From: a virus | DNA length: 64,000 nt | IMG/VR virus record: IMGVR_UViG_3300028388_001285 | Span: 1-64,000 of that record | Direction: 5' to 3' (one strand) | Part shown: positions 1-64,000 of the stretch, in pieces | How positions within the stretch are numbered: the stretch's first letter is position 1 | How the letters are laid out: the number at the start of each line of letters is the position of its first letter | Made by a program: the position numbers and the translations under genes | The notes under the pieces: generated by a model | The model's input: only the letters and a program-made list of their open reading frames with translations | Databases searched by the model: none | What the model was told of the DNA's origin: nothing

Positions 1-88
1 TGGAGGCTAAGATATTAGGCTGGTACTCGAAACATAAAGATCAGGATTTCGCGGATTACTTCGGCATAGTTACATCAAAAGGAGGATA

Positions 89-376
89 ATGAGAGAATAT
101 GAAATATGGGTAGGGTACTACCAACTGGGACAAGGGCATCATGGTTCAACCGAACCTAAATTGTGCGGTAAAGAAAAAGCAATTAATTTTAAGATGGCGT
201 GCTTTAAGCATGAATTGAAGTCTACTTTGGCTAGTGTTGAGAGACAGGAATTAAATAAACGGGTGGATTCACAATCCCCACAGTGGTGGTATGACCCGCA
301 CTCTAATAGTAATAGTTGGTTAGGGAAGTACTACGAGACTAAAGAAGAGGCTCAGGAATCATTCAAAAGAGGATAA
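89..376 (+). CDS. hypothetical phage protein
   Basis: 95-aa ORF with GGAGG upstream and a TAA stop. Confidence 0.7.
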   Translation: MREYEIWVGYYQLGQGHHGSTEPKLCGKEKAINFKMACFKHELKSTLASVERQELNKRVDSQSPQWWYDPHSNSNSWLGKYYETKEEAQESFKRG

Positions 377-388
377 TAACACAACAAC

Positions 389-580
389 ATGGGAAAAGAT
401 AAGATAACATCAGAAGAATTTGGAGGTAGTTTTTTTAAATCGTGTACTGATCCATTCGATGACATGTTAAAATGTTTGCAGAAGATGTTTGAGAAAGGTG
501 AGATTACTAAAGAAGACTTATTGAAAAAGGTAGACGAACTGGCCGCAGGGTTGGAGAAAAAAATAAAAAAAGAAGAATAA
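389..580 (+). CDS. small hypothetical protein
   Basis: 63-aa ORF in a tightly packed + strand run. Confidence 0.6.
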   Translation: MGKDKITSEEFGGSFFKSCTDPFDDMLKCLQKMFEKGEITKEDLLKKVDELAAGLEKKIKKEE

Positions 581-667
581 TATGACCTATTTATTTTTAG
601 CCGCTATCGCGGCATTTGTATTTACGATACTAGCTGCATTAGCTAGAAATTATAACGATAAGAAATA

Positions 668-979
668 ATGAGTAATTATATAGAGTTTTTAAAGAAGTAT
701 GAGAAGAAGCTGAAGAATGATAAGGAAATAGCAGGTAGGACACGAGAGAAAGATTGGATGTGCGATTTCACTGAAAGGATCACATTCTATGTGTCCGTTG
801 ATTCTCACATACCTAGTGCAACTTTAGACTATCGTAGGTCTGATAAGAAGCTATTTGCATTAGATGCTGAAGATCTAGAGTACTTTAGTAGGAAGTATGG
901 ATATAAGGCATGTGAAGAGAAGAAAAGGAAGATTGAAGAAATAAACAAGGAGTATGAAAAATACTGTGGCGCAGATTAA
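668..979 (+). CDS. hypothetical phage protein
   Basis: 103-aa ORF with a TAATG overlap at the start. Confidence 0.65.
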   Translation: MSNYIEFLKKYEKKLKNDKEIAGRTREKDWMCDFTERITFYVSVDSHIPSATLDYRRSDKKLFALDAEDLEYFSRKYGYKACEEKKRKIEEINKEYEKYCGAD

Positions 980-1210
980 CAGAAACAGACTCCGTTTTAA
1001 ATAGAAATTTTATTATTTGATATAATAGGACGTTTGAGAAACGTTCCGTATAATTGTGAATTATGAATGCTAGAATTAGAAGAAAACCTTATATTATAAG
1101 AAAGGTTGCCGGATTATGGAGAAGATTTTTACGTAGAAAATCAAATTAATTCTGATATATTAGGAATTTGGAGTTATTTGTATTATAATATATATGTCTA
1201 AATGAAGTTA

Positions 1211-1432
1211 GACTCTGTGGCCAAGTGGCTTAGTACCCGAAAGGGGAGGTTCCCTGCAAGATTCCCACAGATGCACTTTTAGATACGAGAAACATAGAGT
1301 ACGTCCGGGGGCACACAAGCCTGAGATGAATACCCGGCAAGAGCACCTTAAGGTCCGCCGTACGAAGATCTCGACAATTAGACCAGACTGGTAAACGGAT
1401 AAAGCGACATTGAATCGTTAGGGGGAACCCTT
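1211..1432. other. GC-rich structured intergenic island (candidate ncRNA or origin element)
   Basis: TCTGTGG(1214-1220) pairs with CCACAGA(1265-1271); CCC-GAAA-GGG tetraloop hairpin; GGTTCCCT(1248-1255) is complementary to AGGGGGAACC(1420-1429); both flanks are very AT-rich. Confidence 0.35.
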
Positions 1433-1498
1433 TTCTAATACAGACTAAATAATTAACTTAATTAATTAGAATATTTAAATATCGCCGGGGCGAACTAT

Positions 1499-1969
1499 AT
1501 GACAATAGAAGTGAGTAAAATTTGGGACATGTTCCCAGAGGATATCGAGTATCCGTCAGATGAAGTTCTGAGGAAGGGACTACAAAAGGGAATACTTTAC
1601 TCTTATGTTAGTGACTCATATATACAGGGGTTGATGAACTATCTAGGTAAGTGCATATATGCTGTACACATAGAGAGATACAACAAGGAGAAGCCTTCTA
1701 AAATAGAAGGTAATCCAGTACACTTCTCTACCAGAAGTTTGGATGACGATTCTTTGTACGTATTCCAAGATGGGGAAGAACAGTTCCTGGTGTATTATGA
1801 TTGGGACGTATCTGACTGTATGATTGGGCAATTTGTCGGAACTATACCTAAGAAGTTGGTAAAGACTTTAGTGCGGAATTGGCTGGACGAAAAACCTTTT
1901 AAAGGTTATGGTGGCAAAGGTAGGTACACGGAATTAGATGTAAGTAAAATAAAAGGATGATTATCATAA
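1499..1969 (+). CDS. hypothetical protein
   Basis: 153-aa ORF ending TGA at 1960; TAA follows three codons later if TGA is read through. Confidence 0.7.
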
Positions 1970-2039
1970 AAACAGTAAATTATGGATTGTAGTATTATAT
2001 GTGCCTATTGTGATGTAAGAAGAAACTTCAAAAAGTATA

Positions 2040-2432
2040 ATGGATATAATAAGTAAATTGCCTAAGGTTACTGAGAGTTTCGAGGCTTTCCTCAAGGATG
2101 TCAAGTTGATTGGACCTAATGGGTTACCTATAGAAAGGCGAGGATTCTTCAGTGTCGGCAATGGTTGGTTACCACTGATGGTGGAGCTTATCATGAAGAT
2201 GATTGACGCTGGATGGAATAAACGAACCTTACAGGTCAAGGAGAAATTCGGAGGACTGCGATTCTATATTGGATTAGGTAATGATCGCATATGGGAACTA
2301 CTAGAGGAATACGAGGATAAAAGCTTTGAGACTTGTGAAAGTTGCGGAGCTCCTGGAAAAGTAGTGCAGAGATATGGGTGGTTAGCTACTATGTGTAATG
2401 AATGTAGCGATCATCTTGGATACAAAGAATAG
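2040..2432 (+). CDS. conserved phage protein with QVKEKFGGLRFY motif and C-terminal Zn ribbon
   Basis: GNGW...QVKEKFGGLRFY...CESCG...MCNEC, a motif set widespread in phage hypothetical proteins. Confidence 0.8.
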   Translation: MDIISKLPKVTESFEAFLKDVKLIGPNGLPIERRGFFSVGNGWLPLMVELIMKMIDAGWNKRTLQVKEKFGGLRFYIGLGNDRIWELLEEYEDKSFETCESCGAPGKVVQRYGWLATMCNECSDHLGYKE

Positions 2433-2513
2433 AGTGTCCGACATGTGAAAGTACGATAAGGGTTGGAGTCCCACCCACGATATTTAGATTATGTGGTAAT
2501 TGCAAAAAGAAGC

Positions 2514-2645
2514 ATGAAGATAACTTTGATGAATCCGCGACAAATGGTTGTCTGCGGGAGTTGTAATAAGATAATGGTACAGGGCAACGATCAACCAGCA
2601 CCGCTAGTTGGTAAGTGCCTATCATGCCAATTAAAGGATAAATAA
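2514..2645 (+). CDS. small Zn-finger-like protein
   Basis: MKITLMNP...CGSC...CLSC; TAA overlaps the next ATG. Confidence 0.45.
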   Translation: MKITLMNPRQMVVCGSCNKIMVQGNDQPAPLVGKCLSCQLKDK

Positions 2646-2998
2646 TGGCAGAATTGGGTGAAAAGATAGCGAGTTTGGAGAATTTCGTACTAAGTACTGA
2701 TACTTTCTTTGATGAGACGCTACAGAAACAAACTACTATGGCTTTGATCACACACGTAGATTTTGGTACGGTGATCGAGCGTCAAGTTTTACATAGTCCG
2801 GATAACTTCTCTCCGGTGTATCAGCTTATTCTAATGGCTGTACAAGATCTAATAAATACTACTCTGGAAGGTAAACCCAAGACTCACAGGAAGGAAGATG
2901 GTAAGGTAGAGGTATCACCTGCATGGGGTAAGAAGTTCGGTAGGTGGTATATATTAGGAGAAGATGGTAAGACGAAAATCTGGGAAAGACGAGACTAA
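2645..2998 (+). CDS. hypothetical protein
   Basis: 117-aa ORF coupled to the upstream gene by TAATG. Confidence 0.7.
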   Translation: MAELGEKIASLENFVLSTDTFFDETLQKQTTMALITHVDFGTVIERQVLHSPDNFSPVYQLILMAVQDLINTTLEGKPKTHRKEDGKVEVSPAWGKKFGRWYILGEDGKTKIWERRD

Positions 2999-2999
2999 T

Positions 3000-3305
3000 A
3001 TGGATATTGGAATAGGAATTTACGCGTACTTCCAGCCTGTAGCGGTTGAGGACATTGACGAGAAAGATGCAGTCTATTATTACCATGAGGAAAGTGATCA
3101 GGCTTATGAGGTAACTGAGGATGAGATTACTCCTGGGATATCTTATTATAGATTAGTGGTAGGAAATGTTATTCCGGAGGATGCTGAGAAATGGGCTGCT
3201 ACAACTAAGTATATTTGGAGACGACTTACGACGACTGAAAAAGAACAACTAGATGAGCAAAAAAACAGTGTTTACACAGACGTGTTACTGCGAGAGATGC
3301 GATAA
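3000..3305 (+). CDS. hypothetical acidic protein
   Basis: likely start at ATG 3000 (MDIGIG), just after the upstream stop. Confidence 0.65.
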   Translation: MDIGIGIYAYFQPVAVEDIDEKDAVYYYHEESDQAYEVTEDEITPGISYYRLVVGNVIPEDAEKWAATTKYIWRRLTTTEKEQLDEQKNSVYTDVLLREMR

Positions 3306-3402
3306 ATTTATGTGGTCTGCGGCATCTACATATGATGAGATTGTATATAGTGTTTGCAATGACTGCGATAAGAAATCGACTGGAATAATGATTGCAACGT
3401 AA
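3253..3402 (+). CDS. small Zn-ribbon protein
   Basis: MSKKTVFTQTCYCERC...CNDC, 49 aa; TAA overlaps the next ATG. Confidence 0.5.
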   Translation: MSKKTVFTQTCYCERCDKFMWSAASTYDEIVYSVCNDCDKKSTGIMIAT

Positions 3403-3680
3403 TGAGAATATTATTCACTGATAATCATAACGGACATTGTTATAAGAATCCTGAAGCCACTCTAGTGAGGGTGATAGCTCCAATGAGTAAGAAGCAGCTG
3501 AAGGAAAGTTTTAAGGAGATTGAAAACAAGCAACCTGGAGTAAGCCATATTGGAGGTTCATGACTATATATACTAAGGCACAGTGGTGTTAAGTACAATG
3601 TACTTAGGAGAGCTTGGGAAGAGGACTTCAAAAAGAAGGACTGAGATATGAAATATGAACTAATAACCGGCAATTATTAG
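3402..3680 (+). CDS. hypothetical protein (2 in-frame TGA)
   Basis: 92-aa ORF only under TGA=Trp; fills a gap, starts at a TAATG overlap, ends TAG. Confidence 0.6.
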
Positions 3681-3696
3681 GAACTTTGAGATAAAT

Positions 3697-3710
3697 GTTG
3701 TATATTTGTA
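3697..3710 (+). promoter_or_regulatory. Bacteroidota-type -7 promoter box TAnnTTTG
   Basis: TATATTTG at 3701-3708 in an intergenic gap just upstream of an ATG; the -33 element is not clearly placed. Confidence 0.45.
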
Positions 3711-3862
3711 ATAACATGGAGCGAGAAGTATACCAGAGATTAGCTGGGTTAATAATATTAGGCGGCAGCACAATTATAGCATTGTGAATAACCGCACTAG
3801 AACTAGCCGTAAGATTTTAGTTGGGGCTCCCAGCACACAGCCGCAGAAGGTCATCTTTGAGA

Positions 3863-4363
3863 GTGGTGAATGTTAGGAGAGAGGAAAAAGAAGAAAACTC
3901 AACTTGGTGAATATTGGCAATGGTAATAATGGGACTTGTGTTGGCAGCACGAGGCTGGACTTCTAACCCCGAATATGATAGCTCAATAGCCATAAATTCA
4001 AAGAGACTTGCGAAGATTGAAAAGAAGGAGGAGGAGACGAAGAACTCAGAACAGTATGTACTCTTGGCCGTACGCGACGGAAGCTATCCTTGCTACAATT
4101 GTCCCACCGGTACAATTAATCTCATCGAAGGAGATGTCTTTAAGTATGGGTGAACAACTAAAGGTAAGGCTAGGTACTCTTGATCAACCCTCGCGCAAGC
4201 GGGACTGGTTTATCTCCCGCAGCACAGAGGTACGGCTCAGGAATGTATGGTCCTAGAAATGAAGCGGATAATATTTTATCCTGCGGAGATTAGGTCTAAA
4301 GCAGTATTCGAACGGAATAATATAGTGCTACTGAGACCGCCAGGAAATAAACGAGACATATAA
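3863..4363 (+). CDS. membrane-anchored URI-fold (GIY-YIG-like) polymorphic-toxin-type nuclease domain protein (3 in-frame TGA)
   Basis: Read-through of TGA 3908, 4151 and 4181 gives an N-terminal TM helix plus QYVLLAVRDGSYP...GDVFKYG.TT...RYS...E...RPPGNKRD, resembling Bacteroidota Rhs toxin C-termini; start codon uncertain (3821-3866). Confidence 0.6.
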
Positions 4364-4632
4364 TGAGGAAGCTGAAGATGGTAACCCACTATGAGCTGAA
4401 TGAAATTATGGATAAGCTCATAGGAACTACAGTAGAATTCCACATAACCGGCACAGATTTTTTTACGTCAGGTATGGTAGATGTATCTACAAATGGAAAT
4501 GTGGTATGAGTACATAATACTGACAGGTTTAGATACTACTATGATTTAGAGAGTTTATTAACACATGATACTTGGTATCAAGTAAAAGAAGAAGAGGATG
4601 ATTTTAGCGATAACAGAAATAGCGCTGCGTAA
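4363..4632 (+). CDS. hypothetical protein (1 in-frame TGA)
   Basis: 89-aa ORF under TGA read-through; TAATG-coupled start. Confidence 0.55.
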
Positions 4633-4792
4633 TTATATGCTCTGGGGAAGTGCAGGTTTGATTACGCTTATAACTGGAGGATTAATGTACATTGGGTACA
4701 AGCAGGCTGATGACAACAGGGATATAGCGGACAAGATTTCAGACAGCGATTACGACAAAATGGAAGACGAGTATGGTAAATACGGTATGTAG
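4598..4792 (+). CDS. small membrane protein
   Basis: one hydrophobic helix followed by an acidic tail. Confidence 0.55.
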   Translation: MILAITEIALRNYMLWGSAGLITLITGGLMYIGYKQADDNRDIADKISDSDYDKMEDEYGKYGM

Positions 4793-4928
4793 TCACACAA
4801 TTGAAGTTACTAATTGCACTGTGAAGTGCGGTAGTTGTAACAAGGTAATCAGAGCAGGTGATCTCAATTGTACTGATTGGACCACGTGCTTCTGTTGTAA
4901 GAGTAGGATAAAAAGAGGTATGCGATAA
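4773..4928 (+). CDS. small Cys-rich protein
   Basis: MVNTVCSH...CGSC...TCFCC, 51 aa; TAA overlaps the next ATG. Confidence 0.45.
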   Translation: MVNTVCSHTIEVTNCTVKCGSCNKVIRAGDLNCTDWTTCFCCKSRIKRGMR

Positions 4929-5128
4929 TGGCGGACGTAATAATAGATAAGCAGGACGGTTATTTAACTGTAACGGTCAACGGCAAGGAAGTTGATTGGG
5001 AAGACAAAGCGAACGCATATATGCTTGTATGCGGGGAATGGCCGAATGAATTAGAGGATGCGGACGAAAGCAAGTTTCCAATAAAGCATACGATAGAAGT
5101 GGATGCAGAAGATGAGGATGATAGTTAG
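4928..5128 (+). CDS. hypothetical acidic protein
   Basis: 66-aa ORF. Confidence 0.6.
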   Translation: MADVIIDKQDGYLTVTVNGKEVDWEDKANAYMLVCGEWPNELEDADESKFPIKHTIEVDAEDEDDS

Positions 5129-5438
5129 TACGTTGATGCCATCGGGACTAATGGATCAGTTCCCTTATCATGAGGTATTCGACAAGATGAACAAGTGGTT
5201 AAGATTAATTCCAGAGGCTAGGAAAATAAAGAGCCTCGATAAGTTGATGGTTACCTTTGTAGGACCAATGCAGGAGTCCTCTGTTAGAGTAGATGAAGAG
5301 AACAAGAGGGCTAGTATTTCGGTTGTATGGGAACCTGGAGACGATGTGTTTAGGTCGTTAATATACGGTTTAGCACAGCTTGGAAAAGAATTTCAACCAC
5401 TCATTAGGAGAATTGAGAAAAGATTCTTAACTTTGTAA
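5103..5438 (+). CDS. hypothetical protein
   Basis: 111-aa ORF; start may be one of the downstream Met codons. Confidence 0.6.
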   Translation: MQKMRMIVSTLMPSGLMDQFPYHEVFDKMNKWLRLIPEARKIKSLDKLMVTFVGPMQESSVRVDEENKRASISVVWEPGDDVFRSLIYGLAQLGKEFQPLIRRIEKRFLTL

Positions 5439-5439
5439 T

Positions 5440-5814
5440 ATGAAAGAAGCGAGGATAGTAATAGCAGGTTCAAGAACATTTAAAAACTATGATCTCTTAA
5501 AGCAGGAAGCTTTTGATTTTATCATCTATAACTCAGATGTGAAACCAGAAGAGATAGAAATAGTTTCTGGATGTGCTAGGGGTGCCGATTCTCTCGGAGA
5601 GAAATTTGCTGAAGAGATGGGCTACACTGTTAAACAATTTCCTGCTGACTGAGAAGAACACGGTAAGAAGGCTGGATTTATTAGGAATCAGCAAATGGCC
5701 GATTATGCTACACATGTAATTGCCTTCTACCAACCCGGCTCTAAAGGAACAAAGGACATGATCCGCAGAGCGTTGAAACAAGATTTAATATTAAAAGTAA
5801 TAACTTGGAATTAA
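5440..5814 (+). CDS. SLOG-superfamily (YspA/DUF2493-like) protein (1 in-frame TGA)
   Basis: IVIAGSRTF...IVSGCARGADSLGE...FPAD[TGA]EEHGKKAGFIRNQQMADYA; the family motif is FPADW..HGK.AG.IRN..M. Confidence 0.9.
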
Positions 5815-6002
5815 TGGAACAAGTAGTATTCAAACTTAACAAGAATGAGGCCAGCGCTGTAGTGCAGGTGGTGGGACAATTACCAACTAGCTCTAATGCA
5901 TGGGTACTCTACAATAAATTACTTGCTCAGTTTAACGAGCAGACGCAAGAACAGCAAGACGAATCTGAACCTGAGACAGAGGTTCAAGAAGAAAATAAAT
6001 AA
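5814..6002 (+). CDS. hypothetical protein
   Basis: ATG overlaps the TAA of the read-through SLOG gene. Confidence 0.65.
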   Translation: MEQVVFKLNKNEASAVVQVVGQLPTSSNAWVLYNKLLAQFNEQTQEQQDESEPETEVQEENK

Positions 6003-6075
6003 ACGTGAAAAATAAAGTTCCAGTTTTCAGATTGGTAGGAAGTGATGATCGGGGCTAAACACGATTAACCCTAAC

Positions 6076-6453
6076 ATGGGGGAGATACTATCCGAGGCTG
6101 AAATTAGACTACTAGCGGAATTTATTCTTTTACCAGAGAAGTTCTCTTACCAACGGTTTTCGAAACATGCGAAAGATAAAGTGCTGACACAGTGTAGAGA
6201 GCATGGTTGGGACATCACGAGAGTGAATCTCAACAACAAATTGTACTCTATGATTGGTAAGGGTATTCTTAGGAGAGATGACGATTCCGTGATCTATATT
6301 CAGACTTCCGTATTAGAAGGGGCTTTAGCAGTAGTTAGAGGTTGTACTGAAAGCGGGAGTCACGATTTAGTAATAAGATTTTCAATAGATGATACGAAAG
6401 AAGATAGACGGCCTGATACAGCTGACAGCGGAAGCTCTGGAGATGGAGCCTAA
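6076..6453 (+). CDS. putative winged-HTH DNA-binding protein
   Basis: helical pattern ending NLNNKLYSMIGKGILRRD. Confidence 0.5.
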   Translation: MGEILSEAEIRLLAEFILLPEKFSYQRFSKHAKDKVLTQCREHGWDITRVNLNNKLYSMIGKGILRRDDDSVIYIQTSVLEGALAVVRGCTESGSHDLVIRFSIDDTKEDRRPDTADSGSSGDGA

Positions 6454-6730
6454 GGTTGTCAAACACGCCGTTAAATCACAATTTAAATTTATAAGGGACT
6501 GAACGAATGACCCCAAAAAAGCTTCAATATTACTTCATGAGTTGGGTACCTTCTATCTTAACAAAGATGCTATCTACAATAGGATTGTTCGGAAAGCTAT
6601 ACCACAGATTAGACGCTATGGTAAGGAAGATTGGGCAGTCGACTATTTATGTCACTTACGCAAATTGCGTAGATTATCTCTGGACTATCATCGGAGCAAG
6701 AAGAAAAAGAACAAGACAAAAAATGGATAA
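6389..6730 (+). CDS. HU/IHF-like DNA-binding protein (1 in-frame TGA at 6500)
   Basis: MIRKKIDGLIQLTAEALEMEPKVVKHAVKSQFKFIRD[TGA]TNDPKKASILLHELGTFYLN, an HU-like helix-helix-strand pattern with L..LGTF. Confidence 0.6.
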
Positions 6731-7118
6731 GGAGTTTTCGTTTATAATCCAAGGACAGAAAGGAATCCTTTTGCAGTTGGATGAACTCAAAGGGAACTAT
6801 GACCCAGACTCACCCATCTATGTACCTAACTTTAAGGACGGGCATACTGATGGAGGCAAGATCGCAGCTAAAATCGACAACATGGAGAAATATGCGACGA
6901 TTGCTACTGTACTACAGATTTCTGATAAAGCCGCAGAGCTTATGAAGGAAGATGGCATGGACATTCAAATAGGTGATCGGGTCTATGTTGATCCCGTCGC
7001 AAAACATGCGCGGAATTGGTTTATTCCAGACAGGCATTACACAGTCAAAAATTATACTGGTATGCTACTGGTACACCCTAATAATATACAAGCTAGAGAA
7101 AAAAGAGAAAATGGCTAA
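6723..7118 (+). CDS. GroES-like co-chaperonin
   Basis: ILLQL...SPIYVP...ATVLQIS...IQIGDRVYV...LLVHPNNIQA mirrors the GroES strand pattern; true start is probably ATG 6723, not 6507. Confidence 0.55.
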   Translation: MDKEFSFIIQGQKGILLQLDELKGNYDPDSPIYVPNFKDGHTDGGKIAAKIDNMEKYATIATVLQISDKAAELMKEDGMDIQIGDRVYVDPVAKHARNWFIPDRHYTVKNYTGMLLVHPNNIQAREKRENG

Positions 7119-7437
7119 CAAAATTAATTTTAACAAAATTTCTAAAGCAGATCTCACCAAGGAGTACAAAGCATTAGCATCCAGTAGTATGGAAATCCAA
7201 GCTAAGTATGGAGCACTTATGAGTGAGAACAAAGATTTGAAAGACAAAATCCAAGGCGTACTTGCATGTATCCTGGAACTTATTGGATCTTTTGAAACAC
7301 CAGTGAAAGTAAAATGGTGGTGGTTTATTACTAACCTTGGAAAGATTCAGCGTACAATCGAATGTATTGGTGCCGCTGTAAAGTCCAATCCTAGTCTTAG
7401 AGCTACAGCGCTGGGCGTCGAATTAAAAAAGAAGTAA
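7111..7437 (+). CDS. coiled-coil hypothetical protein
   Basis: MANKINFNK start overlaps the upstream stop. Confidence 0.65.
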   Translation: MANKINFNKISKADLTKEYKALASSSMEIQAKYGALMSENKDLKDKIQGVLACILELIGSFETPVKVKWWWFITNLGKIQRTIECIGAAVKSNPSLRATALGVELKKK

Positions 7438-7438
7438 A

Positions 7439-7957
7439 GTGAAACTGAAGGATATTACCGTAAAGAACGTAAGAAATTTTTTAGAAGGTAATTACAAGAT
7501 GCGCGTACAAGGATACAAACATCTTCCTAAGCATCATCAAGAGCAAGTGGAGTATCGTGCCTTACTTTGCGCTGACTGTTTAAAAGCAGGAAAGTGTAAG
7601 GTATGTGGGTGCGGCACTCCCGGACTCTTCTTCGCACCTAATAAGGTGGACTCCAAAAAAAGATGGGGTAAGATGATGGATGCAACTGCTTGGGAAGTCT
7701 TCAAGAAATCTAACGAGTACCGACAAAAAGTATTAGATGCAATTAATAGAGACACTCCAAACATGGTTACCGATAATACTCCCAAGCCTGACATTCCTAG
7801 CGGGGATGTGGATAGCATGGTTATTGTGCAACCAAAGAGTGAAGAAGGTCCACTCCAAATACGACAAGTGGTGGTACACAGCTCTCAAGGAAGCGGAAAA
7901 AGCGGAGGTTCCGAAAGTGGAACTGAACATGGAGAAGAAGTCAGTAGTAATGCATAA
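7439..7957 (+). CDS. Zn-binding hypothetical protein
   Basis: RALLCADC...KCKVCGC...KKRWG motif. Confidence 0.65.
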   Translation: MKLKDITVKNVRNFLEGNYKMRVQGYKHLPKHHQEQVEYRALLCADCLKAGKCKVCGCGTPGLFFAPNKVDSKKRWGKMMDATAWEVFKKSNEYRQKVLDAINRDTPNMVTDNTPKPDIPSGDVDSMVIVQPKSEEGPLQIRQVVVHSSQGSGKSGGSESGTEHGEEVSSNA

Positions 7958-7969
7958 AACGTACGATTA

Positions 7970-8470
7970 ATGAATGTACTAACAACATTTGATTTAGATG
8001 TAGACTTCTTTGAGGCTAACGCGCAATTGAAGATTGCTTTTAATGATGTAATTAAAACCAAAGGTGAGGAAGCTTCACAGTTCATGTGGTCAATCGCACT
8101 GATGGTCCACCCAGATTCCAAGTACCATAACACTAGTACAAGCTTTAGACAAAAGTTAATTAGAGATGAGTACTTCGCTATAGACTGGGAAGATGAATTC
8201 ACTATTGAAACAATTGATAAATTTAAACATCTTTGCCTAACTAAACAACAGCAGTTTCTCATAGCTTGAGAAAACAAGTTGGAAGAGCGAGATCGTTTTA
8301 TCGAATCGGAACCATACTCAGAAGACAACTATGAAATGCTAGAAAAGCTCATGGGTAATTCTGATAAAATGTGGGAAAGGTACAAGAAATGTTTAAAAGA
8401 TGTTGAGGATGAAAAAGCACACATTAGTGGTGGAGCGATGGAATCACTCGGCGAACAAAATATTATATAA
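7970..8470 (+). CDS. conserved crAss-like phage protein (1 in-frame TGA at 8267)
   Basis: ORFs 7970-8269 and 8279-8470 are in frame: FLIA[TGA]ENKLEERDRFI...GGAMESLGE. Confidence 0.75.
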
Positions 8471-8471
8471 T

Positions 8472-9221
8472 ATGTTTAAGAACTTATCGTTGATATTTGG
8501 AGGATTGTTAATCCTTTTGATAGCAACCACAATATTCCATAAGTGTCAGTCAGACCGTCACATTGACGATGTCTCAACGGCTTTGGAATTCGCGGAACAG
8601 AAAGCTCATGTGAATGACTCTTTGTTACAAGTAAACAATGAACAGTGGGATATAGAAGAAGCTAAGTTGCTCGATTCTATTATGACACTGAACGATGAAT
8701 TAGAAGCTCGGCCCCAGATCATTAGATGGGCATACGGGAAATCTTATAAAGACGAATACAGAATTGCACAAGATTCATTAGAGCACTACAAGGCAATTGC
8801 GGATTTGTATGATACAATAGTACCAAAATTACAGAACGAACTTATAGCGACAGCAGATGCTTTGTTTGCAGCTGAGTGTGCTAGAGATTCGGCAGTACAA
8901 GCATTGTGGGAATATACCCCAGATGACTATGTATTTAAAAATGATTCAGTATCATTCCATTTAACTTACGAAGCTGATACAACTAGTTTGTATGATCCAG
9001 AAGTAGGGCATATGGTAGAGACCCGGCAAGTTACACCGGTACTCACATATGAGATCACAGTAAAACCAAAATTTTATATTAAGGAATTACGTAAACGCAA
9101 GTTATTCAAACGAGGCATTTACGAGATAGGTGTGATATCAAATAATCCAGGAGTATTATTTGAAGACAATACAGCACCAGTAAGGTTTAAAAAAGGCACT
9201 CTAGTATGGAATCGAAAATAA
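8472..9221 (+). CDS. membrane-anchored coiled-coil protein, putative spanin
   Basis: N-terminal TM helix, long coiled coil and beta-rich C-terminus. Confidence 0.5.
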   Translation: MFKNLSLIFGGLLILLIATTIFHKCQSDRHIDDVSTALEFAEQKAHVNDSLLQVNNEQWDIEEAKLLDSIMTLNDELEARPQIIRWAYGKSYKDEYRIAQDSLEHYKAIADLYDTIVPKLQNELIATADALFAAECARDSAVQALWEYTPDDYVFKNDSVSFHLTYEADTTSLYDPEVGHMVETRQVTPVLTYEITVKPKFYIKELRKRKLFKRGIYEIGVISNNPGVLFEDNTAPVRFKKGTLVWNRK

Positions 9222-9272
9222 GAAAAGACGGAGACTGTGACAGTTGTATACTTAGTGAATATTGCAACGGCA

Positions 9273-9351
9273 GTTGTTAGGAAATCGCCTTAGGATCGGT
9301 AGTGGTCCAGTGTTTCTGGGCTGCTATCGGCTAAGGTAAAACACTACAACT
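9273..9351 (+). other. long irregular intergenic RNA hairpin
   Basis: nested pairings AGTTGT/ACAACT, GCCTTAG/CTAAGGT and GTAGTGGTCCAG/CTGGGCTGCTAT. Confidence 0.55.
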
Positions 9352-9446
9352 ATGGGCAAACAAATTTCAGTGAAACCGAAGAAGATAGCTAAGAGAGAAG
9401 GCAAGAAAAAGGAAGTTAAGAAAGTAACACCTAGAAGGAATTAGAT

Positions 9447-9665
9447 ATGGCTAAGATGACAATAGTGAGAGAAAGAAAACCCCTCACAAAGCCTCTTATA
9501 CGAGAGGCTCTGGGGGAGGTTGGCATACGGTTAACCGAGGGTAATCCATACACGTACATGGCCGATTGGGTGTCCCTAGTTGACAGGATGTATAACCTAT
9601 TTGAAGGCGCTCAAATAAACACATTTAGAGTAGAAGAGGATGAGAAAAAAGATAAAAGCAAATAA
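9447..9665 (+). CDS. hypothetical protein
   Basis: 72-aa ORF. Confidence 0.6.
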   Translation: MAKMTIVRERKPLTKPLIREALGEVGIRLTEGNPYTYMADWVSLVDRMYNLFEGAQINTFRVEEDEKKDKSK

Positions 9666-9912
9666 TTTTAAACTTGAAAGGGTAGAGCAATTATACGATG
9701 ATGAGGCAACGTTAGATTATATGGGAGAGAGTTGGGCTAAAGATGCACCTCACGAAGAAGAAAAACCGAAGCCACAAACCGCATATGTTACGGAGGTAAA
9801 TGTATCGGGAGAAACTGCTGCTATCATAGTGAACTTGTTGAAAAACGCTGGCGTAAACTTTGGTTGGAACCCAGCACAGAATTTACATATTTCCTCCCTA
9901 ACTGAAGTATAG
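9640..9912 (+). CDS. hypothetical protein
   Basis: 90-aa ORF. Confidence 0.6.
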   Translation: MRKKIKANNFKLERVEQLYDDEATLDYMGESWAKDAPHEEEKPKPQTAYVTEVNVSGETAAIIVNLLKNAGVNFGWNPAQNLHISSLTEV

Positions 9913-9915
9913 ATT

Positions 9916-10320
9916 ATGAGGTATTTAATCAGTTTATTCATACTAACATTTGCAGTGAGCCTTAGTGCTCAGAAGGACGATATAGTCGCAGCATTTAATA
10001 TAAGCGATGCCGTCCATATCCATAAAGGAGAACATATCAACATTGACCCGAAACCGGAGTCTATAGTATTTCACTGGTACTCAGTACGTTTCAACTATAG
10101 AGTTGAGAACTCTCCCAAAAGAGTGGAGAAAGTTATTGAAGGTTGTTGGGTACGTAACCCACAGTACAAAGGTACTAAGAGGTGGAAGTGCAAGCAGGTC
10201 AAATACAAGGTAAAGAATGGGAATATTATTGAAAAGATACGTGGAACTAAAGGTAAGTTTTTATACAAAATAAAACCGGCCCGTACGATAACCCCCTATA
10301 AACTAAACTACTATAACTAA
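9916..10320 (+). CDS. secreted protein with SPI signal peptide
   Basis: MRYLISLFILTFAVSLSA|Q, a Bacteroidota-style signal peptide. Confidence 0.7.
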   Translation: MRYLISLFILTFAVSLSAQKDDIVAAFNISDAVHIHKGEHINIDPKPESIVFHWYSVRFNYRVENSPKRVEKVIEGCWVRNPQYKGTKRWKCKQVKYKVKNGNIIEKIRGTKGKFLYKIKPARTITPYKLNYYN

Positions 10321-10619
10321 AAAGCACCCCATGTTTATAAGTATGGAAGAGGCGAAGGCTAAAGAGAAGTGGGAATACGAAACGGAGAAAAAACTCATGG
10401 AAGATCCAGAGTATCGTAAGATGTACTACAGAATAATGAGTGGATATTATGCAGGAAAAGCAAAAGAACTCAGAGAAAAAGAAGGGATTAGGCAAGAGAA
10501 CTAACTCTGGTAAATGGAAGAGACCCTCTGCAACCTTAACTGAAGAGCAGAGTAAAGATTTAAAGAAACAAGTAGATAAGATACCACTCTTCGAAGATGG
10601 TAACTAAAGAAATGTATAT

Positions 10620-10718
10620 CTAGCTGTAGAGCGCAGCTGTTCACGGCACTTACCCTGGTATAAAGGTAAGTATAAATGTGAAAGTTCCAGATGGAGAGAG
10701 CTCAGGTGATGCAGTTAG
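10620..10718 (+). other. long irregular RNA hairpin directly upstream of the tRNA
   Basis: nested stems CTAGCTGTA/TGCAGTTAG, GAGC/GCTC, TTCAC/GTGAA and ACTTACC/GGTAAGT. Confidence 0.55.
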
Positions 10719-10730
10719 ATAAACAAAGAA

Positions 10731-10823
10731 GTGCGGTTAGACCGGGAAGGGCTCCGGGGCTGTCTTCAAAACAGTGTGGTCGGTCCAAACGACTTCAGAA
10801 GGGTTCGAATCCTTTGCCGCATG
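10731..10823 (+). tRNA. opal-decoding tRNA, anticodon UCA, long variable arm
   Basis: acceptor GTGCGGT/GCCGCAT, D stem CCGG/CCGG, anticodon arm GCTGT-CTTCAAA-ACAGT (TCA at 10766-10768), variable stem GGTCG/CGACT, T arm AAGGG-TTCGAAT-CCTTT, discriminator G followed by CTA. Confidence 0.9.
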
Positions 10824-10913
10824 CTATGAATTACAAAGAAGTAGGCACAATAGCAGAGCATGAAACAATGAAGATAGTTTTGAAGAATACATGGACGAGA
10901 TAATAAATTAATT

Positions 10914-11237
10914 ATGGGAAGCGGAAGGGTGGAAGGTATTAAGTTCGATGAGTGTGGAAACGATCCTAGAATGGTCGAAGAGTTTATGAAGAACCGACAT
11001 TTAACGGAGGTACGAAGCAAATTATTCAAAGACCAAGTTATTCTAGGCACTAGTTGTTTTCATATATCAAATGGTGGAGAGGTAACGTACGTACCACCAA
11101 ATGAATGGCCCGACTCCACTGTTACGACAGAGAGGGTATCCATAGAAGACATGATAGAAATATTTGGAGACATACTTACTGATAGTCAAAAAAAGTCGTT
11201 AAGCAAATGGAACACAGAAAAGAAAAATGGACGATAG
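10914..11237 (+). CDS. hypothetical protein
   Basis: 107-aa ORF. Confidence 0.6.
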   Translation: MGSGRVEGIKFDECGNDPRMVEEFMKNRHLTEVRSKLFKDQVILGTSCFHISNGGEVTYVPPNEWPDSTVTTERVSIEDMIEIFGDILTDSQKKSLSKWNTEKKNGR

Positions 11238-11503
11238 ATAGAAATTGGGTGCAGGTAGGAGATAGATTGAAAGACTCTAATGGAGCAGAATACTATGTTT
11301 TAGAAGTTGAGCAAGACAGGAGCGACTTAAACAAACACGAAATTACTACTGGACTAGTAGGCAATGTTGCAGTAACTGCGAAAGAAATAGAAGAAAACTT
11401 GGTCCCACAACCTTTTAATTTTGAGAAGCATTGGGCCCAACAATTTTATCAAATGGGTTTTAGCGACGCTAAGGCTCAAATATATGAATTAACAGGATTA
11501 TAA
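11207..11503 (+). CDS. hypothetical protein
   Basis: 98-aa ORF. Confidence 0.55.
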   Translation: MEHRKEKWTIDRNWVQVGDRLKDSNGAEYYVLEVEQDRSDLNKHEITTGLVGNVAVTAKEIEENLVPQPFNFEKHWAQQFYQMGFSDAKAQIYELTGL

Positions 11504-11666
11504 TTATGCTCTGGAGTTACAACGAAACAGGATTAAACAGTTATAGTACAGCTTTGTTCGACACTGTAAATCCGTACAACACAAAATTATTTAACGATAC
11601 TGAGACCGATGGAAACCTTGGTCAATCAATTACAAAATACTCAACTAGTTTATATAATTTAAGCTA

Positions 11667-11885
11667 ATGAAACGACTAGATCACATAGATGTAGGATTTT
11701 ACGTAAACAGTCAGCCTGGAGATCCATTCTACGAATTTACTATCAGTAGGAAACTTGTAGAAGAAATACACAAAGACATGATTGGCGACACCTCAGGTAT
11801 CATTATGCGTGAAGTTTGTAATATGATAGACAAACTAATACGTGAAGGATACATGGTCGGAGTCGATGAAGAGACGGTTATATAA
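11667..11885 (+). CDS. hypothetical protein
   Basis: 72-aa ORF. Confidence 0.6.
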   Translation: MKRLDHIDVGFYVNSQPGDPFYEFTISRKLVEEIHKDMIGDTSGIIMREVCNMIDKLIREGYMVGVDEETVI

Positions 11886-11896
11886 TAACCAAAGAA

Positions 11897-12222
11897 GGGC
11901 GTGACGTGGCATCGACATGTGCGAGGAAGGATAAGCGAGAGATACACAACAACAAAAGGCAATTATTACATTGACCAGTTGAAAGAAGCTGTAGCAGCTT
12001 TGGAACAACTCTGGAATGAGCGCACCAGACCAAGAAAAGTGCTCACTGTGGTACAACATTACTACGCATAGAAGGTTTGTAGTTTCCTAATGAGGACTTC
12101 ACGTCCACAATAAAAGAACTACTGGTGGAGTTTGGCTGACGAAGGTTGGCCCCAATTTTCATCTCGTTTGAGTTTATTTGGAACGTATATGGACCTGGGT
12201 TCGACACCCAGCACGTCCACTA
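11897..12222 (+). ncRNA. ssrA: tmRNA (transfer-messenger RNA)
   Basis: 5' GGGCGTG pairs with 3' CACGTCC, giving G3.U70 and A73 (Ala identity); GG..TCGAC 5' motif; P2 ATGTGCG/CGTATAT; GGAC followed by T arm CTGGG-TTCGACA-CCCAG; internal tag ORF 11958-12071. Confidence 0.88.
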
Positions 12223-12305
12223 AATTAGATTAATATGTATTTGATAGGATGGCTCATCGTCGGATTGTATATCGGCAATTGTTTGGTGAGTAAAAATTAG
12301 AGAAG

Positions 12306-12755
12306 ATGACAATAGACAATAGGATTGAACTGCTGAATAAAGTTCGTACAGGGTTAAATATGATGTTAGACGACCTGAGCGAGTTAGGGTACCAACCGCA
12401 CACAAGTTTCGGCACCATTAGTACTAAGCTTAAGGAAGCTAAGTTCTGGTTGAATGACACGTATGTCGAACTCCAGAAAGAGAGGTTGAATGTTGAGTCG
12501 GCTCCAGTAGAAGATTCAGGTGAAGTCTTAGAACTCGGTGGAACTCCTAACGACTCCGAAAAGACTATCAATAACCACTTTGTTGACATGGTGAATGCAA
12601 CGGCCAAGGAAGAGGGAACTCAGTTGGAGCTACCACATGGAACCATAGATGTTATAGGTGATAGGGAGGAAGAGAAAGAGGATAAGTTCGACGTTCAAAA
12701 GTTTGAAGCGGATTTAAACAAGTATTTAAAAGAATTACTAAATTTTAAAATGTAA
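12306..12755 (+). CDS. hypothetical acidic protein
   Basis: 149-aa ORF directly upstream of groEL. Confidence 0.7.
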
Positions 12756-12761
12756 TAGACA

Positions 12762-14438
12762 ATGAAGAAAGATATAACTTTCCATAACAAAGCCCGCACT
12801 GGGCTGATCAACGGAATCAAAGTTATTGCCAATGCTGTAGGCGCAACGTTAGGCCCGAAAGGGAGGAATGTAGTTATCGAGAAATCATACGGTGCTCCAC
12901 ATGTTACTAAAGACGGAGTTACAGTTGCTGGGAGTGTTGTACTTGAAGATGCTGTAGAAAATTTAGGAGCTCAAATCCTTAAGCAAGCGGCAGCTAAAAC
13001 TGTCAAAGAGGCAGGAGATGGTACTACTACTTCTATAGTGTTGGCGCAGAAATTGGTAGAAGAGGCACATAGACAGATATCTAATGGTGCAAACCCAATT
13101 GATATCAAGCGTGGTATGGAGCAAGCCAGCAAAGAGGTAGTAAAGAAACTGCAAGAATACTCTGTACCAGTGAACGACGATTTCGATAAAATTGAACAGA
13201 TAGCAACTATATCTGCTAATAATGATGTAGAGATAGGACAATTAATCAGACAAGCTTTTGAAGCTGTAGGCAAAGACGGCATCGTAGCGGTAGAAGAATC
13301 CAAGTCAGTTGACACCTTCGTGAATAAATCAGAGGGTATGCAGTTTGATCGTGGATTTATCTCCCCATATTTTGCTAATAATGCTAAAGGTACCTGCGAA
13401 TTTGAAGACCCGTATGTACTCATATACGACAAGAAGATTCGTGGTACTGGTGATATTGTACCTATACTGGAAAAGGTGGCGCAGAAACAGAAGCCCATTC
13501 TTATCATAGCCGAGGAAGTAGAAGCACAAGCTTTAACTTTGTTGGTTCTGAATAAGATGCAAAGGGGCGCACAATTTTGTGCTGTCAAAGCTCCAGCATT
13601 TGGAGACCGGAGACGTAAGGTTTTACAGGATATCGCGACCGTTACTGGTGGCACACTGATAAGTGAAACTGTTGGAAGGACTCTGGAAGATGTAACATTA
13701 GCAGATCTTGGTAGAGCTGAAAAGATTCAAATTACTAAAGATGACACGACGATTATTAGAGGCGCGGGCTCGCCAGAAGAAATTGCTCACAGAATTGAGC
13801 AAGTCAAAAACGAGATTAATACTACAGAGTCCGAGTATGAACTCAGTAAAACTAAAGAACGTCTCGCCAAGTTGGTGGGAGGTGTTGCCGTATTACACAT
13901 TGGAGCAGCCACTGAGGTCGAGTTAACTGAGAAAAAAGACCGTGTCGAAGACGCATTAAAGGCTACTCAAGCCGCACTTGAAGAAGGTATCCTTCCCGGA
14001 GCCGGTTCATCTTATATAGCGGCTGCACAAGATTATCAACCACCTAGCATTCTGAATAACAGAGATCAGTTAGCTGGAGTACGATGTTTGGAAGCAGCGT
14101 TAGAGCAACCACTACGCATCATATCCGAGAATGCAGGAAGACCTGCTGACTTGGTCCTTTCGAGAGTTAAAGAAGCTATGAGCTTAATTACTCACGATGA
14201 ATTGGAGAGTGGTGACGGTTCATATGCGGTTAAATTCAATCAAGGGTTTGACGCAAATAACGGCAGTATTGTAGATTTACGGGAACATGGGATTATAGAT
14301 CCAACTAAGGTAGTTAGAGTAGCATTGGAAAACGCAGTTAGTGTAGCCGGTATGTTGTTAATGACAGAGGTTACGGTGACTGAAAAAGAAGAACTTAATT
14401 TAGACATCCCTGGAGGAATGCCTCCACCAATGCAATAA
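12762..14438 (+). CDS. groEL: chaperonin GroEL (Cpn60)
   Basis: [52 protein letters not shown] motifs. Confidence 0.98.
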
Positions 14439-14440
14439 AA

Positions 14441-15217
14441 ATGAGATTTGCTAATTTTACACAAAAAGTTTTAACTGCCCTATGTATCATGGGATTCTTT
14501 TTGCACTTTGCAGCTCACGCACAGACTAACAATGATACGGTATATGTATACCCATTCTTGTTCCAAACTGAGAACGCTGCTGAGATTCAAATATTCCTAG
14601 ATGGACCACAGGCGTATCAAGATTCGATCACGTCAATTCAGTTTCCCGTAACATTCTTCGGGGGAGTACCATCAGGTGTTGAGTACCATAATGGACTGGC
14701 TACGAAGCTGATGAATACTAATATAAAGGATAATCAGGTATTATTTTCCTGGTTAACACCTACACTTGAGATGTTTAAGACATCCCCACTTGCACCAATT
14801 TTAACTATAAAGTTTGATAAGCCAGGAGTGGATTCTATACATTTCGGTGACTCAGATTGGATGCGAGTAGAGTTTAGTACCATCACTGCTAGAGATACTG
14901 TACCACCGATTGTCACAATCGAAGCATTACCTTGGAAACTTGGTTACGTACAAGAAGGTGCTGGATTAGAAGATTATGCACCTGCGATAGTAAATACTAT
15001 CAGTGCCGGAGATAGTAAGATGATTAAGGTATATCCAAACCCGACTACCGGGACTGTGAGATTTGAAGCCATTACACCACCTAACCGTATGAGGATCTAT
15101 GATTTAGCGGGTAAGGTTATGTACGATGGAGAGTTTAAACATGAGGTGTATTTCAGCCAGACTGGCATATTCTTTGTACAACTGGATGATATCATTATAA
15201 AAGTAATTAGACAATAA
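14441..15217 (+). CDS. secreted protein with cohesin-like beta domain and type IX secretion (T9SS) type A C-terminal sorting domain
   Basis: signal peptide ...AAHA|Q; C-terminus IKVYPNPTTG...IYDLAGK...GIFFVQL...KVIRQ. Confidence 0.85.
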   Translation: MRFANFTQKVLTALCIMGFFLHFAAHAQTNNDTVYVYPFLFQTENAAEIQIFLDGPQAYQDSITSIQFPVTFFGGVPSGVEYHNGLATKLMNTNIKDNQVLFSWLTPTLEMFKTSPLAPILTIKFDKPGVDSIHFGDSDWMRVEFSTITARDTVPPIVTIEALPWKLGYVQEGAGLEDYAPAIVNTISAGDSKMIKVYPNPTTGTVRFEAITPPNRMRIYDLAGKVMYDGEFKHEVYFSQTGIFFVQLDDIIIKVIRQ

Positions 15218-15223
15218 ATAACT

Positions 15224-15775
15224 ATGGGACATTTTATGAAAGATAGGGGATTATTTATGGGTCTGGAAGGAACGATTATCCGGACACTAGATAAAAAACA
15301 CCCCTTACAAAAAGACAATTGGGAATTCTTACCAGCAGTTTTAGAAGTGATAGCTTCTTACTACCGTAAAGGTTACAAGCTTTTTATAGTAAGTAACGAG
15401 AACGGATTAAGTCAAGGACTTGTCAAACCTAAGGAACTTGCAGAGAAGATTTCCGAAATTGTAGAAAACATTACTCTGTATATCTTAGCAGATAAGGCAG
15501 TCGAAAGACTCAGGACGGATGCAGTAGTTAGTAAGGTATTTGTATCTCCAAACGAGAATCATAAGTACCAGCTGCCACTGCCAACCGCAGCTTTTGAAGC
15601 TAAAGCTGAAGGAGATTTGGATTTAGAAGACTCCATCATGCTAGGAAGTACTCCACTGGATAAGCAGTTTGCAGAAGCCGCTGGAATGAAATTCAAGGAT
15701 ATTGGAAGTACTGATGCCATCAGAACGTTGAATAGCGAAATAATGGAAGTCATTTCCACTAAGGATGAAGCATAG
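15224..15775 (+). CDS. HAD-superfamily IIIA (GmhB/PNK 3'-phosphatase-like) protein with degenerate catalytic motifs
   Basis: LFMGLEGTII, WEFLPAVLE, LFIVSNENGL, SIMLGS...DKQFAEAAGMKF. Confidence 0.75.
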   Translation: MGHFMKDRGLFMGLEGTIIRTLDKKHPLQKDNWEFLPAVLEVIASYYRKGYKLFIVSNENGLSQGLVKPKELAEKISEIVENITLYILADKAVERLRTDAVVSKVFVSPNENHKYQLPLPTAAFEAKAEGDLDLEDSIMLGSTPLDKQFAEAAGMKFKDIGSTDAIRTLNSEIMEVISTKDEA

Positions 15776-15805
15776 TAATTGATTCACATATAAAGCAAAG
15801 ACGAA

Positions 15806-15838
15806 TAGCTCTACCTCTTAACGAGGCTAGGGCTTTTT
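15806..15838 (+). terminator. rho-independent terminator
   Basis: AGCTCTACCTC-TTAAC-GAGGCTAGGGCT hairpin followed by TTTT. Confidence 0.75.
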
Positions 15839-15857
15839 GTCGTTATAATTAACTGAT

Positions 15858-16604
15858 ATGATAACAGTTTTAAACAGATTTCCGGAAAGTGGAATAACGG
15901 AAATTAACTCCATCACAGAAGGTAGAGTCCTGGAGATTAGATTTAACGATTTAGACTATGACGGCACTGCGGATGATCTAGCCAATAACACGGTTGTAAC
16001 CTCTGTTACGGATAGTAATGGATACAGTTGGTCTATACAGGGAACCCCATTAGTGAAGACTAATATTCTCAATGGGCATAGCGTAGTACAGTTTGACGGT
16101 ACTGAATGTTTCTACCGATCCGGTACTAGGAGTACTTACCTATCTGACGGTAATGGAGACGCACATTTCGTATTTTTACGTAAGAATTATGAGACTGGTA
16201 TTACAGTATGATTTGCATTCCACGCAAATGACGCTACTTCAAACATACGTCTGACGCAACTAAATGGCTCAACTACTAGATTTGAGTGGGGTGATGACGG
16301 CAGTGGCGGTACTAATAGTCACTCTACTACTAGTAGAGCTTTCGATTTAATACAAGTCGGAATGACTGATGCTAGTCCGCCAATACAGTATGATAAAGTG
16401 AATGACGGTTCATACCTCACGGAAAGCCATAGTGGGTATGACGTACCTAACTTTACTGATAGGTGGTGTGTAAATGGTGAGGATACCAATGCCCACCATG
16501 ACAGCGGAGGACAATGGGCTTATCTCGCTATATATGACACTGCCCTAAGCTCCACTGATATGGCCACTATTTATAGCGACTTACACGATTATTTTAACTG
16601 GTAA
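15858..16604 (+). CDS. LamG/concanavalin-like beta-sandwich protein (1 in-frame TGA at 16209)
   Basis: ORFs 15858-16211 and 16362-16604 are in frame across one TGA; NGHSVVQFDG...AIYDTALSSTDMATIY. Confidence 0.7.
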
Positions 16605-16622
16605 ACTACTAATAAAGTTATA

Positions 16623-18911
16623 GTGCTAATAAACTACGAACAATATTTAATCAAAGAAGTACCGGCGTTCCACCCACTCTCCGAGAAGTATGTGCATTTC
16701 TGGAAACATGAGAAGCGCAAGTGTATTGAAGGCTGCTGAGTATCTGGTAAGTGGATGCCCGGTAAGCTGTACTTCTATGTGAATTACGGTACTATTAAGT
16801 TAAACAAGGATGGAGCTAAAGTTAAGTCTTACGGGCGGCCTTGATTGCGTAACTTAGAATGAGAATTTTTCTATAATTGAGCTGAAGCTAGGGGCTTTTC
16901 CGGCTTCACAAAAGACACACAATATACCTGTTTGAGGGACGTCCTGGAACTCAGAGAAGAGGGTATATTAAACGCACCACACTACATAAAGGCGCAACAT
17001 CCAGAAGCCGTTAGAGAAGACGGTACACTGAAGCAGTATATACCAGCCCGCGAATACCTTCGCAAGATACACCCACACAACTTAGGATCACCTATATACA
17101 AGAACGAAGCTAAGAATCTGTTTATGATCGGAGCTCGTGGTTACGGTAAATCGTTCTGTGTAGGAGTAGGCATAGTAGCACATGAGTTCTTATTCGATGG
17201 TAAGACCAGCTACAACTTGAATGACCCTATCACTGCTGCGGAAATCGTAGTGGGGGCAGGAGATGCTAAGTACTCCAGTGAGACTTTGGGTAAAACTAAA
17301 GTAGCATTAGATAACTTACCTGGAGGTATGGAGATCAATGGAGTTTATTATCCATGCCCATTTTACAAGCAATACAAAGGTAGCTGGACCCCGGCTAGGC
17401 AAATCGAACACCTCTATAAGAAGAAGATTGGAGGAAGCTGGACATATGGAGGTACTGGTTCAAACATCAAGCACAGAACGTTCAAGGATAATCCTTTCGC
17501 CGCTAACGGCACACGTCCCGGTGTAATGATATTTGAGGAAGTAGGTATGTTCGAGAATTTGCGTGAATCCTATAACGCTAGTGTAGAATGTCAGAGATAC
17601 GGTTCTGTAAAGTTCGGTTCTATGATGTTCTTAGGTACTGGTGGTGATATGGAGGGAGGTGGTACTCTTGATGCACAGGAATTGTTCTACAATCCTGATA
17701 ACTTCGACTGTATAACCTTTCCGGATATCTGGGAGAACAGGGGTAAAATCGGCTATTTTGTACCTGCGTATAAAGGTTTGGATAAGTTCAAGCCCATGAA
17801 GAAGTATAGTGACGGCAAGTTCTGGACAATGTATCAGGATGGAGAGACCGACTATGATGCTGCTAAAACATTCCTCAACAAGCATAGAGATAAACTCAGA
17901 CAATCTAAGGGTTCTATGTCAGCTTTGGAGGGGGAGATTATTAACCGCCCACAGGTACCGTCTGAAGTATTCCTTCAGAAACACGGTAACATATTCCCAG
18001 TAACTGAGCTTAGAGATAGATTAGTGAAGTTGGAAGAAAGCGGTAGGTGGAAGATGTTAGAGAAGAACGTATCATTATACTTAGACCCGAAATCGAAAGA
18101 ATACAATGGTGTCAATTACAAGATTGATGTCAAGAATAGGTTAAACCCTATCAACAAATACCCTTGGAAAGAATCCGAAAGAGAGGGCTGCGTGACTATT
18201 TATGAGTTTCCAAAGCTTATAGATGACAGAGTTCCGGAAGGAGCCTATATAATTGGACATGACCCTTACGCAAATGATGACCCAAGTGGCGAATCGTTAG
18301 CAGCTGTTTATGTGCTTAAGACCAAGAAGCATTTCAGCAAGCTCGGACATGACGAAATAGTAGCTACTTATGTGGCACGTCCATATGCTGGACGACATGT
18401 CGTAAACGAAACTATACTCAAGCTATCTCTGATGTATGGTAATGCGAAGATTTACTTCGAGAACGTTCGAGGAAATGTGAAAGAGTACTTCGAAAAGATT
18501 AAGAAATTACACCTTTTAGCCAAACAGCCCACAACAGTACTGTCTAAGAAGGCTTCATATATGCATGGTTCTGCGGTAGTATATGGGTATCCCATGTCAA
18601 GTAGAGCGATGAAGATGGAGGCTATACAATATGTTAGGGACTGGTTATTGGAAGAAAGAGAGGTTGACGGCGATAGAATAGTATACAATCTAGATAGAAT
18701 CTGGGATAGAGCCTTGCTACAGGAACTCATAGCCTTTAATATGGACGGTAACTTTGACCGTGTTATGGCGCTAGCAGGCTGCATAGTTGGGTTGAATGAG
18801 ACCCATAACCAATACGAGAAAGAATTAGTCTCAGAATCTAAAGTAGACCAAGTAGTAAGCTTTCTAGTCGACAACTCATATATATTTAACAACACGACTA
18901 GACCATGATAG
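16623..18911 (+). CDS. terL: terminase large subunit (4 in-frame TGA in the N-terminus)
   Basis: GTG 16623; FWKHEKRKCIEGC[TGA]VSGKWMPGKLYFYVN...RP[TGA]LRNLE[TGA]EFFYN[TGA]AEARGFSGF; Walker A GARGYGKS, Walker B IFEEVG, nuclease IGHDPY and GNFDRVMA; ends TGA-TAG. Confidence 0.95.
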
Positions 18912-21295
18912 AAACATTATCATTTCCAAAACAAAGGCTGTCCTATAAGAAAAAGGTGAGGGATAACAATAAGTGGGCGAAGAATATGATTGACCACTTG
19001 TTAATGAATTATACTGTAGACACTGGCGACGGCACATTTAGCGGTTCCAATACACACAGGAAAAGGATGTTAACCAACTACAAGTTATTCAACAACCAAA
19101 TAGATCAAAAGGACTTTGAGCGCGAACTCAATCCTCTTGGAATTGAGGTAGGACAGTTTAAAGATAACATTGAGCCTTACAACAAGGCTTACAACAAAAT
19201 CCAAGTATTACTTGGTGAAGAATTAAAACGCCCATTGAACTTTAGAACTGTTCTAGTGAACAGTGACGGTATTAAATCCAAGCAGATGCATAAGGATATG
19301 ATGCTCAGGCAGTTCATAGAGGCGGATATACAGGCGACGATTCAACAGCTACAGACTGGGGAAGAGGTCGACCAAAGCCTATTTGAGGGAATAGTACCCC
19401 CTGAGGAGTTGCAGAAATACATGTCAACTACGTACTTAGAAGCCAGAGAGCATAAAGCCAACCAGATATTGAAGTATATGATCAAGTCACTCTCTGTAAA
19501 GGAGTTGATGAATGATGCATTTAAACATGCGTTGATATCAGGTATAGAATGTATGTGGGTAGGAGTGGAGAATGGTGAACCAACAGTTCAAGTACTGAAT
19601 CCACTAGGAGTATTTTGGCACAAATCCCCTGAAGTAAAGTATATACAGGATGGTTTGTATGCTGGGTATAGGACATTTATGACTGCTGGCGACATCTTAG
19701 ATAAGTTCGGACAGTACCTTGATGACAAAGACTTGAAGAAATTCGAGAATAGTGTACAAGGTATACACGGAATGCGGGACGACTTGGTAGGTAAACAGAT
19801 GAAATATCCCAATACTACTGTGTATGATACGTACATGAATACGTACTATAACGCTAATCATGACGAAGGATCGTATGGCAGAAGTAAAGGAGAGGACTGG
19901 TTAGTAGCTCACGTGGAATGGATGAGCCAGAAGCGAGTAGGTTTCGTTACCTATAAGGATGAAGACGGTCTTCCTAAGGATACTATAGTCGGAGAGGACT
20001 TTGTAGTACCACCACATGCTAAGAGAACAACCAAAAAAGGAGAGTTCGGCAAGAAAGAGACTGTGTGGGAGTTCGATGGCATCACCCTGAAGTGGGGTTG
20101 GATACCAGAACCTTGGACAGGCATACGTATAGGAGAGGATATATACTGTTGTATGGGCCCGAAGAAGTACGTGAAGCGAAGTATGGATAACCCATTTGAT
20201 GTGCAATTAGGTTATTACGGACTCACTTTAAACAATATGAATGCAGACAGTGTATCTCTGATGGATCGTATGAGACCCTTCCAGTACCTGTACTTCATCA
20301 TAATGCACAAACTAAAGAAACTTATTGCTAGGGATAGAGGCAAGTTATTCCATTTCGATACTAGTATGGTTGATCCAAAGATTGGATTAGAAAAAACTAT
20401 GTACTACCTAGAGGAGATGGATATAGACTTCTTTAACCCATTGCATAACGCAGAACAAGCTGGCTCGGCACAACGAGCTAAGGTAACTACCGCCACAGAC
20501 AGGTCTAATATGCAGCATATACTTAATTATATCAACCTGTTAGTAGCATTAGATGAGCAGATATCAGATGTAGCTGGAGTAACCAGGCAGCGTGAGGGGC
20601 AGATTCAACCCTCTGAAGCAGTCACTAACTCTCAGCAGACTATCATGCAATCATCTACTATCACTGAAGCAGCGTATTTCTTCCCGCATTTCAAAGTATG
20701 GGAACGTGTATTGAATGCATTAGTGAATGTAACACAGAGTTGCTGGAAGAATAAGTCAATATTAAAACAGTTTGTATTAGATGATCTATCTATACAGGCT
20801 CTGAAGCTGTCACCAGACGAGCTGAAGAACGCTGATTTTGGAGTATTCATCTCTAACTCTTCCAGAGACAACGAAGTATTTGAAAATTTACGTGGATTAG
20901 CCCAGCCGTTATTACAGAATGACAAAGCGAAGTTTACTGATATCATACGATTATTGAAATCGGAGTCTATCGGAGAACTGGAAAGTCAGATTGAACAGTC
21001 TGAGAAGAGTTCCATACAGCAGCAGATGCAGGAAATTCAAGCTCAGCAGGAGGCACAGAGAGAAGCTACACAAGCTCAAGTACAGTTACAACAGGCTGAA
21101 TGGGAGCACGAGAAAGACTTGCAAGCACAGAAAGATAATGCTGCAATGGAACGTGAGATCATCAAGGCTACTTCTTGAGGCGGAGACGTCAATGAAAACG
21201 AGGTTCCGGATGTATTGGAAATTGCTAAATTCCAGAACCAAAGCCGATGAAAGGGCAGCAGAAGCCATCTAATGGCGAAAAATAATCCGCTATAG
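18905..21295 (+). CDS. portal protein
   Basis: crAss-like portal (FPKQRLS start, SLMDRMRPFQYLY, GVTRQREGQ); reading through TGA 21176 adds a DVNENEVPDVLE tail; exact C-terminus uncertain. Confidence 0.92.
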
Positions 21296-21363
21296 AAAAC
21301 AGCCGTACTTTCGTTTAGCATATCATTTTATTTTGATTATAGAATTTAAAATTCGACATTTGT

Positions 21364-22548
21364 ATGAGTGAGAATGTACAACACAACGTTTCACTAGAAG
21401 ATCTTGTAGGCTTTCTGGATGGGGAACCAACCGAAACTACATACAGGTCTGCTAACTTAGGTGTTGACCCTACAGAGGGAGACCCCGCACCAGCGGCTGA
21501 TCCCACACCTGTGGAACCAAAGGAGGACAAAGATCCTATTGAGCCGGTAGAACCTAAACCGGCTGAACCAACTCCTGAGAAAGATCCTGAACCAGTTGAA
21601 CCCACCCCTACCGAACCCACTACCAAAGAACCTAAACCGGATGGTGATGCAGGCGATCCTGCCCCAACCGATGGCATTAACTACGAGGCATTGTTCTCGC
21701 TGCTAGATGACATGGGGGCTTTAAGTGTGGGAGAAGATTTCGAGTTTGACGGTACCCCTGAAGGTATACAGGAAGCTTTAAAAGCTACTGATACCAGTAA
21801 ACAGGAGGTAATCGCCAAGCAAATATGGGAAGGTATCCCCGAAGATTTCAGGGATGCTGTATTATATGGTGTAAATCAAGGTGGAAGTTTTGAGGATTAC
21901 GTTAAAGCCACAATCCCAAAGACTCTGGATCAACTAGATTTAGATACCAAGGTGGATCAGCGTAAAGCGATAACACTATGGTACAAGGAAACCACACAAC
22001 ATAGCGATGAAAAGATCGAACGACTTCTAGATAGATTGGAGGCTTCCGATGCATTAGCAGAGGCAGCCGCAGAATCAGTAGAAGAGTTAGAAGATATCTA
22101 CGCTAAGAGGAAAAAGGACGTAGCAGCTACTGCTGCAAAAGCCAGAGAAGCTCAGATCGAGGAACAGACGCGCTGGCAAAACGAAATAAAAGACAAGATT
22201 CAGTCTGCTGACTTCTTACGAGGTCGGCGAAAGAATAAGATCGCAGGGTTTATGTTCAACCCTGTAACTGTCGGTGATTCAACCCTCACCGGATGAGCGC
22301 GAACTCTTACCCAGATTGACAAAAATCCCGAACATACTTTACAATTAGCTAACTTGCTATTTGACTATGATCCTAAAAAAGGTGTCAACTACGATAGGAT
22401 TACAGAAGAATTGCATTCACAAGCAACTAAGAGCTTCAGAGAAAAACTGGACTCTGTAATTGATGCTAAGTCTAAGGTAACAGGAAAGGGTAGCGCAACG
22501 TCCCAACCAGAATGGAACTGGGACATATTTATTAAACAAAATGATTAA
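21364..22548 (+). CDS. putative capsid scaffolding/assembly protein (1 in-frame TGA at 22294)
   Basis: acidic Pro/Glu-rich N-terminus; lies between portal and MCP; the two track ORFs fuse in frame. Confidence 0.8.
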
Positions 22549-22579
22549 TACCAATTTTTAGAAACAATCGTATTTAAAC

Positions 22580-24052
22580 ATGGCAACGACTAGAAGTCAG
22601 TTTATTATTAAACATTACGAAGGTTTCGGTGGTAACTTTATTGATTCTCAATACTTAGGCGCTTCTTACGAGACTGGCAAACCTCACGTATTTGAAAACA
22701 CTCTTATGAAGATCTACTCTTCTAAGAATCGCTTCTTTACGGGTAAGTTGCTTCTTGGCATGACCGGAGCGAAATCATACGGTACTGAAGAAATCGACAC
22801 CGAAATTTATCGCTGGCGTCTGCAAGGAGCAGAGGAAAGGTATGCGCGTTCATTGGAACACATTGACGCTTCTAACACTACCCCTGGTCTTAACGGAACA
22901 ACTTTCAAGATCAAATTGGATCTTGATTACTATGCCAACCCAGATGTATTGATGCCAGAAGATAATGATTTCCCATTGGAGATCGTTGATGGCCCAGTAC
23001 AAGATGGCGAAGGTTATATCTACACTGTTAGACTCCAAGGAGATGACCCAACAACCTTCCTGCCTACCTACTTGTTAGATGAAGGAAGAGAGTTCAACAA
23101 GGTTTGGACAAGCGTACCCAGTGAATACAACGAACGGTTTGGTACCCAACAGTACCCTGCAAGCTTTATGCTTGAGAACCAAGTTGGAGCATTCGCTCAG
23201 AAATTCACTGTTACAGATAAAGCAATGAGAGACGACGGACGTCTCGGTATCAATTTCTTATACACTGATCCTCGTACTAACAAGGAAATGAGTGTAGAGA
23301 AATTCCTGCCTATGGCTGAAGCTAAGATGCACGACGAACTGTATATGGGCATGGAAGCTCAATTATGGTACGGACGTAAGCAGACTAAGCCAGGTCACAA
23401 GGATTACTGGATCAAGACTGGTTCAGGATTAAGAGAACAATTAGCCGATTCATGGATCGAGTACTACAACTCAGTACTTACCGTTAATCGTCTGAAAGAC
23501 TACCTGATGGATATCTTCTTCACACGGGAAGATGAGCCGAATAGAAAGGTAGTAGCTATGACTGGTACACTTGGATCTATCATGTTCCATGACATGTTAG
23601 CAGTTGAAGCTTCCTCTTTCCTGACTGTGGATACAAACTTTACACAACAGTTAAGTTCTAACCCACGTCACCTGTCTTTCGGTGCGCAATTTACGCACTA
23701 TCAAGGACCAGAAGGTATCGAGGTAACCTTGGTCAAGAACCCACTCTATGATTCACGGAAGTACTGCAAGCGTATGCACCCGCAGTATCCTGAATTCCCA
23801 ATTGATTCCATGCGGATGACATTTTTGGACTTCGGATCACAAGAGAAAGCTGGTAACATTATGATGCTTAAGGTCAAAGACACTTACCGTTACGGTTACG
23901 TAATGGGAACTGTTGGACCGAATGGCCCCGTTAAAGGTGGACAAGCTGGTGCTCTGATTGCAGGGTACGACATGTTTACTGAAGGCACCGCAGGTGTCTG
24001 CGTGAAAGATGTTACTCGTTGTGGTGAATTGATCTATGACGACCAATACTAG
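22580..24052 (+). CDS. major capsid protein
   Basis: 490 aa in the crAss-like position; YRWRLQG, GSGLREQL, FGAQFTHYQGPEGIEVTL motifs. Confidence 0.92.
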   Translation: MATTRSQFIIKHYEGFGGNFIDSQYLGASYETGKPHVFENTLMKIYSSKNRFFTGKLLLGMTGAKSYGTEEIDTEIYRWRLQGAEERYARSLEHIDASNTTPGLNGTTFKIKLDLDYYANPDVLMPEDNDFPLEIVDGPVQDGEGYIYTVRLQGDDPTTFLPTYLLDEGREFNKVWTSVPSEYNERFGTQQYPASFMLENQVGAFAQKFTVTDKAMRDDGRLGINFLYTDPRTNKEMSVEKFLPMAEAKMHDELYMGMEAQLWYGRKQTKPGHKDYWIKTGSGLREQLADSWIEYYNSVLTVNRLKDYLMDIFFTREDEPNRKVVAMTGTLGSIMFHDMLAVEASSFLTVDTNFTQQLSSNPRHLSFGAQFTHYQGPEGIEVTLVKNPLYDSRKYCKRMHPQYPEFPIDSMRMTFLDFGSQEKAGNIMMLKVKDTYRYGYVMGTVGPNGPVKGGQAGALIAGYDMFTEGTAGVCVKDVTRCGELIYDDQY

Positions 24053-24055
24053 AAA

Positions 24056-24152
24056 ATAAGGAGTGCTAGGTCTAGCGACCGATTAGTGCTACCAGTGATC
24101 GTATAGCTTGCGTTCGTTGTTAGTAGTAGTTATGGGGCTAGCCTAGTTCTTA
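24056..24152 (+). other. long irregular RNA hairpin after the MCP gene
   Basis: outer stem TAAGGAG..CTAGG.CTAGC/GCTAGCCTAG.TTCTTA; inner stem CAGTGAT-CGTA/TGCG-TTCGTTG. Confidence 0.55.
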
Positions 24153-24165
24153 CCAACCGAAAAAT

Positions 24166-24747
24166 ATGACCGGAATTGTTGAATTAGGATTAGCGATTAT
24201 ATCCGGGGGTGTAATAACCGCCGTATTTAACTATTTCATCAGTAGGCAAAAAGTCAAATCTGATGTTTTCGCACAAGTAGTAGAGACCTGGAGACAAGAT
24301 AATGAACGTCTTAGAGCCAAAGAAGCTATGCTAGTGCAGAAAATAGATGAGTTGAAGTCAGCCTTGGATGAGTTAAAGTTTAAGTTCCAGCTATTCCAAA
24401 CGGCTCAAATGTCATTACCAGTACCTATGTGGATTAAGGATTTATCCGGAAGGATGTTAGCTTTGAACGATGCGTACGTGGAAATGATATTAGACTCAAT
24501 GAACCTTGAGGTGTCCGACTATATAGGCAAGTTCGATAGGGATATATGGCCTAAAGAGGTTGCTGTTCACTTTAAGGAACACGACAATACTGTTAAGTTA
24601 ACCGGTAAAGCTCAGATGTTCTCTGAGACCTTCAATCTTAATGGACAAGAAACTACTTGGAGGGTTATCAAATACCCAAGATTCTTCGACGGAAAGATCG
24701 TCGGGATAGCTGGTATTGCGATACCGCCTCCCGATTTTTTATTTTAA
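24166..24747 (+). CDS. membrane-anchored PAS-domain protein
   Basis: N-terminal TM helix, coiled coil, then PVPMWIKDLSGRMLALNDAY...YIGKFDRDIWP...VIKYP...GKIVGIAGIA (PAS_4-like). Confidence 0.8.
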   Translation: MTGIVELGLAIISGGVITAVFNYFISRQKVKSDVFAQVVETWRQDNERLRAKEAMLVQKIDELKSALDELKFKFQLFQTAQMSLPVPMWIKDLSGRMLALNDAYVEMILDSMNLEVSDYIGKFDRDIWPKEVAVHFKEHDNTVKLTGKAQMFSETFNLNGQETTWRVIKYPRFFDGKIVGIAGIAIPPPDFLF

Positions 24748-24806
24748 TACCTTATTTATAACAATAAGGGACTTCTAAACTAACAAGAAGTAAAAATTTA
24801 GGAATT

Positions 24807-25653
24807 ATGGCAAGTGTAAGTAAAAAAGTATTTATCTATTCGATCCCTAGGGAAACCGCTACTAAGGTTTCTGAGTGGGTCAACTCTTCTTCTGGAAAGA
24901 AAATGCAGAAGACAAGATAAATTGGAATTAAAGTGGAACTTGGAGAAAGGTTACCTTACTAACAGACCCTGGAAGAAGGGCGACTCTATCCGTGAAGAAG
25001 ATATGACCTACTTTCAACGTAAGTCATGGAAACTGAATGATGGTTCTACTATGTTAGACTTAGGAAACTTTGATGATGAAATGTTTTATTACATGGCATT
25101 GGATTCTAAGTTTATCGCTAACTCTGAGAAGGAATGGAGAGGGCATAAATGGCCCAAAGCCACCCACTATATAGCAATTGAAAATGAAGCTGATGAGATT
25201 AAGTACAGAAAGAGCCGAGTGAAGACGAAAGCTTTTGCTATGCTTGAGTCTGATGACTTAACTCCCAGCATGAAAGAAAAGTTCTGCGCTATACTTGGAC
25301 TTATATCTTCGAATTCGAAGGTAACAGAGGAGCAGACCCACAATTTATTGTTTGATTGGATTGAACAATCTGACTATAGACCTGGTTCGAACATAGATAA
25401 ACTCACCGAATTAACTACTCTATTAGAAACTGCTACTGGCAGAGAGGATATCGAGGCTAGATATACGTTGAAACGTGCGATAGATAATCGTGTTGTATTT
25501 GAAAAACAAGGTGGTTACACCTGGAACAAGGCGACAGGAGCTATTGTACTTGGAGATACGTATGCGGAAGCCATTGAGTTCTTCTTGAATCCGAAGAAGC
25601 AAGCTCTGGTAGAAGAGTTAGAAGAAGAAATAAAAGCTAAAACTATAGTATAA
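24807..25653 (+). CDS. conserved crAss-like virion-module protein, split by an apparent frameshift/deletion near 24912-24921
   Basis: 37-codon ORF from a good ATG (24807-24920, TAA) abuts a +1-frame ORF (QDKLELKW..., to 25653) that has only a TTG start. Confidence 0.6.
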
Positions 25654-26372
25654 TGACTATACGTGAAATGGGTTATGATTTTGATCTGAAGATTGACAAG
25701 GTAGCGTCCTTCTCAAAAGAAGATTTTAACGTAGCTGAGAAAGATTGGTTACTTAATGAGGCGCAGAATGTCTTTATCAAGACTCGATATGGAATGCATA
25801 ACTCGTATGGGTTTGGGTTCGAAGTAACTCAAAAACGTATAGATGATTTATCTAAGTTGGTTGTGAAGTTTCCTTTGCAGCCGGCGCTCGTACCTACTCT
25901 GAACGAGGGCATCTATGAGGTATCCTTGTCTCAGCTAGCGTACGATTATATGTTTTTTATTAGGGGGCAAGCTCTGGTGGATAAAGAATGCTCAAAATGG
26001 GCATCACTCAACCTGGTGCAACATGATGATCTGAATCATCTACTATGCGATCCCTTTAATGATCCGGATGAAAAGGAAGTCCCATTTAATTTCGGGCGTT
26101 CCACGTCTGTTGAAAATGCGGCTTCTATCTATATTTATCCTGGGCAGCTAACAATCTATGAGGTTAAGTTGGAGTACATTCAACACCCGCCCAGATTGAA
26201 CTCTGGAGGCTATGTGTACATCGACAACATAACCTATCCTGAACAGGATTGCATGTTGGCTGAACATACTCATCCCGAAATTGTGGATATAGCTGTAGCT
26301 ATAGCATCCGGTATAATAGAGCATCCTGATTATGTGAGTATAAAGAACATGAAATTAAAGGCTCACGAATAA
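25653..26372 (+). CDS. tail ring / head-tail adaptor protein
   Basis: EKDWLLNEAQ...FEVTQKRIDDL...LAEHTHPEIVDIAV motifs typical of crAss ring proteins. Confidence 0.8.
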   Translation: MTIREMGYDFDLKIDKVASFSKEDFNVAEKDWLLNEAQNVFIKTRYGMHNSYGFGFEVTQKRIDDLSKLVVKFPLQPALVPTLNEGIYEVSLSQLAYDYMFFIRGQALVDKECSKWASLNLVQHDDLNHLLCDPFNDPDEKEVPFNFGRSTSVENAASIYIYPGQLTIYEVKLEYIQHPPRLNSGGYVYIDNITYPEQDCMLAEHTHPEIVDIAVAIASGIIEHPDYVSIKNMKLKAHE

Positions 26373-26397
26373 TTAGAATAAATTAAATTAATTAATA

Positions 26398-27759
26398 ATG
26401 TATAATAGACAAAACAACAAACGCGCTGTAGAGACGTATTTGGTAGGTGCCGCAAATGGTACTTTCTACAATACTGCTGGAAATGGCAACCATATCAATA
26501 ACTCCACTACTGGAGCTTGTGTGTTAGCTGATGGAGCTATTGGCGTATTTGATGGAAGTGGTTGGGGTTCAGCTGGCCTTAATGTGGCTACTGTTGCTAC
26601 TCCTACTGTAACAACTTCCCCTGTGATATATATTGCGCAAGGTACTGCCTATTCATCCAACCCTGCTCAGCATCCTGGTGCTAAATTCCCACTCTGGAAC
26701 GAACCTTATGTACGTTCAGCGGATATCAATGGAAACAATTGGATTGTTGCTACTAAGCAAGACTACGTTGCTCCATTACACGAAGTATGGCTGGTTGGAG
26801 ATGATTCCGGTACGGGAGTTATCACGGCTAGTGATGAGACTGAATATACAATTTCAGTAGCATATCGTGGACGTATCGCGGATGAGTTGTACTCAAGTGA
26901 AGCTGCTGCTCACTCTAAGTTCAGTGTAACCACCCCGAACTTTACTGCTCTGTCAACTGCTGAACCAGTGGATTGGCTGATCCAGAATTTAGTTTGGAAC
27001 ATCAACCGTAACTCACGGGCAATCGCTATGAATCGTACCCGTTTCCGGGGCAACGATCCTATCGTAGCTTTTGCAGTAAATACTTCTGGTACAGACGGTA
27101 CCGACATTAGTGGATTGAATGCTGCTGGTGGAGAATTCCTGCCTGTAGTTAATACTACCTTTGGCACTCGTGGAATCAACACCACTATCGCTAACGTAGC
27201 TTCATTGAAAGCTGCTGCTGATGCAACCCCAATCCCAGCTGATTCTCATATTCTTACTGCTGATATTACTACTGCTGGTACTGCTACTGGCGGCGTAGCT
27301 GATGCTATCCTGATCATGGCACTTGACCGTGCTGAAGCTTGGGAAGATCGGATTCAACAGAAGAAGTACTACCTTGACGTAGCGCTGAGAACTGGGTTTG
27401 ACTACAACTTAGTCAACCTGTCACGGGAAGTTGCTGGACGCGAAGGTGAAGGTCAAGGCGCTAAGCTTGATCGTATGTACAGAAATACTCACGGACAACG
27501 TAAGTATAATCTGGATCACACCGAAGATCCTGTAACTGAATTTCCGTCACCATTTGTTACTACAACAAATTATGACCAATATATTCTCGAACATGTAGAT
27601 GTCAATCAGATTGACACTTCTAACATTAGCGAATCACCGAAGAAAACAATCGTGTGTTTCCCAGCCGGCGATTCTCAGGGTACTGCATTTGAAAACTGCA
27701 TTGCTAACTGGCTCGCAACTGCTCCTGCGGGAGCAAACGCTTGGAAAACGCATAGCTAG
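26398..27759 (+). CDS. virion structural protein (auxiliary capsid protein-like)
   Basis: 453 aa; position after the ring protein in crAss-like gene order; GEGQG motif near the C-terminus. Confidence 0.6.
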   Translation: MYNRQNNKRAVETYLVGAANGTFYNTAGNGNHINNSTTGACVLADGAIGVFDGSGWGSAGLNVATVATPTVTTSPVIYIAQGTAYSSNPAQHPGAKFPLWNEPYVRSADINGNNWIVATKQDYVAPLHEVWLVGDDSGTGVITASDETEYTISVAYRGRIADELYSSEAAAHSKFSVTTPNFTALSTAEPVDWLIQNLVWNINRNSRAIAMNRTRFRGNDPIVAFAVNTSGTDGTDISGLNAAGGEFLPVVNTTFGTRGINTTIANVASLKAAADATPIPADSHILTADITTAGTATGGVADAILIMALDRAEAWEDRIQQKKYYLDVALRTGFDYNLVNLSREVAGREGEGQGAKLDRMYRNTHGQRKYNLDHTEDPVTEFPSPFVTTTNYDQYILEHVDVNQIDTSNISESPKKTIVCFPAGDSQGTAFENCIANWLATAPAGANAWKTHS

Positions 27760-27771
27760 AAATTAGTAGTT

Positions 27772-28224
27772 ATGTCTTGTGAAATCAACGAATACTCTTC
27801 TCACGATTTCAATATTGTCAGCAAAGGCGACTGTGATCCTTGTCCAAGAGACACTGTTCTTGAGGTCAAGGATTCCGCCTTTGTAACTGACTTACAGGCA
27901 TTCTATGCCCCTACTAGACTGTACTTTCCAGCTTCTAGTGTGCAAAGTCCTAAGGACGGAGCAATACTAATAGAACTGTACAAAGACGCGACAGTTTACT
28001 GGAAATACCGATACGGGGACGATACTTGAATCCTCGTAGGTATAAAACGCGACGATGCGTATGAGTCTTTGGATGTCTCAGATCTAGACCACTGTTTTAC
28101 AAAAGATGATGAGGGGGGTGACCCAGACGGAGATTTAGCTTGCTATATGTTGGAGATGATTACATGTGATTGTCACGTGTACTTGGAATACTCTTCAGAT
28201 CTAGACTGCACCCTATTAACCTAA
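27772..28224 (+). CDS. Cys-rich structural protein (1 in-frame TGA at 28027)
   Basis: read-through extends the ORF to TAA, 4 nt before the next ATG. Confidence 0.7.
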
Positions 28225-28228
28225 CCAA

Positions 28229-31200
28229 ATGGCCGGAATTAGAAAATACTTGTATATAACGGATATATCAGCTTGCGACTGAAAGTCGTGTAGTGCTGGA
28301 GCTCTGCGTATTAAACAGTTTACGTTTATAAACGATGAGACTGGAAGTAACGCACCTGCTGTAAGTGCGCCGAATACACTGCCTACATCTCCTGCTGATG
28401 AGGCTGTCCTAATTGAAACTTGGGATGACATTACCCGTTACTGGGAATACAATTGCGGTACTGGTACATGGTCACATGTATTAGATATTGCGCTGGGTGC
28501 TACTACAACGTTTGTGGCGCTGACAGATACCCCTAGCTCCTTTACTGGAGAAGGGGATAAGTACGTTAAGGTGAATACTGGGGCAACTGCCTTAGAATTC
28601 TCGAACATAACTGCATCTGAAGTTGTGTCAGTACCATATGGTGTATTAACTTCCACTAATGTGCAGGATGCTCTCAATGAGATACAGACAAACGTAGATA
28701 GTTTAAGCACTAACTTTACTTTCATAGATCTAGACGATACTCCTGCAACCTATAATGGTTCTGCGGCTGATATAGTCAGAACTAATGTAACTAATACCGG
28801 GTTGGAATTCCACACACTAACCAAGTCAGATCTTGGTTTGGGCAATGTAGAGAATACAGCATTGTCAACTTGGGCTGGAAGTACGAACATAACTACAGTA
28901 GGAACTATAGGAGCTGGTACATGGCAAGGTACAGCAATAGCTGATGCCTATGTATCTGGGGCTGCGTACTGGGATAGCAAGCAAGATGGATTAACCTTCG
29001 GCATTGCAGATACTAACACAGTAGTTATAAATGCTACAGATGTAGCTGCTTTAGACTATGCACAGTTCACTGTACAAGGTCTGAGAGGTAGGGATACATC
29101 TGAAGTCAAACAAGATCTCAGCCTAGAGAATGTAGCTAACGTAGATATAACTACGGTAACTGACGTATCTAGTTATGGCTGGGTACTAGATGAAGACGCA
29201 ATGTCTTCAGACGACGACACAAAAGTTCCAACACAACAATCAGTTAAGGCGTATGTGGACGCAGCTGTAGTTGGAATATATACACACAAGGGAAGCTACG
29301 ATGCTGCAACTAACACACCTGACTTAGATACTAGCCCAAGCGGAATCTCTAAAGGCGATGCTTATACAGTATCTGTTGCAGGTACATTTTTCACAGAAGC
29401 TGTAGAAATAGGTGATGTATTAATAGCAGATCAAGACTCCCCCACACTTCTTAGTCACTGGACTAGGATAAACAAGAACATTGACGTAGCCACTACAACC
29501 TCAGCAGGTATTGTAGAGTTAGCTACTGATGGAGAAGTCGCTGCCAACGTAGCTGTACAGGGTAATGACTCACGATTAAGTGATGCTAGAACTCCAGTAG
29601 CGCATACACATAGCACGAGCGATATCACTAGTGGTACGTTCGACAATGCTAGAATTGCGGAAAGTAATGTAACGCAACACGTAGCGGCTATAGATCACGG
29701 CTCCCTAGCTGGAGTCAGTGACGATGACCATACTATGTACACTAGAGCTGATGGTACTAGGGACTTTAGTGCAACAGTGAGCTACGCCTCACACCCTACC
29801 TTCACCTCTGATACCGAACTGGTAGATAAGAAATATGTAGACGACGAGGTAATAGCTTCTGGAGGCTACAATGACGAAAGCGCGCAGGATGCCATAGGCA
29901 CTATACTGTTAGATAGTTCCGAAATTGACTTTACGTATGATGACGGTACTCCAAGTATAACTGCAACATTAGTGAACAGTAGTATCGACGAAACCAAGTT
30001 AGATGTAAGTGTGAATGCTAGTTTAGATTTAGCCGACACTTCACTACAATCTGGTGACAATATTTCTGTACTAACTAATGATTCAGGGTACTTAACCGGT
30101 AACGAGAGTATTACTCTGACCGGAGACCTCAGCGGGACTGGCACCACCTCAATTAATGCGAGCCTTGCTGCTGACACAGTAGGTGTTAGTGAATTGAATA
30201 CCACTGGTACCCCAGACGGAACGAAGTTCCTTAGGGACGATATGACCTGGGTTACAGTAAGTACTTCCGAGAGTAATGACTTGGCAACTGACGGTGTGAC
30301 CGGAATAGCTGACGATCAACTAGTGGTAGGTACTGCGAGTGGTACAGCCGCTTATAAAACATTAACTTCAGGAATACTAACTTATGACACTACGACAAAT
30401 AATTTTACGTCTATTACTGATAGCAGTTCTAATTGGGACGCTGCCTATACTCATGTTAGTAATAATGGTACTGACCATGCTTACATTGACCAAGACGTCA
30501 CTAGTACTGGTACTCCTACTTTTGCTTCTGTTGACGTAGGAAACACGGGACTCACAGTAGGTACTTCTGTACCATTCTCTGATTCAAGTGGAACGTTGAC
30601 GTTACAGAATGTGGATGCAATCGACGCAACCACCGAGAGTACATTAGAAGCGGCCCTAGATCATAATAGTCTGCAAGGTTTAACTACAGGAGATCCACAC
30701 ACGCAGTATTCATTAGTAGATGGTTCAAGAGATTATACTGCTAAGGTAGCTTATTCCGCACACCCCACATTCACAGCTGACACTGAAATAGTGGACAAGA
30801 AGTATGTGGACGACGCTATAACAGCCGGTGGAGGATACACCGATGAAGATGCACAAGATGCAGTTGCTACTGCACTTACTGATACTAGTGAGATAGCTTG
30901 GACATATGCCGACATAGCTGGTGAGATCACAGCCGACATTGTAGCTGGCAGTATAGATGAGACTAAACTCGACACTAGTGTGAACGCTAGTTTAGATTTA
31001 GCGGACTCAGCCCTACAGTCGGGAGATAGTGTATCTGATCTAACCAATGATGCTGGGTATTTACTATCTACGGACATAGACACATTAGCGGAATTGAACG
31101 CTATTGTAGGTGACGCTACACTAATTGACACTACTGATAGTAGGTTGTCAGATGCTAGAACACCTACGGCACACAACCACACAGCGTCAGAGATTACTGA

Positions 31201-34200
31201 TTTTGATACTGAGGTATCGAATAATACTAGTGTGGCTGCCAACACTGCTAAAGAGACTAACGTTACCACAAACTTAGGCTACACACCCAGTCCTACCGAT
31301 GGTACTGTTACATCAAGTGACGGTACTGATGCGACGCTTACATTAGCAACGGGTGTGAATGCTGGGCTTTTAGCCCCCGCAGACTTTACTGTATTATCTA
31401 ATACATCTGGTACCAACACTGGAGACCAAGTTGTACCAAGTGACCTTACTGACTTTACTGAGCAGACTGCCTGGAGTGTATTTTACTCCGACGGTGCTGG
31501 AGATGTAACGGAGTTAGCTTTGGGAGCATCTGGCACTGTGTTGCAATCAAACGGCGCAGCTGCCGCACCTACATTTGAAACAACTTCTTCTGTAGAAGCA
31601 CTCTCTGATTTAACTGACATAGACGGTCTGAATTACACTGCTGGTAACCTACTGGTAGCTGATGGTACTGACAGCTATGATTCTGGTAAATTGGAAACAA
31701 CAAGCTTAGGTACAGATATATCAGACATGTTTGGCATTGTAGATGGAATGGCATTCGATAAACCATCCCTCAGCATTGCTGATGTAGCTGGCGATCTAGT
31801 ATTAAGTGTCACCAACATTGCTGGAGGTGATATGGAATTCTGGATTGGTGGAGAGAAGTCGGTTTTGGATTGCGATCCTACCGCAGCTACAGTTACCCTC
31901 ACTGAGGGCACTGACGCTAACACACCTGCTACTAACTACATATATGTAACTAACTCTGGAGGGACTGCGACACTTCAAGCAAGTACAACGTTACCTACAG
32001 GGGCATTTGCATGGATAGGAAAAGTTGTAGTACCAGACTCAGTCACATGGGGAACTACTGGAGCCTATGCGTTCCAGAGATACACGGAAGCCTTTATAAA
32101 TAGTTCTAGGGGTGCTCTCTCACACGAGCGTGAGAAACTACGGGCCTTAGGTGCTGTATACATTAATGGTGTAAATCAGACACTGACTATAGATACTGTA
32201 GCTTCACCAGATAGTGTACATCTAGAAACTACTACGGGCACAATTTACCAACTACACCGACAAACTTTTCCAGCGTTTACTACTGGACCGTATTACTATG
32301 GTAATGGTACCAATATATACGAACAGATCAGTGACCTCAATGGGGTTTTGGAATTGGTAGATGGTACAGCCATTGCCGATAACGATAGATATAACTTAGT
32401 CGTATGAGGAGCAGTTAACATAACCACTGGAGAAAGTAAGTTGTTTGTAAACACACCAACTGGTGTCTATTCTTCGGATGCCAATGCAATAGCTGACGCA
32501 AACAATACAGCAGATTACAGTGTACCAGACGATATGCGATCCGTAGCATTCTTGGTAGCTAGACTAGTGTTGCGGTACGATGCGCAGGGAGGCGGAGAGT
32601 TTAGCGCACTAGGTGACGGAACCTATTCATTGCTGGGCGTACCTGTAGGAGTCAGATCGGGAGGATCTGGAGCTGTAGCTTCTAGTGAATTTTCTGACTC
32701 ACAGTTTAGATTATTCTCTGATACGGATAGTACTGCTCAGATAGCTTTAGATGCAGGTAATGTTACTACTGGAAATGTTCGTACCATAACAATGGCGGAC
32801 ACCGATGTAGACTTAGCCAATTTGCCTACAGCTGCTGAGAAGACTATACTGGGTAACACTTCAGGAAGTAATACCGGAGACCAAACTACTATAGTAGGGA
32901 TCACTGGAACCAAGGCAGAATTTGATGCTGCTGTTACAGACGGCAATTTCTTGTATGTAGGCGATGCTCCAACGGCGCACACTCATACAGCATCAGAGGT
33001 AACAGACTTCGACACTGAAGTAAGTAACAATACAGATGTAGCGGCTAACACATCTGCAAGACACACACAACATACAGATACTGGAACTACCAGCCAAACG
33101 TTCACACTACACAGCGGAGATGCTTCTCCCGTGAAAGTGAAGAACTCTAGCGGTGAGTTACAGGTAAGAAATAATGCCGATAGTGCTTACGCTGATCTGC
33201 GAGTAGCTAACCTCACTGTAGAGGGCACTACTACCACGATTAACTCAGAGACGCTTACTATCGACGACAATATAATTGTACTCAACAATAATGAAGCTGG
33301 CACTCCTTCGGAGAATGCTGGCGTAGAAGTCGAACGTGGTACTTCAACAAACGCTTCCTTAATATGGGACGAAAGCTCCGATGTATGGAAAGCTGGAGAG
33401 TCCGGCTCTGAAACTGAGATCTCATTGCTTGGACACTCACACTCAATCACTGATGTCACTGGGACTAAGGCACAATTTGATTCAGCCTTATCTGACGGTT
33501 CGTTCGCCTATTCTGGGGACGCTCCGACAGCGCACGTACATGCTGCTTCAGATGTAACATCTGGAACATTCCATAACGATAGGATATCGCAGAGCAGTGT
33601 ACTGCAACATGAAGGAGGAATCAACCATGATAATTTGTTTGGATTTTCTAACGATGAACACGTTGCACACAGTACTGTCAGTATTGCCACACAGCATTCA
33701 TTGACAGGCGGCGGCACTATAGCTGCCACTAGAACATTAAATCTAGTCAATGATGCAGCCTCACCAGGCAACAGTAAGTTGTACGGTACAGATGGTAGTG
33801 GCACGAAAGGGTGGTATGATCAACCTATTGCTGGAACAGTTGATGGCAGTGGAGCTGCTGGACAAGTAGCATACTGGTCAGACACTGACACTTTAACTAG
33901 TAATGCTATACTAAGCTTAAACCCAGGTGGTAATCAAGTAACAATAAATGACGGGGTGTTAAGCCTTGAGGAGCGAGCTGCTGCTATAACTAGCTCTGCT
34001 GGTTACGGGCAGATATGGGTAAAGAATGACAGCCCAAATAACTTGTACTTCACTGGCGATGACGGTGTGGATATAAAGTTGAATTTAGTAGTTGGTACTG
34101 ATGTTCAGGCATACAGCTCTAACCTAGATTCATGGGCAGCAGTAAACGAATCATCTTATTACAACTCTACGGAGACAGACAGTGCGATAAGTACTGCTGT

Positions 34201-36181
34201 AGGAGATTACACTCTGACTACTGACTTGGCATCCACAGCTAACGCTAAAGGGGCTAGTCTAATAGGAATAGAAGATAGTGGGACATTGTTTGCTGCCACT
34301 AATGTAGAAGCAGCTTTAGCCGAGCTTGCTGGAGCAAGTTATGTAGACGCTACTAATGGTGCGGCCAATCGCATAGCTGTATTCACTGATGTGGATACAG
34401 TAAATGGTGATGCTGACTTTACCTGGAATGGTACTACGCTAGTAGTTAACGGACAGAGTACGATACAGCAATATAACAATGGAGCTAATAGTGTGTTTAC
34501 ATATAAAGCTGGAGGACAAGATCTCAACAGCTTTAGAATGGTTACTGATTTAGATAGTTCGGCTAATCTTGAATCCGTCAAATTTACCACATATACGACC
34601 TCTGCGGCTGCTGATGCAGGACAGTTTATTTTTGAGGTGGATGAAACACAGAAGCTTGTTATTGACAGTGGAGGAATAGAAGTTACAGGAACTATTACTG
34701 GAGATTTAACCGGTAACGTAACTGGGAATGTCTCAGGAACAGCTGCTACTGTAACAGCGGCAGCCCAACCTAACATTACAACACTTGGGACATTGACCTC
34801 ATTGACGGTAGACACTATAAACATAGACAGTAATAACATAACTGGCTTAAGTGGAAATCTCAACATTACTCCAGCAGCGGGAGGAAGCATCACTTTAGAT
34901 AATACAATAGACATTGATGCCGGTGTAGTTACCGGAGCCACGTCAATTACTTCTACCAGTTTTGTTGGAGACTTGACTGGAAATGCTGATACCGTAACAA
35001 CTAATGCGAATCTTACTGGCGAAGTTACCTCTACAGGTAACGCAGCAGTAATAGATTCTACTGCTATATCTAATAAGACTCTAGTGACTGCCGCTACTGG
35101 CGACATGTTTTTAATTACCGATGCATCTGATTCTGGAAACTTAAAGCGAGTTAATGCCATTGATTTTCTAGGTACAGGTACTGTTACCGCTACTGACGGA
35201 GCAGATAATCGGATTGCAGTGTTCACTAACTCTTCAAATATTGAAGGTGACGCAGGACTTACTTGGGATGGAGTAGGTAATAAGTTCATTGTTGAAGGTG
35301 ATATCCTTATAAATTCTGACGGAGGAAGTCCAAGTTTATCTCTCAAAGAAGACACAACTAATAATGTCGGTCTATATACCACATTCAATTCAGGCAATCT
35401 AGAGAGAGCTTATATCAACACTAAAAGTGATGGCGGAGCTGACTACGGTAGATTTGAAATCTATGTAAAAGACACTCTAACACTCACACTAGATGACGAT
35501 GGCGCAGATTTAGAAGGAAGTTTGTTCCTTAAAGAGCAGGCAGCCGCTGCCACTGATGTCACAGGTTACGGACAACTCTGAGCTAAGACTGATGGATCAT
35601 TATGGTTCACTGATGATGTGGGAACCTCTACAGATCTACTTGCTGCCGCATCTGGAATGGCAAGCTTTACTGTTACCGCTGACAGCGGGACAAACCAGAC
35701 AATAACTAACGCACAAACATTAGACATAGCTGGAGGTACTAATATCACAACTACTGTTGCGGATACCGACACTGTGACCATCAATTTAGATAGTCACAAT
35801 CATACTATGTCAGAACTTAGTGATCGCACTGAGTACATAATGATAAATGAATTCCTCGCAAGTACTACTATCGAGGATGGAGACGGTGAGGTAGCTTCAA
35901 TGATACCCGTCGACTTAAACAATTACTATATTATCTCTATGGAAGCTAAAGCTGTTTCAGCTACCGGCTCGGACGCTACTACTGTAACGGTCGAGAAGAA
36001 TGGTACGGCAATAACTGGGTTAACTGTGACACTTAATACAGGCAACTCTTGGTACGCTTCCGATACGCCTACTAGCTCGACGCAAGTGGCAACTGGAGAT
36101 ATACTTAGACTTTCAATTTCCTCTACCACTGGGACCGCCACAGGTTTAGTTGGAGTAATTAAACTGAGGAAAACATCTTAA
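28229..36181 (+). CDS. giant tail fibre protein, about 2650 aa (3 in-frame TGA at 28280, 32405, 35579)
   Basis: three track ORFs plus an upstream segment fuse in one frame; T/S/D/G-rich with HxH motifs and DDTKVPTQQSVKAYVD fibre motifs. Confidence 0.85.
29725..31065 (+). repeat. internal duplication of about 120 aa in the fibre
   Basis: HTMYTRADG...HPTFTSDTELVDKKYVDD...IDETKLDVSVNASLDLADTSLQSGD (~29725-30095) vs HTQYSLVDG...HPTFTADTEIVDKKYVDD...IDETKLDTSVNASLDLADSALQSGD (~30697-31065). Confidence 0.85.
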
Positions 36182-36203
36182 AATTAAATAAAATAATATA
36201 ATC

Positions 36204-37904
36204 ATGCCTCAATTTTTTGTAGACGCAAATAGAACTGCTTTTGACGCGAAGAAAAGAACTTTGCCAACGGAGATTTATTTGCCAGTAAATTTAGGACGTG
36301 CGACGGCAAAAGATACTACCGATTCTGTCGGTTCGTTTTTGGGTGCAACTCCCTCTGACTCAGTTAACTTGTGGGAATGGATTGAATACAAAAGTGCAGC
36401 TGACCCTGTAACTGATGTAGCAGATCTTAGAACCCTATCTGGAACTTCTGACGGAGATTCAACACTTGGTACCTTCACCGGATCAACTGTTGCTGATGGA
36501 GAAACGATTAAGGGAGCTATCCAAGATTTGGAAACTGCTTTCGAAGCGCTTACTGCGCCATCGTATTACGCAGATGTAGTATCTACTACTAATGTAACTT
36601 TGTCTGGGGAACAGACTATTGACGGAGTATTAACTTCTGCCAGTAGAGTTCTCTTAACAGGGCAAACAGATACCTCTGAGAATGGAGTGTACACAACTGC
36701 TGCTGGAGCATGGACTAGAATTCCAGAATTAAACAGTGCTGGCGAGTTTACTAAAGGTAAACTTATCTCAGTACTTAGTGGAACAACTTACTCTGACACT
36801 GTTTGGATGAACCAAGCGGCTGTCGAAACCCTTGAAACAAGTGGTATTACCATATCCCCACTTAGCGCTACTGCTATAGTACTTGATACTACACCACAGC
36901 TTGGTGGAATGCTTGACGTAAACGGACAAGCTATTGGAGATGGAACTAACGAACTTATAGTATTTTCTGAAACTGGCTCAGCCGTGAATGAAATTACTAT
37001 TACTAACGCAGCTACTGCTGGTGCTCCTAGCATTACAGCTAGTGGTGATGATACCAATATTGCTCTTAACCTTGACGGTAAAGGTACTGGAGATGTTACC
37101 ATCTCTGATTCTAACCTTGCTGTTACTGGCAACATTACTGTTACTGGTACTGTAGATACCAGAGATATCGCAGATGATGGTGACGCTATAGACAACTTAG
37201 TCACCTTGAGTGGTGTAGCTAAAGATGCAACTAGTGTTGGAACAATTGACGAAGGTGCTATTATCTCTGACACTACTATAGTAGGAGCTCTTGGAGAACT
37301 TTCCGTAGACCTCGACGCTATGCGTATTCTCAGTGGGGTTGCTGCTGAAGCTGTTGATTTAGGAGCTATCGCTGGCGGCAATGTCGTCACTGATAACAGT
37401 ACTATACTCACGGCAATCACTGAGCTCGACGTAGATCTTACGGCATTACAAACTGCTGTTGGAATTAATGCAGAAGCTACTCACTTGGGAGTATTCTCAG
37501 GTACAACTATTAGCGATAATCAGACTGCTAAGGCTGCGATTCAAGCTTTAGAGACTGCTCTCGAAGTAGAAGAAAATACTGGCTACATCAGCCTTACTAA
37601 GGTAGGAGCTGTTGCTGATGGTAATCACGACTTGTTCGTAATCCCAGCCGCACTGAATGGTTTAGACATCAAACGTGTCGATGTAGCTGCTGCTTCTGGT
37701 GCAGGTACTTGTGATGTACAACTCACCTCTGGTGGTGATAATGTACTCACATCTGCTCTAAGTATTAGCGGAACAACTGCTGCTTCATCTACTGGTATAG
37801 CAGATGGAGGACTCGCAACTGGTGAACTCTTGATTGCAGTTATAAGTAGTTATTCAGCTACCCTGACCGACATGGCAATAACTGTAACATACGGACCTGC
37901 GTAA
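36204..37904 (+). CDS. tail fibre / receptor-binding protein
   Basis: TLSGEQTIDGV...RVLLTGQTDTSENGVY fibre motif; LDTTPQLGGMLDVNG; C-terminal domain similar to that of the giant fibre. Confidence 0.8.
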   Translation: MPQFFVDANRTAFDAKKRTLPTEIYLPVNLGRATAKDTTDSVGSFLGATPSDSVNLWEWIEYKSAADPVTDVADLRTLSGTSDGDSTLGTFTGSTVADGETIKGAIQDLETAFEALTAPSYYADVVSTTNVTLSGEQTIDGVLTSASRVLLTGQTDTSENGVYTTAAGAWTRIPELNSAGEFTKGKLISVLSGTTYSDTVWMNQAAVETLETSGITISPLSATAIVLDTTPQLGGMLDVNGQAIGDGTNELIVFSETGSAVNEITITNAATAGAPSITASGDDTNIALNLDGKGTGDVTISDSNLAVTGNITVTGTVDTRDIADDGDAIDNLVTLSGVAKDATSVGTIDEGAIISDTTIVGALGELSVDLDAMRILSGVAAEAVDLGAIAGGNVVTDNSTILTAITELDVDLTALQTAVGINAEATHLGVFSGTTISDNQTAKAAIQALETALEVEENTGYISLTKVGAVADGNHDLFVIPAALNGLDIKRVDVAAASGAGTCDVQLTSGGDNVLTSALSISGTTAASSTGIADGGLATGELLIAVISSYSATLTDMAITVTYGPA

Positions 37905-37914
37905 AAAACTAACA

Positions 37915-38433
37915 ATGAAATATCTACTGTCTTTACTACTGATGTTAACTATGATCATGAGCTTAAATGCTCAACGCAATGATTATAGACTATGATTTAC
38001 ACAACTAAGTGTACAAGCACCGATATGTATTGACGGAAGAACTGAAGCATACAAAGAGTTTGGGCACAGTCCTAACTTTGAGTGGGAGGCTGGATACGAA
38101 TGGCACTTGGATGCCGGATGAATCGCTCCAGTCACCCAACTCACGTATGCAGTTGACCGAGATATATTCAAGCATAAGTCTAGAAGTTACCTCCGATTAA
38201 AGCAGGGGTTTGACTTCTTACCTGATGAAGATAGTGATCTCATAGTATTCTTACCTATTCGGAATATCAGGTTAACTGGATGGAAGTTCTGGAAAGGAGA
38301 ATACAATTCCCCATTTCTTACCGAGATGCGCTGGAGGTACAACGACGATTGAAAATTTAGACTGGCTTGGGAATTCTATAAGGATACCTTTCTTGTAAGA
38401 GCCGGAGTCACAATAAACATATACAAATGGTAA
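37915..38433 (+). CDS. putative outer-membrane beta-barrel protein (3 in-frame TGA at 37993, 38119, 38350)
   Basis: 172 aa under TGA=Trp; signal peptide MKYLLSLLLMLTMIMSLNA|Q, amphipathic strands, C-terminus RAGVTINIYKW; fills the gap between flanking genes. Confidence 0.75.
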
Positions 38434-38906
38434 TTACAACTGCAAGTGATTGTGGCAGTCTAACTGTTACGTCACCATTGTTTGTAGATTCACAAGAGCC
38501 CACATATACACTTGAATACAAGTCTTGTGGTGACACAGAGTTTACTACGATGGATATAACGTTCGGTACTGGGATACCGCAATATACCATTACCCCAACT
38601 ATGCTTGGACAAACGGATGAGATTTGTGACGGTATCTACTGTTTCAAACTCACTGCTACTTATACTGACGAATCCATAGCTGTGGAGTATGCTCAGGAGT
38701 TTGTAGATTGTGTTGCCAAGTGTAATATAGTAGACATTATGATGGAGACTTTGAGCTCGGATGTTCGTCAATGGTACGAAGCCGTGCATGACTCCACTGA
38801 ATGTTTCTACTGTGATTGCGAAAAGACTTGTGACCTATACCAAATCTATTTAGATATAGTGGCCAATTCAGAGGCCAACCTAAGTAATCCCTGCACGAAA
38901 TGCTAA
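38427..38906 (+). CDS. tail hub-like structural protein
   Basis: DGIYCFKL motif and Cys-rich C-terminus; position in the tail module. Confidence 0.55.
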   Translation: MVITTASDCGSLTVTSPLFVDSQEPTYTLEYKSCGDTEFTTMDITFGTGIPQYTITPTMLGQTDEICDGIYCFKLTATYTDESIAVEYAQEFVDCVAKCNIVDIMMETLSSDVRQWYEAVHDSTECFYCDCEKTCDLYQIYLDIVANSEANLSNPCTKC

Positions 38907-39208
38907 CCTATAAATGCGTTGCAACGCACCTGCGACATAAAGGCGTTCTAGAAAAGAAGTACGGCTTGCACTGCAAGACTGGGGACTGCTATGCGTCTAT
39001 CGCAACAGAGTATAGAAATATATACTTTATTAGAAATAACTCTAGCTGTTTAGATACGGATTCATGCATTCCTACCAAACCTTTAAGTTGTACAGGAACT
39101 CCCATCTGTCCAAGTATACTCAGTAATTGTGAACTCACATTAACTGATATTACACCGATAGATACAAACTGCACCGTATTTGGGATAGTACAAAACCCTA
39201 CAGTATAA
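38900..39208 (+). CDS. Cys-rich tail hub-like protein
   Basis: KKYGL.C motif; overlaps both neighbours. Confidence 0.5.
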   Translation: MLTYKCVATHLRHKGVLEKKYGLHCKTGDCYASIATEYRNIYFIRNNSSCLDTDSCIPTKPLSCTGTPICPSILSNCELTLTDITPIDTNCTVFGIVQNPTV

Positions 39209-40698
39209 TGATAACAGTAACTATAAATTTAAGTATAACTGGAGGGACAGCCCCTTTTAAGTACTGGGTAACACACACTTGTCCAGACGCTGTTGTGATA
39301 ACGAATCCTACTGGCACATCTACTACTGATACTATAGATGTGACCGTACAGTTTCCGAACACGACAGTTCTAACTAATTGTGCTAACCTGTTTACTCTTA
39401 GAGTGGAAGACGCTTTAGGATGTATTGGAGAGTGGAGTATCGGATTTCATAATCCATGTGTAGATTTTTCTTTAGGCACTGTACAAAATTCTGCTCCATA
39501 TACCTACTGGGTTAGCCCTACAGGTAACAATGGACCAGTGACGTACTCATGGTCAATACCTTCATTCATGGAGTTCTTGAACAGTACCAGTACAGATGAC
39601 GTAATACATCTTAAGATTAAGGATAATTACTCACCTCCTGCTGGGGGTATATCTGGAACTATCACTGTCTTTGGTACCGATGAGGTAGGGTGTACAGCAA
39701 CTGCTACTACTGTAGTCAGTGTATGTAAACCTACAGCATTTGAACAAGAGTACTCAGCTTACTGTACTGGTAACGGGGAAGACCCATTCTACATAGTAGA
39801 GTGGTTGCCGATCTGAGATCCAGCAATCTCTCCTTGTGAGGAGGGTCAGTGGGCTACAGTAAATGGCGTAAGCGATTCCATCAAGGATTGGTATAGAGTG
39901 GATACAGGGGTACAAGAAACCTCTATTAGCACTGAGTTAATATTTGACGGGAAGATACAAGCTAGACCATTCTTCAGTCAAGATTTAAGCTTAACAGATC
40001 CAGTGACGTACAAGGCAGTTTACACAGTAACTACTTTGAACGGTGTTGTGACTGACCCTACTACTCTACTACTCACAGTATATCCATGTGAAGAGGGAGG
40101 AAGACCTATGGGCATTACTTTAAATGCACAGGCTAACTGCCTTGGAGATGATATAGAACTTGACTTAGAGGACATAGTACACTCTAGCAGTAGTACTATT
40201 GACTGGACCACATTCAACATAATCACTGACGCAGCTGTTGCAGGAGCTACAACCTCTTGGGATGGTGTAACCAGAACGCTGACTTACAGCCCTGGTGTAC
40301 TAGCTGGAGTAGATAAAGTTGAATGGGAAGTAGCTGATGCAAACGGTATATTCTCAGGAAAGATAAACATTTACTTTGATTTGGACTGTCCGGCTGTGAT
40401 TACAGCCACTGACGACACGGCATGTGTAGTCTGCGGAACTACTACAAGTATAGACGTACTTGCAAATGACGTAGGAGACTTTGACCCACTGTCGTTACAG
40501 ATAGCTCAGTTCCCACAATATGGAGCTGCTACCGTAATCAATAACGAAATAGTTTACACCATCCCAGCCAATGTAGCTGGAACGGATGTAATCAAATACC
40601 AAGTTAAGAATAGAAATCATACCGGGGTATCTAACCTCGGAACCTTAGACATAGAAATAGTATGCGCTGGTTCAGATAACTCTACTTTAGCTTGCTAA
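39208..40698 (+). CDS. Ig-like (Big_9/cadherin-like) domain virion protein (1 in-frame TGA at 39814)
   Basis: two ORFs fuse in frame; ATDDTA...IDVLANDV...PQYGAATV...YT...GTDVIKYQV. Confidence 0.75.
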
Positions 40699-40726
40699 TT
40701 TAAATAAACCTATAATATAATATAAA

Positions 40727-41302
40727 ATGGCTTGTACATTTAATTTATTTGATAGACTTACTGGTACACCGCAGACTGGGGGAACTTGGTCAAAAGATGG
40801 TGGTAACCCACAAGACGTTGTGTTGACTGGAGCTCACTTAGGAACTTTCGATCCTTCAGGGCTAGTCCTGGGAACTTACACGTTTACCTATTCTGTAGGT
40901 GCCGTGCCTTGCGACGATACAGCTGATGTTGTAGTAACCGTTAACGCGACCGCAGTGGCTGGTGATGACGTATCCAAGACTTATTGTACCACTGATACCA
41001 CACAATACAACCTGTATAATTTGATTACAGGTAGTCCGGATTCGGACGGTGATTGGCAAGCTGGCACATCTGGTGTAACTTCAGCTGGTTATGACGATAA
41101 CAGTACTTCAACTGTTACTGACGATACGTTCCAACCTAGCTTAGTGGCAGAAGGTACCTACGTGTTCATCTATAACGTGAATCATGGTGATGGTAATACA
41201 CCTCCTGGTTGCGATAGTTGTACCGACAGCTCTACTTTAACTATTAACGTAGTTGCAACTGGTGACGCAGGTGGAAACGGCGTAGCTACTGCTTGTAACT
41301 AA
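40727..41302 (+). CDS. Ig-like repeat protein resembling Bacteroidota adhesin repeats
   Basis: two copies of NL...L.G.P...G.W...F.PS...GTY.F.Y. Confidence 0.7.
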   Translation: MACTFNLFDRLTGTPQTGGTWSKDGGNPQDVVLTGAHLGTFDPSGLVLGTYTFTYSVGAVPCDDTADVVVTVNATAVAGDDVSKTYCTTDTTQYNLYNLITGSPDSDGDWQAGTSGVTSAGYDDNSTSTVTDDTFQPSLVAEGTYVFIYNVNHGDGNTPPGCDSCTDSSTLTINVVATGDAGGNGVATACN

Positions 41303-41318
41303 TAACTAACTACAACAC

Positions 41319-41723
41319 ATGGCTTCTACTAGATTTTTATTTGATCATTTAACTGGAAGCCCTGACAGCACTGGATCATGGACTCTGGTCTCAGGGCCGG
41401 GTAGTGATGCAGACCTAAAAGTAAATGGTACCCCGCAGACTATCACTTATGGTAACTCTGTGGGTACTAACTACTTTGTTAACATAGGGTTTGACTCTAC
41501 TATAGGAACTGCAACTGGTGTGTACGTATTTAGATATACTACTGGTGTATCTCCTTGTGAGGATACTGCTGATGTGACGATTACTGTATCTGCACCACCG
41601 ACTTTTGATGTATCTGAGGATATATGCCTATGCCATTCAGGTACAGATGTAACGGAAGATATATGTAATTGTCAGGTAGTGGATGTTGGTACAAATACAG
41701 CAGATACGATATGTTTCACATAA
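41319..41723 (+). CDS. Ig-like repeat protein (paralog of the upstream gene)
   Basis: LFDHLTGSPDSTGSW...GVYVFRYTT...PCEDTADVTITV. Confidence 0.7.
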   Translation: MASTRFLFDHLTGSPDSTGSWTLVSGPGSDADLKVNGTPQTITYGNSVGTNYFVNIGFDSTIGTATGVYVFRYTTGVSPCEDTADVTITVSAPPTFDVSEDICLCHSGTDVTEDICNCQVVDVGTNTADTICFT

Positions 41724-41733
41724 ATAAACAATT

Positions 41734-42447
41734 ATGGCTGACTTTCTTTTAAAAGATTTTGACATACTTAATGGTGGAGACGGTACTCCATCTGTAGTAG
41801 ATCCAGGAGGAGCTTGGAGATTAACCGCAGCCCCCGAAGATTACAATGGATACATTCGTTTCGATACTCCACCTAATGGAGATCAGGCGGTAGCCGTTGG
41901 GCAATTACTACCCGGAGACGATGATCCCAAGATCTTGTTCACAACTGGCAGAGGTAAATTCGTTCTGACGTATGAACTTTCTGGAGAATGTGATCAGACC
42001 GACGACTACACGATGTGATACATGGAAAATGATTACTTTGTCCATGCCAAGGATATAGGCGTTATAGCAAATGGCGACACTTTTGATAGCAAGGTTTTGT
42101 CTTGTTACCACCGATCCGATAATCCTGGATTACCGTCTACTAGCAGCGTCAATGATGAGGACTGCTGGTTCACATTCACGACACCCTCTTCTGGGGGATT
42201 CATTGGACAAAGTTTGAGTATTGACAGTATAAATACTGACGAGCTGGAGAACCCACAAATTCGTATTTACTCTGATTACGATACCGAGATTAATGAAACC
42301 TCTGTTATTACAACCTCTTCGCAGCAACGTAGAGAATACACAGGAGTAAACAAATGGACTACAAATACTCAGTATTGGGTATGGGTGTCTAATCTAAACA
42401 CTAGTAGTCCTGGAGGGGAATTTAGATTTACATTTCAATGGTACTAG
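41734..42447 (+). CDS. Ig-like/beta-sandwich protein (1 in-frame TGA at 42016)
   Basis: YTM[TGA]YMEND joins two ORFs; DPGGAW...G.FVLTY N-terminal domain. Confidence 0.7.
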
Positions 42448-42450
42448 AAC

Positions 42451-43785
42451 ATGGCAACAATTAATTTAAAAACAAAACACGAAGAACTTGTAGGAGGTTC
42501 TGTGGACCCAGGAGGTACTTGGACAATCACCGATCACGATGGTGGGTTCCCAGTCTCCATAACTGTAGATGGATCATCAAGCTCTTATGCGGACAATGAT
42601 ACAATAGGATCAGATGACAACCCCGAAGTTGCTTTTGCTTCTAGAGGAGTCTATGAGTTTACGTACTCAGTATCAGCTGGGTGTGTAGCGGCTTCGGCCA
42701 CAATGACTATTACAGTGCAGGGTCCAGCAGCGAGTATCACTGACGATACATCTAGCTGTACATACGAGATCTCTTTAACTAATCCTACCAGTGGAACTAA
42801 TCTCACAGCAGATTTGTCTGTGGCGAACAACTCCTCTGATATAACATTAGAGATGCGTAAAACTATCGACCGAACTTGCTCACCAGTAGCAGGTTGGACT
42901 GAAGTAAACATCTTAGATGAGACGCTAACAGCCACAGGACAGCTGTGGTCGGGCGTTCGACAGGCAGATGGAGCCTTCCTATACGACGGAGATTATATAA
43001 CGACTCTGCGCATTTATAGGAGTTATCCAAACAACTTCATGCTAGTCAATCTTAATCCTACTACCTCTCCATACCTTACAGGTGTGTGCGGTACAGTGGA
43101 TGCCAATGATTTACTGTATGATGGTAGCTCCCCAAATACATTCGCTACCGCAGTTAAATGCGTGATAAAGAATGCTATACACGGTTACTGGGGCTTAACC
43201 GAAAATACGAACTATAACATAGAGGTACTAGCATCTGGAGCTTCAGGCTCTGGCAGCATCAGTATACGATTCAAAGCTAAGAACAACCCTACTACAAGCC
43301 CAGCTTGGGTAGGTATTGACAGTTTGAATATACTCATGAAGTACTACTCTAATGGTACACTTACAGATAGTTATTATACAAATGGATTTACAGCAGCAGC
43401 TGTAGTGAATTCCTATGTCATCTCTGACAGTACTCCTTGTGGAGTGTTAGGAGGCACTTGGACTCCAGCTGCAATTCCTTTCTTGGATGAAAACCATTTG
43501 ACCTATAACTCAATTGTGCCGACAGTTACGACACTAACGTACTCCCCGTACGGAAGCCCTACTACATCCGTGAACTGCTCAGTGACTCACTTAGACGCTG
43601 ACGATACACAAAGTTGTAGTCAAGGCAGGACATATCAGTGGGAAATAGATACTGGAGGCGGCTATGTCTCGCAAGGTAGCACCACTGAGGTTATAGATGT
43701 TACGACTGCGGGTGACTATCGCGTCACGATCAGTTGCTTAGATCAAGGGTGCAGCAATGTTTCTGCGCCTGTGACAGTGACGTAA
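42451..43785 (+). CDS. Ig-like domain virion protein
   Basis: DPGGTW...GVYEFTYSV N-terminal domain; TYQW...AGDYRVTI C-terminal Ig domain. Confidence 0.7.
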   Translation: MATINLKTKHEELVGGSVDPGGTWTITDHDGGFPVSITVDGSSSSYADNDTIGSDDNPEVAFASRGVYEFTYSVSAGCVAASATMTITVQGPAASITDDTSSCTYEISLTNPTSGTNLTADLSVANNSSDITLEMRKTIDRTCSPVAGWTEVNILDETLTATGQLWSGVRQADGAFLYDGDYITTLRIYRSYPNNFMLVNLNPTTSPYLTGVCGTVDANDLLYDGSSPNTFATAVKCVIKNAIHGYWGLTENTNYNIEVLASGASGSGSISIRFKAKNNPTTSPAWVGIDSLNILMKYYSNGTLTDSYYTNGFTAAAVVNSYVISDSTPCGVLGGTWTPAAIPFLDENHLTYNSIVPTVTTLTYSPYGSPTTSVNCSVTHLDADDTQSCSQGRTYQWEIDTGGGYVSQGSTTEVIDVTTAGDYRVTISCLDQGCSNVSAPVTVT

Positions 43786-43812
43786 TATAACACCACACAT
43801 ATAAAAGTTAAA

Positions 43813-43848
43813 GAGGGGAGTAGGCGTAAAGCCACACTCCCTTTTTTG
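43813..43848 (+). terminator. rho-independent terminator
   Basis: GGGAGT-AGGC-GTAAA-GCCAC-ACTCCC hairpin followed by a T run. Confidence 0.75.
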
Positions 43849-43890
43849 TTATTAGCGTACTGGAAAATATTTAATTATAATAACTATATT

Positions 43891-44649
43891 ATGGCTACAA
43901 GATTAGAACACATTTACGCGATACAAAATCAGTATCACAGAGGGTCTAAGCCTGACGATGCTAAGTACCCTTCCAACCGATTAGTGGAACATTTTCTAAA
44001 CACTATGAGGGCGTTGCTGGTTAAACGTAAACAAGACAAGCACTACACTATATCGCCAATGACATATCAGACTGTGTGCATACCTCTAGAGGTTTCTTCC
44101 TATGAGGAGTGCAGCTGTTTGGATGAGGAGATTCTACCGCTGTTGGAGGATTGTACTTTACTGAAGTCTAAATGTCCACTACCGTCCGAGATAACATCTA
44201 GGTGGGGTACATCAATAGACGTCAAGTATTTGAATGGTAATCCAGTCCCACGCACTAGTATGACCTCTAACAAATATGCTCCCTACTCGTTAGCAGGAGC
44301 TGGACAAGTCGAAGGTTGGTTTATAGGAGACAACTCATACTTATATGTAATCAACTCAAGCATGTTACAAGTGGTACTCGCCAGAGCTTTATGGGAGAAC
44401 CCAGCAGACCTAGATGGCTACTGCGACTGTAATGAAATCACCATAGGAGGTGGTAGTAACGGTAGCGGAAGCACTACATGCCATGACTCACTTACAGAGG
44501 AATACCCGATTGACGCTGAGTTAGTCGAACCTCTATACAGTATGGTTATGGATAAGTTGTATAGGTCACAAGCACTTCCCATCGACAACATGAACGATGG
44601 AAGAGAAGTTGAACACCTAAATGCATTAGATCCTAATGAAAGACAATAA
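43891..44649 (+). CDS. tail ring protein
   Basis: RALLVK...QTVCIPLE...WENP...EYPIDAELV; ATG 43891 preferred to the TTG inside the terminator. Confidence 0.75.
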   Translation: MATRLEHIYAIQNQYHRGSKPDDAKYPSNRLVEHFLNTMRALLVKRKQDKHYTISPMTYQTVCIPLEVSSYEECSCLDEEILPLLEDCTLLKSKCPLPSEITSRWGTSIDVKYLNGNPVPRTSMTSNKYAPYSLAGAGQVEGWFIGDNSYLYVINSSMLQVVLARALWENPADLDGYCDCNEITIGGGSNGSGSTTCHDSLTEEYPIDAELVEPLYSMVMDKLYRSQALPIDNMNDGREVEHLNALDPNERQ

Positions 44650-45088
44650 GAGATCTTATACTCTACAAGACATCTACGAACAGTACGACAACCCCCACGA
44701 CCTAGACAAAGCAGACTATATAAAAATATGCAGGGCATTTAATTACTACCTAGTCCGATCACTTATCGAGACTGGGTATGCTTATAAATTACCCCACACA
44801 CTAGGCACAATTTCCATACGTAAACGTAAGGGAGGTGGAGGACTACTGAACTTTAAACATTATAATGAGACTGGTGAGAAGGTTTATTTAAAGAACAAAC
44901 ACTCTGAGGGATACTACTGTAAGTGGATTTGAAATAAGTCCAGACCCCAGTGTGTACTCAGAGATCCACAGTTGTATTCTTTCAAAGCTACTAGAACTAA
45001 TAATAGGGCTTTAGCTAAGGCTGTAAAAGGCAAGAACACAATGAAAAAATATTTTACTTATGACAAGAATCCGGTATACATCAATTAA
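44636..45088 (+). CDS. IHF/HU-like protein of the crAss tail module (1 in-frame TGA at 44930)
   Basis: LPHTLGTISIRK...NKHSEGYYCKWI[TGA]NK...YSFKATRTNNRALAKAV. Confidence 0.8.
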
Positions 45089-45977
45089 ATCGGTTCTATA
45101 CGATTTGTCTACGCTTGTTCCAGAGAACGAATGGAATGACTTAAAGTTTACGGAGTGAGCTATTAAAGCCCTACGTAAGTTGAAGTCTGAAGTTAAATTA
45201 GAAGAGGCCGTAGCTATTAGGAATCTAGTAGAACACAAAGCGCAGCTGCCTAACGATCTAACGTATCTTACGCAAGTTGCCTACCGACCAGAGTTACCAT
45301 CTGATGAGATAGAGGAACTCACACGAATCATGAATCTCCAAGGGGAAGAGTGGAACACAGCGGTAACAGACCATATGTTTAATCCTAGCGGACTTCCAGA
45401 GAAAGCCGTACGATCATTATATGCGTCTGGTTTGAACAAGTGGTACCCAATGCGAGCTTCTAGTTCTCCATTTATGTCTGGAATACTTATTACTGGCACT
45501 CCTTACAACAGCGTAGATTGGACAACTCCTAACTTGCAGGGGGATCACGAATACATAGTCGATTCAAGCATGTGCTTAACGTCGACGCTCTCTGATGCGG
45601 TGTTAGCTATATCGTATATGAGATACCCCGTAAAAGCTAATGGGGACACACTTATACCCGACGATGAGGATTTGAAAGAAGCAATAGTACACTACTGTCT
45701 GTATAGATACTGGTTGACTAGAAGTTTCTTACGTGAACCAAACGCCGACAAAGAAAGAGACTATCATCTGTCACGGTACGAGGTGTTAATGGCCAAGGCT
45801 GGCGGAGAATTAAACTTACCTACTTTAGATGAATTAGAAAACCTCAAGAACCTGACTAACCGATTAGTTCCTAGATCTAATCAGTACGACAACTTCTTTA
45901 GTAAGTTGAACAACAGGGAATCTGCTGACACCATGTCACACTGAGGTAATCATGATACTAACAATTATGCCAACTAA
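45060..45977 (+). CDS. tail tubular / ring protein (in-frame TGA at 45156 and 45942)
   Basis: MTRIRYTSIKSV...E[TGA]AIKAL...KAQLPNDL...ISY...LIPDDEDLKEAIVHY. Confidence 0.8.
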
Positions 45978-48900
45978 ATTTAACAGTTCGAATACATTTC
46001 AGGCTGGTATGAACAAGGATGTTAATCCTAAGTTTCAACCTAAGGGAACCTATCGGTTCGCTCTGAACGCTGTGTTAGAGGTTAAGGAAGGTTTGCAAGG
46101 TAGTATACTTAATGAGATTGGTAACACATTCTGCCAAGTGATTCACGATGAATCAGGCGCTACTATAGTAGGACATGTACTGACTGATACTAGAGACATA
46201 GTATTGTTCCTAGCATTCCATTCTGGTAACTCTGCGATAGCAACTTGGAACCCTGATACATGTGAGTACACGGAGTTGCTGAAAGGTAACTGCTTAAACT
46301 TTAGTACTAAGCATCCAGTGTTCGCACAGTTTAGAATACGAGGTGGTTGTGACAGGGTAATATACTTCACGGATAAACACAATCCATATAGAGTATTTAA
46401 CTTAGACCAACTCAACAGATATAAAGATTCTGACGGGGATGTAGATTGTGATAGATTACTTTACTCTAGGAACGTAGAACGCCCTTGCATTAATGTTGAT
46501 AGAATCAACGAAGGTGGCGGACTCCTACCCATAGGGGCTTATCAGGTAGCTGTTCAATACTTGGACGAAGAACTTAACCCGACTAATTATTTTTATATTA
46601 CTGATGCACTTTACCTTGCAGATGAATCACTGAACTCTCTCAATGAAGAGATAGATGGTGGATTCAATATCGTAGACCCAGACGCAAATATACTCGGCGG
46701 AGTACCTTTAGCTAACAAATCAATTACGTGGTCGCTGTCTGATCTAGACACCAACTTCTCGTATTACAAGTTAGCTATATTGGTTTCTGAATCTGCTACA
46801 GGAAGTCTCAGTTCTGCCTATGAAACAGACGAGCAGACTATATCTGGTACAGAGGATTTCTACACGCTAAGTAACTTAGAGGATATCAACTTTACTTCTA
46901 TAGACAACGTCATTGTGGATCGTCCTGCGATAAACAAAGTAACTGACCATGCACAGTTGGATAACAGATTGTGGTTGGCAGGTACAATGAATGACGGATA
47001 CGATTGGGCAAAGGTGCAGCAAGCAGCTAACACTATCACTTCTAAGTGGACTACGGATACAGTTCCAACGAGGGAGACCAAACGGTTTCCAGAGTACCAA
47101 GTTAAGTTGCGTAACTACATGCGTGATGAAGTTTATGCATTCTCTATATGGGGAGTGTTTGCTAATGGTACAAGAACTCCAGCTTTCCATATCCCTGGAA
47201 GGGAGACGATGGTTAACCCAGGAATAGGTGATGAGACTGATAATTACAGAACATCGGTACCAGCAGGAGCGAATTGGGATACTTATCCAGTAACTATTGG
47301 AGGCTTGAATGCTTACAATAAAAGTAACAGCATAGCTTCACTAGAGGATGTGAAACACTTAGGTTACGAGGCTTCTGACATAGGAGAGACTATTGATCGT
47401 TGGAGAATATACAACACTGCTACGTACGATGACTTTGAGAGGACTGAAGGGGAGATGGCATACTACGAGTGTAACACTAGGTACCCTGACCTGAAAGACT
47501 GTAGCGGGGATTTCATATTCCCAACTACGACAATAGACGGTGAAATCGTACCGGCAAATGTACGTCATCACAAGTTTCCTGATACTAAGACTAGTCCATT
47601 ATTTAGAGCTGGTGACTTAGATGCGCTAGCTTGTTTAGGTATCAAATTTGATCTGTCACAGTTCTTGGCGGACGTAGGAGATATTGAGGTTGAAGGTTGA
47701 GTTATCGGTGTAGCAAGACGTAACGCTACAAACAGAACTATATTTGACAAAGGATTACTGTTTGCTGGACAAACTTCAGACAAAGACCTTGGAGGCGACA
47801 CTCCACGTATAGGCAAAGATGATGTGATCTTCACAGGTTGGTTAGCTGACAGGGCTGTTGGACATAACCTAACACATACACCTAAAAGTGCTTGGTACTT
47901 CTCACCTAAAGAAACACACGCACGACCAGCAATTGCAGGTTCGTACGTAAAACTGGAACGTTTACACCCATCAAATATCGGTTACATACAAAGTGACATA
48001 CGATACTGGTTCGGTACTCTTGGTACCTCATTAACCCCAGTGTTTGATTTTGGTGGTCGTGGACAATTCTTACCACTAGACACGTACACCTACATGGATC
48101 GAGTGGAATTTTACACGGTGGAAATTATCGACGGACCACCGCTTGGTAGTAGTAACCCATGAGGGGTAACACAAACTAGCGCCTCAGGTACTAAAATACG
48201 TACCCATATTTACTCTAGACATATGCTGAACCTAGAGTTTGAAGAAGACTATAGGTATCACCAGTTTAGTACCGACATACAGGCAACTAGTGGAGTACGT
48301 AATGACGCTTGTTATGTAAGTATTAAGACTAACAACGAAGTGTACCCCGATCTAGAATCTGTTATATATCATCCAGTATCTAATTGTTATTACACCAATG
48401 GCACTACTGTCTACGGTGGTGACACATTTATAGGTAGATATCATACGACCACAAAAAGCACGTTAGATAAAGGCCCTGATGAAAAAGACTTGGGGGATAG
48501 AAGTTTGATTGCTGCGTATGTTGAATCAGAACTTAACCATGAGTACAGGCATGACGGTATCTTAGAGGATTGGCAGTCCACTTGGAAAGGTGAACTGGTT
48601 TACAATAATCAGAATAACAATGAAACTATCCGGGAGTACTTAAGCCCGGAGATTGACTTTTCTGATATCGAAGCAGACAGAAACCCAGCTGATTACTTTG
48701 GATACAATAAAGATTTCCAGAAGTTGAACAACGAGAAGCCTAACTTCCCATTGTCAGACTCGTATGATTACTGTGATGCTTGTCCAAACAAATATCCATA
48801 TAGAATCATGTACTCTGAGAAATCATTCCAAGAAGAATTGGTAGATAATTATTTAATTGTAAAGGCTAACAACTACAGAGATTTAGATGGAGACTCCGGA

Positions 48901-50259
48901 CCAATTACCAGACTCTTCACCGACAAGGATAACCTATTCGCACTATCCACTAAAGCTTTATGGACTGTACCTACTAGGCCACAGACGTTGCAAACATCTG
49001 AGGGTACTATATATGTAGGTACAGGAGATGCGTTGGCACTACCGCCAAAGCGTGTAGTTTATCCTGGGTTTGCTTACGGAGGCACTAAGGATATATTGTC
49101 ACTAGTCAGTACAGAGTATGGGAGTGTATGGGCAGATAGTCTAACAGGTAAGGTATTTCATTGGCGAGGACAATTGGAAGAGATCTCTTCTAATGGTATG
49201 CGTAACTGGTTTGAAGAGAATACTAAGTCTAAGATAAAGGAACAGATGTTTGCTTTCTCTTTGGAGAACAACATACCAAGCGTACCAACTGATTTATATG
49301 GTGTAGGTCTAGTGGGCACGTATGATCCTAGATATCGAAGATACATATTAAGTTTCCGTGACTACGAGATACTTGACATGGAGAACTTCGAAGGTGGTGT
49401 GGAAGGATTTGAATCATTAACCTCTTACAATCCTAGTAAGCTATACTTTGACCTAACTGCGGGAGACTTCTTTAGGGTTAAGTACATTGCTGCTACTGGT
49501 TGGTACAAATTACCTATACCGTATTTGGATAGAAACACATTCCGTAACAGATCTTGGACGGTGTCATATTCATTTCCACACAAGGCTTGGGTGAGCTTTC
49601 ACTCATACTTACCAGCATACATGTTCAATGATGAAGATACATTCTATACTGGATTACATAATAGTCTGTGGATGTTCACACATAACTACGGGGAACATCA
49701 GAAATACTATGGAAAGAAGTACGACCATATACTAGACTTTATCGTGAATGAGCAACCAATACTGGATAAGACTTATAGTAGCCTTAAAGTAATAAGTGAT
49801 ATCAGTCGGTATGATGAGGAACACGAGAACTATATAGAGTCTCTGCTAGAGTTCTTCACATATGGTATGTTCTACAACTCCAACCAAACTAGTGGTAAGC
49901 AACAGATATTTAGGAAGGACGGTTCAAGTCCATTCTTGTCTACATATGATAACCAGAATCAAATGGTACTGGCAGAGAAAGTAGATGAGCACTGGAATAT
50001 ATCTGGGTTTAGGGATCTAGGTATAGGACATAACTCCTACCCAATATGGACAAACGCTTGGGATGAAGTACAGTCTGACTATTATATAGATAAGGTACCT
50101 AACCCGGAAGCCATTGAGACAGACAAGAGTCTGTTTAATCACGGCAGGTTTAGGGATGCTTGGCTAGGCGTACGACTATACCATGATGGTGAAGTACAAG
50201 GTAACTACAGAATAAACACTGACCTAATTAATACACTACAAAGAATATCTTATAGGTAA
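45967..50259 (+). CDS. tail stabilization / muzzle protein, about 1430 aa (in-frame TGA at 47698 and 48160)
   Basis: GMNKD...YRFALNAV, IYFTD, YMRDEVYAF, VRHHKFPD, GGDTFI, SWTVSYS...WVSFHSYLP; three ORFs fuse in frame. Confidence 0.9.
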
Positions 50260-53200
50260 TGGCAAAGCAAAAAGAAGAATTAGAATATAACTTGGGTGGA
50301 GATATAGGTACTGGACTGAGCGCTGCTGCACCTATGATGAGCGCGATTCCTGGGTGGGGAGCTATAGCTGGTATGGGCATGAGTGCCCTAGGTGGATTCC
50401 TACAGAGTCGGCAGAACGATGCTCCAGCCACGTATCAACAAACCCAGTCCAACACTAATCCATATGGGTATGTAAAGGGCGGAACTATTAAGGAAGTAAT
50501 TCCAGGCATAGCTCAGGTAAAGGCTGACACCTCAGCCGAGAACAGAGATGGAGCGCCCGATTCCGTGCAGGTGAATATGGGTGGTACTACGATTGAACTT
50601 GCTGGAGACGAAGTAGTATTACTAAATGAAAAAAATAAAGGAGGCAGCCTAGGCGATAAGTTACAAGGAGGGTTCGTACTCTCCAACGCATTAACTATCC
50701 CAGGTACCGACAAGACATTTGCATCAGCAGCTGAAGCCCCTCTGAATATGCTGAAGAATGACGAGAACCCAGCTCTCGCAAGGCAGATGCTACAGAACCT
50801 GGCCGATCTAAACCAGAAGGAATTAATCAAATCTAATAATAGTTCTGAATATAAATCTGGCGGCAAGCTAACTAACCCTCCTAACAATGACCCAGAGTAC
50901 ACGATACATGCGTTAGCTCCGGGACAGTCTACTAAAGAGTTTGCTAGGGACGCCTTAGAACGCTATGGGGTAACTGACGCAGAGGCTGTTAAAGCCTTGG
51001 AAGATGATTTACAGGAAAGTAATCAGTTCGAGCCTTGGCAAATGGCAAATAGGTTGAGTCGTAATTATAGGAAGTCACAACAGAGAATCAAGGTGCCTAA
51101 AGACATGACTAAGTATGTCACGATGTTTGATTATCTGAAGGATGAAAAATATGTGGGTGGGAAAGATCTACCTTTCTGGAATCTAGATGATACACGAAAG
51201 TTCTACACTAAAAATAAACCACTGCGCAAGCCTAAAGGAGCTAGAGCTATTATGCCCGGAATGTCTACTAGTAAGTACCATGTACCAGCTAACCCTGCTA
51301 AGGGTATACCAGCATACGGTAATATGGACGAGTTTCCTGAAGAGGCGCTGCGCGGACACATTGACAAAGTACTGGGCAACTACAAAAAGAAATTCAAAAG
51401 ACACGGCAAGTCGGATAAATTGTGGAACACAGACCAGGTGATAGCGGGATTGAAGGCGTTACATGATGATACCGGCTACGTGGCTCCAGTGGATCTTCTC
51501 TTCGCACAGATGCGTAAGGAAGGTGCGTTTAATCCTAGTGACGGAGGACGTAGTAAGTATACTAATCCAATGAATGTAGGAGAGACAGACAGTAAGACTA
51601 TCTACAAATTTAAAACTCCCGAAGCTGGTTTTTATGCCTGGGGAAGGTTACTGTATTCAGACTATCTGTCACACAGAACACGGGAAGACTTATATAGCAA
51701 AAAAGAAGCCTTCAAGAATCATGGAGACAATAGGTACGCTACTAGCCCCTACTACGAAGTAGGTGGATATGATGAGAAGAATAGATACCACATAGGGGTT
51801 AAACAGGCTGTGGACCAATATCGTAAGATGATGGTAGAAGATCCTGAGGCAGCGAAAGCTGGGAAAGCACAGAAGAAAATTAATACATACAGTTTAAAGG
51901 AAGGTGATACTCCGTACGAGATAGCAGATAAACTTGGGTTAGACCGAGACGCTTTTCTAGAGTTGAATCGGTTAGCCAGTAATAAGGAAGAGGCAAAGAG
52001 TACTGGACTAATAGATCCTAGCACTTTACCTGTAGGCTACGAGTTGATTTATGAAGATGACTTACCTAAAGCACAAGTAAAAATCTCACCTAAAGCACAA
52101 GTAAGAATGACGAAAGCAAAACCAGAAAGAGAGGGGTCTGTACCTTCTAACCTTAAGTACTTCATGCCAGCAGGTATGGTACTGGGTAGAAAAGAAGGTG
52201 GTTACATTGGATATAACAATGGCGGACCAATTGAGCACGATGACCCGCGCATGGGCGATATAATGCAGCACGTTGTCACAGCGTTAGATATTGAAGATCC
52301 AGCTAGTCAAGAAGATTTCCTGAATGACATGGCTAGCCGATACGCTAATATGTGGAATGAAGGGCAGTTTAACAATTGGGACACTTTTTTGGACTATGTC
52401 AGTAAACCTAAGGATATGGCTACTGCGCAAGGATTCTTGAATGGAGTACCTGGACCACCCCCAAGTAGAGCCGGATTAGCTCAGGCTCTTGCAGGACTAT
52501 ACGGTAATACATCTGCTGCCCCTGTGGCTCAGACATCCGCTGCTCCAGCACCAGTTACAACACCGGCGGCTACAGCTAGAACTACACCTGCTGCCACAAC
52601 TACTCCTGCACCAACATCATTTAATCCTAGTACACCATTTAACCCGCTGGTACGAACAGCACCGCAAATAACATCCCCAGCCTTGGCAGCCTCCAGAACA
52701 GCTGCTGGCACAGCGGCAGTGAACAATGTAGGTAACATGAATATCACGCCTAGTCCAGTAGCCACACCGAACAAATTCGGAAGGTTCATGGAGAACTTAG
52801 GTGGAGCATTCAAAGGTGGAGGCGCTGGTACAGCACTACAGATTGCTGGAGCCCTTGGACAAGGTGCTATGGCATTGTTCAGTAATCAGGGAGAGCAAGC
52901 TGCACATACTGTACCTAATAGGTATAGAGAACAGCAGTACAATCCGGCGTCACAACTGCTAGCCAACCAACGAAGCTTTAGTGGTGCCTTGGATATGGCA
53001 CGCAATAGTGCATCTGGGTTTGGACAGTTGATGAGTAGAGGTCAGCAAAGCTACGCTAACAAAATGGCGGCTGATAGAACTACACTGGACAGAGCACAGC
53101 TGATGAACAATAGGTACCAACAACAATACGACCGATCAACACACGCTTTAGCAAATCAAAATGCTAATAGAATGTGGAAAACTGATCAGGTTAATAAGAT

Positions 53201-53372
53201 GGCAAAAGGACAGCGCATGGGCAACTTAGCCACAGCGTTTGGTCAGACACCGATAAATTTGGGACAAGCTATGAACCGACAGGCTGCTAATCAAGAGGCT
53301 GTTAGATGGTACATGCAAGCTATTGACCCAGCATTGGCCGCGTCGATTAAGAAACAAATGAACGTAAGATAA
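50259..53372 (+). CDS. virion cargo/ejection protein with a peptidoglycan hydrolase (glucosaminidase/lysozyme-like) domain and a LysM domain
   Basis: LLFAQMRKEG...TNPMNVG...RYATSPYYE (~51490-51760); LysM YSLKEGDTPYEIA...LELN...LPVGYELI (~51885-52050); Gly/Ala-rich hydrophobic segments. Confidence 0.8.
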   Translation: MAKQKEELEYNLGGDIGTGLSAAAPMMSAIPGWGAIAGMGMSALGGFLQSRQNDAPATYQQTQSNTNPYGYVKGGTIKEVIPGIAQVKADTSAENRDGAPDSVQVNMGGTTIELAGDEVVLLNEKNKGGSLGDKLQGGFVLSNALTIPGTDKTFASAAEAPLNMLKNDENPALARQMLQNLADLNQKELIKSNNSSEYKSGGKLTNPPNNDPEYTIHALAPGQSTKEFARDALERYGVTDAEAVKALEDDLQESNQFEPWQMANRLSRNYRKSQQRIKVPKDMTKYVTMFDYLKDEKYVGGKDLPFWNLDDTRKFYTKNKPLRKPKGARAIMPGMSTSKYHVPANPAKGIPAYGNMDEFPEEALRGHIDKVLGNYKKKFKRHGKSDKLWNTDQVIAGLKALHDDTGYVAPVDLLFAQMRKEGAFNPSDGGRSKYTNPMNVGETDSKTIYKFKTPEAGFYAWGRLLYSDYLSHRTREDLYSKKEAFKNHGDNRYATSPYYEVGGYDEKNRYHIGVKQAVDQYRKMMVEDPEAAKAGKAQKKINTYSLKEGDTPYEIADKLGLDRDAFLELNRLASNKEEAKSTGLIDPSTLPVGYELIYEDDLPKAQVKISPKAQVRMTKAKPEREGSVPSNLKYFMPAGMVLGRKEGGYIGYNNGGPIEHDDPRMGDIMQHVVTALDIEDPASQEDFLNDMASRYANMWNEGQFNNWDTFLDYVSKPKDMATAQGFLNGVPGPPPSRAGLAQALAGLYGNTSAAPVAQTSAAPAPVTTPAATARTTPAATTTPAPTSFNPSTPFNPLVRTAPQITSPALAASRTAAGTAAVNNVGNMNITPSPVATPNKFGRFMENLGGAFKGGGAGTALQIAGALGQGAMALFSNQGEQAAHTVPNRYREQQYNPASQLLANQRSFSGALDMARNSASGFGQLMSRGQQSYANKMAADRTTLDRAQLMNNRYQQQYDRSTHALANQNANRMWKTDQVNKMAKGQRMGNLATAFGQTPINLGQAMNRQAANQEAVRWYMQAIDPALAASIKKQMNVR

Positions 53373-55180
53373 TGGCAAAGTATCAATATTTTAAACTACA
53401 GGCTCCACAATTTCAGCTAGAAGAGACTCCGATACAACCAATGCTACAAGCACTTGGGTACAGACAAAAGAGATTCGATGCCGCTTATGAACTAGCTGGA
53501 GACTTAGAGGACCAATACATTGACGCCCTCCCTAAAGATAGGGCTAGGGCTGACGCAATACAAGGTGGCTGGCGTAAAGAGATTGACGACATGGTCAAAA
53601 AGTATGATGGTGATTACTCTCAGATGTATAAAGATTTGGGGGGATTGAAGCGTCGTATGACTAGAGAACTCACGCCGGGAGGTGAGGGTTACGAGATAGG
53701 ACAATCTAAGGCACGCATGAAGGCAGCCTATGAAGCTGGTAAGAAGCAATTAGCTGGCGAGAAGATCACAGGTGACATGCTTAATAACTGGTACAGGTAC
53801 ACTATGGATAGCTACGGAGGCGTACAGAAAGATCCTACTACTGGAGCTTGGACTGGCATACAGCCAGAAGACATAGGAAACTATGTAGATCCGTATGAAC
53901 TTGGACTAGAAGCTGTTAAAGAACTTGTCCCAGATACATGGGAATACTCACGCACAGACGCTAGCGGCATGTACTTCTACGATAAGAGTGGTAAGGAGAA
54001 ATATTTATCACAGGATAGAATCCGAGAAGCTGTTTCCAATAGATTGTCCAGCGATGAACGCTACTGGAATATGTTACAGCAGGAAGCTAAGTGGACTGGA
54101 CGTCCAATGTCATCTGTAATGAATAGATTCCAAACCGATGTTACAGCATTCGATCCATTCGCCTACTCACAGACAGAGAGTGGTAGTGGTATGAGAGCAG
54201 ACAGCGCAGCTATATATGCTGACAAGAAAGCTATGTTAGAGAATTGGAGACCAGATAGTAGGCCAATACAACCAGCAACTCCAGCTTTCAACAACGCTAT
54301 GAATATGCCTGACTTTGGTTACACTACAGAGACTGAGGGATACGATCCCGAATTAACGGCTGAGTACTTCGGACACGGCATTAAGCAGAAAGGCACAGCT
54401 GATGACCAACTAAAAGCTTATTATGAAAAGCTAGAGGGACCATTCAAATCAGCATTCTACAAGACTATGCGGGGCGCTAAGGCAACTGAGCAAAGAGCTG
54501 CTTACGAAAGAGGAGACATGAGTCAAGAAGATTACTATGGATTCGTACAAACTAAATGGAAACAAATTGCTGATAGGGTTGGAAATTACAATAATACATT
54601 GTATAAGTATCCTAACGAGTACAAGAACGATGACCTAGATAATTGGGCAGCTATGGCTCAGAATGCTCAGTGAAGAGACATGACTGGTAAGAAGGTTAAG
54701 GTACCGAAAGAAGTTGGGGCATTAAAGAATACTGGAACTTCTAGAGCCACTAAGCTAGGGTGGTATCCACAAGGACCGATAGCAACTGGACAAGTGTTTG
54801 GTGAAATGGTCATTGATCCTAACAATCCAAAGAAACAATACATCGTAAGTAGAAGTGACAAGGTATCTGGTAACATGAAAGGTATAAATGAGTTGAGATC
54901 TCCTTACTATACGGGCAAACCTAGTGGGAAAGTACCAGCTCGTATCAAATACCAAGGTATAGATGTAGGTGTGCTAGCTAGCACTAGATTAGACAATAAC
55001 CTTAATTTTGTTGTAGACTTATATGATCCAGCTAATCCTGGCGAGGTCATAGACACCATAGAGGATGAAATGTCAGTAGGAGACTTCATGGACAACATGA
55101 ATGTAGAGGCTGTAAAGAACGTTGTAGGAAATTCAGGTTTAGGTAGTAAAGCACTATTATTCGGAGAAGAGTTAGATTAA
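53372..55180 (+). CDS. virion cargo/ejection protein (1 in-frame TGA at 54671)
   Basis: AQNAQ[TGA]RDMTG joins two ORFs; helical N-terminus like crAss cargo proteins. Confidence 0.75.
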
Positions 55181-55190
55181 ATAAATAATT

Positions 55191-58100
55191 ATGCCAGAAA
55201 TAAAAGATGTCGTAAGGGCCATTCTGCACCAAAAGGCGCAGCAGGGTTTTCTTGCTGGAAATCCTTCTGTAAGCAGAGAGGGTTTTGTAAATCTAGATAA
55301 ATTTGGGAAATATGACAAGACGCTCACACCTGGAACATGGGAGAACGTCAGAAACTTGTCCCCAAGAATGGCTCAGGAGTACCACAGAGGTACAGAGCAG
55401 CCATGAAACCACAAATATGCAAGGGGGATTGCCAACTTTGTCACAGGTACTGCTTCTAAGGTTGGAGCCACTGTAGGTTTTGCAGCCGGAGCTCTCGGAG
55501 CGCTAGCAACCGGAGAGTTAAGTACGGTCTACGATAATGCTGTAGTGGACGCCTTTACGAAGGCTGAAGCGGCTATGGAGATACCTATTTACGTAAAAAG
55601 ACAGTATGCTGAAGGCAACCTTATACATAAGATGGGTACCACTGAGTTCTGAGCTAAGGACTTAGGAGAAGGTCTTGAATTCTTGGCCAGTATGTTTATA
55701 CCAACTTACGGTATAGGACTTGCAGGTAAGGGTTTACAGGCTGTAGCTAAATCTGCTAAAGTGGCTAAGGGATTGGCTCGCGGAGAGCGCGTGCTTACTA
55801 CTGTACTGAACAGTACAGTTGAGGCAGGGTTTGAAGCCAAACATGCTAACGATGAGATTAGAGACCAGCTAGCTAGGCAGAGGGGGTACATATCATATGA
55901 TTTATTACCACCTGATATACAACAGGAGATCTCGGTTTTAGCGGGACAAGCTGCTGCTAGAACTTTCTGGGGCAATATGATTGGTCTGATGTTACCCAAC
56001 TATCTGGAGTCTGGTTGGGCTAGGAGTATTATGGGGTTTGACAAAGCAGGTTCCAATGTACGACAAGCCATACGTAAGAAAGCACTATCCCCTGACGATA
56101 TAGTTAAGGCTAAGTCCAAGTGGAAAGCAGCTACTAAGGGTCTGGTGTCCGAGGGTCTTTGGGAGGAGAACTTTCAAGAAGCTGTAGGACAGTTTGAAGC
56201 TAGATTAGCGGAAGGTAAGATCGAAAGAGAAGACTACGCTAAAGAATTAGTACGTAACCTCAGCAACAATGCATGGGGTTTTGCTCGTGCAGTACCTAAC
56301 TTACCGTTCGCACCGTTTGGTGTAGACTTCGGTATAGCTGCTAAGGCTGGCACTGAGCAAGATGCTGGTGCCACTGCTATCGCACTCGGAGCTATCATAG
56401 GTTCTGGAATGAGTACTGTGTCGCAAGCGATGGACAACGCTAGACTGCGAGAATCAGCTGAGCGTGAGAACTCACTTTGAGGTGACCTAGTGAAGTTCAA
56501 GGAAACATTAGACAAGATACTGGTTGACGATCAGAAATCTATATATAAAACTTTCGGAACTGAGACCGACGAAGAAGGTAACGAGACTCCTATCTATGTT
56601 AATCCTAAGACTGGAGCTACCGAGATTGACCCAGATAAATTACGTAATCTAGCTCTGGCTAACACTGTAGACTTAAACTTCTTTGATGAAGCTGTGTTTG
56701 CAGATGTTAACAACGATGAGTTGTGGGCCACATTCAACGATAAGATGGCGGCAGCCTCATATGGGTGGTACTTAGGATCATCCGGGATATCTAAAGAAGA
56801 TGCACAAGACTTACTTGAAGGTAGAGAAGATGCCAATGAGATACTGTCACTCATGGACTCGTTTGAAGAAGCGGAGAGGGACTCCCAGACTTCCGACGAT
56901 ATTCGTGGTGAGCAGGTCGACAAGAAATTTAAACGGTTCTTGCATAGGATCAATTACTTCCTTAATGCTCGTGGCAAGATGCTGGACGAGATGTATAGTA
57001 AGAACCCTGAGGTTATCGGTCCTATGGTGGAAGATAATCAGGCAGCTTTACAGAAGGTAACTAACGCTAGCTCTAGGAAAGCTTTGAAGAGTGAGTTTGT
57101 AGAAGCTGTAGGTGGTATAGATACTCTCAATAGAGAGGTTAAAGAACTAGAGACTGAGTTTGAAGCTGTTAAGAAGACTGACCCAGCTAAGGCTGATGAG
57201 ATAGCTAGGAAGATAAGTACTAAGAACTATCTAATGTCAGAGAGAATGCACGTAGACGGCTACGATGCAAACTTACAAGGTATAGATGCGGAGAACAACA
57301 AGGCGCTTGTAGATGAGTACTTTAGGTCTAAGCATAACAACCCTACTACCTTAGGTATGAACCCATCAATGGCGGTAAGCTACCAGTCATTACGGGATCG
57401 TAAGTACTATAGGTTAGGTAAAGCTTACATGGCCGCTAAGGATATCAACGACATAGCTGATGAATTTTTAGAGGAAAGAGATATTGATGACTTGAGTGTA
57501 GGTATTGAAGCGCTCAGAGGATCTGCTAAATATTTTAATGGTGAGAACTCTGATGTAACTGCTGCTACCGAAAAGATAAATACAGCGTTAGATGAAGAAA
57601 TAGACAAGATAAACATAGGACTTCAGGAAGTAAACGAAGCCATGTATAATTTGGCCGGTGAAAACCTGGGTGCTGAAGAGACGAAGTTAGTAGCTACGCA
57701 TCTGAAGGATACACAGAGTCAGTTACAAACACAGATGGGTCGTATTAAGTTGTTACGCGAGGAGATGTCCTCAGCGCATGAAGCTATTAATGCTACTGAC
57801 GATGAGTACGCTGCATGGAATACTGAGGATGGTCTGAAGATGGAACACTTCCGTAACCTGACTAAGAAGATATGGGCATTAGATAGCTTAGCTCTGGAAT
57901 CATTCGATAACCTTGCTAAGACTATGCAGTTCATGCAACTGTTGTTAGGAATAGAAGCTGCCTTCGAGGATAGAACTGACATCAGCGATGACCTAAAGGC
58001 AGATGTAGCTGCTGAAATACTACAGCTTAAGGAGATACTTAAAGCTTACAGAGAAGCGGCTGAAAAGAATATGCAATCCAGAGCCTCGAAACAGGTGAGA

Positions 58101-61100
58101 GCTTTGCGGGAGTTAGGACAAGTAATGAATGAGGCTACTCTGAAACTTGAAGCTCCAAGACAATTATTGCTAGATGTATTTGGTAATGATGCTATCAGGG
58201 AGTTCGAGAAGCAATTTGGAGACGAACCTTCTTTCGAACAGTTCGAGGTATTGATGTCCCTGTTCTCAGAGAGAGCTAGTGATGGGCAAAAGCAGAAGAT
58301 GCGTGAAGCATTGCTGCGCACAGGACAGTCGACGGTTTCAGCATTGTCTACTCTCAGTAAGGGATTAGCTGATCCCATGAATCCTACGGATAGGGGGAGT
58401 AAGATACTAACAAATTACCTTGCGAATCCCATTAAATATGCGTCCGCAATTGTGATGCCACTACTTGGAGGAGGACTGTTCACACCAGAGAATACTATAT
58501 TCTGGGAGTATAGGGAGAACAAAGACATAGCAGAATTTAAACACCAACTTGAAAGTATATCTTACGCAGGTTTATCAGTAGACAAAGCTAGTAAGCTGAA
58601 AGCATTCTTCGATGCACATACATTAATGCGTGGATTACAGTTGGCTGGGGAGTTTCTCAGCGCTGAGAAAGCTAACACTGCTAGGATACTTGAGGAAGAG
58701 GTGAAACTGCATAAGGTATTGTCTAAGGACAAGGCTCCTGAAGACGTTATAGCACCTACTCCACAGCAGTATGTAGCTTACCAAGAGGCCATACGATTCT
58801 TATTCAAACCATTAGCGTCCAAGTGGGCGAGTAATACATTCTATCTTGAAGGTTTCCCTGGGTCTGGCAAGACTAAGGTAGCTGCTAGAAGGATAGTTGA
58901 CTTGTGGAAAAGTTTGGAACATATCACAGACAGTCAGATTTATACGGCTGGTAACACTGTGGCGTCATCAAAGATTATCCACGAGGCTGTTAAGGGTACC
59001 GAAGGAGGTGCCACTACTATTGAGGATCTGTTAGCTGCCGACTTAACTAACACCAAGTTAGTCATAATTGATGAGGCTCCAGCTTTAGAGAGAAGTGTAG
59101 CGTTAGCTTTAACGAAGAAGTTAAATGCTGCTAAGGTGAAGACTATAATCCTGGGCGACCCTGCACAGGTTACAGTAGATGCACACCCGTTTTTATTAAA
59201 CGAAAAGTACATCAGAATAACTATGTCAGATCCACTGACTGCCAGTTATCGTACTAACATACCAGCCATCTATGATTTCTTCATCAACTTTAAAAACACT
59301 TCAGCGGTACACAGACAGTTAGCTGCTACTAGTAACATGTCGCTAGGGGATGTGATTAAACCGCACTCAAATGCTCTCGGTGTTGTAGGAGATACTGAGA
59401 GAAGTACGATGCTTAGGGCAATTGCTAGACCTAGCAGCAGATCGAAGTTACTTATAGTAGCCAATAAAGATCAGAAGCAGCGATACCTCAATGAGTACTT
59501 CAAAGATCCTGAGTACAATATATCTGATGTAGAAGTATTAACTTACGATCAGGCTAATGGTATACAGGCTGATGAGGTGTACATAGATATGCCCACAACT
59601 GCATTGGACATCAAAGGCAATAACTTCAAACCTATTGGATACAACAAGGCTATGTATACTGCTGCAAGTAGGCCGGTTAAGTTCTTGTTCGTGTTAGGCT
59701 CATTAGTACAGACACAGGTAGACAGTATGTTAGACTCTACCGTGCAAACTGCTGCTAGTGAACTGCTTCAAAATGTGGAGCAGTATGAGGGTATATTAAC
59801 TGCTAAGGGTAATGCACATGCAGCCCTAACAAATGAGGCTGTAGATGGTACGTTGTTCGATGACATTGATGAAGTGTTTGATGCAGCGAAGACTACCGAC
59901 AAGGAAACTACAGACGATGATATAGAGATTGCTAGACAAGAGCGAGGTAGCCCGGATCAGGAACTGCCTGAGGAACCAGAAGATGTTGGTGCTATAGAGA
60001 AAGAAGATCTAACTGAAGAACCAGTTGAACCTACTAAGTTGCCTAGAGTGACTTCAGAGGTAATCGAATATGACTTCAAGTTCCCACAGAACTCTAACAT
60101 TAAAGTTGACAATTTAGTAGCCACAGGCTCACAGTTTAAAATAGTAGCTGCTGTTTCCAGATCACCTAAGAAATTTCCGGTAGCACACTACGTAGTGGCT
60201 CCAACTATAGGTGACCCTAATAGATATGTGGTAGTAGCTATGTTAGGTAACGATGATTACCAATCCGGTGAGATGGGAATGTGGCTGAAACGTGAGGAAA
60301 ATAAATTCAAGGCTGATCCGAATAGAGGGCCAGTTGAAAGTTCCACACGTATCAGAATGGATGAAGATGGATTTGATTGGGGGCCAGACCTCGACAGAGC
60401 TGTTATAGGAGAAGGTACGTTAAGTAATGTACAAAAGTTACAGTATGTATATGACCGTAGTGCTGAGACAAGCATGGAGTCTGACATACACAAGTACTTG
60501 GATACGTTCTTCCCAAATGATGACACTTATCGTACTGGTAAGAAATTAAACTGGGCAGCGTTGAACCCATACATTAAGTACAAGATATTTACATCTGACT
60601 TTGGACCTGATGCTGCATCTAAAGTGCCTAAGGGACAATTTGTGCCTAGACCTGGTGTACCATATGCGGTGCTTCAGTTACCGATGCCTAACAGCGAGAA
60701 GAAACATTCTCCACAATACATAAGACAGCAGCGCCGTAAGGTTAGGATGGATCATCCGTATATAAAGACTCTTCGTGAGTTGTACGATAACATCATCATA
60801 CTTGAGGCTGGACTAGGACTTGAGTACGGTACGGAGGAGTTCAATAAACTCATCAAGGCGAACGCAACTAGATTTGAGCTTGGACCCAAAGAGAATGGGT
60901 TCCCAGTGAAGTTGCAAGATAACCCTGCGATGCCTAAGGAACTTGAGGATCTAACTGCGGAGCAGATTAATGCTCTGGACAGCTTAGTCAAGTTACTATA
61001 TGGGGCTGAATATTCTAGAGTTGTTGTAGAGACTAAAGCTGAAGCAAACGCTTTCACAAAGTCTGGGGATGGTAGATTCTATATAGACAAGGAATATACT

Positions 61101-64000
61101 GGTAATGGTTATGCGTTCATGGAACGTGTGGCGGAAGATTCCTCTATCGCTCAACCTGAGCCATACAGACAATGGCAGATGAGGGGTGGTGTAGGCGAAG
61201 CTTCAACAGCATTCAACGCCATAGCTGTAGCTAATGGTAAGATTGAAGGACTTAATATTAAGGTTAAGAAGCGTAAGAAGACTAGTATAGGAACTGTTGA
61301 GTTCTACGTTGGTAAGTCATTACTAGCGTTCACAGAGAACACTCGTAGATTCATGGCTGCCATGCGTGGTAGGTACGAGGATACGCGGAAAGAGGCTAGT
61401 GACTTCCTAGGCGAAGCTTTACCTGAGAAGTTTCCCAGAGATTGGGAGACAGCTATGAAGGTATTAGCTAAAGTATATGATGATAGTAATGGTTTGTACG
61501 GTGTTGATCGTGCAGATATTATGAGGGCACAGAAGGAACTAATTGCTAAACCAGTCACTACAGACTTGTTGGCACAGATCGTCACGCCTACTAGTGAAAG
61601 ACACCCAAGCTTAGAATTACCTATCTATCGAAAAAGTTTCGGACACGACAAGACAAATACAGGGTTTAATGACCTTGGAAGTAACTTAAATAACAAAGAC
61701 AATAGAGCTAGGATCGCTGAACAGGTGCACGGTAACCTTTCTAGAGTGATACCTACAGTAGTTACGGGCAGAATAAAGAATACAGTTACCGTGACTGAGC
61801 AACAGGTACCAGTTAAAGCACCTAAGAAAGTCAAGACACAATCTCAATTCAATAAGCTAACTGTGGACCAACAGTACAGTAAGATAGTCGGACTGCATAA
61901 GCAAGGACGGGTAGATGATGAAGTGCTGCAATGGGCTGCCGAAGCTAAAGAAGATAATGATAAAACCTCGCTTGAAAAGATATGGGAGCTTGGTAACATG
62001 ACAGATACTATGCGGTCTATCAGTACAGATACTACACATGTATCTAAAGAAGAGGCAACCAAAATATTAGGTCGATTAGACTTAGAGCATAGGACATACG
62101 AACTATCTGAATTAGTGGATAAGTTGACGCAATTCATGTCACCATTTCATAGGAAGTTGATGTGGGCACTGACACACGCAATAGATAGTTTAAGTAAATC
62201 TGGTATCACTGTAGATTTAGCACACGTAGCTAAGGGAGACTACGCACATGCACTTGGACTTAGATTCCCTGACGGAAGGATTGGACTATATACTGGTAGG
62301 ATATTCCAGACAACTAAGAAATACACTGGGTTCAAGTTGGGCAGGGTACTGGCTCATGAGTTAATACATGCTATTACATCCGATAAATTATATCGGTTTG
62401 AGACTGCGGAAGAAGAGTTCACTGGACGCGAGCGCGAGATACTACAACAGTTATTCGATATATTCACGTACGTTAAATCCCTTAAAGGTGTACGTGGAGA
62501 TATGGATAATTTGCGAGAGTTTGTTGCGGAGGTATTTGCCAGCGAGAGGCTTGCAAGAGATCTATCTAGAATAGAATTACCACCCGAACTGAGGTACAAA
62601 ACTAACTCTAGGGGCATCCTAGATACTGTTAAGAACCTCATCACTAACTTGCTAAGAATAGTGATGAAACCATTCTTACGTACTAGGTCAGCAACGGAAG
62701 CTGTAATCAATTTAGCCGGAGAACTTATAGACATGCAGCATAGAGCTGGTGTATACGATGACCCTAAGAAGGGGCATCATGCACTGTCACTGGATGACCC
62801 AGACGGGTTCCAGTATATCAAGACTAACTTTGGTGGAGTCGAAGGTTATAGGATAGCCAAGAACTTTATCCTAGAGAGGTTGGCATACTATAAGATGACT
62901 GATGATGACTCCGGTAGAGAGAAGAGTGTTGGGTACTTTATACCAGTTGATGATGCTGGATTCGTAGCCTCTAAAGAGGAGATCTACTATCAGATACATT
63001 CTGATATCAATTCACATATAGCATTCAATAGAATGTTAGCTAAGAACTTGGTACGAGATATTGCTATGGATGAAGCTGCGATAGAGTCAGCCACCAACGT
63101 ACGTCAAGAGAGGCTAGCCAAGATTGCTAAGGAGATATCTGAAGCTAAGTTAAAAAGGGTGCAGGACGCAATACCTGCTTTCGAGACCCTGATGCGTAAC
63201 AATAGAGTGACACATCGTCCAGTCTACTTTGAAGTTATGAAGACTATCTTCCCTAACTGGTCGATAGGAAAAGAGACTCAGTTGGACAAGTACAGGTACG
63301 ACACTAATGAAAACTTAATACGTGAGATGATGTCTGTGGAGGGTGTAAACCTTAAGGAGCAGATCATCGACAACGAGTACCAGAATAATGTACATAAGTT
63401 AAGCGATTCAGTAAAGGACTTCTTGTCAATAGTACAGTACACTACTAGTGATAATAAGATTGTAACAGTTAATCCAAGCTACGCTTATGTACGGGCATTG
63501 CAACTATTCCGCAAGTTAGACTTCAATACTATTGTAGATTTACAAGACTTTGAAGATAGGAGAAAAGAAATAGAGAAGACTGAAATCATAAATGATGCTA
63601 CTACCTCTATACTGGATAAGTTAGCTGACTTATTACAAGATGCTACGTACACTTATAACATGCCTAAGTATGTCAATGTGATTATACATAGACCTATAGG
63701 GGCTTTAACAGACGAGTATTACCTAATACTGTCTAATACGGAGGAAGTAACTAACGTAGTACTTCTTGAAGAAGCTAAGGAGATAGCAAAGAATGACCCT
63801 GATTTCAGAATTGTAAAGAGCAGTTCTTATATACTCAGAGATTTATATGAGGAGGCAAACATGCCTATCACTCCTAAGCAGTTCAACAAACTATATGACA
63901 GAGCACTAGCTAGGAATACATTAGCTGAGCTACACACATTGTTCTCATCTCAGAAGGAGACCGAGTTAATGATTGCTTCTAAAGGTCTCGACAAGAATGG
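55191..64000 (+). CDS. giant virion cargo polyprotein (>2900 aa, runs off the window) with SF1 helicase-like and zincin domains; in-frame TGA at 55404, 55650, 56478
   Basis: EQP[TGA]NHK and TEF[TGA]AKDLGEG; GFPGSGKT (58851), IIDEA, LGDPAQ, SYRT, MYTAASR; HELIH (62355) with downstream EFVAE; no stop in this frame after 56480 (the track lists no ORF there). Confidence 0.85.

Follow-up and report, generated by a model that had tools for sequence, protein, structure and literature searches.

A crAss-like phage that very probably reads TGA as tryptophan and encodes its own tRNA(UCA)

Results

Gene content of the phage genome

The window analysed here (64,000 nucleotides) covers the initial 64 kb of a crAss-like phage record of 82 kb, IMGVR_UViG_3300028388_001285, with an estimated completeness of 81%. 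The Crassvirales signature proteins are all present, namely the large terminase (TerL, phrog_6681), the portal (phrog_6547), the major capsid protein (phrog_11589) and a tail ring protein (CrAss_Ring_1). Among the named relatives, which have Cellulophaga and Flavobacterium as hosts, Cellulophaga phage phi14:2 is the closest, with 34% TerL identity. The genes described below lie on the plus strand; those between 73 and 82 kb of the record are on the minus strand.

Three small genes (3402–3680, 3821–4363 and 4363–4632) with six in-frame TGAs (3561, 3642, 3908, 4151, 4181 and 4507) are followed by a SLOG/YAcAr-family gene (5440–5814; Pfam PF10686, phrog_289) with a TGA at 5650 (codon 71), whose homologs are 116–120 aa long and cover 96% of the read-through protein. 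A TGA-free block then extends from 5816 to 15800 (no TGA, 28 TGG) and contains a tRNA(UCA) gene, a tmRNA-like gene and GroEL (12762–14438). The TerL gene (16623–18911; residues 10–740 matched) has four TGAs within codons 39–86 (16737, 16842, 16860 and 16878) and a fifth as its last codon, at 18906, within the ATGA that it shares with the start of the portal gene and with TAG directly behind it. The portal gene (18905–21295; residues 5–780 matched) has TGAs near its C-terminus at 21176 and 21248, and the next gene (21364–22548) has one at 22294. A second TGA-free block (22561–27765; no TGA, 27 TGG) contains the major capsid protein gene (22580–24052).

Downstream, a fibre-like ORF of 2650 aa in code 4 (28229–36181) has TGAs at 28280, 32405 and 35579; a 172-aa gene (37915–38433) has three (37993, 38119 and 38350), and an Ig-domain gene cluster (39208–42447; Pfam Big_9) has two (39814 and 42016). 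The tail-region gene at 44636–45088 (TGA 44930) had been labelled IHF-like in a preliminary description of this sequence, but its only match is a PHROG of unknown function. Similarly, the gene at 45060–45977 (TGAs 45156 and 45942), previously taken for a tail tube gene, encodes instead crAss ring protein 1, a tail ring protein (PF24228, 102 bits against a cut-off of 27, residues 4–288). It is followed by a virion structural protein gene (45952–50259; 1435 aa in code 4, phrog_15100) with TGAs at 47698 and 48160, by a gene at 53372–55180 with a TGA at 54671, and by a giant ORF (6033 aa in code 4) that starts at 55191, continues beyond 64000 to 73292 of the record, and has TGAs at 55404, 55650 and 56478.

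Reading frames continue through in-frame TGAs

The preliminary description had reported more than 30 in-frame TGAs, and we counted 34 between 3402 and 56480 in the code-4 ORFs of the plus strand. Two further sites on this strand, at 1958 and 72900, bring the total to 36. The quoted motifs were all located: FPAD[TGA] at 5650, RP[TGA]L at 16842, LE[TGA]E at 16860, KWI[TGA]NK at 44930 and E[TGA]A at 45156. TGG is still the majority tryptophan codon (288 TGG versus 36 TGA), and the recoding is partial, as had been proposed, since TGA accounts for 36 of the 324 Trp-type codons (11%) and whole blocks lack it.

In-frame TAA and TAG together make up approximately 4.7% of codons, giving an expected open run of approximately 20 codons past a true stop. 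At least 50 codons without TAA or TAG were present on both flanks of 22 of the 36 TGAs, indicating that the read-through frames extend far beyond chance. When TGA was treated as a sense codon (code 4), ORF tiling coverage of the window increased from 90% to 95%, the number of ORFs fell from 70 to 56 and their median length rose from 134 to 172 aa, in a naive tiling that also lets in spurious antisense ORFs. TAATG stop/start overlaps emerge after read-through at 4363, 50259 and 53372, as described previously. The internal comparison within the fibre-like ORF was also reproduced: GYGQIWVKND (from nucleotide 34001) aligns with GYGQL[TGA]AKTD (from nucleotide 35564), so that the repeat motif spans TGA 35579 while the paralogous copy has TGG at that place. 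Self-BLAST of the proteins of the window revealed no further paralog columns.

PHROGs and Pfam searches gave no match for the small genes at 3402–4632, nor for 15858–16604, 27772–28224 and 41734–42447; no relatives of the 37915–38433 product were found among 1.84 billion representatives, and the homolog search with the 53372–55180 product returned its own truncated form as the only match. Because homologs were not found, frame continuity is the one line of evidence for the 11 TGAs in these regions. In the public protein collection, the SLOG protein is a 70-aa stub and the product of the gene at 53372 has 433 of its 602 aa. As standard gene calling cuts proteins at TGA, this genome needs to be annotated with code 4.

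TGA codons align with tryptophan in homologous proteins

Homologs run unbroken across the in-frame TGAs of TerL, the SLOG protein, the ring protein, the 1435-aa structural protein and the giant protein. For the structural protein, a single uninterrupted ORF of the relative L177 aligns to residues 2–1435, and giant proteins of 1852–5076 aa align without a break across residues 26–603 of the giant ORF.

We then asked which residues these homologs have opposite TGA. Tryptophan was found in 119 of 119 homologs at 5650 (SLOG), in 74 of 84 at 16737 and in 84 of 84 at both 16860 and 16878 (TerL), in 4 of 4 at 44930, in the single homolog at 45156 (ring protein) and in 8 of 10 at 55650 (giant ORF). 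At 56478, two of six homologs had tryptophan and two had tyrosine. Thus, the expected enrichment is borne out, with 7 or 8 of the 16 testable sites dominated by tryptophan, five of which show little or no variation across 84–119 homologs; the background frequency of tryptophan is roughly 1–1.5%. Phenylalanine or tyrosine occupied the column at three of the remaining testable sites, namely 16842 (Phe/Tyr), 22294 (Phe in five homologs, Lys in two) and 47698 (Tyr in L177). The other five were variable and uninformative on the amino acid; they include the portal columns 21176 and 21248, the giant-ORF column 55404, 48160 (Ile in L177) and 39814, where a weak homolog column had proline. The TGG codons of the window face tryptophan in about half of the aligned homolog cells, indicating that TGA columns behave as TGG columns do.

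Some sites nevertheless raise the question of dual use, in which most TGAs are read as tryptophan and some are leaky stops, the suppressor tRNA competing with RF2 to yield a short and an extended protein. The candidates are TGAs located where genes or domains meet (32405, 54671, 56478, 47698 and 48160) and approximately five TGAs that sit 0–14 codons ahead of TAA or TAG (1958, 3642, 18906, 21248 and 45942). The latter may be former stops that are read through today, or may still act as stops. Their very short tails, the position of 18906 in an ATGA overlap with TAG immediately next to it, the non-Trp columns at 21176, 21248 and 48160, and the failure to find a phage factor against RF2 in the record are all consistent with dual use. 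However, in the homologs one continuous protein spans 47698/48160, and likewise 56478, and the column at 56478 has tryptophan or tyrosine. We therefore regard dual use as rather unlikely, and it would supplement rather than replace the reading of TGA as tryptophan.

A tRNA with a UCA anticodon and a second hairpin

ARAGORN predicted a phage tRNA with the anticodon UCA, which reads UGA, on the plus strand at 10731–10824. It has a 7/5 cloverleaf with G73 and a G1.U72 pair, and its MFE fold contains five helices. The long extra arm consists of a 5-bp stem and a 7-nt loop, GUCCAAA, which is a copy of the Trp (CCA) anticodon loop. A covariance model of this two-hairpin family, built from 21 other phage tRNAs with the window's own tRNA left out, matched it with 59.7 bits (E = 2e-13). 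All five helices covary in the family, helix 4 at all five pairs, and the TCCAA of the extra-arm loop is invariant across 23 aligned sequences, although it was absent from the search pattern. In full-text searches of the literature, we did not come across any tRNA described as having an additional arm that resembles an anticodon arm.

The bodies in this family are tRNA-Trp-like, with A1-U72, a G-rich acceptor stem and G73. The tRNA of the window lacks such an acceptor stem (A1-U72, G2-G5), having G1.U72 and GUGCGGU where the other two-hairpin tRNAs have A1-U72 and AGGGGC, and it further differs from them in its CCGG(G) D stem and in a CCA end that is not encoded. It shares with them the UCA anticodon arm, the second 5-bp hairpin with the loop NUCCAAA, and G73. 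Adjoining this tRNA, ARAGORN also identified the tmRNA-like gene (11897–12222, plus strand), which scored 45.7 bits (E = 2e-16) against Rfam tmRNA, slightly below the gathering score of 47.

An alternative reading is that TGA encodes another amino acid, namely serine, selenocysteine or glycine (code 25). ARAGORN labelled the tRNA SeC, and its best Rfam family match was tRNA-Sec (RF01852) with 36.2 bits; this score is under the gathering score of 47, however, and the fold is 7/5, whereas that of bacterial tRNA-Sec is 8/5. The long extra arm and G73 are determinants of SerRS (PMC9976931), so that the tRNA body by itself would predict serine. Against these readings, the TGA columns are Trp or aromatic, with serine, cysteine and glycine never dominant, and the loop of the extra arm is a replica of the Trp anticodon loop, in a covarying family of tRNA-Trp-like bodies. 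An amino acid other than tryptophan is therefore very improbable.

Recoding is confined to the phage and its closest relative

The closest relative, G006, comes from another record, shares 65% TerL identity with the window phage and is also recoded. Eleven of its in-frame TGAs align to TGG in the window and two to TGA, the latter being 16737 and 16842. G006 carries the same tRNA(UCA), likewise with G1.U72, split by a group I intron; recoding and tRNA(UCA) thus co-occur in both phages. More distant relatives (45–59% TerL identity) have no in-frame TGA, except for a single one in L005. Four large relatives (G001–G004) had only core genes in common with the window that were detectable by tblastn. 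An ARAGORN 'tRNA-SeC' in one of these, G003, was dropped, having a poor fold and no alignment with the tRNA of the window.

Cellulophaga and Flavobacterium use the standard code, and these hosts of the named relatives suggest a standard-code host for the window phage. The converse reading, in which code 4 belongs to the host and the phage simply conforms to it, would account for TGA being read as tryptophan in a record (81% complete by estimate) in which neither a release factor (PF00472) nor a TrpRS (PF00579) was found. It is, however, hard to reconcile with TGA at merely 11% of Trp-type codons and missing from whole blocks, with the phage's own UCA tRNA, with the relatives at 45–59% TerL identity that have no in-frame TGA, and with the named relatives on standard-code hosts; a code-4 host thus has very little probability. 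The description of the recoding as phage-imposed fits these observations, namely the phage tRNA(UCA), the confinement of recoding to the phage and its closest relative, and the Cellulophaga and Flavobacterium relatives, the latter suggesting the host code. The least probable alternative, which can practically be dismissed, is that the code is standard and the genes are broken, or that sequencing or assembly introduced systematic G-to-A errors (TGG to TGA): one transition does separate every Trp-aligned site from TGG, but TGAs 16737 and 16842 also occur in G006, a different record with TGAs of its own at other Trp sites, both phages have a matching UCA tRNA, errors would not spare the capsid and GroEL blocks, and 34 breaks in essential genes are incompatible with a viable phage.

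Discussion

Our sequence comparisons make it very probable that this crAss-like phage uses TGA as a sense codon, at approximately 11% of Trp positions, to encode tryptophan, and the phage probably supplies the decoder, tRNA(UCA). The likely decoder is the tRNA at 10731–10824, encoded in a TGA-free block with the tmRNA-like gene and GroEL. In a host that presumably uses the standard code, the host TrpRS would charge this tRNA with tryptophan, and the terminase, portal, fibre, ring, giant-protein and small genes would then be translated across their TGAs by the ribosome, with TAA or TAG serving as the true stops. Dependence on tRNA(UCA) may delay or gate the expression of the TGA-bearing genes.

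How a host TrpRS would recognize such a tRNA is suggested by its second hairpin. We tentatively propose, with slightly less than even confidence, a 'two-headed' tRNA, in which the UCA arm reads UGA and the second hairpin (GUCCAAA) presents a CCA anticodon loop to the host TrpRS. The second hairpin would let an otherwise poor TrpRS substrate, and likely SerRS substrate, be charged with tryptophan. If this is true, the two-headed design would be a widespread natural way to shift an identity element off the anticodon. In the present phages, which are of a crAss-like lineage, the two-hairpin design has a body that has diverged, and the sister phage carries it in an intron-split form.

The TGA-to-Trp recoding described here holds up, but it is of a kind already published for crAss-like and other phages. 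Our results add to it a crAss-like lineage close to the phages of Cellulophaga and Flavobacterium, and show the code switch arising within a small clade. The diverged two-hairpin suppressor tRNA, together with the tmRNA-like gene, should be useful for testing the Trp charging of a stop-reading tRNA in a standard-code cell.

In code 4, used by Mycoplasma, Spiroplasma and mitochondria, a tRNA-Trp whose anticodon is UCA reads UGA as tryptophan. There, recoding concerns the whole organism, with loss of RF2 and with TGA as the predominant Trp codon, whereas TGA use in the phage is minor (11%) and patchy, and the host RF2 is presumably present. Bacterial tRNA-Sec (RF01852) resembles the phage tRNA in its UCA anticodon and long extra arm, but the phage differs in having TGA sites that align to Trp, not Cys or Sec, and an extra-arm loop whose sequence is that of a Trp anticodon loop.

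Among phages, the preliminary description had noted that opal recoding is known in some crAss-like phages, and this is indeed published (PMC7886860; bioRxiv 10.1101/2021.08.26.457843). Recoded gut phages (Agate, Jade and others) have a 'code change module' (Borges et al., bioRxiv 10.1101/2021.08.26.457843). In comparison with these, searches of the record of the window gave neither a TrpRS nor an RF1 gene, the tRNA being accompanied instead by the tmRNA-like gene and GroEL, and the two-hairpin tRNA design is not described by Borges et al. Both systems have TGA read as tryptophan in a presumed standard-code host, close relatives with the standard code and a suppressor tRNA inside a standard-code-compatible stretch. 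TGA-to-Trp and TAG-to-Gln recoding were reported for crAss-like phages of the human gut (Yutin et al. 2021, PMC7886860). The present phage belongs to the same order and likewise has in-frame TGAs (Trp) in TerL, portal and other conserved genes, part-genome recoding, a suppressor tRNA and a code switch over short phylogenetic distances. It differs in that phi14:2 is the named relative closest to its lineage, which falls outside the gut Beta, Delta and Zeta groups, and in that its TGAs are found beyond the late genes, being present in the small genes at 3.4–5.8 kb and absent from the capsid block.

In-frame TGA codons and their distribution

With only TAA and TAG taken as stops, the plus-strand genes contain 34 in-frame TGAs between 3402 and 56480, in line with the more than 30 claimed in the preliminary description, and additional ones at 1958 and 72900. 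The motifs quoted there were all found in place, including the fibre repeat GYGQIWVKND (TGG), which aligns with GYGQL[TGA]AKTD, and with read-through, stop and start codons again overlap as TAATG at 4363, 50259 and 53372. At 22 of the 36 sites, at least 50 codons without TAA or TAG lie on either side; the raw frames carry one of these two at ~4.7% of codons, so the open run expected after a real stop is only ~20 codons. For the 11 TGAs in genes without detectable relatives, the support is frame continuity. When TGA was changed from stop to sense (code 4), as the preliminary description had proposed, naive ORF tiling of the window rose from 90% to 95% coverage, with 56 rather than 70 ORFs and a median length of 172 rather than 134 aa, but this statistic favours code 4 unduly because spurious antisense frames open as well, for example opposite GroEL. 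There, a 560-aa antisense ORF with six TGAs appears (12230-13912, minus strand), and several others are similar; code-4 gene calling on this genome would yield false antisense genes. Beyond the window, five ORFs of the minus-strand module that occupies the last 9 kb of the record (73269-81915) hold 14 in-frame TGAs in total, indicating that recoding affects both genome strands.

Some TGAs may have a dual use, as leaky stops as well as sense codons: a TAA or TAG follows five of them after 0-14 codons, and at 18906 the TGA overlaps the portal start codon as ATGA and is immediately succeeded by TAG. The end of TerL (18905-18911, ...TGA TAG) resembles an old TGA stop that is now backed by TAG.

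TGA use is minor and patchy. Across all genes (1-73.3 kb) we counted 36 TGAs versus 288 TGGs, which bears out the proposal of partial recoding with TGG as the majority Trp codon. No TGA occurs at 5.8-15.8 kb, where the tRNA, a tmRNA-like gene and GroEL reside (28 TGGs), or in the capsid block at 22.6-27.8 kb (27 TGGs), and only one occurs at 56.5-73.3 kb (50 TGGs); the small genes at 3.4-5.8 kb have seven (10 TGGs). The first 100 codons of genes are moderately enriched (17 of 36 TGAs versus 10.6 expected, permutation p ~0.01), also in genes of more than 300 codons (7 versus 2.7 expected, p ~0.009), a 5' bias that is approximate because gene starts were taken from the longest ORFs; TerL carries four TGAs in its first 86 codons (16623-16880). 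A host that itself uses code 4 is unlikely, given that TGA usage is 11%, that the phage has its own tRNA and that its relatives use the standard code.

The amino acid inserted at TGA

An X was placed at each TGA in the translation, and the homolog residues opposite it were tallied. Trp, as claimed from the sequence, faced TGA 5650 of the SLOG gene in 119/119 full-length homologs of ~116-120 aa, the public gene call for this product being a 70-aa stub. In TerL, Trp was found in 74/84 homologs at 16737 and in 84/84 at both 16860 and 16878, whereas the column at 16842 is Phe/Tyr. The tail-region genes gave Trp in 4/4 at 44930 and 1/1 at 45156. Twelve giant proteins (1852-5076 aa) match the N-terminal region of the giant protein, several of them unbroken across all three of its TGAs, with Trp in 8/10 at 55650, two Trp and two Tyr among six at 56478, and variable residues at 55404. 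Aromatic columns were also seen at 22294 (Phe) and 47698 (Tyr), and those at 21176, 21248, 39814 and 48160 are variable or weakly aligned. In addition, a relative (L177) has a single unbroken ORF whose alignment with the 45952-50259 product covers residues 2-1435 and both TGAs. TGG codons of the window, used as a control, are opposite Trp in roughly half of the aligned cells, indicating that TGA columns act like TGG columns. Readings of TGA as Ser, Sec or Gly do not fit these data, since neither Ser nor Cys nor Gly dominates opposite TGA in any tallied homolog column. Two gene labels fared less well: 'IHF-like' was not confirmed, and the supposed tail tube gene encodes crAss ring protein 1.

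Under code 4 the giant ORF runs from 55191 to 73292 of the record (plus strand, 6033 aa). Giant proteins align with the N-terminal 600 residues of its product, and some of them have helicase-type Pfam domains (PF13604, PF01443).

Recoding in related phages

The record (81,997 bases, classed linear, completeness estimate 81%), whose first 64,000 bases form the window, has plus-strand genes up to 73.3 kb, followed by the minus-strand module. We assign it to the crAss-like phages: TerL matches phrog_6681, portal phrog_6547 and the major capsid protein phrog_11589, and the tail ring protein scores 102 bits against Pfam CrAss_Ring_1 (cut-off 27). Among named relatives, Cellulophaga phage phi14:2 is nearest (TerL identity 34%), ahead of Flavobacterium phages and gut crAss-like phages. 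Searches of the record, at its estimated completeness, detected neither a release factor gene nor one for TrpRS.

The closest relative is a sister phage in a separate record (G006, loci L001 and L179; TerL identity 65%), which has its own in-frame TGAs: 11 opposite window TGGs, two opposite the window TGAs 16737 and 16842, one each opposite Tyr, Glu and Gly, and two opposite gaps. No in-frame TGAs were found in relatives at 45-59% TerL identity or in four large relatives (G001-G004), and a distant relative (L005) has one, opposite Tyr. This distribution places the origin of recoding within a small clade, before the window phage and its sister split. Broken genes or G-to-A errors are excluded by the common and reciprocal TGAs in the two records, which cannot come from one assembly's error, by the matching tRNA and by the TGA-free blocks.

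A two-hairpin tRNA as the probable suppressor

TGA is most likely decoded by a 94-nt tRNA (10731-10824) whose anticodon is UCA. ARAGORN labelled it SeC, an identity that we rejected because its Rfam tRNA-Sec score (36.2 bits) is below threshold (47) and its fold is 7/5, not 8/5. The long extra arm has a 5-bp stem and the loop GUCCAAA, and so matches a Trp (CCA) anticodon arm in both shape and sequence. An IMG/VR pattern search that fixed only the UCA loop and T loop returned 76 loci, 27 with a long UCA tRNA; TCCAA is present in the extra-arm loop of 27/27, most have a tRNA-Trp-like acceptor stem, and G73 occurs in 24 of 25 distinct sequences (the window's tRNA counted). Covariation in 21 of these tRNAs extends to all five helices, including all five extra-hairpin pairs, and a covariance model built on the same 21, leaving out the window's tRNA, recovered the latter at 59.7 bits (E 2e-13).

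In L001 of the sister phage, the model also picked up a copy by its 3' half; the 5' half lies ~660 nt upstream (L001 6197-6966). Between the halves are an ORF and a match to an Rfam group I intron (46.3 bits, E 1e-8), and the L001 suppressor tRNA is therefore intron-split in its anticodon loop. The L001 major capsid gene (15988-20696) is split into five parts, between which lie four more group I intron matches, and the window has no Rfam intron match. The two recoded phages thus combine recoding with the two-hairpin tRNA, and their standard-code relatives lack both.

Bacterial Trp identity resides in G73, the first acceptor pair and the anticodon C34 C35 A36 (PMC9976931). The change of C34 to U, together with a long arm and G73, would be expected to impair TrpRS recognition and attract SerRS; the simplest reading of the conserved CCA-loop copy in the extra arm is therefore a putative handle for TrpRS, a role that we infer from sequence.

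The suppressor tRNA is followed, 1 kb downstream, by a tmRNA-like gene (11897-12222, plus strand; Rfam tmRNA 45.7 bits, slightly below the threshold of 47; E 2e-16), and its ARAGORN-predicted tag is atypical (22 aa, not ending Ala-Ala). Speculatively, its RNA could rescue ribosomes running past UGA stops. Another relative (L062, TerL identity 38%) has a full tmRNA (643-1009, minus strand, 96 bits) and no in-frame TGA in TerL or portal; a tmRNA is therefore not strictly tied to recoding in this lineage. GroEL (12762-14438, plus strand; phrog_5725, E 9e-153) has no Trp codons, and the 149-aa gene directly before it (12306-12755), which has no family match, might encode a co-chaperonin.

Comparison with known recoded phages

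The TGA-to-Trp recoding proposed for this phage is correct and of a kind already published. Crass-like phages with suppressor tRNAs use it in part of the genome and switch over short evolutionary distances (Yutin et al. 2021, PMC7886860), and Borges et al. (bioRxiv 10.1101/2021.08.26.457843) describe it in other gut phages as well. A full-text literature search found no description of the two-hairpin tRNA design. The TGA pattern agrees with the published model of a code-change machinery that is itself encoded in the standard code and on which the TGA-containing genes depend; this phage extends the recoding to a lineage near Cellulophaga and Flavobacterium phages.

Follow-up and report, generated by a model that had tools for sequence, protein, structure and literature searches.

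Two chaperonin genes enclose a variable island with a TGA-decoding tRNA and a tmRNA in an uncultured crAss-like phage

The window studied here, a stretch of 64,000 nucleotides, is the first 64 kb of the 82-kb genome (completeness about 81%) of an uncultured crAss-like phage, whose nearest cultured relatives are the Flavobacterium FpV4-like phages, with 32% identity in MCP, and whose lineage is environmental. Its plus strand carries, in this order, a divergent GroES/Cpn10-type co-chaperonin gene (6723-7118), a conserved gene without assigned function (7958-8470), a tRNA(UCA) (10731-10823), a one-piece tmRNA (11897-12222), a GroEL gene (12762-14438) and the gene of the terminase large subunit, TerL (16605-18911). 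For comparison, about 85 relatives were retrieved via TerL and the resulting rows were scored as recoded or as using the standard code; most of the relatives' contigs are fragments, so that some of the scored absences may reflect incomplete sampling. On the TerL tree the genetic code changes 9 times. The gene order GroES-like gene, conserved gene, variable island, GroEL and TerL is kept among the relatives, and their RNA genes always lie inside the island, which in relatives also harbours other tRNA-like genes and introns. The conserved gene makes the left border of the island; most relatives have its homologue on the upstream side of the island, and its in-frame TGA at 8267 aligns with Trp in four of the relatives. 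A sequence-only reading of the locus had pointed to the co-location of the tRNA, the tmRNA and the two chaperonin genes, and all four prove to be real. Since the same order is met again in seven or more diverged relatives, with tRNA(UCA) and tmRNA at most about 1.4 kb apart in the same island, this co-location is not due to chance.

The GroEL gene encodes a group I chaperonin of 558 aa and has no TGA codon. The protein matches Pfam Cpn60_TCP1 (PF00118) over residues 22-542 with 250 bits against a cut-off of 34.3, and phrog_5725 with 511 bits; it is 45-49% identical to the GroEL of other phages and of bacteria, and in relatives the gene is syntenic, upstream of TerL. The 131-aa protein encoded at 6723-7118 gives no match in direct Pfam and PHROG searches, and its assignment comes from orthologue, profile and fold matches. 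Orthologues are present in at least 17 relatives, 13 of the 17 aligned matching Pfam Cpn10 (PF00166, best E 3e-9), and the family profile matches GroES chains in the PDB with an E of 0.005. In addition, the top 10 Foldseek matches of its AlphaFold (AF2) model (pLDDT 83) are all GroES, with probabilities of 0.98-1.00 and E about 1e-2; the TM score to the target is around 0.5, being depressed by a long hairpin at residues 32-66. The predicted structure is a GroES beta-barrel fold with an enlarged mobile-loop hairpin. On the whole, all 32 recoded rows have GroEL/GroES, as do 26 of the 35 rows with the standard code, and in both groups GroEL is upstream of TerL. Standard-code relatives having GroEL and the GroES-like gene in the same positions are L024, L027, L031/32, L041, L064-67, L070-73, L081, L085 and L089, and GroEL is missing only from basal clades, L004/L025 and the cultured FpV4. 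Moreover, GroEL shows 2 changes on the TerL tree versus the 9 of the code. On these counts the link between chaperonins and recoding that had been proposed from the sequence does not survive the comparison with standard-code relatives by which that reading itself was to be refuted: the GroEL/GroES pair is not coupled to recoding and is an older feature.

Alignment to relatives shows that TGA stands for Trp in this phage, on both strands. The TGAs at 8267, 16737, 16860, 16878, 45156, 55650, 76697 and 78268 align with Trp of relatives, and the in-frame TGAs of relatives are mostly opposite Trp of this phage. The genome has 49 TGA versus 321 TGG codons, counted on both strands, with zero TGA in the island (8.4-15.8 kb). 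TerL, identified by its match to phrog_6681, is the first TGA-bearing morphogenesis gene; its N-terminal part has four in-frame TGA (16737, 16842, 16860 and 16878), three of which align with Trp in relatives, and in TerL, as in other large late genes, the TGA codons gather towards the 5' end. This agrees with the earlier claim that the virion genes contain UGA and that UGA-containing genes lie downstream of the cluster. They are, however, not confined to that side, as TGA also occurs in left-end genes, in the conserved gene at 7958-8470 and in minus-strand genes, and a simple late 'switch' is therefore not demonstrated by the codon distribution.

The candidate decoder of these codons is the tRNA(UCA) at 10731-10823, which is located by ARAGORN (as 10731-10824) and is the sole tRNA in the 82-kb genome. 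At gathering thresholds, the Rfam scan reports neither this locus nor that of the tmRNA, and the Rfam matches given here were obtained in E-value mode (cut-off 47 bits each); our own covariance model R1 gives the tRNA 77.6 bits. The label tRNA-Sec, given by ARAGORN and by the Rfam match (RF01852), was rejected: the score is 36.2 versus 47 bits, model pairs 8 and 9 are mismatched, the acceptor/T branch folds as 7/5, and what stands opposite the TGA sites is Trp rather than Cys or Sec. Bacterial tRNA-Sec has a 13-bp acceptor/T branch of the 8/5 type. According to the identity rules of E. coli TrpRS, a UCA-type suppressor is expected to have A37, G73 and an N1-U72 first pair, and the tRNA here, with UCA, A37, G1.U72 and G73, has these features of a Trp-type opal suppressor. 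Among its homologues all four standard stems covary, the first pair is A1-U72 or G1.U72, and G73 is found throughout. It departs from the class I body, whose variable loop is short, in having a covarying fifth (variable) arm of about 20 nt (10775-10797, plus strand), consisting of a 5-6 bp stem and a 7-nt loop, GUCCAAA, that copies the anticodon loop of tRNA-Trp (CCA). In 11 homologues, 88% of the cells of this arm are paired, with double changes in 29 cells, a covariation score of 1.10 (shuffled control 0.22, slid control no more than 0.27), and an invariant loop core UCCAA. Among the relatives tRNA(UCA) comes in two designs: the five-arm one, which has N1-U72 and G73, and an ordinary class I tRNA-Trp(UCA), which is that of L038, L039 and L043. 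Overall, 20 of 22 recoded rows have tRNA(UCA), while it is missing from all 26 standard-code rows, and phylogenetically independent contrasts agree in direction in 4.8 of 6. Together with TGA opposite conserved Trp, this bears out the tie between tRNA and code drawn previously. On the alignments, tRNA(UCA) would be a Trp-type opal suppressor making TGA readable as Trp, and its CCA-loop-like extra arm would probably preserve its charging by the TrpRS of the host.

The tmRNA at 11897-12222 is called by ARAGORN at 11897-12220 and matches RF00023 with 45.7 bits (E 1e-15), which is 1.3 below the gathering score of 47 and comes from the tRNA-like domain and helix 2 only; the tmRNAs of relatives, nine records with six distinct sequences, score 49-76 bits. 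As read from the sequence, the alanine tRNA-like domain is intact, with G3.U70, A73 and a T arm (stem CUGGG/CCCAG), and the acceptor stem has 7 bp (5' GGGCGUG / 3' CACGUCC, then A). The central 232 nt, where PK1-PK4 would lie, have no alignment to RF00023, helix 2 and the resume codon are separated by 24 nt, and some tmRNAs of relatives are just 237-262 nt long. The probable tag frame (11958-12071, plus strand) has its resume codon GGC at 11958 and runs for 37 codons to the stop TAG, with a peptide starting GNYY and ending HYYA; the resume context AAAN-G(G/A)Y-AAY is common to 8 of 8 phage tmRNAs. The tag called by ARAGORN in a different frame was rejected, for that frame is not conserved. The eight tags have 19-37 codons, none ends in LAA, and they are mostly acidic with C-terminal aromatic and small residues, differing widely in sequence between lineages. 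Their stops are TAA or TAG, TGA in none, and each of the tag stop codons examined in this lineage and in Oafivirinae is unread by that phage's own suppressor. A Pfam search of the 82-kb genome (about 81% complete) gives no match to SmpB, so that the tmRNA would need the SmpB of the host. The locus is thus a credible phage tmRNA.

Among rows, the tmRNA is found in 11 of 20 recoded versus 1 of 26 standard-code, and in seven lineages it lies 0.1-1.4 kb from tRNA(UCA), in either order. Nine assessable recoded relatives have none (L023, L033, L034, L036, L038, L039, L057, L091 and L098), L122 likewise, which makes about half of the recoded lineages. The one standard-code row is L029, whose tmRNA is weak (22.6 bits), with 0 in-frame TGA in 3,300 aligned codons and a TerL ending on TGA; the other 25 assessable standard-code rows, including five near-complete genomes, have no tmRNA. 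In independent contrasts, tmRNA differs with the code in only about 0.5 of 6 pairs, where the test has no power, and the row counts may therefore reflect shared ancestry. The co-occurrence of tmRNA with recoding expected by the sequence-only reading thus holds in the row counts, but not in the nine recoded relatives without it nor in L029, and the contrasts are uninformative; the tmRNA is loosely linked to recoding, and this is suggestive only.

We lean slightly towards reading the locus as two units differing in age and purpose rather than as one module, a mechanism of tmRNA rescue included. Of the single coherent module suggested before, the association of tRNA and tmRNA would then stay, while the chaperonins fall away. 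The GroEL and GroES-like pair would have been acquired once by an uncultured crAss-like sub-lineage and retained, irrespective of the code, at a place directly preceding the genes for packaging and head, most likely folding phage morphogenesis proteins. The other unit would be code-change equipment in the rapidly changing island that the two chaperonin genes enclose, made up of the Trp-type opal suppressor tRNA(UCA) and, in some lineages including this phage, of a minimal tmRNA, alanine-chargeable and dependent on host SmpB. The suppressor tRNA would drive ribosomes past TGA stops of host and phage, and some of these readthrough ribosomes would arrive at mRNA 3' ends without a stop codon. Here the phage tmRNA may supply extra rescue capacity, marking readthrough products with its own long peptide instead of the ssrA degron, in a tag frame that presumably closes on a stop codon unreadable by the suppressor. 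In such a ribosome-rescue role, the tmRNA would be a helpful accessory that recoding does not require.

Several other readings bear on the same evidence. We regard as very improbable the full model of the sequence-only reading, a single takeover module of all four genes with a code switch by the tRNA, clearance of ribosomes by the tmRNA, and GroEL/GroES buffering mistranslated or readthrough products besides their work in capsid folding. The genes do share one strand within a span of 8 kb, ahead of TGA-containing morphogenesis genes and with an island itself free of TGA, and GroEL is present in all 32 recoded rows assessable; however, many standard-code relatives have GroEL and the GroES-like gene in these very positions, and the 2 changes of GroEL stand against 9 of the code. 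The small CDS annotated 'chaperonin' in recoded Oafivirinae might be added in favour, but it has no detectable similarity to the GroES-like family (hhalign probability 4%). A further reading, rather unlikely in our judgement, takes the tmRNA as unspecific to recoding, a gene of general rescue or host-state sensing standing beside the tRNA since small RNA genes accumulate in the island. It is consistent with the further tRNA-like genes and introns in the island of relatives, with half of the recoded lineages lacking a tmRNA and standard-code L029 having one, with the missing signal in independent contrasts, and with huge phages carrying tmRNAs whatever their code (PMC7162821). Against it are the absence of tmRNA from the 25 other assessable standard-code rows, five near-complete genomes among them, its presence in a second crAss lineage with another recoded codon and another tmRNA architecture, and the tag stops, all of those examined being unread by the phage's own suppressor.

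The tmRNA may also serve the TGA-rich mRNAs of the phage itself, by rescuing ribosomes on messages that are cut or stalled at hungry UGA codons when suppressor is in short supply or RF2 competes, with the tag leading the truncated virion proteins to a non-ClpXP protease or to exclusion from assembly. Such a role would fit the TGA clusters at the 5' side of TerL and of further large late genes, and also the tags, long and for the most part acidic, with aromatic and small residues rather than LAA at the end. It nevertheless seems quite improbable, because a slow UGA is normally terminated by RF2 with no need of rescue, nothing points to mRNA cleavage, and the tag sequences vary widely between lineages. 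Beyond the two-unit reading favoured above, we put forward only tentatively, as a doubtful possibility, that the tmRNA is a recurrent and previously unremarked member of the code-change toolkit, recruited at least twice in crAss-like phages, with remodelled tags and mopping up the non-stop ribosomes made by the suppressor, beside a five-arm tRNA whose CCA loop serves TrpRS. The two recruitments would be the one-piece tmRNA beside the TGA suppressor and the permuted tmRNA in TAG recoders; remodelling would have made the tags of the present lineage long and unlike the ssrA degron, and given those of both lineages a final stop codon that the suppressor does not read.

Phage chaperonins are known from T4, whose gp31 replaces GroES for capsid folding, and from Pseudomonas phage EL, whose gp146 is a phage-encoded GroEL. 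The present pair resembles them in that the mobile loop of the co-chaperonin is enlarged and that a GroEL homologue stands among morphogenesis genes, but here both partners are encoded, and the divergence of the co-chaperonin is too great for Pfam to match it directly. For crAss-like phages, TGA-to-Trp and TAG-to-Gln recoding with suppressor tRNAs has been described (Yutin et al. 2021, PMC7886860), and this phage shares with them the in-frame TGA at Trp positions, the phage-encoded UCA tRNA and code switches over short phylogenetic distances; its lineage, however, is environmental and has TGA on both strands and beyond late genes, and that study has no mention of tmRNA or chaperonins. The TGA-recoded Jade phages have a code-change operon of TrpRS, RF1 and a suppressor tRNA written in the standard code (Borges et al., bioRxiv 10.1101/2021.08.26.457843), likewise a standard-code translation-gene cluster upstream of recoded late genes, whereas here a tmRNA, unmentioned in that report, accompanies the tRNA, no TrpRS or release factor having come to notice among the genes looked at. 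Phage-encoded tmRNAs are shared with huge phages, where they are read as ribosome rescue (Al-Shayeb et al. 2020, PMC7162821); those genomes exceed 200 kb and often have SmpB and many translation genes, unlike the 82 kb, one tRNA and no SmpB match here. As cited in PMC3985003, readthrough by a nonsense suppressor tRNA in E. coli yields non-stop complexes that SsrA deals with (Ueda et al. 2002), which would give a mechanistic link from such a tRNA to a need for trans-translation, although that was seen in the laboratory and with the tmRNA of the host itself, unlike the phage pair. The closest parallel in RefSeq is five Oafivirinae (Suoliviridae) with an annotated permuted tmRNA, cr130_1, cr7_1, cr124_1, cr273_1 and cr131_1, which are also crAss-like and combine stop-codon recoding in late genes with a phage tmRNA: in-frame TAG occurs in late genes of 5/5, ARAGORN finds tRNA(CUA) in 3/5, and the tag of the cr130_1 tmRNA stops at TGA. 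They recode TAG, not TGA, and have no GroEL adjoining TerL in the genome stretches examined. Their tmRNA lies about 11 kb away from the suppressor tRNA, consists of two pieces and has short tags (12-15 residues), compared with one piece and 37 codons here; the T arm and acceptor 3' end of the tmRNA in the window are nevertheless 97% identical to theirs over 29 nt. These phages support the loose link between tmRNA and recoding as a second, independent case.

The window covers the first 64 kb of a single contig of 81,997 bp, about 81% complete by CheckV. Up to 73 kb almost every gene is on the plus strand, and a minus-strand block follows. The major capsid protein (MCP) matches the Pfam family Crass_capsid, TerL and the portal protein match crAss-type PHROGs, and the closest cultured relatives, the FpV4-like phages of Flavobacterium psychrophilum, share only 32% identity in the MCP. 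Based on these matches and this low identity, the phage is a distant, uncultured crAss-like one, whose host is probably a member of Bacteroidota. A megablast search of 10500-14500 against GenBank phages gives zero matches. Directly after the GroEL gene, a 258-aa ORF (14441-15217) weakly resembles the type IX secretion C-terminal sorting domain, with an E of 6e-4 that stays below the cut-off, and this resemblance hints at a Bacteroidota host as well.

Many adjacent standard-code ORFs are in the same frame with one TGA between them, and neither a start codon nor a ribosome-binding site follows the TGA. By tblastn, the TGAs at 8267, 16737, 16860, 16878, 45156, 55650, 76697 and 78268 of the genome stand opposite Trp in relatives, and the in-frame TGAs of relatives are mostly opposite Trp in the window. 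Genome-wide, 49 in-frame TGA are counted against 321 TGG. The sequence-only reading had located the recoded codons in virion genes downstream of the RNA and chaperonin genes, which holds in that TerL and late genes carry TGA; however, left-end and minus-strand genes carry it too, showing that the recoding is genome-wide rather than limited to those virion genes. The true start of TerL is upstream of the standard-code ORF, with four TGAs within the first ~92 codons (16605-16880), so that the standard-code call (16881-18908) omits an N-terminus that is conserved among relatives. The island at about 8.4-15.8 kb, including both RNA genes and GroEL, has zero in-frame TGA, with a chance of about 0.02 at the genome-wide rate by a rough calculation from an estimated ~27 TGG there. 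The largest gene of the phage, which has four in-frame TGA, is a giant frame of ~6,030 codons that covers 55191-64000 and continues to 73292 in the genome. In several relatives, group I introns (Rfam 52-72 bits) break the MCP gene into as many as five pieces, for example at L001:18557-20352, L005:17252-17473 and L007:7055-7366 (L-numbers denote loci of relatives); the MCP gene of the window is intact.

At gathering thresholds Rfam reports zero RNA families in the window. ARAGORN places a UCA-anticodon tRNA at 10731-10824, and Rfam in E-value mode matches its tRNA-Sec model at 10731-10822 (36.2 bits, cut-off 47). The tRNA has a 7/5 acceptor/T branch, G1.U72, G73, A37 after the UCA anticodon, and a long extra arm. 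The label tRNA-SeC given by ARAGORN is rejected on two grounds: tRNA-Sec would have an 8/5 fold where this one is 7/5, and the TGA sites align with Trp. N1-U72 and G73 are retained in the homologues of relatives, and we take both to be Trp-type acceptor features by the identity rules of E. coli. Strong covariation marks the extra arm, a stem of 5-6 bp: among 11 sequences, 88% of cells are paired and 29 cells show double changes, with a covariation score of 1.10 against 0.22 for shuffled and at most 0.27 for slid alignments. In the same 11 sequences the UCCAA core of its loop is invariant, and the loop NUCCAAA equals the anticodon loop of tRNA-Trp(CCA). From this identity we infer that the extra-arm loop may display to TrpRS a copy of its anticodon determinant. 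The reading fails for some five-arm members, as the tRNA(UCA) of L057 (5195-5331, with an insert of ~60 nt) and that of L122 (6392-6492, with UCGAAA in the loop) have extra arms without the CCA motif. In L038, L039 and L043 the gene is an ordinary class I tRNA-Trp(UCA).

Several tRNA(UCA) genes of relatives are missed by ARAGORN, and two are split. In the TGA-recoded L023 (6198-6963), an insertion of ~660 nt follows the bases CUUCAA of the anticodon loop and interrupts the gene; it carries both a 228-codon ORF and a group I intron scored by Rfam at 46 bits. Another group I intron, of 77 bits, is located at L023:7476-7717; a tmRNA split by it was looked for and not found. The other split gene, a five-arm tRNA(UCA) also missed by ARAGORN, is represented at L056:5378-5462 by its 3' half only, made up of the T arm, the 3' strand of the acceptor stem and the fifth arm, whose loop is AUUCCAACC; it, too, is probably split by an intron. 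The island that holds the tmRNA and tRNA(UCA) also contains a conserved tRNA-like RNA of 104-113 nt (L056:6859-6962, L080:6336-6448), with a 7-bp acceptor stem, a T arm, two internal hairpins and no recognisable anticodon arm.

The tmRNA gene is placed at 11897-12220 by ARAGORN and at 11897-12222 by Rfam in E-value mode (45.7 bits, cut-off 47, E 1e-15); this score comes only from the tRNA-like domain and helix 2, the middle 232 nt being unaligned. In the acceptor stem GGGCGUG pairs with CACGUCC, giving the alanine identity pair G3.U70, followed by A73, and the T arm is normal. Eight distinct phage tmRNAs of the lineage share the resume context AAAN-G(G/A)Y-AAY, from which the tag of the window starts at GGC 11958 and has 37 codons with a TAG stop at 12069-12071. 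The tag given by ARAGORN, a 22-residue frame starting with APDQ, is rejected, since it lacks conservation and its frame differs from that of the resume context conserved in all eight. The eight tags range from 19 to 37 codons, end with YA, YV, LV or VV and never LAA, and stop at TAA or TAG, never TGA. Several tmRNAs of the lineage are just 237-262 nt long, leaving little room for pseudoknots 2-4. SmpB was sought in the phage genome (82 kb, about 81% complete) and not found.

The identity of GroEL (12762-14438) is beyond doubt. The GroES-like ORF, from the ATG at 6723 to 7118, has no direct family match; among 17 orthologues collected from relatives, however, 13 match Pfam Cpn10 (best E 3e-9), the family profile matches solved GroES chains, and every top Foldseek match of the AlphaFold model (pLDDT 83) is a GroES chain. 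On sequence and model grounds we accept the gene as a putative diverged co-chaperonin with an enlarged mobile-loop hairpin. By hhalign the family has no meaningful similarity to the CDS named 'chaperonin' in the crAss-like phage cr7_1 (probability 4%).

On the whole, 80 relatives were collected from IMG/VR via TerL alignment and six from metagenomes, the TerL metagenome scan giving six loci only. The code of each was called by counting in-frame TGA in curated conserved genes; tblastn was used for GroEL and the GroES-like gene, our own covariance model for tRNA(UCA), and Rfam, across entire records, for tmRNA. Relatives share the gene order of the GroES-like gene, g7427 and/or g7958 (the conserved gene at 7958-8470 of the window), a variable island, GroEL and TerL, and both RNA genes, where present, are inside the island, in either order and separated by 0.1-1.4 kb. 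The co-location of tRNA(UCA), tmRNA, GroEL and the GroES-like gene is thus confirmed by ARAGORN and Rfam, by family matches, by fold and by synteny in relatives.

The coupling of these genes to the code, which the sequence-only reading had proposed for all of them, is a different matter. On the TerL tree the code changes 7-9 times. Among the scored relatives, GroEL is found in 32 of 32 recoded rows, but also in 26 of 35 standard-code rows, with only two changes on the tree; it is missing from two basal clades as well as from L004/L025 and the cultured FpV4. The chaperonins are therefore not coupled to recoding, and the criterion that the sequence-only reading had itself set refutes this part of its model. 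The link between tRNA and code, in contrast, holds: in addition to TGA standing opposite Trp, tRNA(UCA) is detected in 20 of the 22 recoded rows and in none of the 26 standard-code rows, and independent contrasts go in the same direction in 4.8 of 6 pairs (p 0.06, the best attainable with so few pairs).

The tmRNA is identified in 11 of 20 recoded rows against one of 26 standard-code rows, with a row-level Fisher p of 1e-4 over rows that are not independent; yet it changes about five times on the tree, and the independent contrasts, differing in only ~0.5 of 6 pairs, have no power for recoding. By Rfam over whole records, it is absent from the near-complete standard-code genomes behind L024, L027, L067, L073 and L085, and also from the near-complete recoded genomes behind L038, L039 and L055. 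Since half of the recoded lineages lack one, the phage tmRNA is an accessory at most. The single standard-code locus with a tmRNA, L029, is free of in-frame TGA over 3,300 aligned codons, and its TerL ends on TGA; yet it shows a weak tmRNA (22.6 bits; 7388-7624), whose tag of 32 codons is homologous, while its island lacks tRNA(UCA). This tmRNA may either be left over from an ancestor that was recoded or precede a later recoding.

The pairing also occurs in a second lineage. Used as a blastn query, the tmRNA of the window matched the annotated tmRNA of the RefSeq crAss-like phage cr130_1, and a search with the latter gave five more, all in Suoliviridae/Oafivirinae. In all five Oafivirinae examined (cr130_1, cr7_1, cr124_1, cr273_1 and cr131_1), in-frame TAG is frequent in late genes and zero in early genes, and the tmRNA is a permuted two-piece molecule (L129:6939-7329, which is RefSeq NC_055901.1 82000-82390, and four sister records) with tags of 12-15 residues, that of cr130_1 stopping at TGA. 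ARAGORN detects tRNA(CUA) in three of them, cr7_1, cr124_1 and cr273_1. As an example of the TAG load in late genes, one gene of 5,800 codons has 74 in-frame TAG. The Oafivirinae are thus an independent pairing of tmRNA with stop-codon recoding, with a different codon and a different tmRNA architecture; being one clade, they add one event only. Taken together, the tmRNA part of the earlier interpretation is plausible but unproven.

TGA read as Trp, the UCA tRNA, and a tmRNA that has a conserved tag frame and the identity pair for alanine are shown or read directly from the sequence. From there, the suppressor would carry translation past the TGA stops of host and early messages, and part of the readthrough ribosomes would arrive at mRNA ends, where the phage tmRNA with host SmpB could rescue them and add a tag whose fate would be unlike that of ssrA. 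For the first of these steps, laboratory work on E. coli offers a precedent (Ueda et al. 2002, cited in PMC3985003), and according to the account in PMC6207430 rescue systems act at unassigned stop codons in recoded E. coli.

Phages rewriting a stop codon inside standard-code hosts must bear the damage of the suppressor to termination. If phage tmRNAs help to manage it, the presence of tmRNAs in mid-sized phages would be explained, and the cost of a code change would become directly testable with two small RNA genes, together or apart. As a trait of the lineage of these crAss-like phages, the chaperonin pair should not be taken as recoding equipment. Furthermore, the several tRNAs and tmRNAs missed by ARAGORN here, including intron-split and odd-armed ones, help explain why suppressors were found in only ~35-40% of recoded phages in earlier surveys.

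The tmRNAs of crAss-like phages are already annotated in public records; our literature search found no paper discussing them or linking phage tmRNA to recoding, and the main recoding survey (bioRxiv 10.1101/2021.08.26.457843) leaves tmRNA unmentioned. Phages are already known to carry every kind of part seen here, suppressor tRNA, tmRNA and chaperonins. Possibly new are the remodelled tags and the repeated occurrence of tmRNA with suppressor tRNA in recoding phages, a pairing in which the lineage of the window recodes TGA whereas the Oafivirinae recode TAG and carry a permuted tmRNA.

Follow-up and report, generated by a model that had tools for sequence, protein, structure and literature searches.

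A phage tRNA(UCA) with tryptophan-like features carries a conserved CCA hairpin as its extra arm

Which amino acid does a phage insert at UGA when its tRNA combines a UCA anticodon with a long variable arm, and what purpose could that arm serve? The tRNA gene that raises this question lies in a stretch of viral DNA of 64,000 nucleotides (hereafter, the window), the first 64 kb of an IMG/VR record that consists of one 81,997-base contig (41% G+C, estimated by CheckV to be 81% complete). Matches to phage families were obtained for the terminase, portal and major head protein. The terminase has its nearest matches in Cellulophaga phage phi14:2 (33% identity), Flavobacterium phages and crAss-like gut phages; all of these infect Bacteroidota, and the host is very likely a Bacteroidota bacterium with the standard code. 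ARAGORN made one tRNA call (10731-10824, anticodon tca) in the window and in the whole record, and this tRNA was also the only one recovered from the record by R1, a covariance model that we built from eight homologues. The parts of the gene are as follows.

10731..10823, + strand: complete suppressor tRNA(UCA), G1 through discriminator G73 (ARAGORN, Rfam, R1 and the fold)
10731..10737, + strand: 5′ strand of the acceptor stem, GUGCGGU, with its partner GCCGCAU at 10816-10822 (sequence and acceptor tabulation)
10738..10757, + strand: four-nucleotide linker UAGA and D arm, consisting of CCGG, the loop GAAGGGCU (8 nt) and CCGG (sequence)
10759..10775, + strand: decoding anticodon arm, GCUGU CUUCAAA ACAGU, with the anticodon UCA at 10766-10768
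10778..10794, + strand: extra arm, GGUCG GUCCAAA CGACU, with 5 bp and a 7-nt loop and CCA at 10785-10787 (homologue alignment)
10799..10815, + strand: T arm, AAGGG UUCGAAU CCUUU, 5 bp (sequence)

The acceptor stem has seven pairs (G1.U72, U2-A71, G3-C70, C4-G69, G5-C68, G6-C67 and U7.G66), which gives a 7/5 acceptor/T fold; the discriminator G73 lies at 10823, and the CCA end is not encoded in the gene. The variable region is 23 nt long and reads GU, then GGUCG GUCCAAA CGACU, then UCAG. All of the structural items listed in an earlier note on this DNA (UCA, 7/5, G1.U72, G73, the 4-nt linker, the CCGG/CCGG D stem and the 23-nt variable region) are present in the sequence. Absent from that note was the point that the loop of the variable arm, GUCCAAA, is a copy of an anticodon loop with CCA. 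R1 scored the tRNA at 52.9 bits (E 5e-12), as a model that matches tRNAs in general, and Rfam at its gathering thresholds had no match anywhere in the window.

The same tRNA is carried by three relatives of this phage, whose terminases are 59-66% identical to its own, 2.7-3.7 kb upstream of the terminase gene. Homologues at the same place in three related contigs argue that the tRNA is not a chance set of hairpins. Their extra-arm stems are CCAGC/GCUGG (L006:5017-5112), CCAAAG/CUUUGG (L001:5925-6691) and CUAGC/GCUAG (L005, about 6966-7067, a tRNA that ARAGORN missed), so that, together with the window, there are four different stems with the loop UCCAA in all four. The four-nucleotide linker ahead of the D stem is also found in L006 and L001. 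The window tRNA is a divergent crAss-like version, with G1.U72 and this linker. In L001, an insertion of 671 nt in the anticodon loop divides the tRNA in two; ARAGORN treats the insertion as an intron.

What TGA stands for can be read from protein alignments. In 19 genes compared with those of relatives in their true frames, TGA sites of the window faced tryptophan at 23 of 38 non-stop aligned residues; the others were phenylalanine (four), isoleucine, leucine and aspartate (two each), and serine, asparagine, glutamate, histidine and alanine (one each). The background frequencies are 1.0% for tryptophan and 6.8% for serine. In the reverse direction, in-frame TGA of the relatives aligned with this phage's tryptophan at 33 of 40 sites and with its serine at none of the 40. 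The gene alignments with relatives placed no TGA opposite cysteine, and no in-frame TAG or TAA was seen in the 19 genes. Because TGA stands at tryptophan positions in both directions of alignment, we read UGA as tryptophan, and tryptophan is very probably the residue inserted. The impression in the earlier note that UGA sites look like tryptophan is thereby upheld. Individual sites are placed in the following features.

16605..18911, + strand: terminase large subunit gene (PHROG match and tblastn against relatives); its true start codon is not fixed
8267..8269, + strand: in-frame TGA that aligns with tryptophan in four of five relatives, within an ORF upstream of the tRNA gene
55650..55652, + strand: in-frame TGA that aligns with tryptophan in both relatives covering the site, within a giant ORF

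The N-terminal part of the terminase contains four in-frame TGA, at 16737, 16842, 16860 and 16878. Its frame runs upstream of the first standard-code start, through all four, and the relatives align across this region. Three of the four fall on tryptophans that are invariant among relatives using TGG, as in the motif LE[W]EFFYN[W]AEARGF. In-frame TGA occur on both strands and are not restricted to late genes. The recoding is sparse, affecting at most about 15% of tryptophan codons: a rough gene set contains about 320 TGG and no more than about 55 in-frame TGA. The relatives that carry the tRNA (L006, L001 and L005) have 5-18 in-frame TGA each in conserved genes; a further relative, L003, has none, and the 10 kb that precede its terminase gene contained no spare-arm tRNA. 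With TGA at tryptophan positions and a tRNA(UCA), this phage has both marks of the TGA-to-Trp phages that carry suppressor tRNA(UCA). As for sequence context, about half of 28 listed in-frame TGA are followed by G, and the next codon is often one for glycine.

The extra-arm loop GUCCAAA copies the anticodon loop of tRNA-Trp(CCA). We scanned viral contigs with a pattern that fixed the UCA anticodon loop and the T loop, required a long spacing between them and set no condition on the arm. This yielded 31 long tRNA(UCA) genes, 10 of them selC-like and 21 not. [quoted passage not shown] The selC-like tRNAs had G1-C72 and G2-C71 throughout and variable arms without the CCA motif. As a control, UCCA occurred in the variable region of 2 of 82 other class II tRNAs from the same loci, and one of these two is a member of the group that ARAGORN had miscalled.

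We then aligned, without gaps, the hairpins of 19 homologues, including that of the window. The loop bases U-C-C-A were invariant and the following A was present in at least 90%. The stem was 88% paired, with both-sided changes at five of five pairs, and its covariation score was 0.995 versus 0.236 in shuffles, a value that none of the 500 shuffles attained. When the partner strand was displaced by 1-3 columns, pairing fell to 26-45%. The linkers on either side of it are 1 to about 5 nt long, depending on the homologue, and the loop sequence is fixed. Both the decoding loop and the extra-arm loop carry A36-A37-A38. The window tRNA thus has an N-U-C-C-A-A-N loop on a covarying stem between the anticodon and T arms, the features by which we define a group of 'UCA tRNAs with spare CCA hairpin'; this is our own grouping and not a published family. 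A pattern scan of genome contigs gave 120 stretches containing two tRNAs of this kind, in a Phoenicibacter MAG (L143) and a Parabacteroides bin (L202); the remainder were chance matches or selC. We also considered R1 as a means of telling the group apart and rejected it, since selC-like tRNAs score as high as the window tRNA and all kinds of tRNA are matched; its hits did include L028, L005 and the 3′ exon of L001. The L028 tRNA (1370-1467) is a spare-arm member with the extra arm ACCGU CUCCAAA ACGGU and an R1 score of 100.5 bits, which ARAGORN called tRNA-??? with a four-base anticodon.

A likely origin for such a tRNA would be tandem duplication of the anticodon arm of tRNA-Trp. One copy of the arm would have changed to UCA and now decode UGA, and the other would have retained CCA because tryptophanyl-tRNA synthetase (TrpRS) reads it. 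The CCA hairpin might then keep or raise recognition by the host TrpRS after the decoding anticodon had become UCA, as bacterial TrpRS reads C34-C35-A36 along with G73 (PMC9976931). Our best reading, which we consider reasonably probable, is that the phage makes its own opal suppressor of tryptophan identity, in which UCA reads UGA and the CCA arm keeps the tRNA acceptable to the host TrpRS.

The way in which the two arms are attached bears on how this could work. One nucleotide separates the D stem from the UCA arm, as is usual for an anticodon arm, and 4 nt separate the CCA arm from the T stem, which may be compared with the 4-nt variable loop of Bacteroidota tRNA-Trp. With these linkers, either arm could occupy the position of the anticodon arm, and two conformers are conceivable. 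The identity and decoding anticodons would then be physically separated, with TrpRS reading the CCA loop, perhaps in an alternative conformer, and the ribosome using the UCA arm; we put the chance of this arrangement a little short of even. A class II-type extra arm projects from the tRNA core, away from the contact between TrpRS and the anticodon, so the idea of a handle for TrpRS needs an alternative conformer or a new mode of binding. Ordinary tRNA(UCA) genes of 75 nt without the arm occur in other phages (L008 and L123). Furthermore, according to work cited in the Borges et al. preprint, UGA suppressors are tryptophanylated in E. coli (10.1101/2021.08.26.457843), which implies that the extra arm is not strictly needed. 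On account of the arm geometry, the short UCA suppressors and this tryptophanylation, we regard the step in which the spare CCA arm would act as a handle for the host TrpRS as evenly balanced.

Some of the same observations fit a different account, in which tryptophan is inserted at UGA and the CCA hairpin serves another purpose than recognition by TrpRS. The hairpin could be a second, UGG-reading head, a site for a modification enzyme, a stabiliser of the fold or a decoy that draws off a host nuclease or sensor directed at tRNA-Trp. The conservation data would fit any sequence-specific reader of a CCA anticodon loop, both loops have A36-A37-A38, suppressors with UCA and no arm exist, and the geometry of extra arms in tRNA structure disfavours a simple contact with TrpRS. 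However, a UGG-reading head would add little, since U34 of the UCA anticodon already wobbles to UGG, and we know of no host nuclease or sensor that targets tRNA-Trp. Moreover, the loop keeps exactly the bases of the tryptophan identity set (PMC9976931). We think this account unlikely, though it deserves serious consideration.

The proposal that the host charges the tRNA follows from the gene content. We found no TrpRS/TyrRS-type (class Ib) domain, class IIa (SerRS) core or release-factor domain in the 82 kb of this record, which is estimated to be 81% complete, and on that basis a host enzyme must charge the tRNA. The earlier note had pointed to the rest of the genome as a place for a TrpRS, release factors or another UCA tRNA; none of them was found in the 81,997-base record, at 81% completeness. 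A conventional tRNA-Trp(UCA) elsewhere, which the note had raised as a possible decoder of UGA, is likewise not there, the gene at 10731 being the record's sole tRNA. The sequence missing from the record could encode a phage synthetase or another tRNA. Charging by such a phage-encoded synthetase has a precedent, in that two TGA-recoded 'Jade' phages encode TrpRS, and the CheckV completeness of 81% leaves room for a gene of this kind; yet most recoded phages have no synthetase (10.1101/2021.08.26.457843), and 82 kb contained no class Ib or IIa domain. We consider it very improbable.

The body of the tRNA bears on which host enzyme this would be. [quoted passage not shown] The spare-arm set has A-U or G.U at 1-72 in 19 of 23 tRNAs, G73 in 21 and G5-C68 in 20. 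tRNA-Trp(CCA) from the same loci has A-U at 1-72 in 11 of 15 and G73 in 14 of 15, and tRNA-Ser from these loci has G1-C72 in 26 of 30 and G2-C71 in 22 of 30. G1-C72 and G2-C71 are conserved in most bacterial tRNA-Ser, and G1-U72 together with G73 is on record for plant mitochondrial tRNA-Trp (PMC9976931). Bacteroidota tRNA-Trp, from Flavobacterium and Mucilaginibacter (L257 and L258), has A1-U72, G73, the loop CUCCAAA and a 4-nt variable loop. Judged by G1.U72, U2-A71, G5-C68 and G73, the body of the window tRNA looks Trp-like with an added hairpin, and neither Ser- nor Sec-like. It shares with tRNA-Trp(CCA) of these genera G73, a weak first pair, G5-C68, the 7/5 fold and, in the extra arm, the N-U-C-C-A-A-A loop. 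It differs from them in that UCA decodes, in its length (93 versus 72 nt), in its linker (4 versus 2 nt) and in having G1.U72 instead of A1-U72. A canonical bacterial tRNA-Trp would have CCA in the anticodon arm and a variable loop of 4-5 nt, whereas here the anticodon arm has UCA, the variable region is 23 nt and CCA lies in the extra arm. The description 'atypical long-arm tRNA-Trp' in the earlier note agrees with the Trp signature of the acceptor end and with TGA at conserved tryptophan positions.

The other option given in that note, a Ser-derived suppressor, amounts to a serine-type class II tRNA that the host SerRS charges and that inserts serine at TGA. The long variable arm with its 5-bp stem and G73 are all used by SerRS, and some charging by SerRS could occur. 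These features are shared with tRNA-Ser and selC. The note's 'Ser/Sec-like class II body' is not supported: the serine acceptor pairs are absent, and the 7/5 fold and 4-bp D stem are not Sec-like. In place of G1-C72 and G2-C71, the window tRNA has G.U and U-A. For serine identity the size of the extra arm counts and its sequence does not, and SerRS does not read the loop sequence (PMC9976931); here the arm linkers vary and the loop is fixed, the opposite of the pattern expected if the arm were recognised by its size and orientation. In addition, TGA stands opposite serine at 1 of 38 residues, compared with the 6.8% background and 23 for tryptophan, and TGA of relatives never falls on serine of this phage. 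Insertion of serine is therefore very improbable, and the Ser-derived suppressor falls with it.

A selenocysteine tRNA, allo-tRNA or selC*-type relative is scarcely credible: ARAGORN labels the tRNA SeC and Rfam tRNA-Sec (RF01852) is its best Rfam match, but ARAGORN gives this label to every tca tRNA here, two ordinary tRNAs of 75 nt among them, the Rfam score of 36.2 bits (E 5.7e-5) is below the gathering score of 47, TGA is never at cysteine, and the true selC-like tRNAs of the scan stand apart, having G1-C72 and G2-C71 and lacking a CCA hairpin. The structure agrees with the view in the earlier note that this is not a canonical 8/5 tRNA-Sec. The anticodon UCA is shared with tRNA-Sec. The window tRNA differs from it in lacking the 13-bp 8/5 branch and the 6-bp D stem with a 4-nt loop, and has a 7/5 fold and a 4-bp D stem with an 8-nt loop; it differs from tRNA-Ser and selC together in having a conserved arm loop and a codon that stands for tryptophan. 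Allo-tRNAs and selC* tRNA-Cys are also non-canonical and come from metagenomes and phages, some with an opal anticodon and a long arm (Mukai et al., PMC5389517). They have a 12-bp branch (8/4 or 9/3) and serine, alanine or cysteine identity, unlike the 7/5 fold and Trp features seen here. An alternative 9/3 fold of the window tRNA could form only with a U.U mismatch, and L006 does not conserve it.

Phage UCA suppressors and TGA-to-Trp (code 4) recoding have been published, crAss-like phages included, and the same papers note that many suppressors may escape detection as non-canonical (Borges et al., 10.1101/2021.08.26.457843; Yutin et al., PMC7886860; and, on Zeta crAss-like phages, PMC12386605). 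The present system resembles the published ones in its phage-borne UCA tRNA, TGA at tryptophan, standard-code host and absence of a phage synthetase. It differs in that a long extra arm or CCA hairpin is not in their descriptions and in that recoding here is sparse. Full-text literature searches found no description of the spare CCA arm, and as far as we could find, the design is unpublished. How suppressor tRNAs serve as substrates for host synthetases that read the anticodon is a question raised directly by the Borges preprint (10.1101/2021.08.26.457843), and a conserved CCA hairpin would be a natural answer to how they remain good substrates. If our best reading is right, this would be a new tRNA architecture with two anticodon-type arms, by which a phage without its own synthetase reassigns a stop codon and keeps charging efficient. 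It also suggests a design for engineered suppressors of anticodon-dependent synthetases. Standard tools label spare-arm tRNAs 'SeC' or miss them, as ARAGORN missed L005 and miscalled L028, and such misses may partly explain why suppressors are detected in only about one-third of TGA-recoded phages.

A 93-nt amber suppressor tRNA(CUA) on a viral contig (L362) has an arm loop, UUCUAAC, that is near its own anticodon loop, UUCUAAA. Here, too, an anticodon arm seems to have been duplicated. L362 was the one long tRNA(CUA) in a search for amber suppressors that covered 118 stretches; its arm repeats CUA and has no glutamine anticodon, and it therefore lends no support to a general rule of a 'cognate anticodon handle'.

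Additional features lie near the suppressor gene. A tmRNA-like gene (11897-12220, + strand) is called by ARAGORN 1 kb downstream of it and matches Rfam tmRNA at 45.7 bits, below the threshold of 47. Its tRNA-like domain bears the G3.U70 alanine mark. The ARAGORN output reads 'Tag not identified', and the tag that it proposes, APDQEK...FVVS, is unlike the usual degradation tag. ARAGORN found no tmRNA in the relatives. The gene might handle ribosomes that read through UGA stops of the host. A GroEL-type chaperonin (12762-14438, + strand; Pfam Cpn60_TCP1, 250 bits), with zero TGA and zero tryptophan codons, lies between the tRNA and terminase genes, and a weak match to Por_Secre_tail, a type IX secretion sorting domain (14441-15217, + strand; 20.4 bits versus a cut-off of 27), hints at a Bacteroidota host. 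Two relatives have terminase genes whose aligned halves are set apart by about 1.0-1.1 kb, in L005 at about 10219-11215 and in L006 at about 8911-10001; an intron, intein or inserted gene could account for these interruptions.

Two regions of the window, 28229-36181 and 45952-50259 (both + strand), each consist of two or three standard-code ORFs in the same frame with TGA alone between them. The TGA junctions are at 32405 and 35579 in the first run and at 47698 and 48160 in the second. Each run is probably one long protein when TGA is read as tryptophan. A 2,555-aa ORF in the first run (28514-36181), which spans two TGA junctions, has zero homologues among the relatives. The giant frame that starts at 55191 runs to the end of the window at 64000 and on to 73292 in the genome (L136), giving about 6,033 codons when TGA is read as tryptophan. 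It contains in-frame TGA at 55404, 55650, 56478 and 72900, and one of its TGA-free stretches is 5,473 codons long.

What the first reader, a model, noticed from the sequence alone, without database searches (positions are those of the whole stretch)
11897..12222. Phage tmRNA with a very long atypical tag and apparently no PK1
The tRNA-like domain is intact (G3.U70, A73). The likely resume codon GGC (11958) follows an A-rich stretch almost immediately after the P2 helix, leaving no room for pseudoknot 1. The frame reads GNYYIDQLKEAVAALEQLWNERTRPRKVLTVVQHYYA* (37 aa), whereas bacterial tags are typically about 10 aa and end in Ala-Ala. The tag is amphipathic-helical and lacks the terminal AA degron, so it could free stalled ribosomes (for example at UGA) while changing the fate of tagged proteins. 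The resume position is inferred.
Basis: partly seen in the sequence, partly recalled or inferred. Interest (0 to 1): 0.75.

Follow-up and report, generated by a model that had tools for sequence, protein, structure and literature searches.

The report
Phage tmRNA, long tag, no PK1
A crAss-like phage of flavobacteria carries its own ribosome-rescue RNA (tmRNA) that lacks the usual first pseudoknot and would add a 38-residue tail instead of the host's 10. It is one of an overlooked group of flavobacterial-phage tmRNAs that all encode tails of about 30 to 42 residues.

Summary
Window 11897-12222 (+) is a tmRNA gene: ARAGORN calls it, and Rfam RF00023 gives 45.7 bits (cut-off 47), E 2e-16.

- **tRNA-like domain:** complete, with G3.U70, A73 and a T-arm.
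- **PK1:** helix 2 is followed by only 14-21 unpaired A/C-rich bases before GGC at 11958, so there is no PK1.
- **Resume codon:** The context AAAA|GGC AAU matches the host-phylum context UAAAC|GGC GAG AAU; 62 of 66 Bacteroidota tmRNAs encode GENNYALAA.
- **Relatives:** related crAss-like phages keep open frames of 19-42 codons from the same point, with in-frame indels. Eight of the ten tags end in Tyr-Ala, His-Ala, Tyr-Val or Leu-Val.

The long tag is not peculiar to this phage. Eight of nine independent flavobacterial-phage lineages have tags of 30-42 residues (shuffle P about 5e-7). These include cultured phages phi14:2, Calle and the FpV4 group; only Calle's tmRNA is annotated.

Full loss of PK1 was seen only here and in one weaker relative. 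Most relatives keep a small hairpin.

The phage record holds no smpB, so host factors are needed. In this clade the gene tends to go with UGA-to-Trp recoding and a tRNA(UCA).

What happens to tagged proteins is unknown. The scan had already noted a similar pseudoknot-free, long-tag tmRNA on other DNA (e1-5998673).

The parts
11897..11903 (+). Acceptor stem, 5' strand (GGGCGUG), with G3 of the G3.U70 alanine identity pair
   Evidence: compensatory changes in relatives (GGGCAUG/CAUGUCC, GGGUCCG/CGGAUCC and others)
11904..11915 (+). D-loop analogue of the tRNA-like domain (..UGGCAUCGA..)
   Evidence: aligned to the RF00023 consensus UGGaUUCGAC
11916..11943 (+). Helix 2, 5' strand: positions 20-27, 33-40 and possibly 43-47
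   Evidence: MFE fold. Partners are 12184-12191, 12172-12179 and possibly 12161-12165.
11944..11957 (+). Unpaired A/C-rich linker in the place of PK1; A at -4 from the resume codon
   Evidence: The 21 nt from 11937 fold to 0 kcal/mol. Linker is 13-21 nt here and in L250, against 29-48 nt with a hairpin or pseudoknot in relatives.
11958..11960 (+). Resume codon GGC (Gly)
   Evidence: Same context as host Bacteroidota tmRNAs (UAAAC|GGC GAG AAU) and as relatives L089 and L250
11958..12068 (+). Tag reading frame, 37 codons (P0121); starts GNYYI, ends QHYYA
   Evidence: amphipathic stretch at residues 4-21 (hydrophobic moment 0.45, the highest of 13 tags)
12069..12071 (+). Tag stop codon UAG
   Evidence: none of the 13 phage tags compared ends in UGA
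12072..12160 (+). 3' structured domain: two stem-loop or pseudoknot-like modules (predicted only)
   Evidence: Fold at -26.2 kcal/mol, z -1.8. A possible H-type knot joins GUAGUU/AACUAC with UCCAC/GUGGA. No covariation test was possible.
12161..12191 (+). Helix 2, 3' strand
12195..12211 (+). T-arm (CUGGG-UUCGACA-CCCAG)
12212..12222 (+). Acceptor stem 3' strand (CACGUCC), discriminator A, then CUA. CCA is not encoded.
10731..10824 (+). Neighbouring tRNA with anticodon UCA (reads UGA)
   Evidence: A tRNA(UCA) lies next to the tmRNA in most tmRNA-bearing relatives.
12762..14438 (+). Neighbouring phage GroEL (Cpn60)
   Evidence: Pfam PF00118, 4.7e-74; 52-54% identical to Flavobacteriales GroEL

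Best explanation
Window 11897-12222 is a one-piece tmRNA gene of an uncultured crAss-like phage whose host is most likely a member of Flavobacteriales.

**Shown from sequence**
- A complete alanine-type tRNA-like domain and a long helix 2.
- No pseudoknot 1: a 14-21 nt unpaired linker leads straight to GGC at 11958.
- The resume context is the one used by host Bacteroidota tmRNAs.
- A 37-codon frame that ends at UAG.
- Membership of a wider set of flavobacterial-phage tmRNAs with tags of 30-42 residues.

**Inferred**
- The RNA is made early and is stable.
- Host AlaRS charges it, and host SmpB and EF-Tu deliver it to ribosomes stuck at the 3' end of broken or read-through mRNAs.
- Translation resumes at GGC, adds Ala plus 37 residues ending in YYA, and terminates, which frees the ribosome.

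The phage gains extra rescue capacity at a time when host mRNA decay, and the phage's own UGA-suppressor tRNA, should increase non-stop translation.

The long tag probably replaces the host's ALAA-type ClpXP signal with another signal. It might work like the long Lon-directed tags of Mollicutes, or it might be a non-degradation tag. This last step is speculative.
For: **Identity.** ARAGORN and RF00023 both call a tmRNA, E 2e-16. Acceptor stem and T-arm covary across ten relatives, with G3.U70 and A73 invariant.

**Frame.**
- Host-phylum tmRNAs resume at UAAAC|GGC GAG AAU; 62 of 66 encode GENNYALAA.
- The window has CAAAA|GGC AAU, L089 has CAAAC|GGC AAA, and L250 has UAAAC|GGC AAU.
- A at -4 matches the key A86 of E. 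coli (PMC2481249).
- Relatives keep open frames from this point, with a 2-codon in-frame indel, shared motifs (DNS.., ST..V.PQE) and YA-type ends.
- Rfam aligns its resume codon to GGA in phi14:2.

**Tag length.** Eight of nine independent lineages have 30-42 codons; shuffle P is about 5e-7.

**PK1.** The linker is unstructured. Engineered E. coli tmRNA without PK1, or with a hairpin in its place, still tags (PMC3968760, citing Tanner 2006 and Wower 2009).

**Not a host fragment.** Only about 30 nt of the T-arm resemble host tmRNAs.

**Expression of a homologue.** The phi14:2 tmRNA (4031-4502, + strand) lies in the gap where abundant, stable, rightward 'long non-coding RNAs' were reported.

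**Link to recoding.** TGA encodes conserved Trp residues in TerL. tmRNA goes with recoding or tRNA(UCA) in the clade: 10 of 12 loci against 5 of 20, P 0.003; 0.03 after dereplication.
Against: - The Rfam score is just under the gathering cut-off.
- This tag shares only its first two residues, roughly its length and its YA end with the relatives' tags. It is basic and amphipathic where theirs are acidic.
- No close relative exists to test selection on this particular frame.
- Its open frame alone is within chance (P 0.145).
- Substitutions in relatives' tags show little third-position bias, so peptide-level constraint is weak outside the ends.
- There is no expression data for this phage.
- No smpB was found in the record, which is 81% complete.
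- Cultured phages with such tmRNAs (phi14:2, FpV4 group, Calle) are not known to recode, so the link to UGA is not obligatory.
Confidence: 0.75

Rival explanations
1. Only the tRNA-like half matters. The RNA acts as a decoy that soaks up host SmpB or AlaRS and blocks host trans-translation, or it is a decaying gene, and the 37-codon frame is not translated.
For: PK1 is missing and the Rfam score is sub-threshold. The tag is an orphan with no family motif. The open frame is within chance for this RNA alone. Phage genes holding only the tRNA-like domain exist, and one (DS6A) is discussed as an SmpB titrator in PMC4131195.
Against: The resume context with A at -4 is kept. Tag length (37) and the YA end fit the family. 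Helix 2 and a structured 3' domain are kept although a decoy would not need them; true domain-only genes are 68-96 nt. PK1 is dispensable in E. coli.
Confidence: 0.13
2. Tagging resumes elsewhere. One option is ARAGORN's GCA at 12022 (22 residues, double stop). The other is the +1 frame GCA at 11959, which gives 7 residues to UGA, or 11 residues to the UAG in the loop of the hairpin AAGCUG-UAG-CAGCUU if the phage tRNA(UCA) reads that UGA.
For: ARAGORN output. GCA is the commonest resume codon in bacteria. The +1 frame would give a tag of normal length with its stop in a hairpin loop.
Against: Neither frame has a counterpart in relatives or hosts. The base at -4 from ARAGORN's codon is G, not A. 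The host-type context places GGC in frame. Neither peptide ends like any known or related tag.
Confidence: 0.08
3. The stretch is a captured piece of host ssrA, such as an attachment-site remnant, with no role in the phage.
For: Phages often integrate at ssrA and can carry fragments of it (PMC9004378).
Against: The gene is full length. Only about 31 nt, at 84% identity, resemble Bacteroidota tmRNAs. Its position upstream of TerL is shared by related phages with diverged but covarying copies. The phage is of the lytic crAss-like type.
Confidence: 0.02

Closest known systems
Standard one-piece tmRNA of Bacteroidota (Rfam RF00023; tag GENNYALAA)
   Same: tRNA-like domain, helix 2, Gly (GGC) resume codon in an AAAC|GGC context with A at -4, a tag starting G-(E)-N, and a structured 3' domain.
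   Different: 326 nt against about 396. Resume at position 62 against about 96, because PK1 is absent. Tag of 37 residues against 9. End YYA against LAA. CCA is not encoded.
tmRNAs of cultured flavobacterial phages: Cellulophaga phage Calle (annotated), phi14:2 and the Flavobacterium psychrophilum FpV4/Fpv20 group (both unannotated)
   Same: Phage-borne, host-like resume context (UUUAAAC|GGA AAC), tags of 30, 38 and 35 residues starting GN.
   Different: Those keep a conserved PK1-like element and are 360-472 nt long. Their tags share an EANM motif that is absent here. One ends in Ala-Ala (Fpv20).
Mollicutes ssrA (Mesoplasma florum tag ending NYAFA, degraded by Lon)
   Same: A tag much longer than the E. 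coli one, ending in aromatic-Ala rather than LAA (PMC9382460).
   Different: It is a cellular tmRNA. Its switch of protease is shown by experiment. Here the protease, if any, is unknown.
tmRNAs without a full PK1: engineered E. coli variants (hairpin or deletion) and Oenococcus oeni, which lacks helix 4
   Same: They show that PK1 is not strictly required for tagging (PMC3968760; PMC1168896).
   Different: Here the loss is natural and complete, with no hairpin left, and it is in a virus.
Other phage tmRNAs (mycobacteriophage Bxz1 group, Bacillus phage G, two-piece tmRNAs of marine myophages such as Melnitz)
   Same: Virus-encoded ssrA that relies on host SmpB. About 2.3% of phage genomes carry one (PMC4131195; PMC9004378).
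   Different: Different lineages and architectures.

Membership tests
tmRNA (RF00023) | tRNA-like domain: 7-bp acceptor stem with G3.U70, discriminator A73, T-arm with a GUUCRA-type loop, no anticodon arm | tested here: met
   covariation in acceptor stem and T-arm across ten relatives
tmRNA (RF00023) | Long helix 2 joining the tRNA-like domain to the rest of the RNA | tested here: met
   (8 + 8 bp, possibly 5 more)
tmRNA (RF00023) | Internal reading frame: resume codon after an unpaired stretch with A at -4, ending in a stop codon | tested here: met
   context matches host tmRNAs
tmRNA (RF00023) | Pseudoknot 1 between helix 2 and the resume codon (near-universal, not essential) | tested here: not met
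   14-21 unpaired nt only
tmRNA (RF00023) | Pseudoknots downstream of the tag (PK2-PK4) | tested here: inconclusive
   Structured 94-nt domain with one plausible H-type knot. No covariation data.
tmRNA (RF00023) | Score at or above Rfam's gathering threshold | tested here: not met
   45.7 against 47 bits, but E 2e-16 and a full-length match. ARAGORN is positive.
tmRNA (RF00023) | Short tag (about 8-12 residues) ending in a hydrophobic Ala-Ala degron | tested here: not met
   37 residues ending in YYA
tmRNA (RF00023) | Alanylation, SmpB binding and trans-translation activity | not testable with these tools
   No smpB in the phage record; host factors are assumed
Flavobacterial-phage long-tag tmRNAs (group defined here) | Phage-borne; Gly or Asp resume codon followed by Asn; tag of 30-42 residues | tested here: met
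Flavobacterial-phage long-tag tmRNAs (group defined here) | Acidic tag with shared internal motifs (ST..V.PQE or EANM) | tested here: not met
   Net charge +1 and no shared internal motif

The most novel reading that the evidence does not exclude
Phages of Flavobacteriia, crAss-like ones included, maintain their own lineage of tmRNAs whose tag has been lengthened under selection to about 30-42 residues, with new C-terminal ends. Products of ribosome rescue in infected cells would then be routed differently from host-tagged proteins. In UGA-recoding phages the gene is co-inherited with the suppressor tRNA, to clear ribosomes that read through host stop codons. The window's copy would also show that a natural one-piece tmRNA can work with no PK1 at all.
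Probability: 0.35. Interest if true: 0.75.

Novelty: new variant of a known kind. Interest (0 to 1): 0.6.

Why it matters
Phage tmRNAs are usually listed in genome papers without comment. Three points here go beyond that.

- **Tag length.** A whole group of flavobacterial-phage tmRNAs keeps tags three to four times the host's length. This suggests viruses alter what happens after ribosome rescue, not only how often rescue occurs.
- **PK1.** PK1 is the most conserved pseudoknot of tmRNA, so a natural copy without it is a useful test case for its role.
- **A bench system.** The group includes cultured phages. The unannotated tmRNA of the model crAss-like phage phi14:2 lies where abundant, stable RNAs of unknown function were reported, so the question can be tested at the bench.

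The association with UGA recoding also offers a testable idea of how code-switching phages cope with read-through.

Tried and rejected
- **Phage database by DNA:** no nucleotide match for the tmRNA or for an 11-kb flank.
- **Neighbouring 149-aa ORF:** no relative in IMG/VR.
- **GroEL neighbours:** the closest is only 55-57% identical.
- **56-aa ORF over the tag:** no homologue among 5.8 billion proteins.
- **Protein atlas:** no meaningful look-alike for the tag.
- **Sequencing runs:** none was listed and no RNA holder was listed.
- **Metagenome scan:** a pattern for PK1-less relatives (ATCGAC, gap, CAACAAAMGGCAAWTAT) gave three chance hits and no tmRNA.
- **ARAGORN's tag (12022):** rejected, for the reasons given under rival explanations.
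- **The +1 GCA frame:** rejected, for the reasons given under rival explanations.
- **MAFFT alignment of window, L089 and L250:** too divergent to use for the middle of the RNA.
- **Neighbouring ORFs:** PHROGs and Pfam gave no function for them.
- **Promoter and terminator scans:** at chance level.
- **Codon-position bias in relatives' tags:** weak. It was not used as evidence for peptide-level selection; only frame, length and end conservation were used.

Full report
**What is there.** ARAGORN finds a tmRNA at 11897-12220 on the + strand. Rfam RF00023 matches 11897-12222 over the whole model at 45.7 bits, just under the 47-bit gathering score, with E 2.1e-16. The window is the first 64 kb of an 82-kb IMG/VR virus record.

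All long ORFs are on the + strand. The tmRNA sits in a 420-nt gap between small ORFs. It lies 1.07 kb downstream of a tRNA with anticodon UCA (10731-10824) and 0.54 kb upstream of a phage GroEL (12762-14438; Pfam Cpn60, 4.7e-74).

**What phage and host.** The large terminase is closest to Cellulophaga phage phi14:2 (Crassvirales) among cultured phages, at 33% identity. GroEL is 52-54% identical to Flavobacteriales GroELs. This is therefore a crAss-like phage, probably of a flavobacterial host.

Three in-frame TGA codons in the TerL N-terminus align with Trp residues that are conserved in relatives. The phage therefore reads some UGA as Trp, as earlier notes of the scan said.

**Anatomy.**
- Positions 1-7 pair with 316-322 (GGGCGUG/CACGUCC), with G3.U70.
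- The discriminator is A, and the gene continues CUA, so CCA is not encoded.
- The T-arm is CUGGG-UUCGACA-CCCAG.
- Helix 2 is formed by 20-27/288-295 and 33-40/276-283, with a possible third segment GAGAU/AUCUC at 43-47/265-269.
- From there to GGC at position 62 (11958) lie 14-21 A/C-rich bases that fold to 0 kcal/mol.
- The frame from GGC runs 37 codons to UAG (P0121).
- The remaining 94 nt form two stem-loop or knot-like modules. I could not test these by covariation.

**Which frame.** ARAGORN proposes a different tag that starts at 12022.

ARAGORN called that tag in 62 of the 66 tmRNAs it called in the 80 loci I read. Their median length is 396 nt, the resume position is about 96, and the context is UUUUAAAC|GGC GAG AAU AAC.

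The window has CAAAA|GGC AAU UAU. Its closest tmRNA relative, L089 (TerL 59% identical), has CAAAC|GGC AAA UAU. Relative L250 has UUUAAAC|GGC AAU ACU, which is 17 nt identical to host tmRNAs.

The A at -4 corresponds to A86, the main frame determinant in E. coli. A C at -5 is tolerated there (PMC2481249). The base at -4 from ARAGORN's start is G, and that frame has no counterpart elsewhere. The +1 frame (GCA) is also unsupported by homology.

**Relatives.** I built a TerL alignment (A1) and used it to collect 80 loci of the clade from IMG/VR. RF00023 matched in 13 of the 76 records searched; G003 (L089) had been matched earlier.

Across these, the acceptor stem and T-arm covary freely while G3.U70 and A73 stay fixed. 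From the homologous resume point the frames are 19, 30, 32, 32, 32, 32, 33, 33 and 42 codons. There is a two-codon in-frame indel, shared starts (DNS, DNN, GN), a mid motif (ST..V.PQE) and ends such as VYA, QYA, AYA and VHA.

The window's tag shares only the GN start, the length and the YYA end. It is the only clearly amphipathic one (moment 0.45 over residues 4-21). It has a net charge of +1, where most of the others are -3 to -7.

**Cultured phages.** RF00023 also matches three groups of cultured phages.
- phi14:2 at 4031-4502 (46 bits; ARAGORN positive). It is not annotated as a tmRNA; GenBank KC821624.1 lists hypothetical proteins there, which RefSeq has removed.
- Fpv20 at 84536-84950 (58 bits), with identical copies in 29 FpV4-group phages. 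It is unannotated wherever a record carries annotation.
- Cellulophaga phage Calle, where the tmRNA is annotated.

Read from the host-like context UUUAAAC|GGA AAC, their tags are 38, 35 and 30 residues. Rfam's own alignment puts its resume codon on that GGA in phi14:2.

Taking one representative per independent lineage, eight of nine tags have 30-42 codons. Shuffling gives a mean chance of 0.13 per lineage and about 5e-7 for eight of nine. For the window alone the chance is 0.145. The long tag is therefore a selected trait of the group, and the window is assigned to it by homology.

**PK1.** Host tmRNAs have about 75 nt between the start of helix 2 and the resume codon. In the clade, L068 and L089 can still form an H-type knot. 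L241, L246, L247, L248 and L249 fold into a 4-5 bp hairpin with a GUC/GAC core about 17-20 nt before the resume codon, and L242 has the same motif by eye.

The window and L250 have only 13-21 unpaired nt. L250 is a weak match (22.6 bits) with an odd T-loop.

PK1 is present in nearly all known tmRNAs, with Oenococcus oeni and a partial plastid sequence as the noted exceptions (PMC1168896). A hairpin can replace it, and E. coli tmRNA lacking it still tags (PMC3968760). Its absence is therefore unusual but compatible with function.

**How it most likely works.** The record holds no smpB (the record is 81% complete). The RNA must therefore use host AlaRS, SmpB and EF-Tu. It would enter ribosomes stalled at mRNA 3' ends, resume at GGC and add Ala plus 37 residues.

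It is not a recent host fragment, because only about 31 nt of the T-arm resemble Bacteroidota tmRNAs.

There are no expression data for this phage. For phi14:2, a published time course reports two intergenic stretches between g004 and g006. They are transcribed rightward, more abundant than most genes, present early and not declining later, and their function is described as unknown (bioRxiv 10.1101/2020.03.07.982082). The phi14:2 tmRNA lies on that strand inside that gap (g004 ends at 2904 and g006 starts at 4602).

**Link to recoding.** In the clade, a tRNA(UCA) lies within about 1.5 kb of the tmRNA in most tmRNA-bearing contigs. I restricted the test to loci with at least 7 kb upstream of TerL. 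Recoding or a tRNA(UCA) is seen in 10 of 12 loci with tmRNA, against 5 of 20 without (Fisher P 0.003). After dereplication it is 6 of 8 against 5 of 20 (P 0.03).

This test is not corrected for phylogeny. L089, L250 and the cultured phages show that tmRNA also occurs without evident recoding. A plausible reading is that read-through of host stop codons by the suppressor raises the load of non-stop ribosomes. None of the 13 tags ends in UGA.

**What remains open.** It is unknown whether the tag is a degron, and for which protease. The nearest precedent is the long Mollicutes tag ending NYAFA, which switched to Lon (PMC9382460). The aromatic-Ala ends here resemble it, but that is only a lead.

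The main rival is that only the tRNA-like half is used, as an SmpB decoy. Phage genes of 68-96 nt holding only that domain, with the same acceptor stem, exist in IMG/VR, and one is known from mycobacteriophage DS6A (PMC4131195). The retained helix 2, resume context, family-typical tag length and structured 3' domain argue against this rival, but do not exclude it.

**Novelty.** Phage tmRNAs are known; about 2.3% of phage genomes have one (PMC9004378). Papers on flavobacterial phages mention them only in passing. In the papers I could search, I found no description of the long-tag group, of the phi14:2 tmRNA, or of a natural one-piece tmRNA with no PK1. The scan itself had noted a similar pseudoknot-free, long acidic-tag tmRNA in another crAss-like phage (e1-5998673). 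I did not test that one.

Noticed in passing
L380:2532-3003 (NC_021806.1 4031-4502, + strand): The model crAss-like phage phi14:2 has an unannotated tmRNA (46 bits, ARAGORN positive, predicted 38-residue tag). It lies in the g004-g006 gap, where a published RNA-seq study reported very abundant, stable 'long non-coding RNAs' of unknown function.
   Followed up: partly
L381:1537-1951 (- strand; NC_031912.1 84536-84950): Fpv20 and 28 other Flavobacterium psychrophilum phage records share an identical 415-nt tmRNA. It is unannotated wherever a record carries annotation. Predicted tag is 35 residues, ending in Ala-Ala.
   Followed up: partly
L141, L143-L150 (IMG/VR contigs; places): Genes of 68-96 nt that hold only a tmRNA-type tRNA-like domain (acceptor GGGCRUG/CAYGUCC or GGACGUG/CACGUCC, the 3.70 pair G.U or A-U, tail ACUA), with a short hairpin in place of everything else. 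ARAGORN calls no tRNA there. They resemble the domain-only gene of mycobacteriophage DS6A.
   Followed up: partly
L089:1501-1959 (- strand): The closest relative's tmRNA is 459 nt and carries a second, internal T-arm-like hairpin (CUGCAGGUUCGAAUCCUGC) about 90 nt before its real T-arm. Its tag is the short outlier, at 19 residues and rich in Ser and Tyr.
   Followed up: no
L241:632-824 (- strand): A group I intron match (RF00028, 50 bits, at threshold) about 0.7 kb downstream of that phage's tmRNA.
   Followed up: no
L006:5576-5967 and L028:3852-4268: Unrelated GroEL-bearing phages carry two-piece (permuted) tmRNAs with ALAA-ending tags of 18 and 10 residues, directly next to groEL. The GroEL-tmRNA adjacency therefore recurs across phage groups.
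   Followed up: no
window 16842, 16860, 16878: Three in-frame TGA codons in the TerL N-terminus align with Trp residues conserved in relatives (RPW, LEW, YNW). UGA-to-Trp recoding in this phage is therefore real.
   Followed up: yes
window 14441-15217: The ORF after groEL has a weak match to the type IX secretion C-terminal sorting domain (PF18962, E 6e-4, below cut-off). This fits a Bacteroidota host.
   Followed up: no
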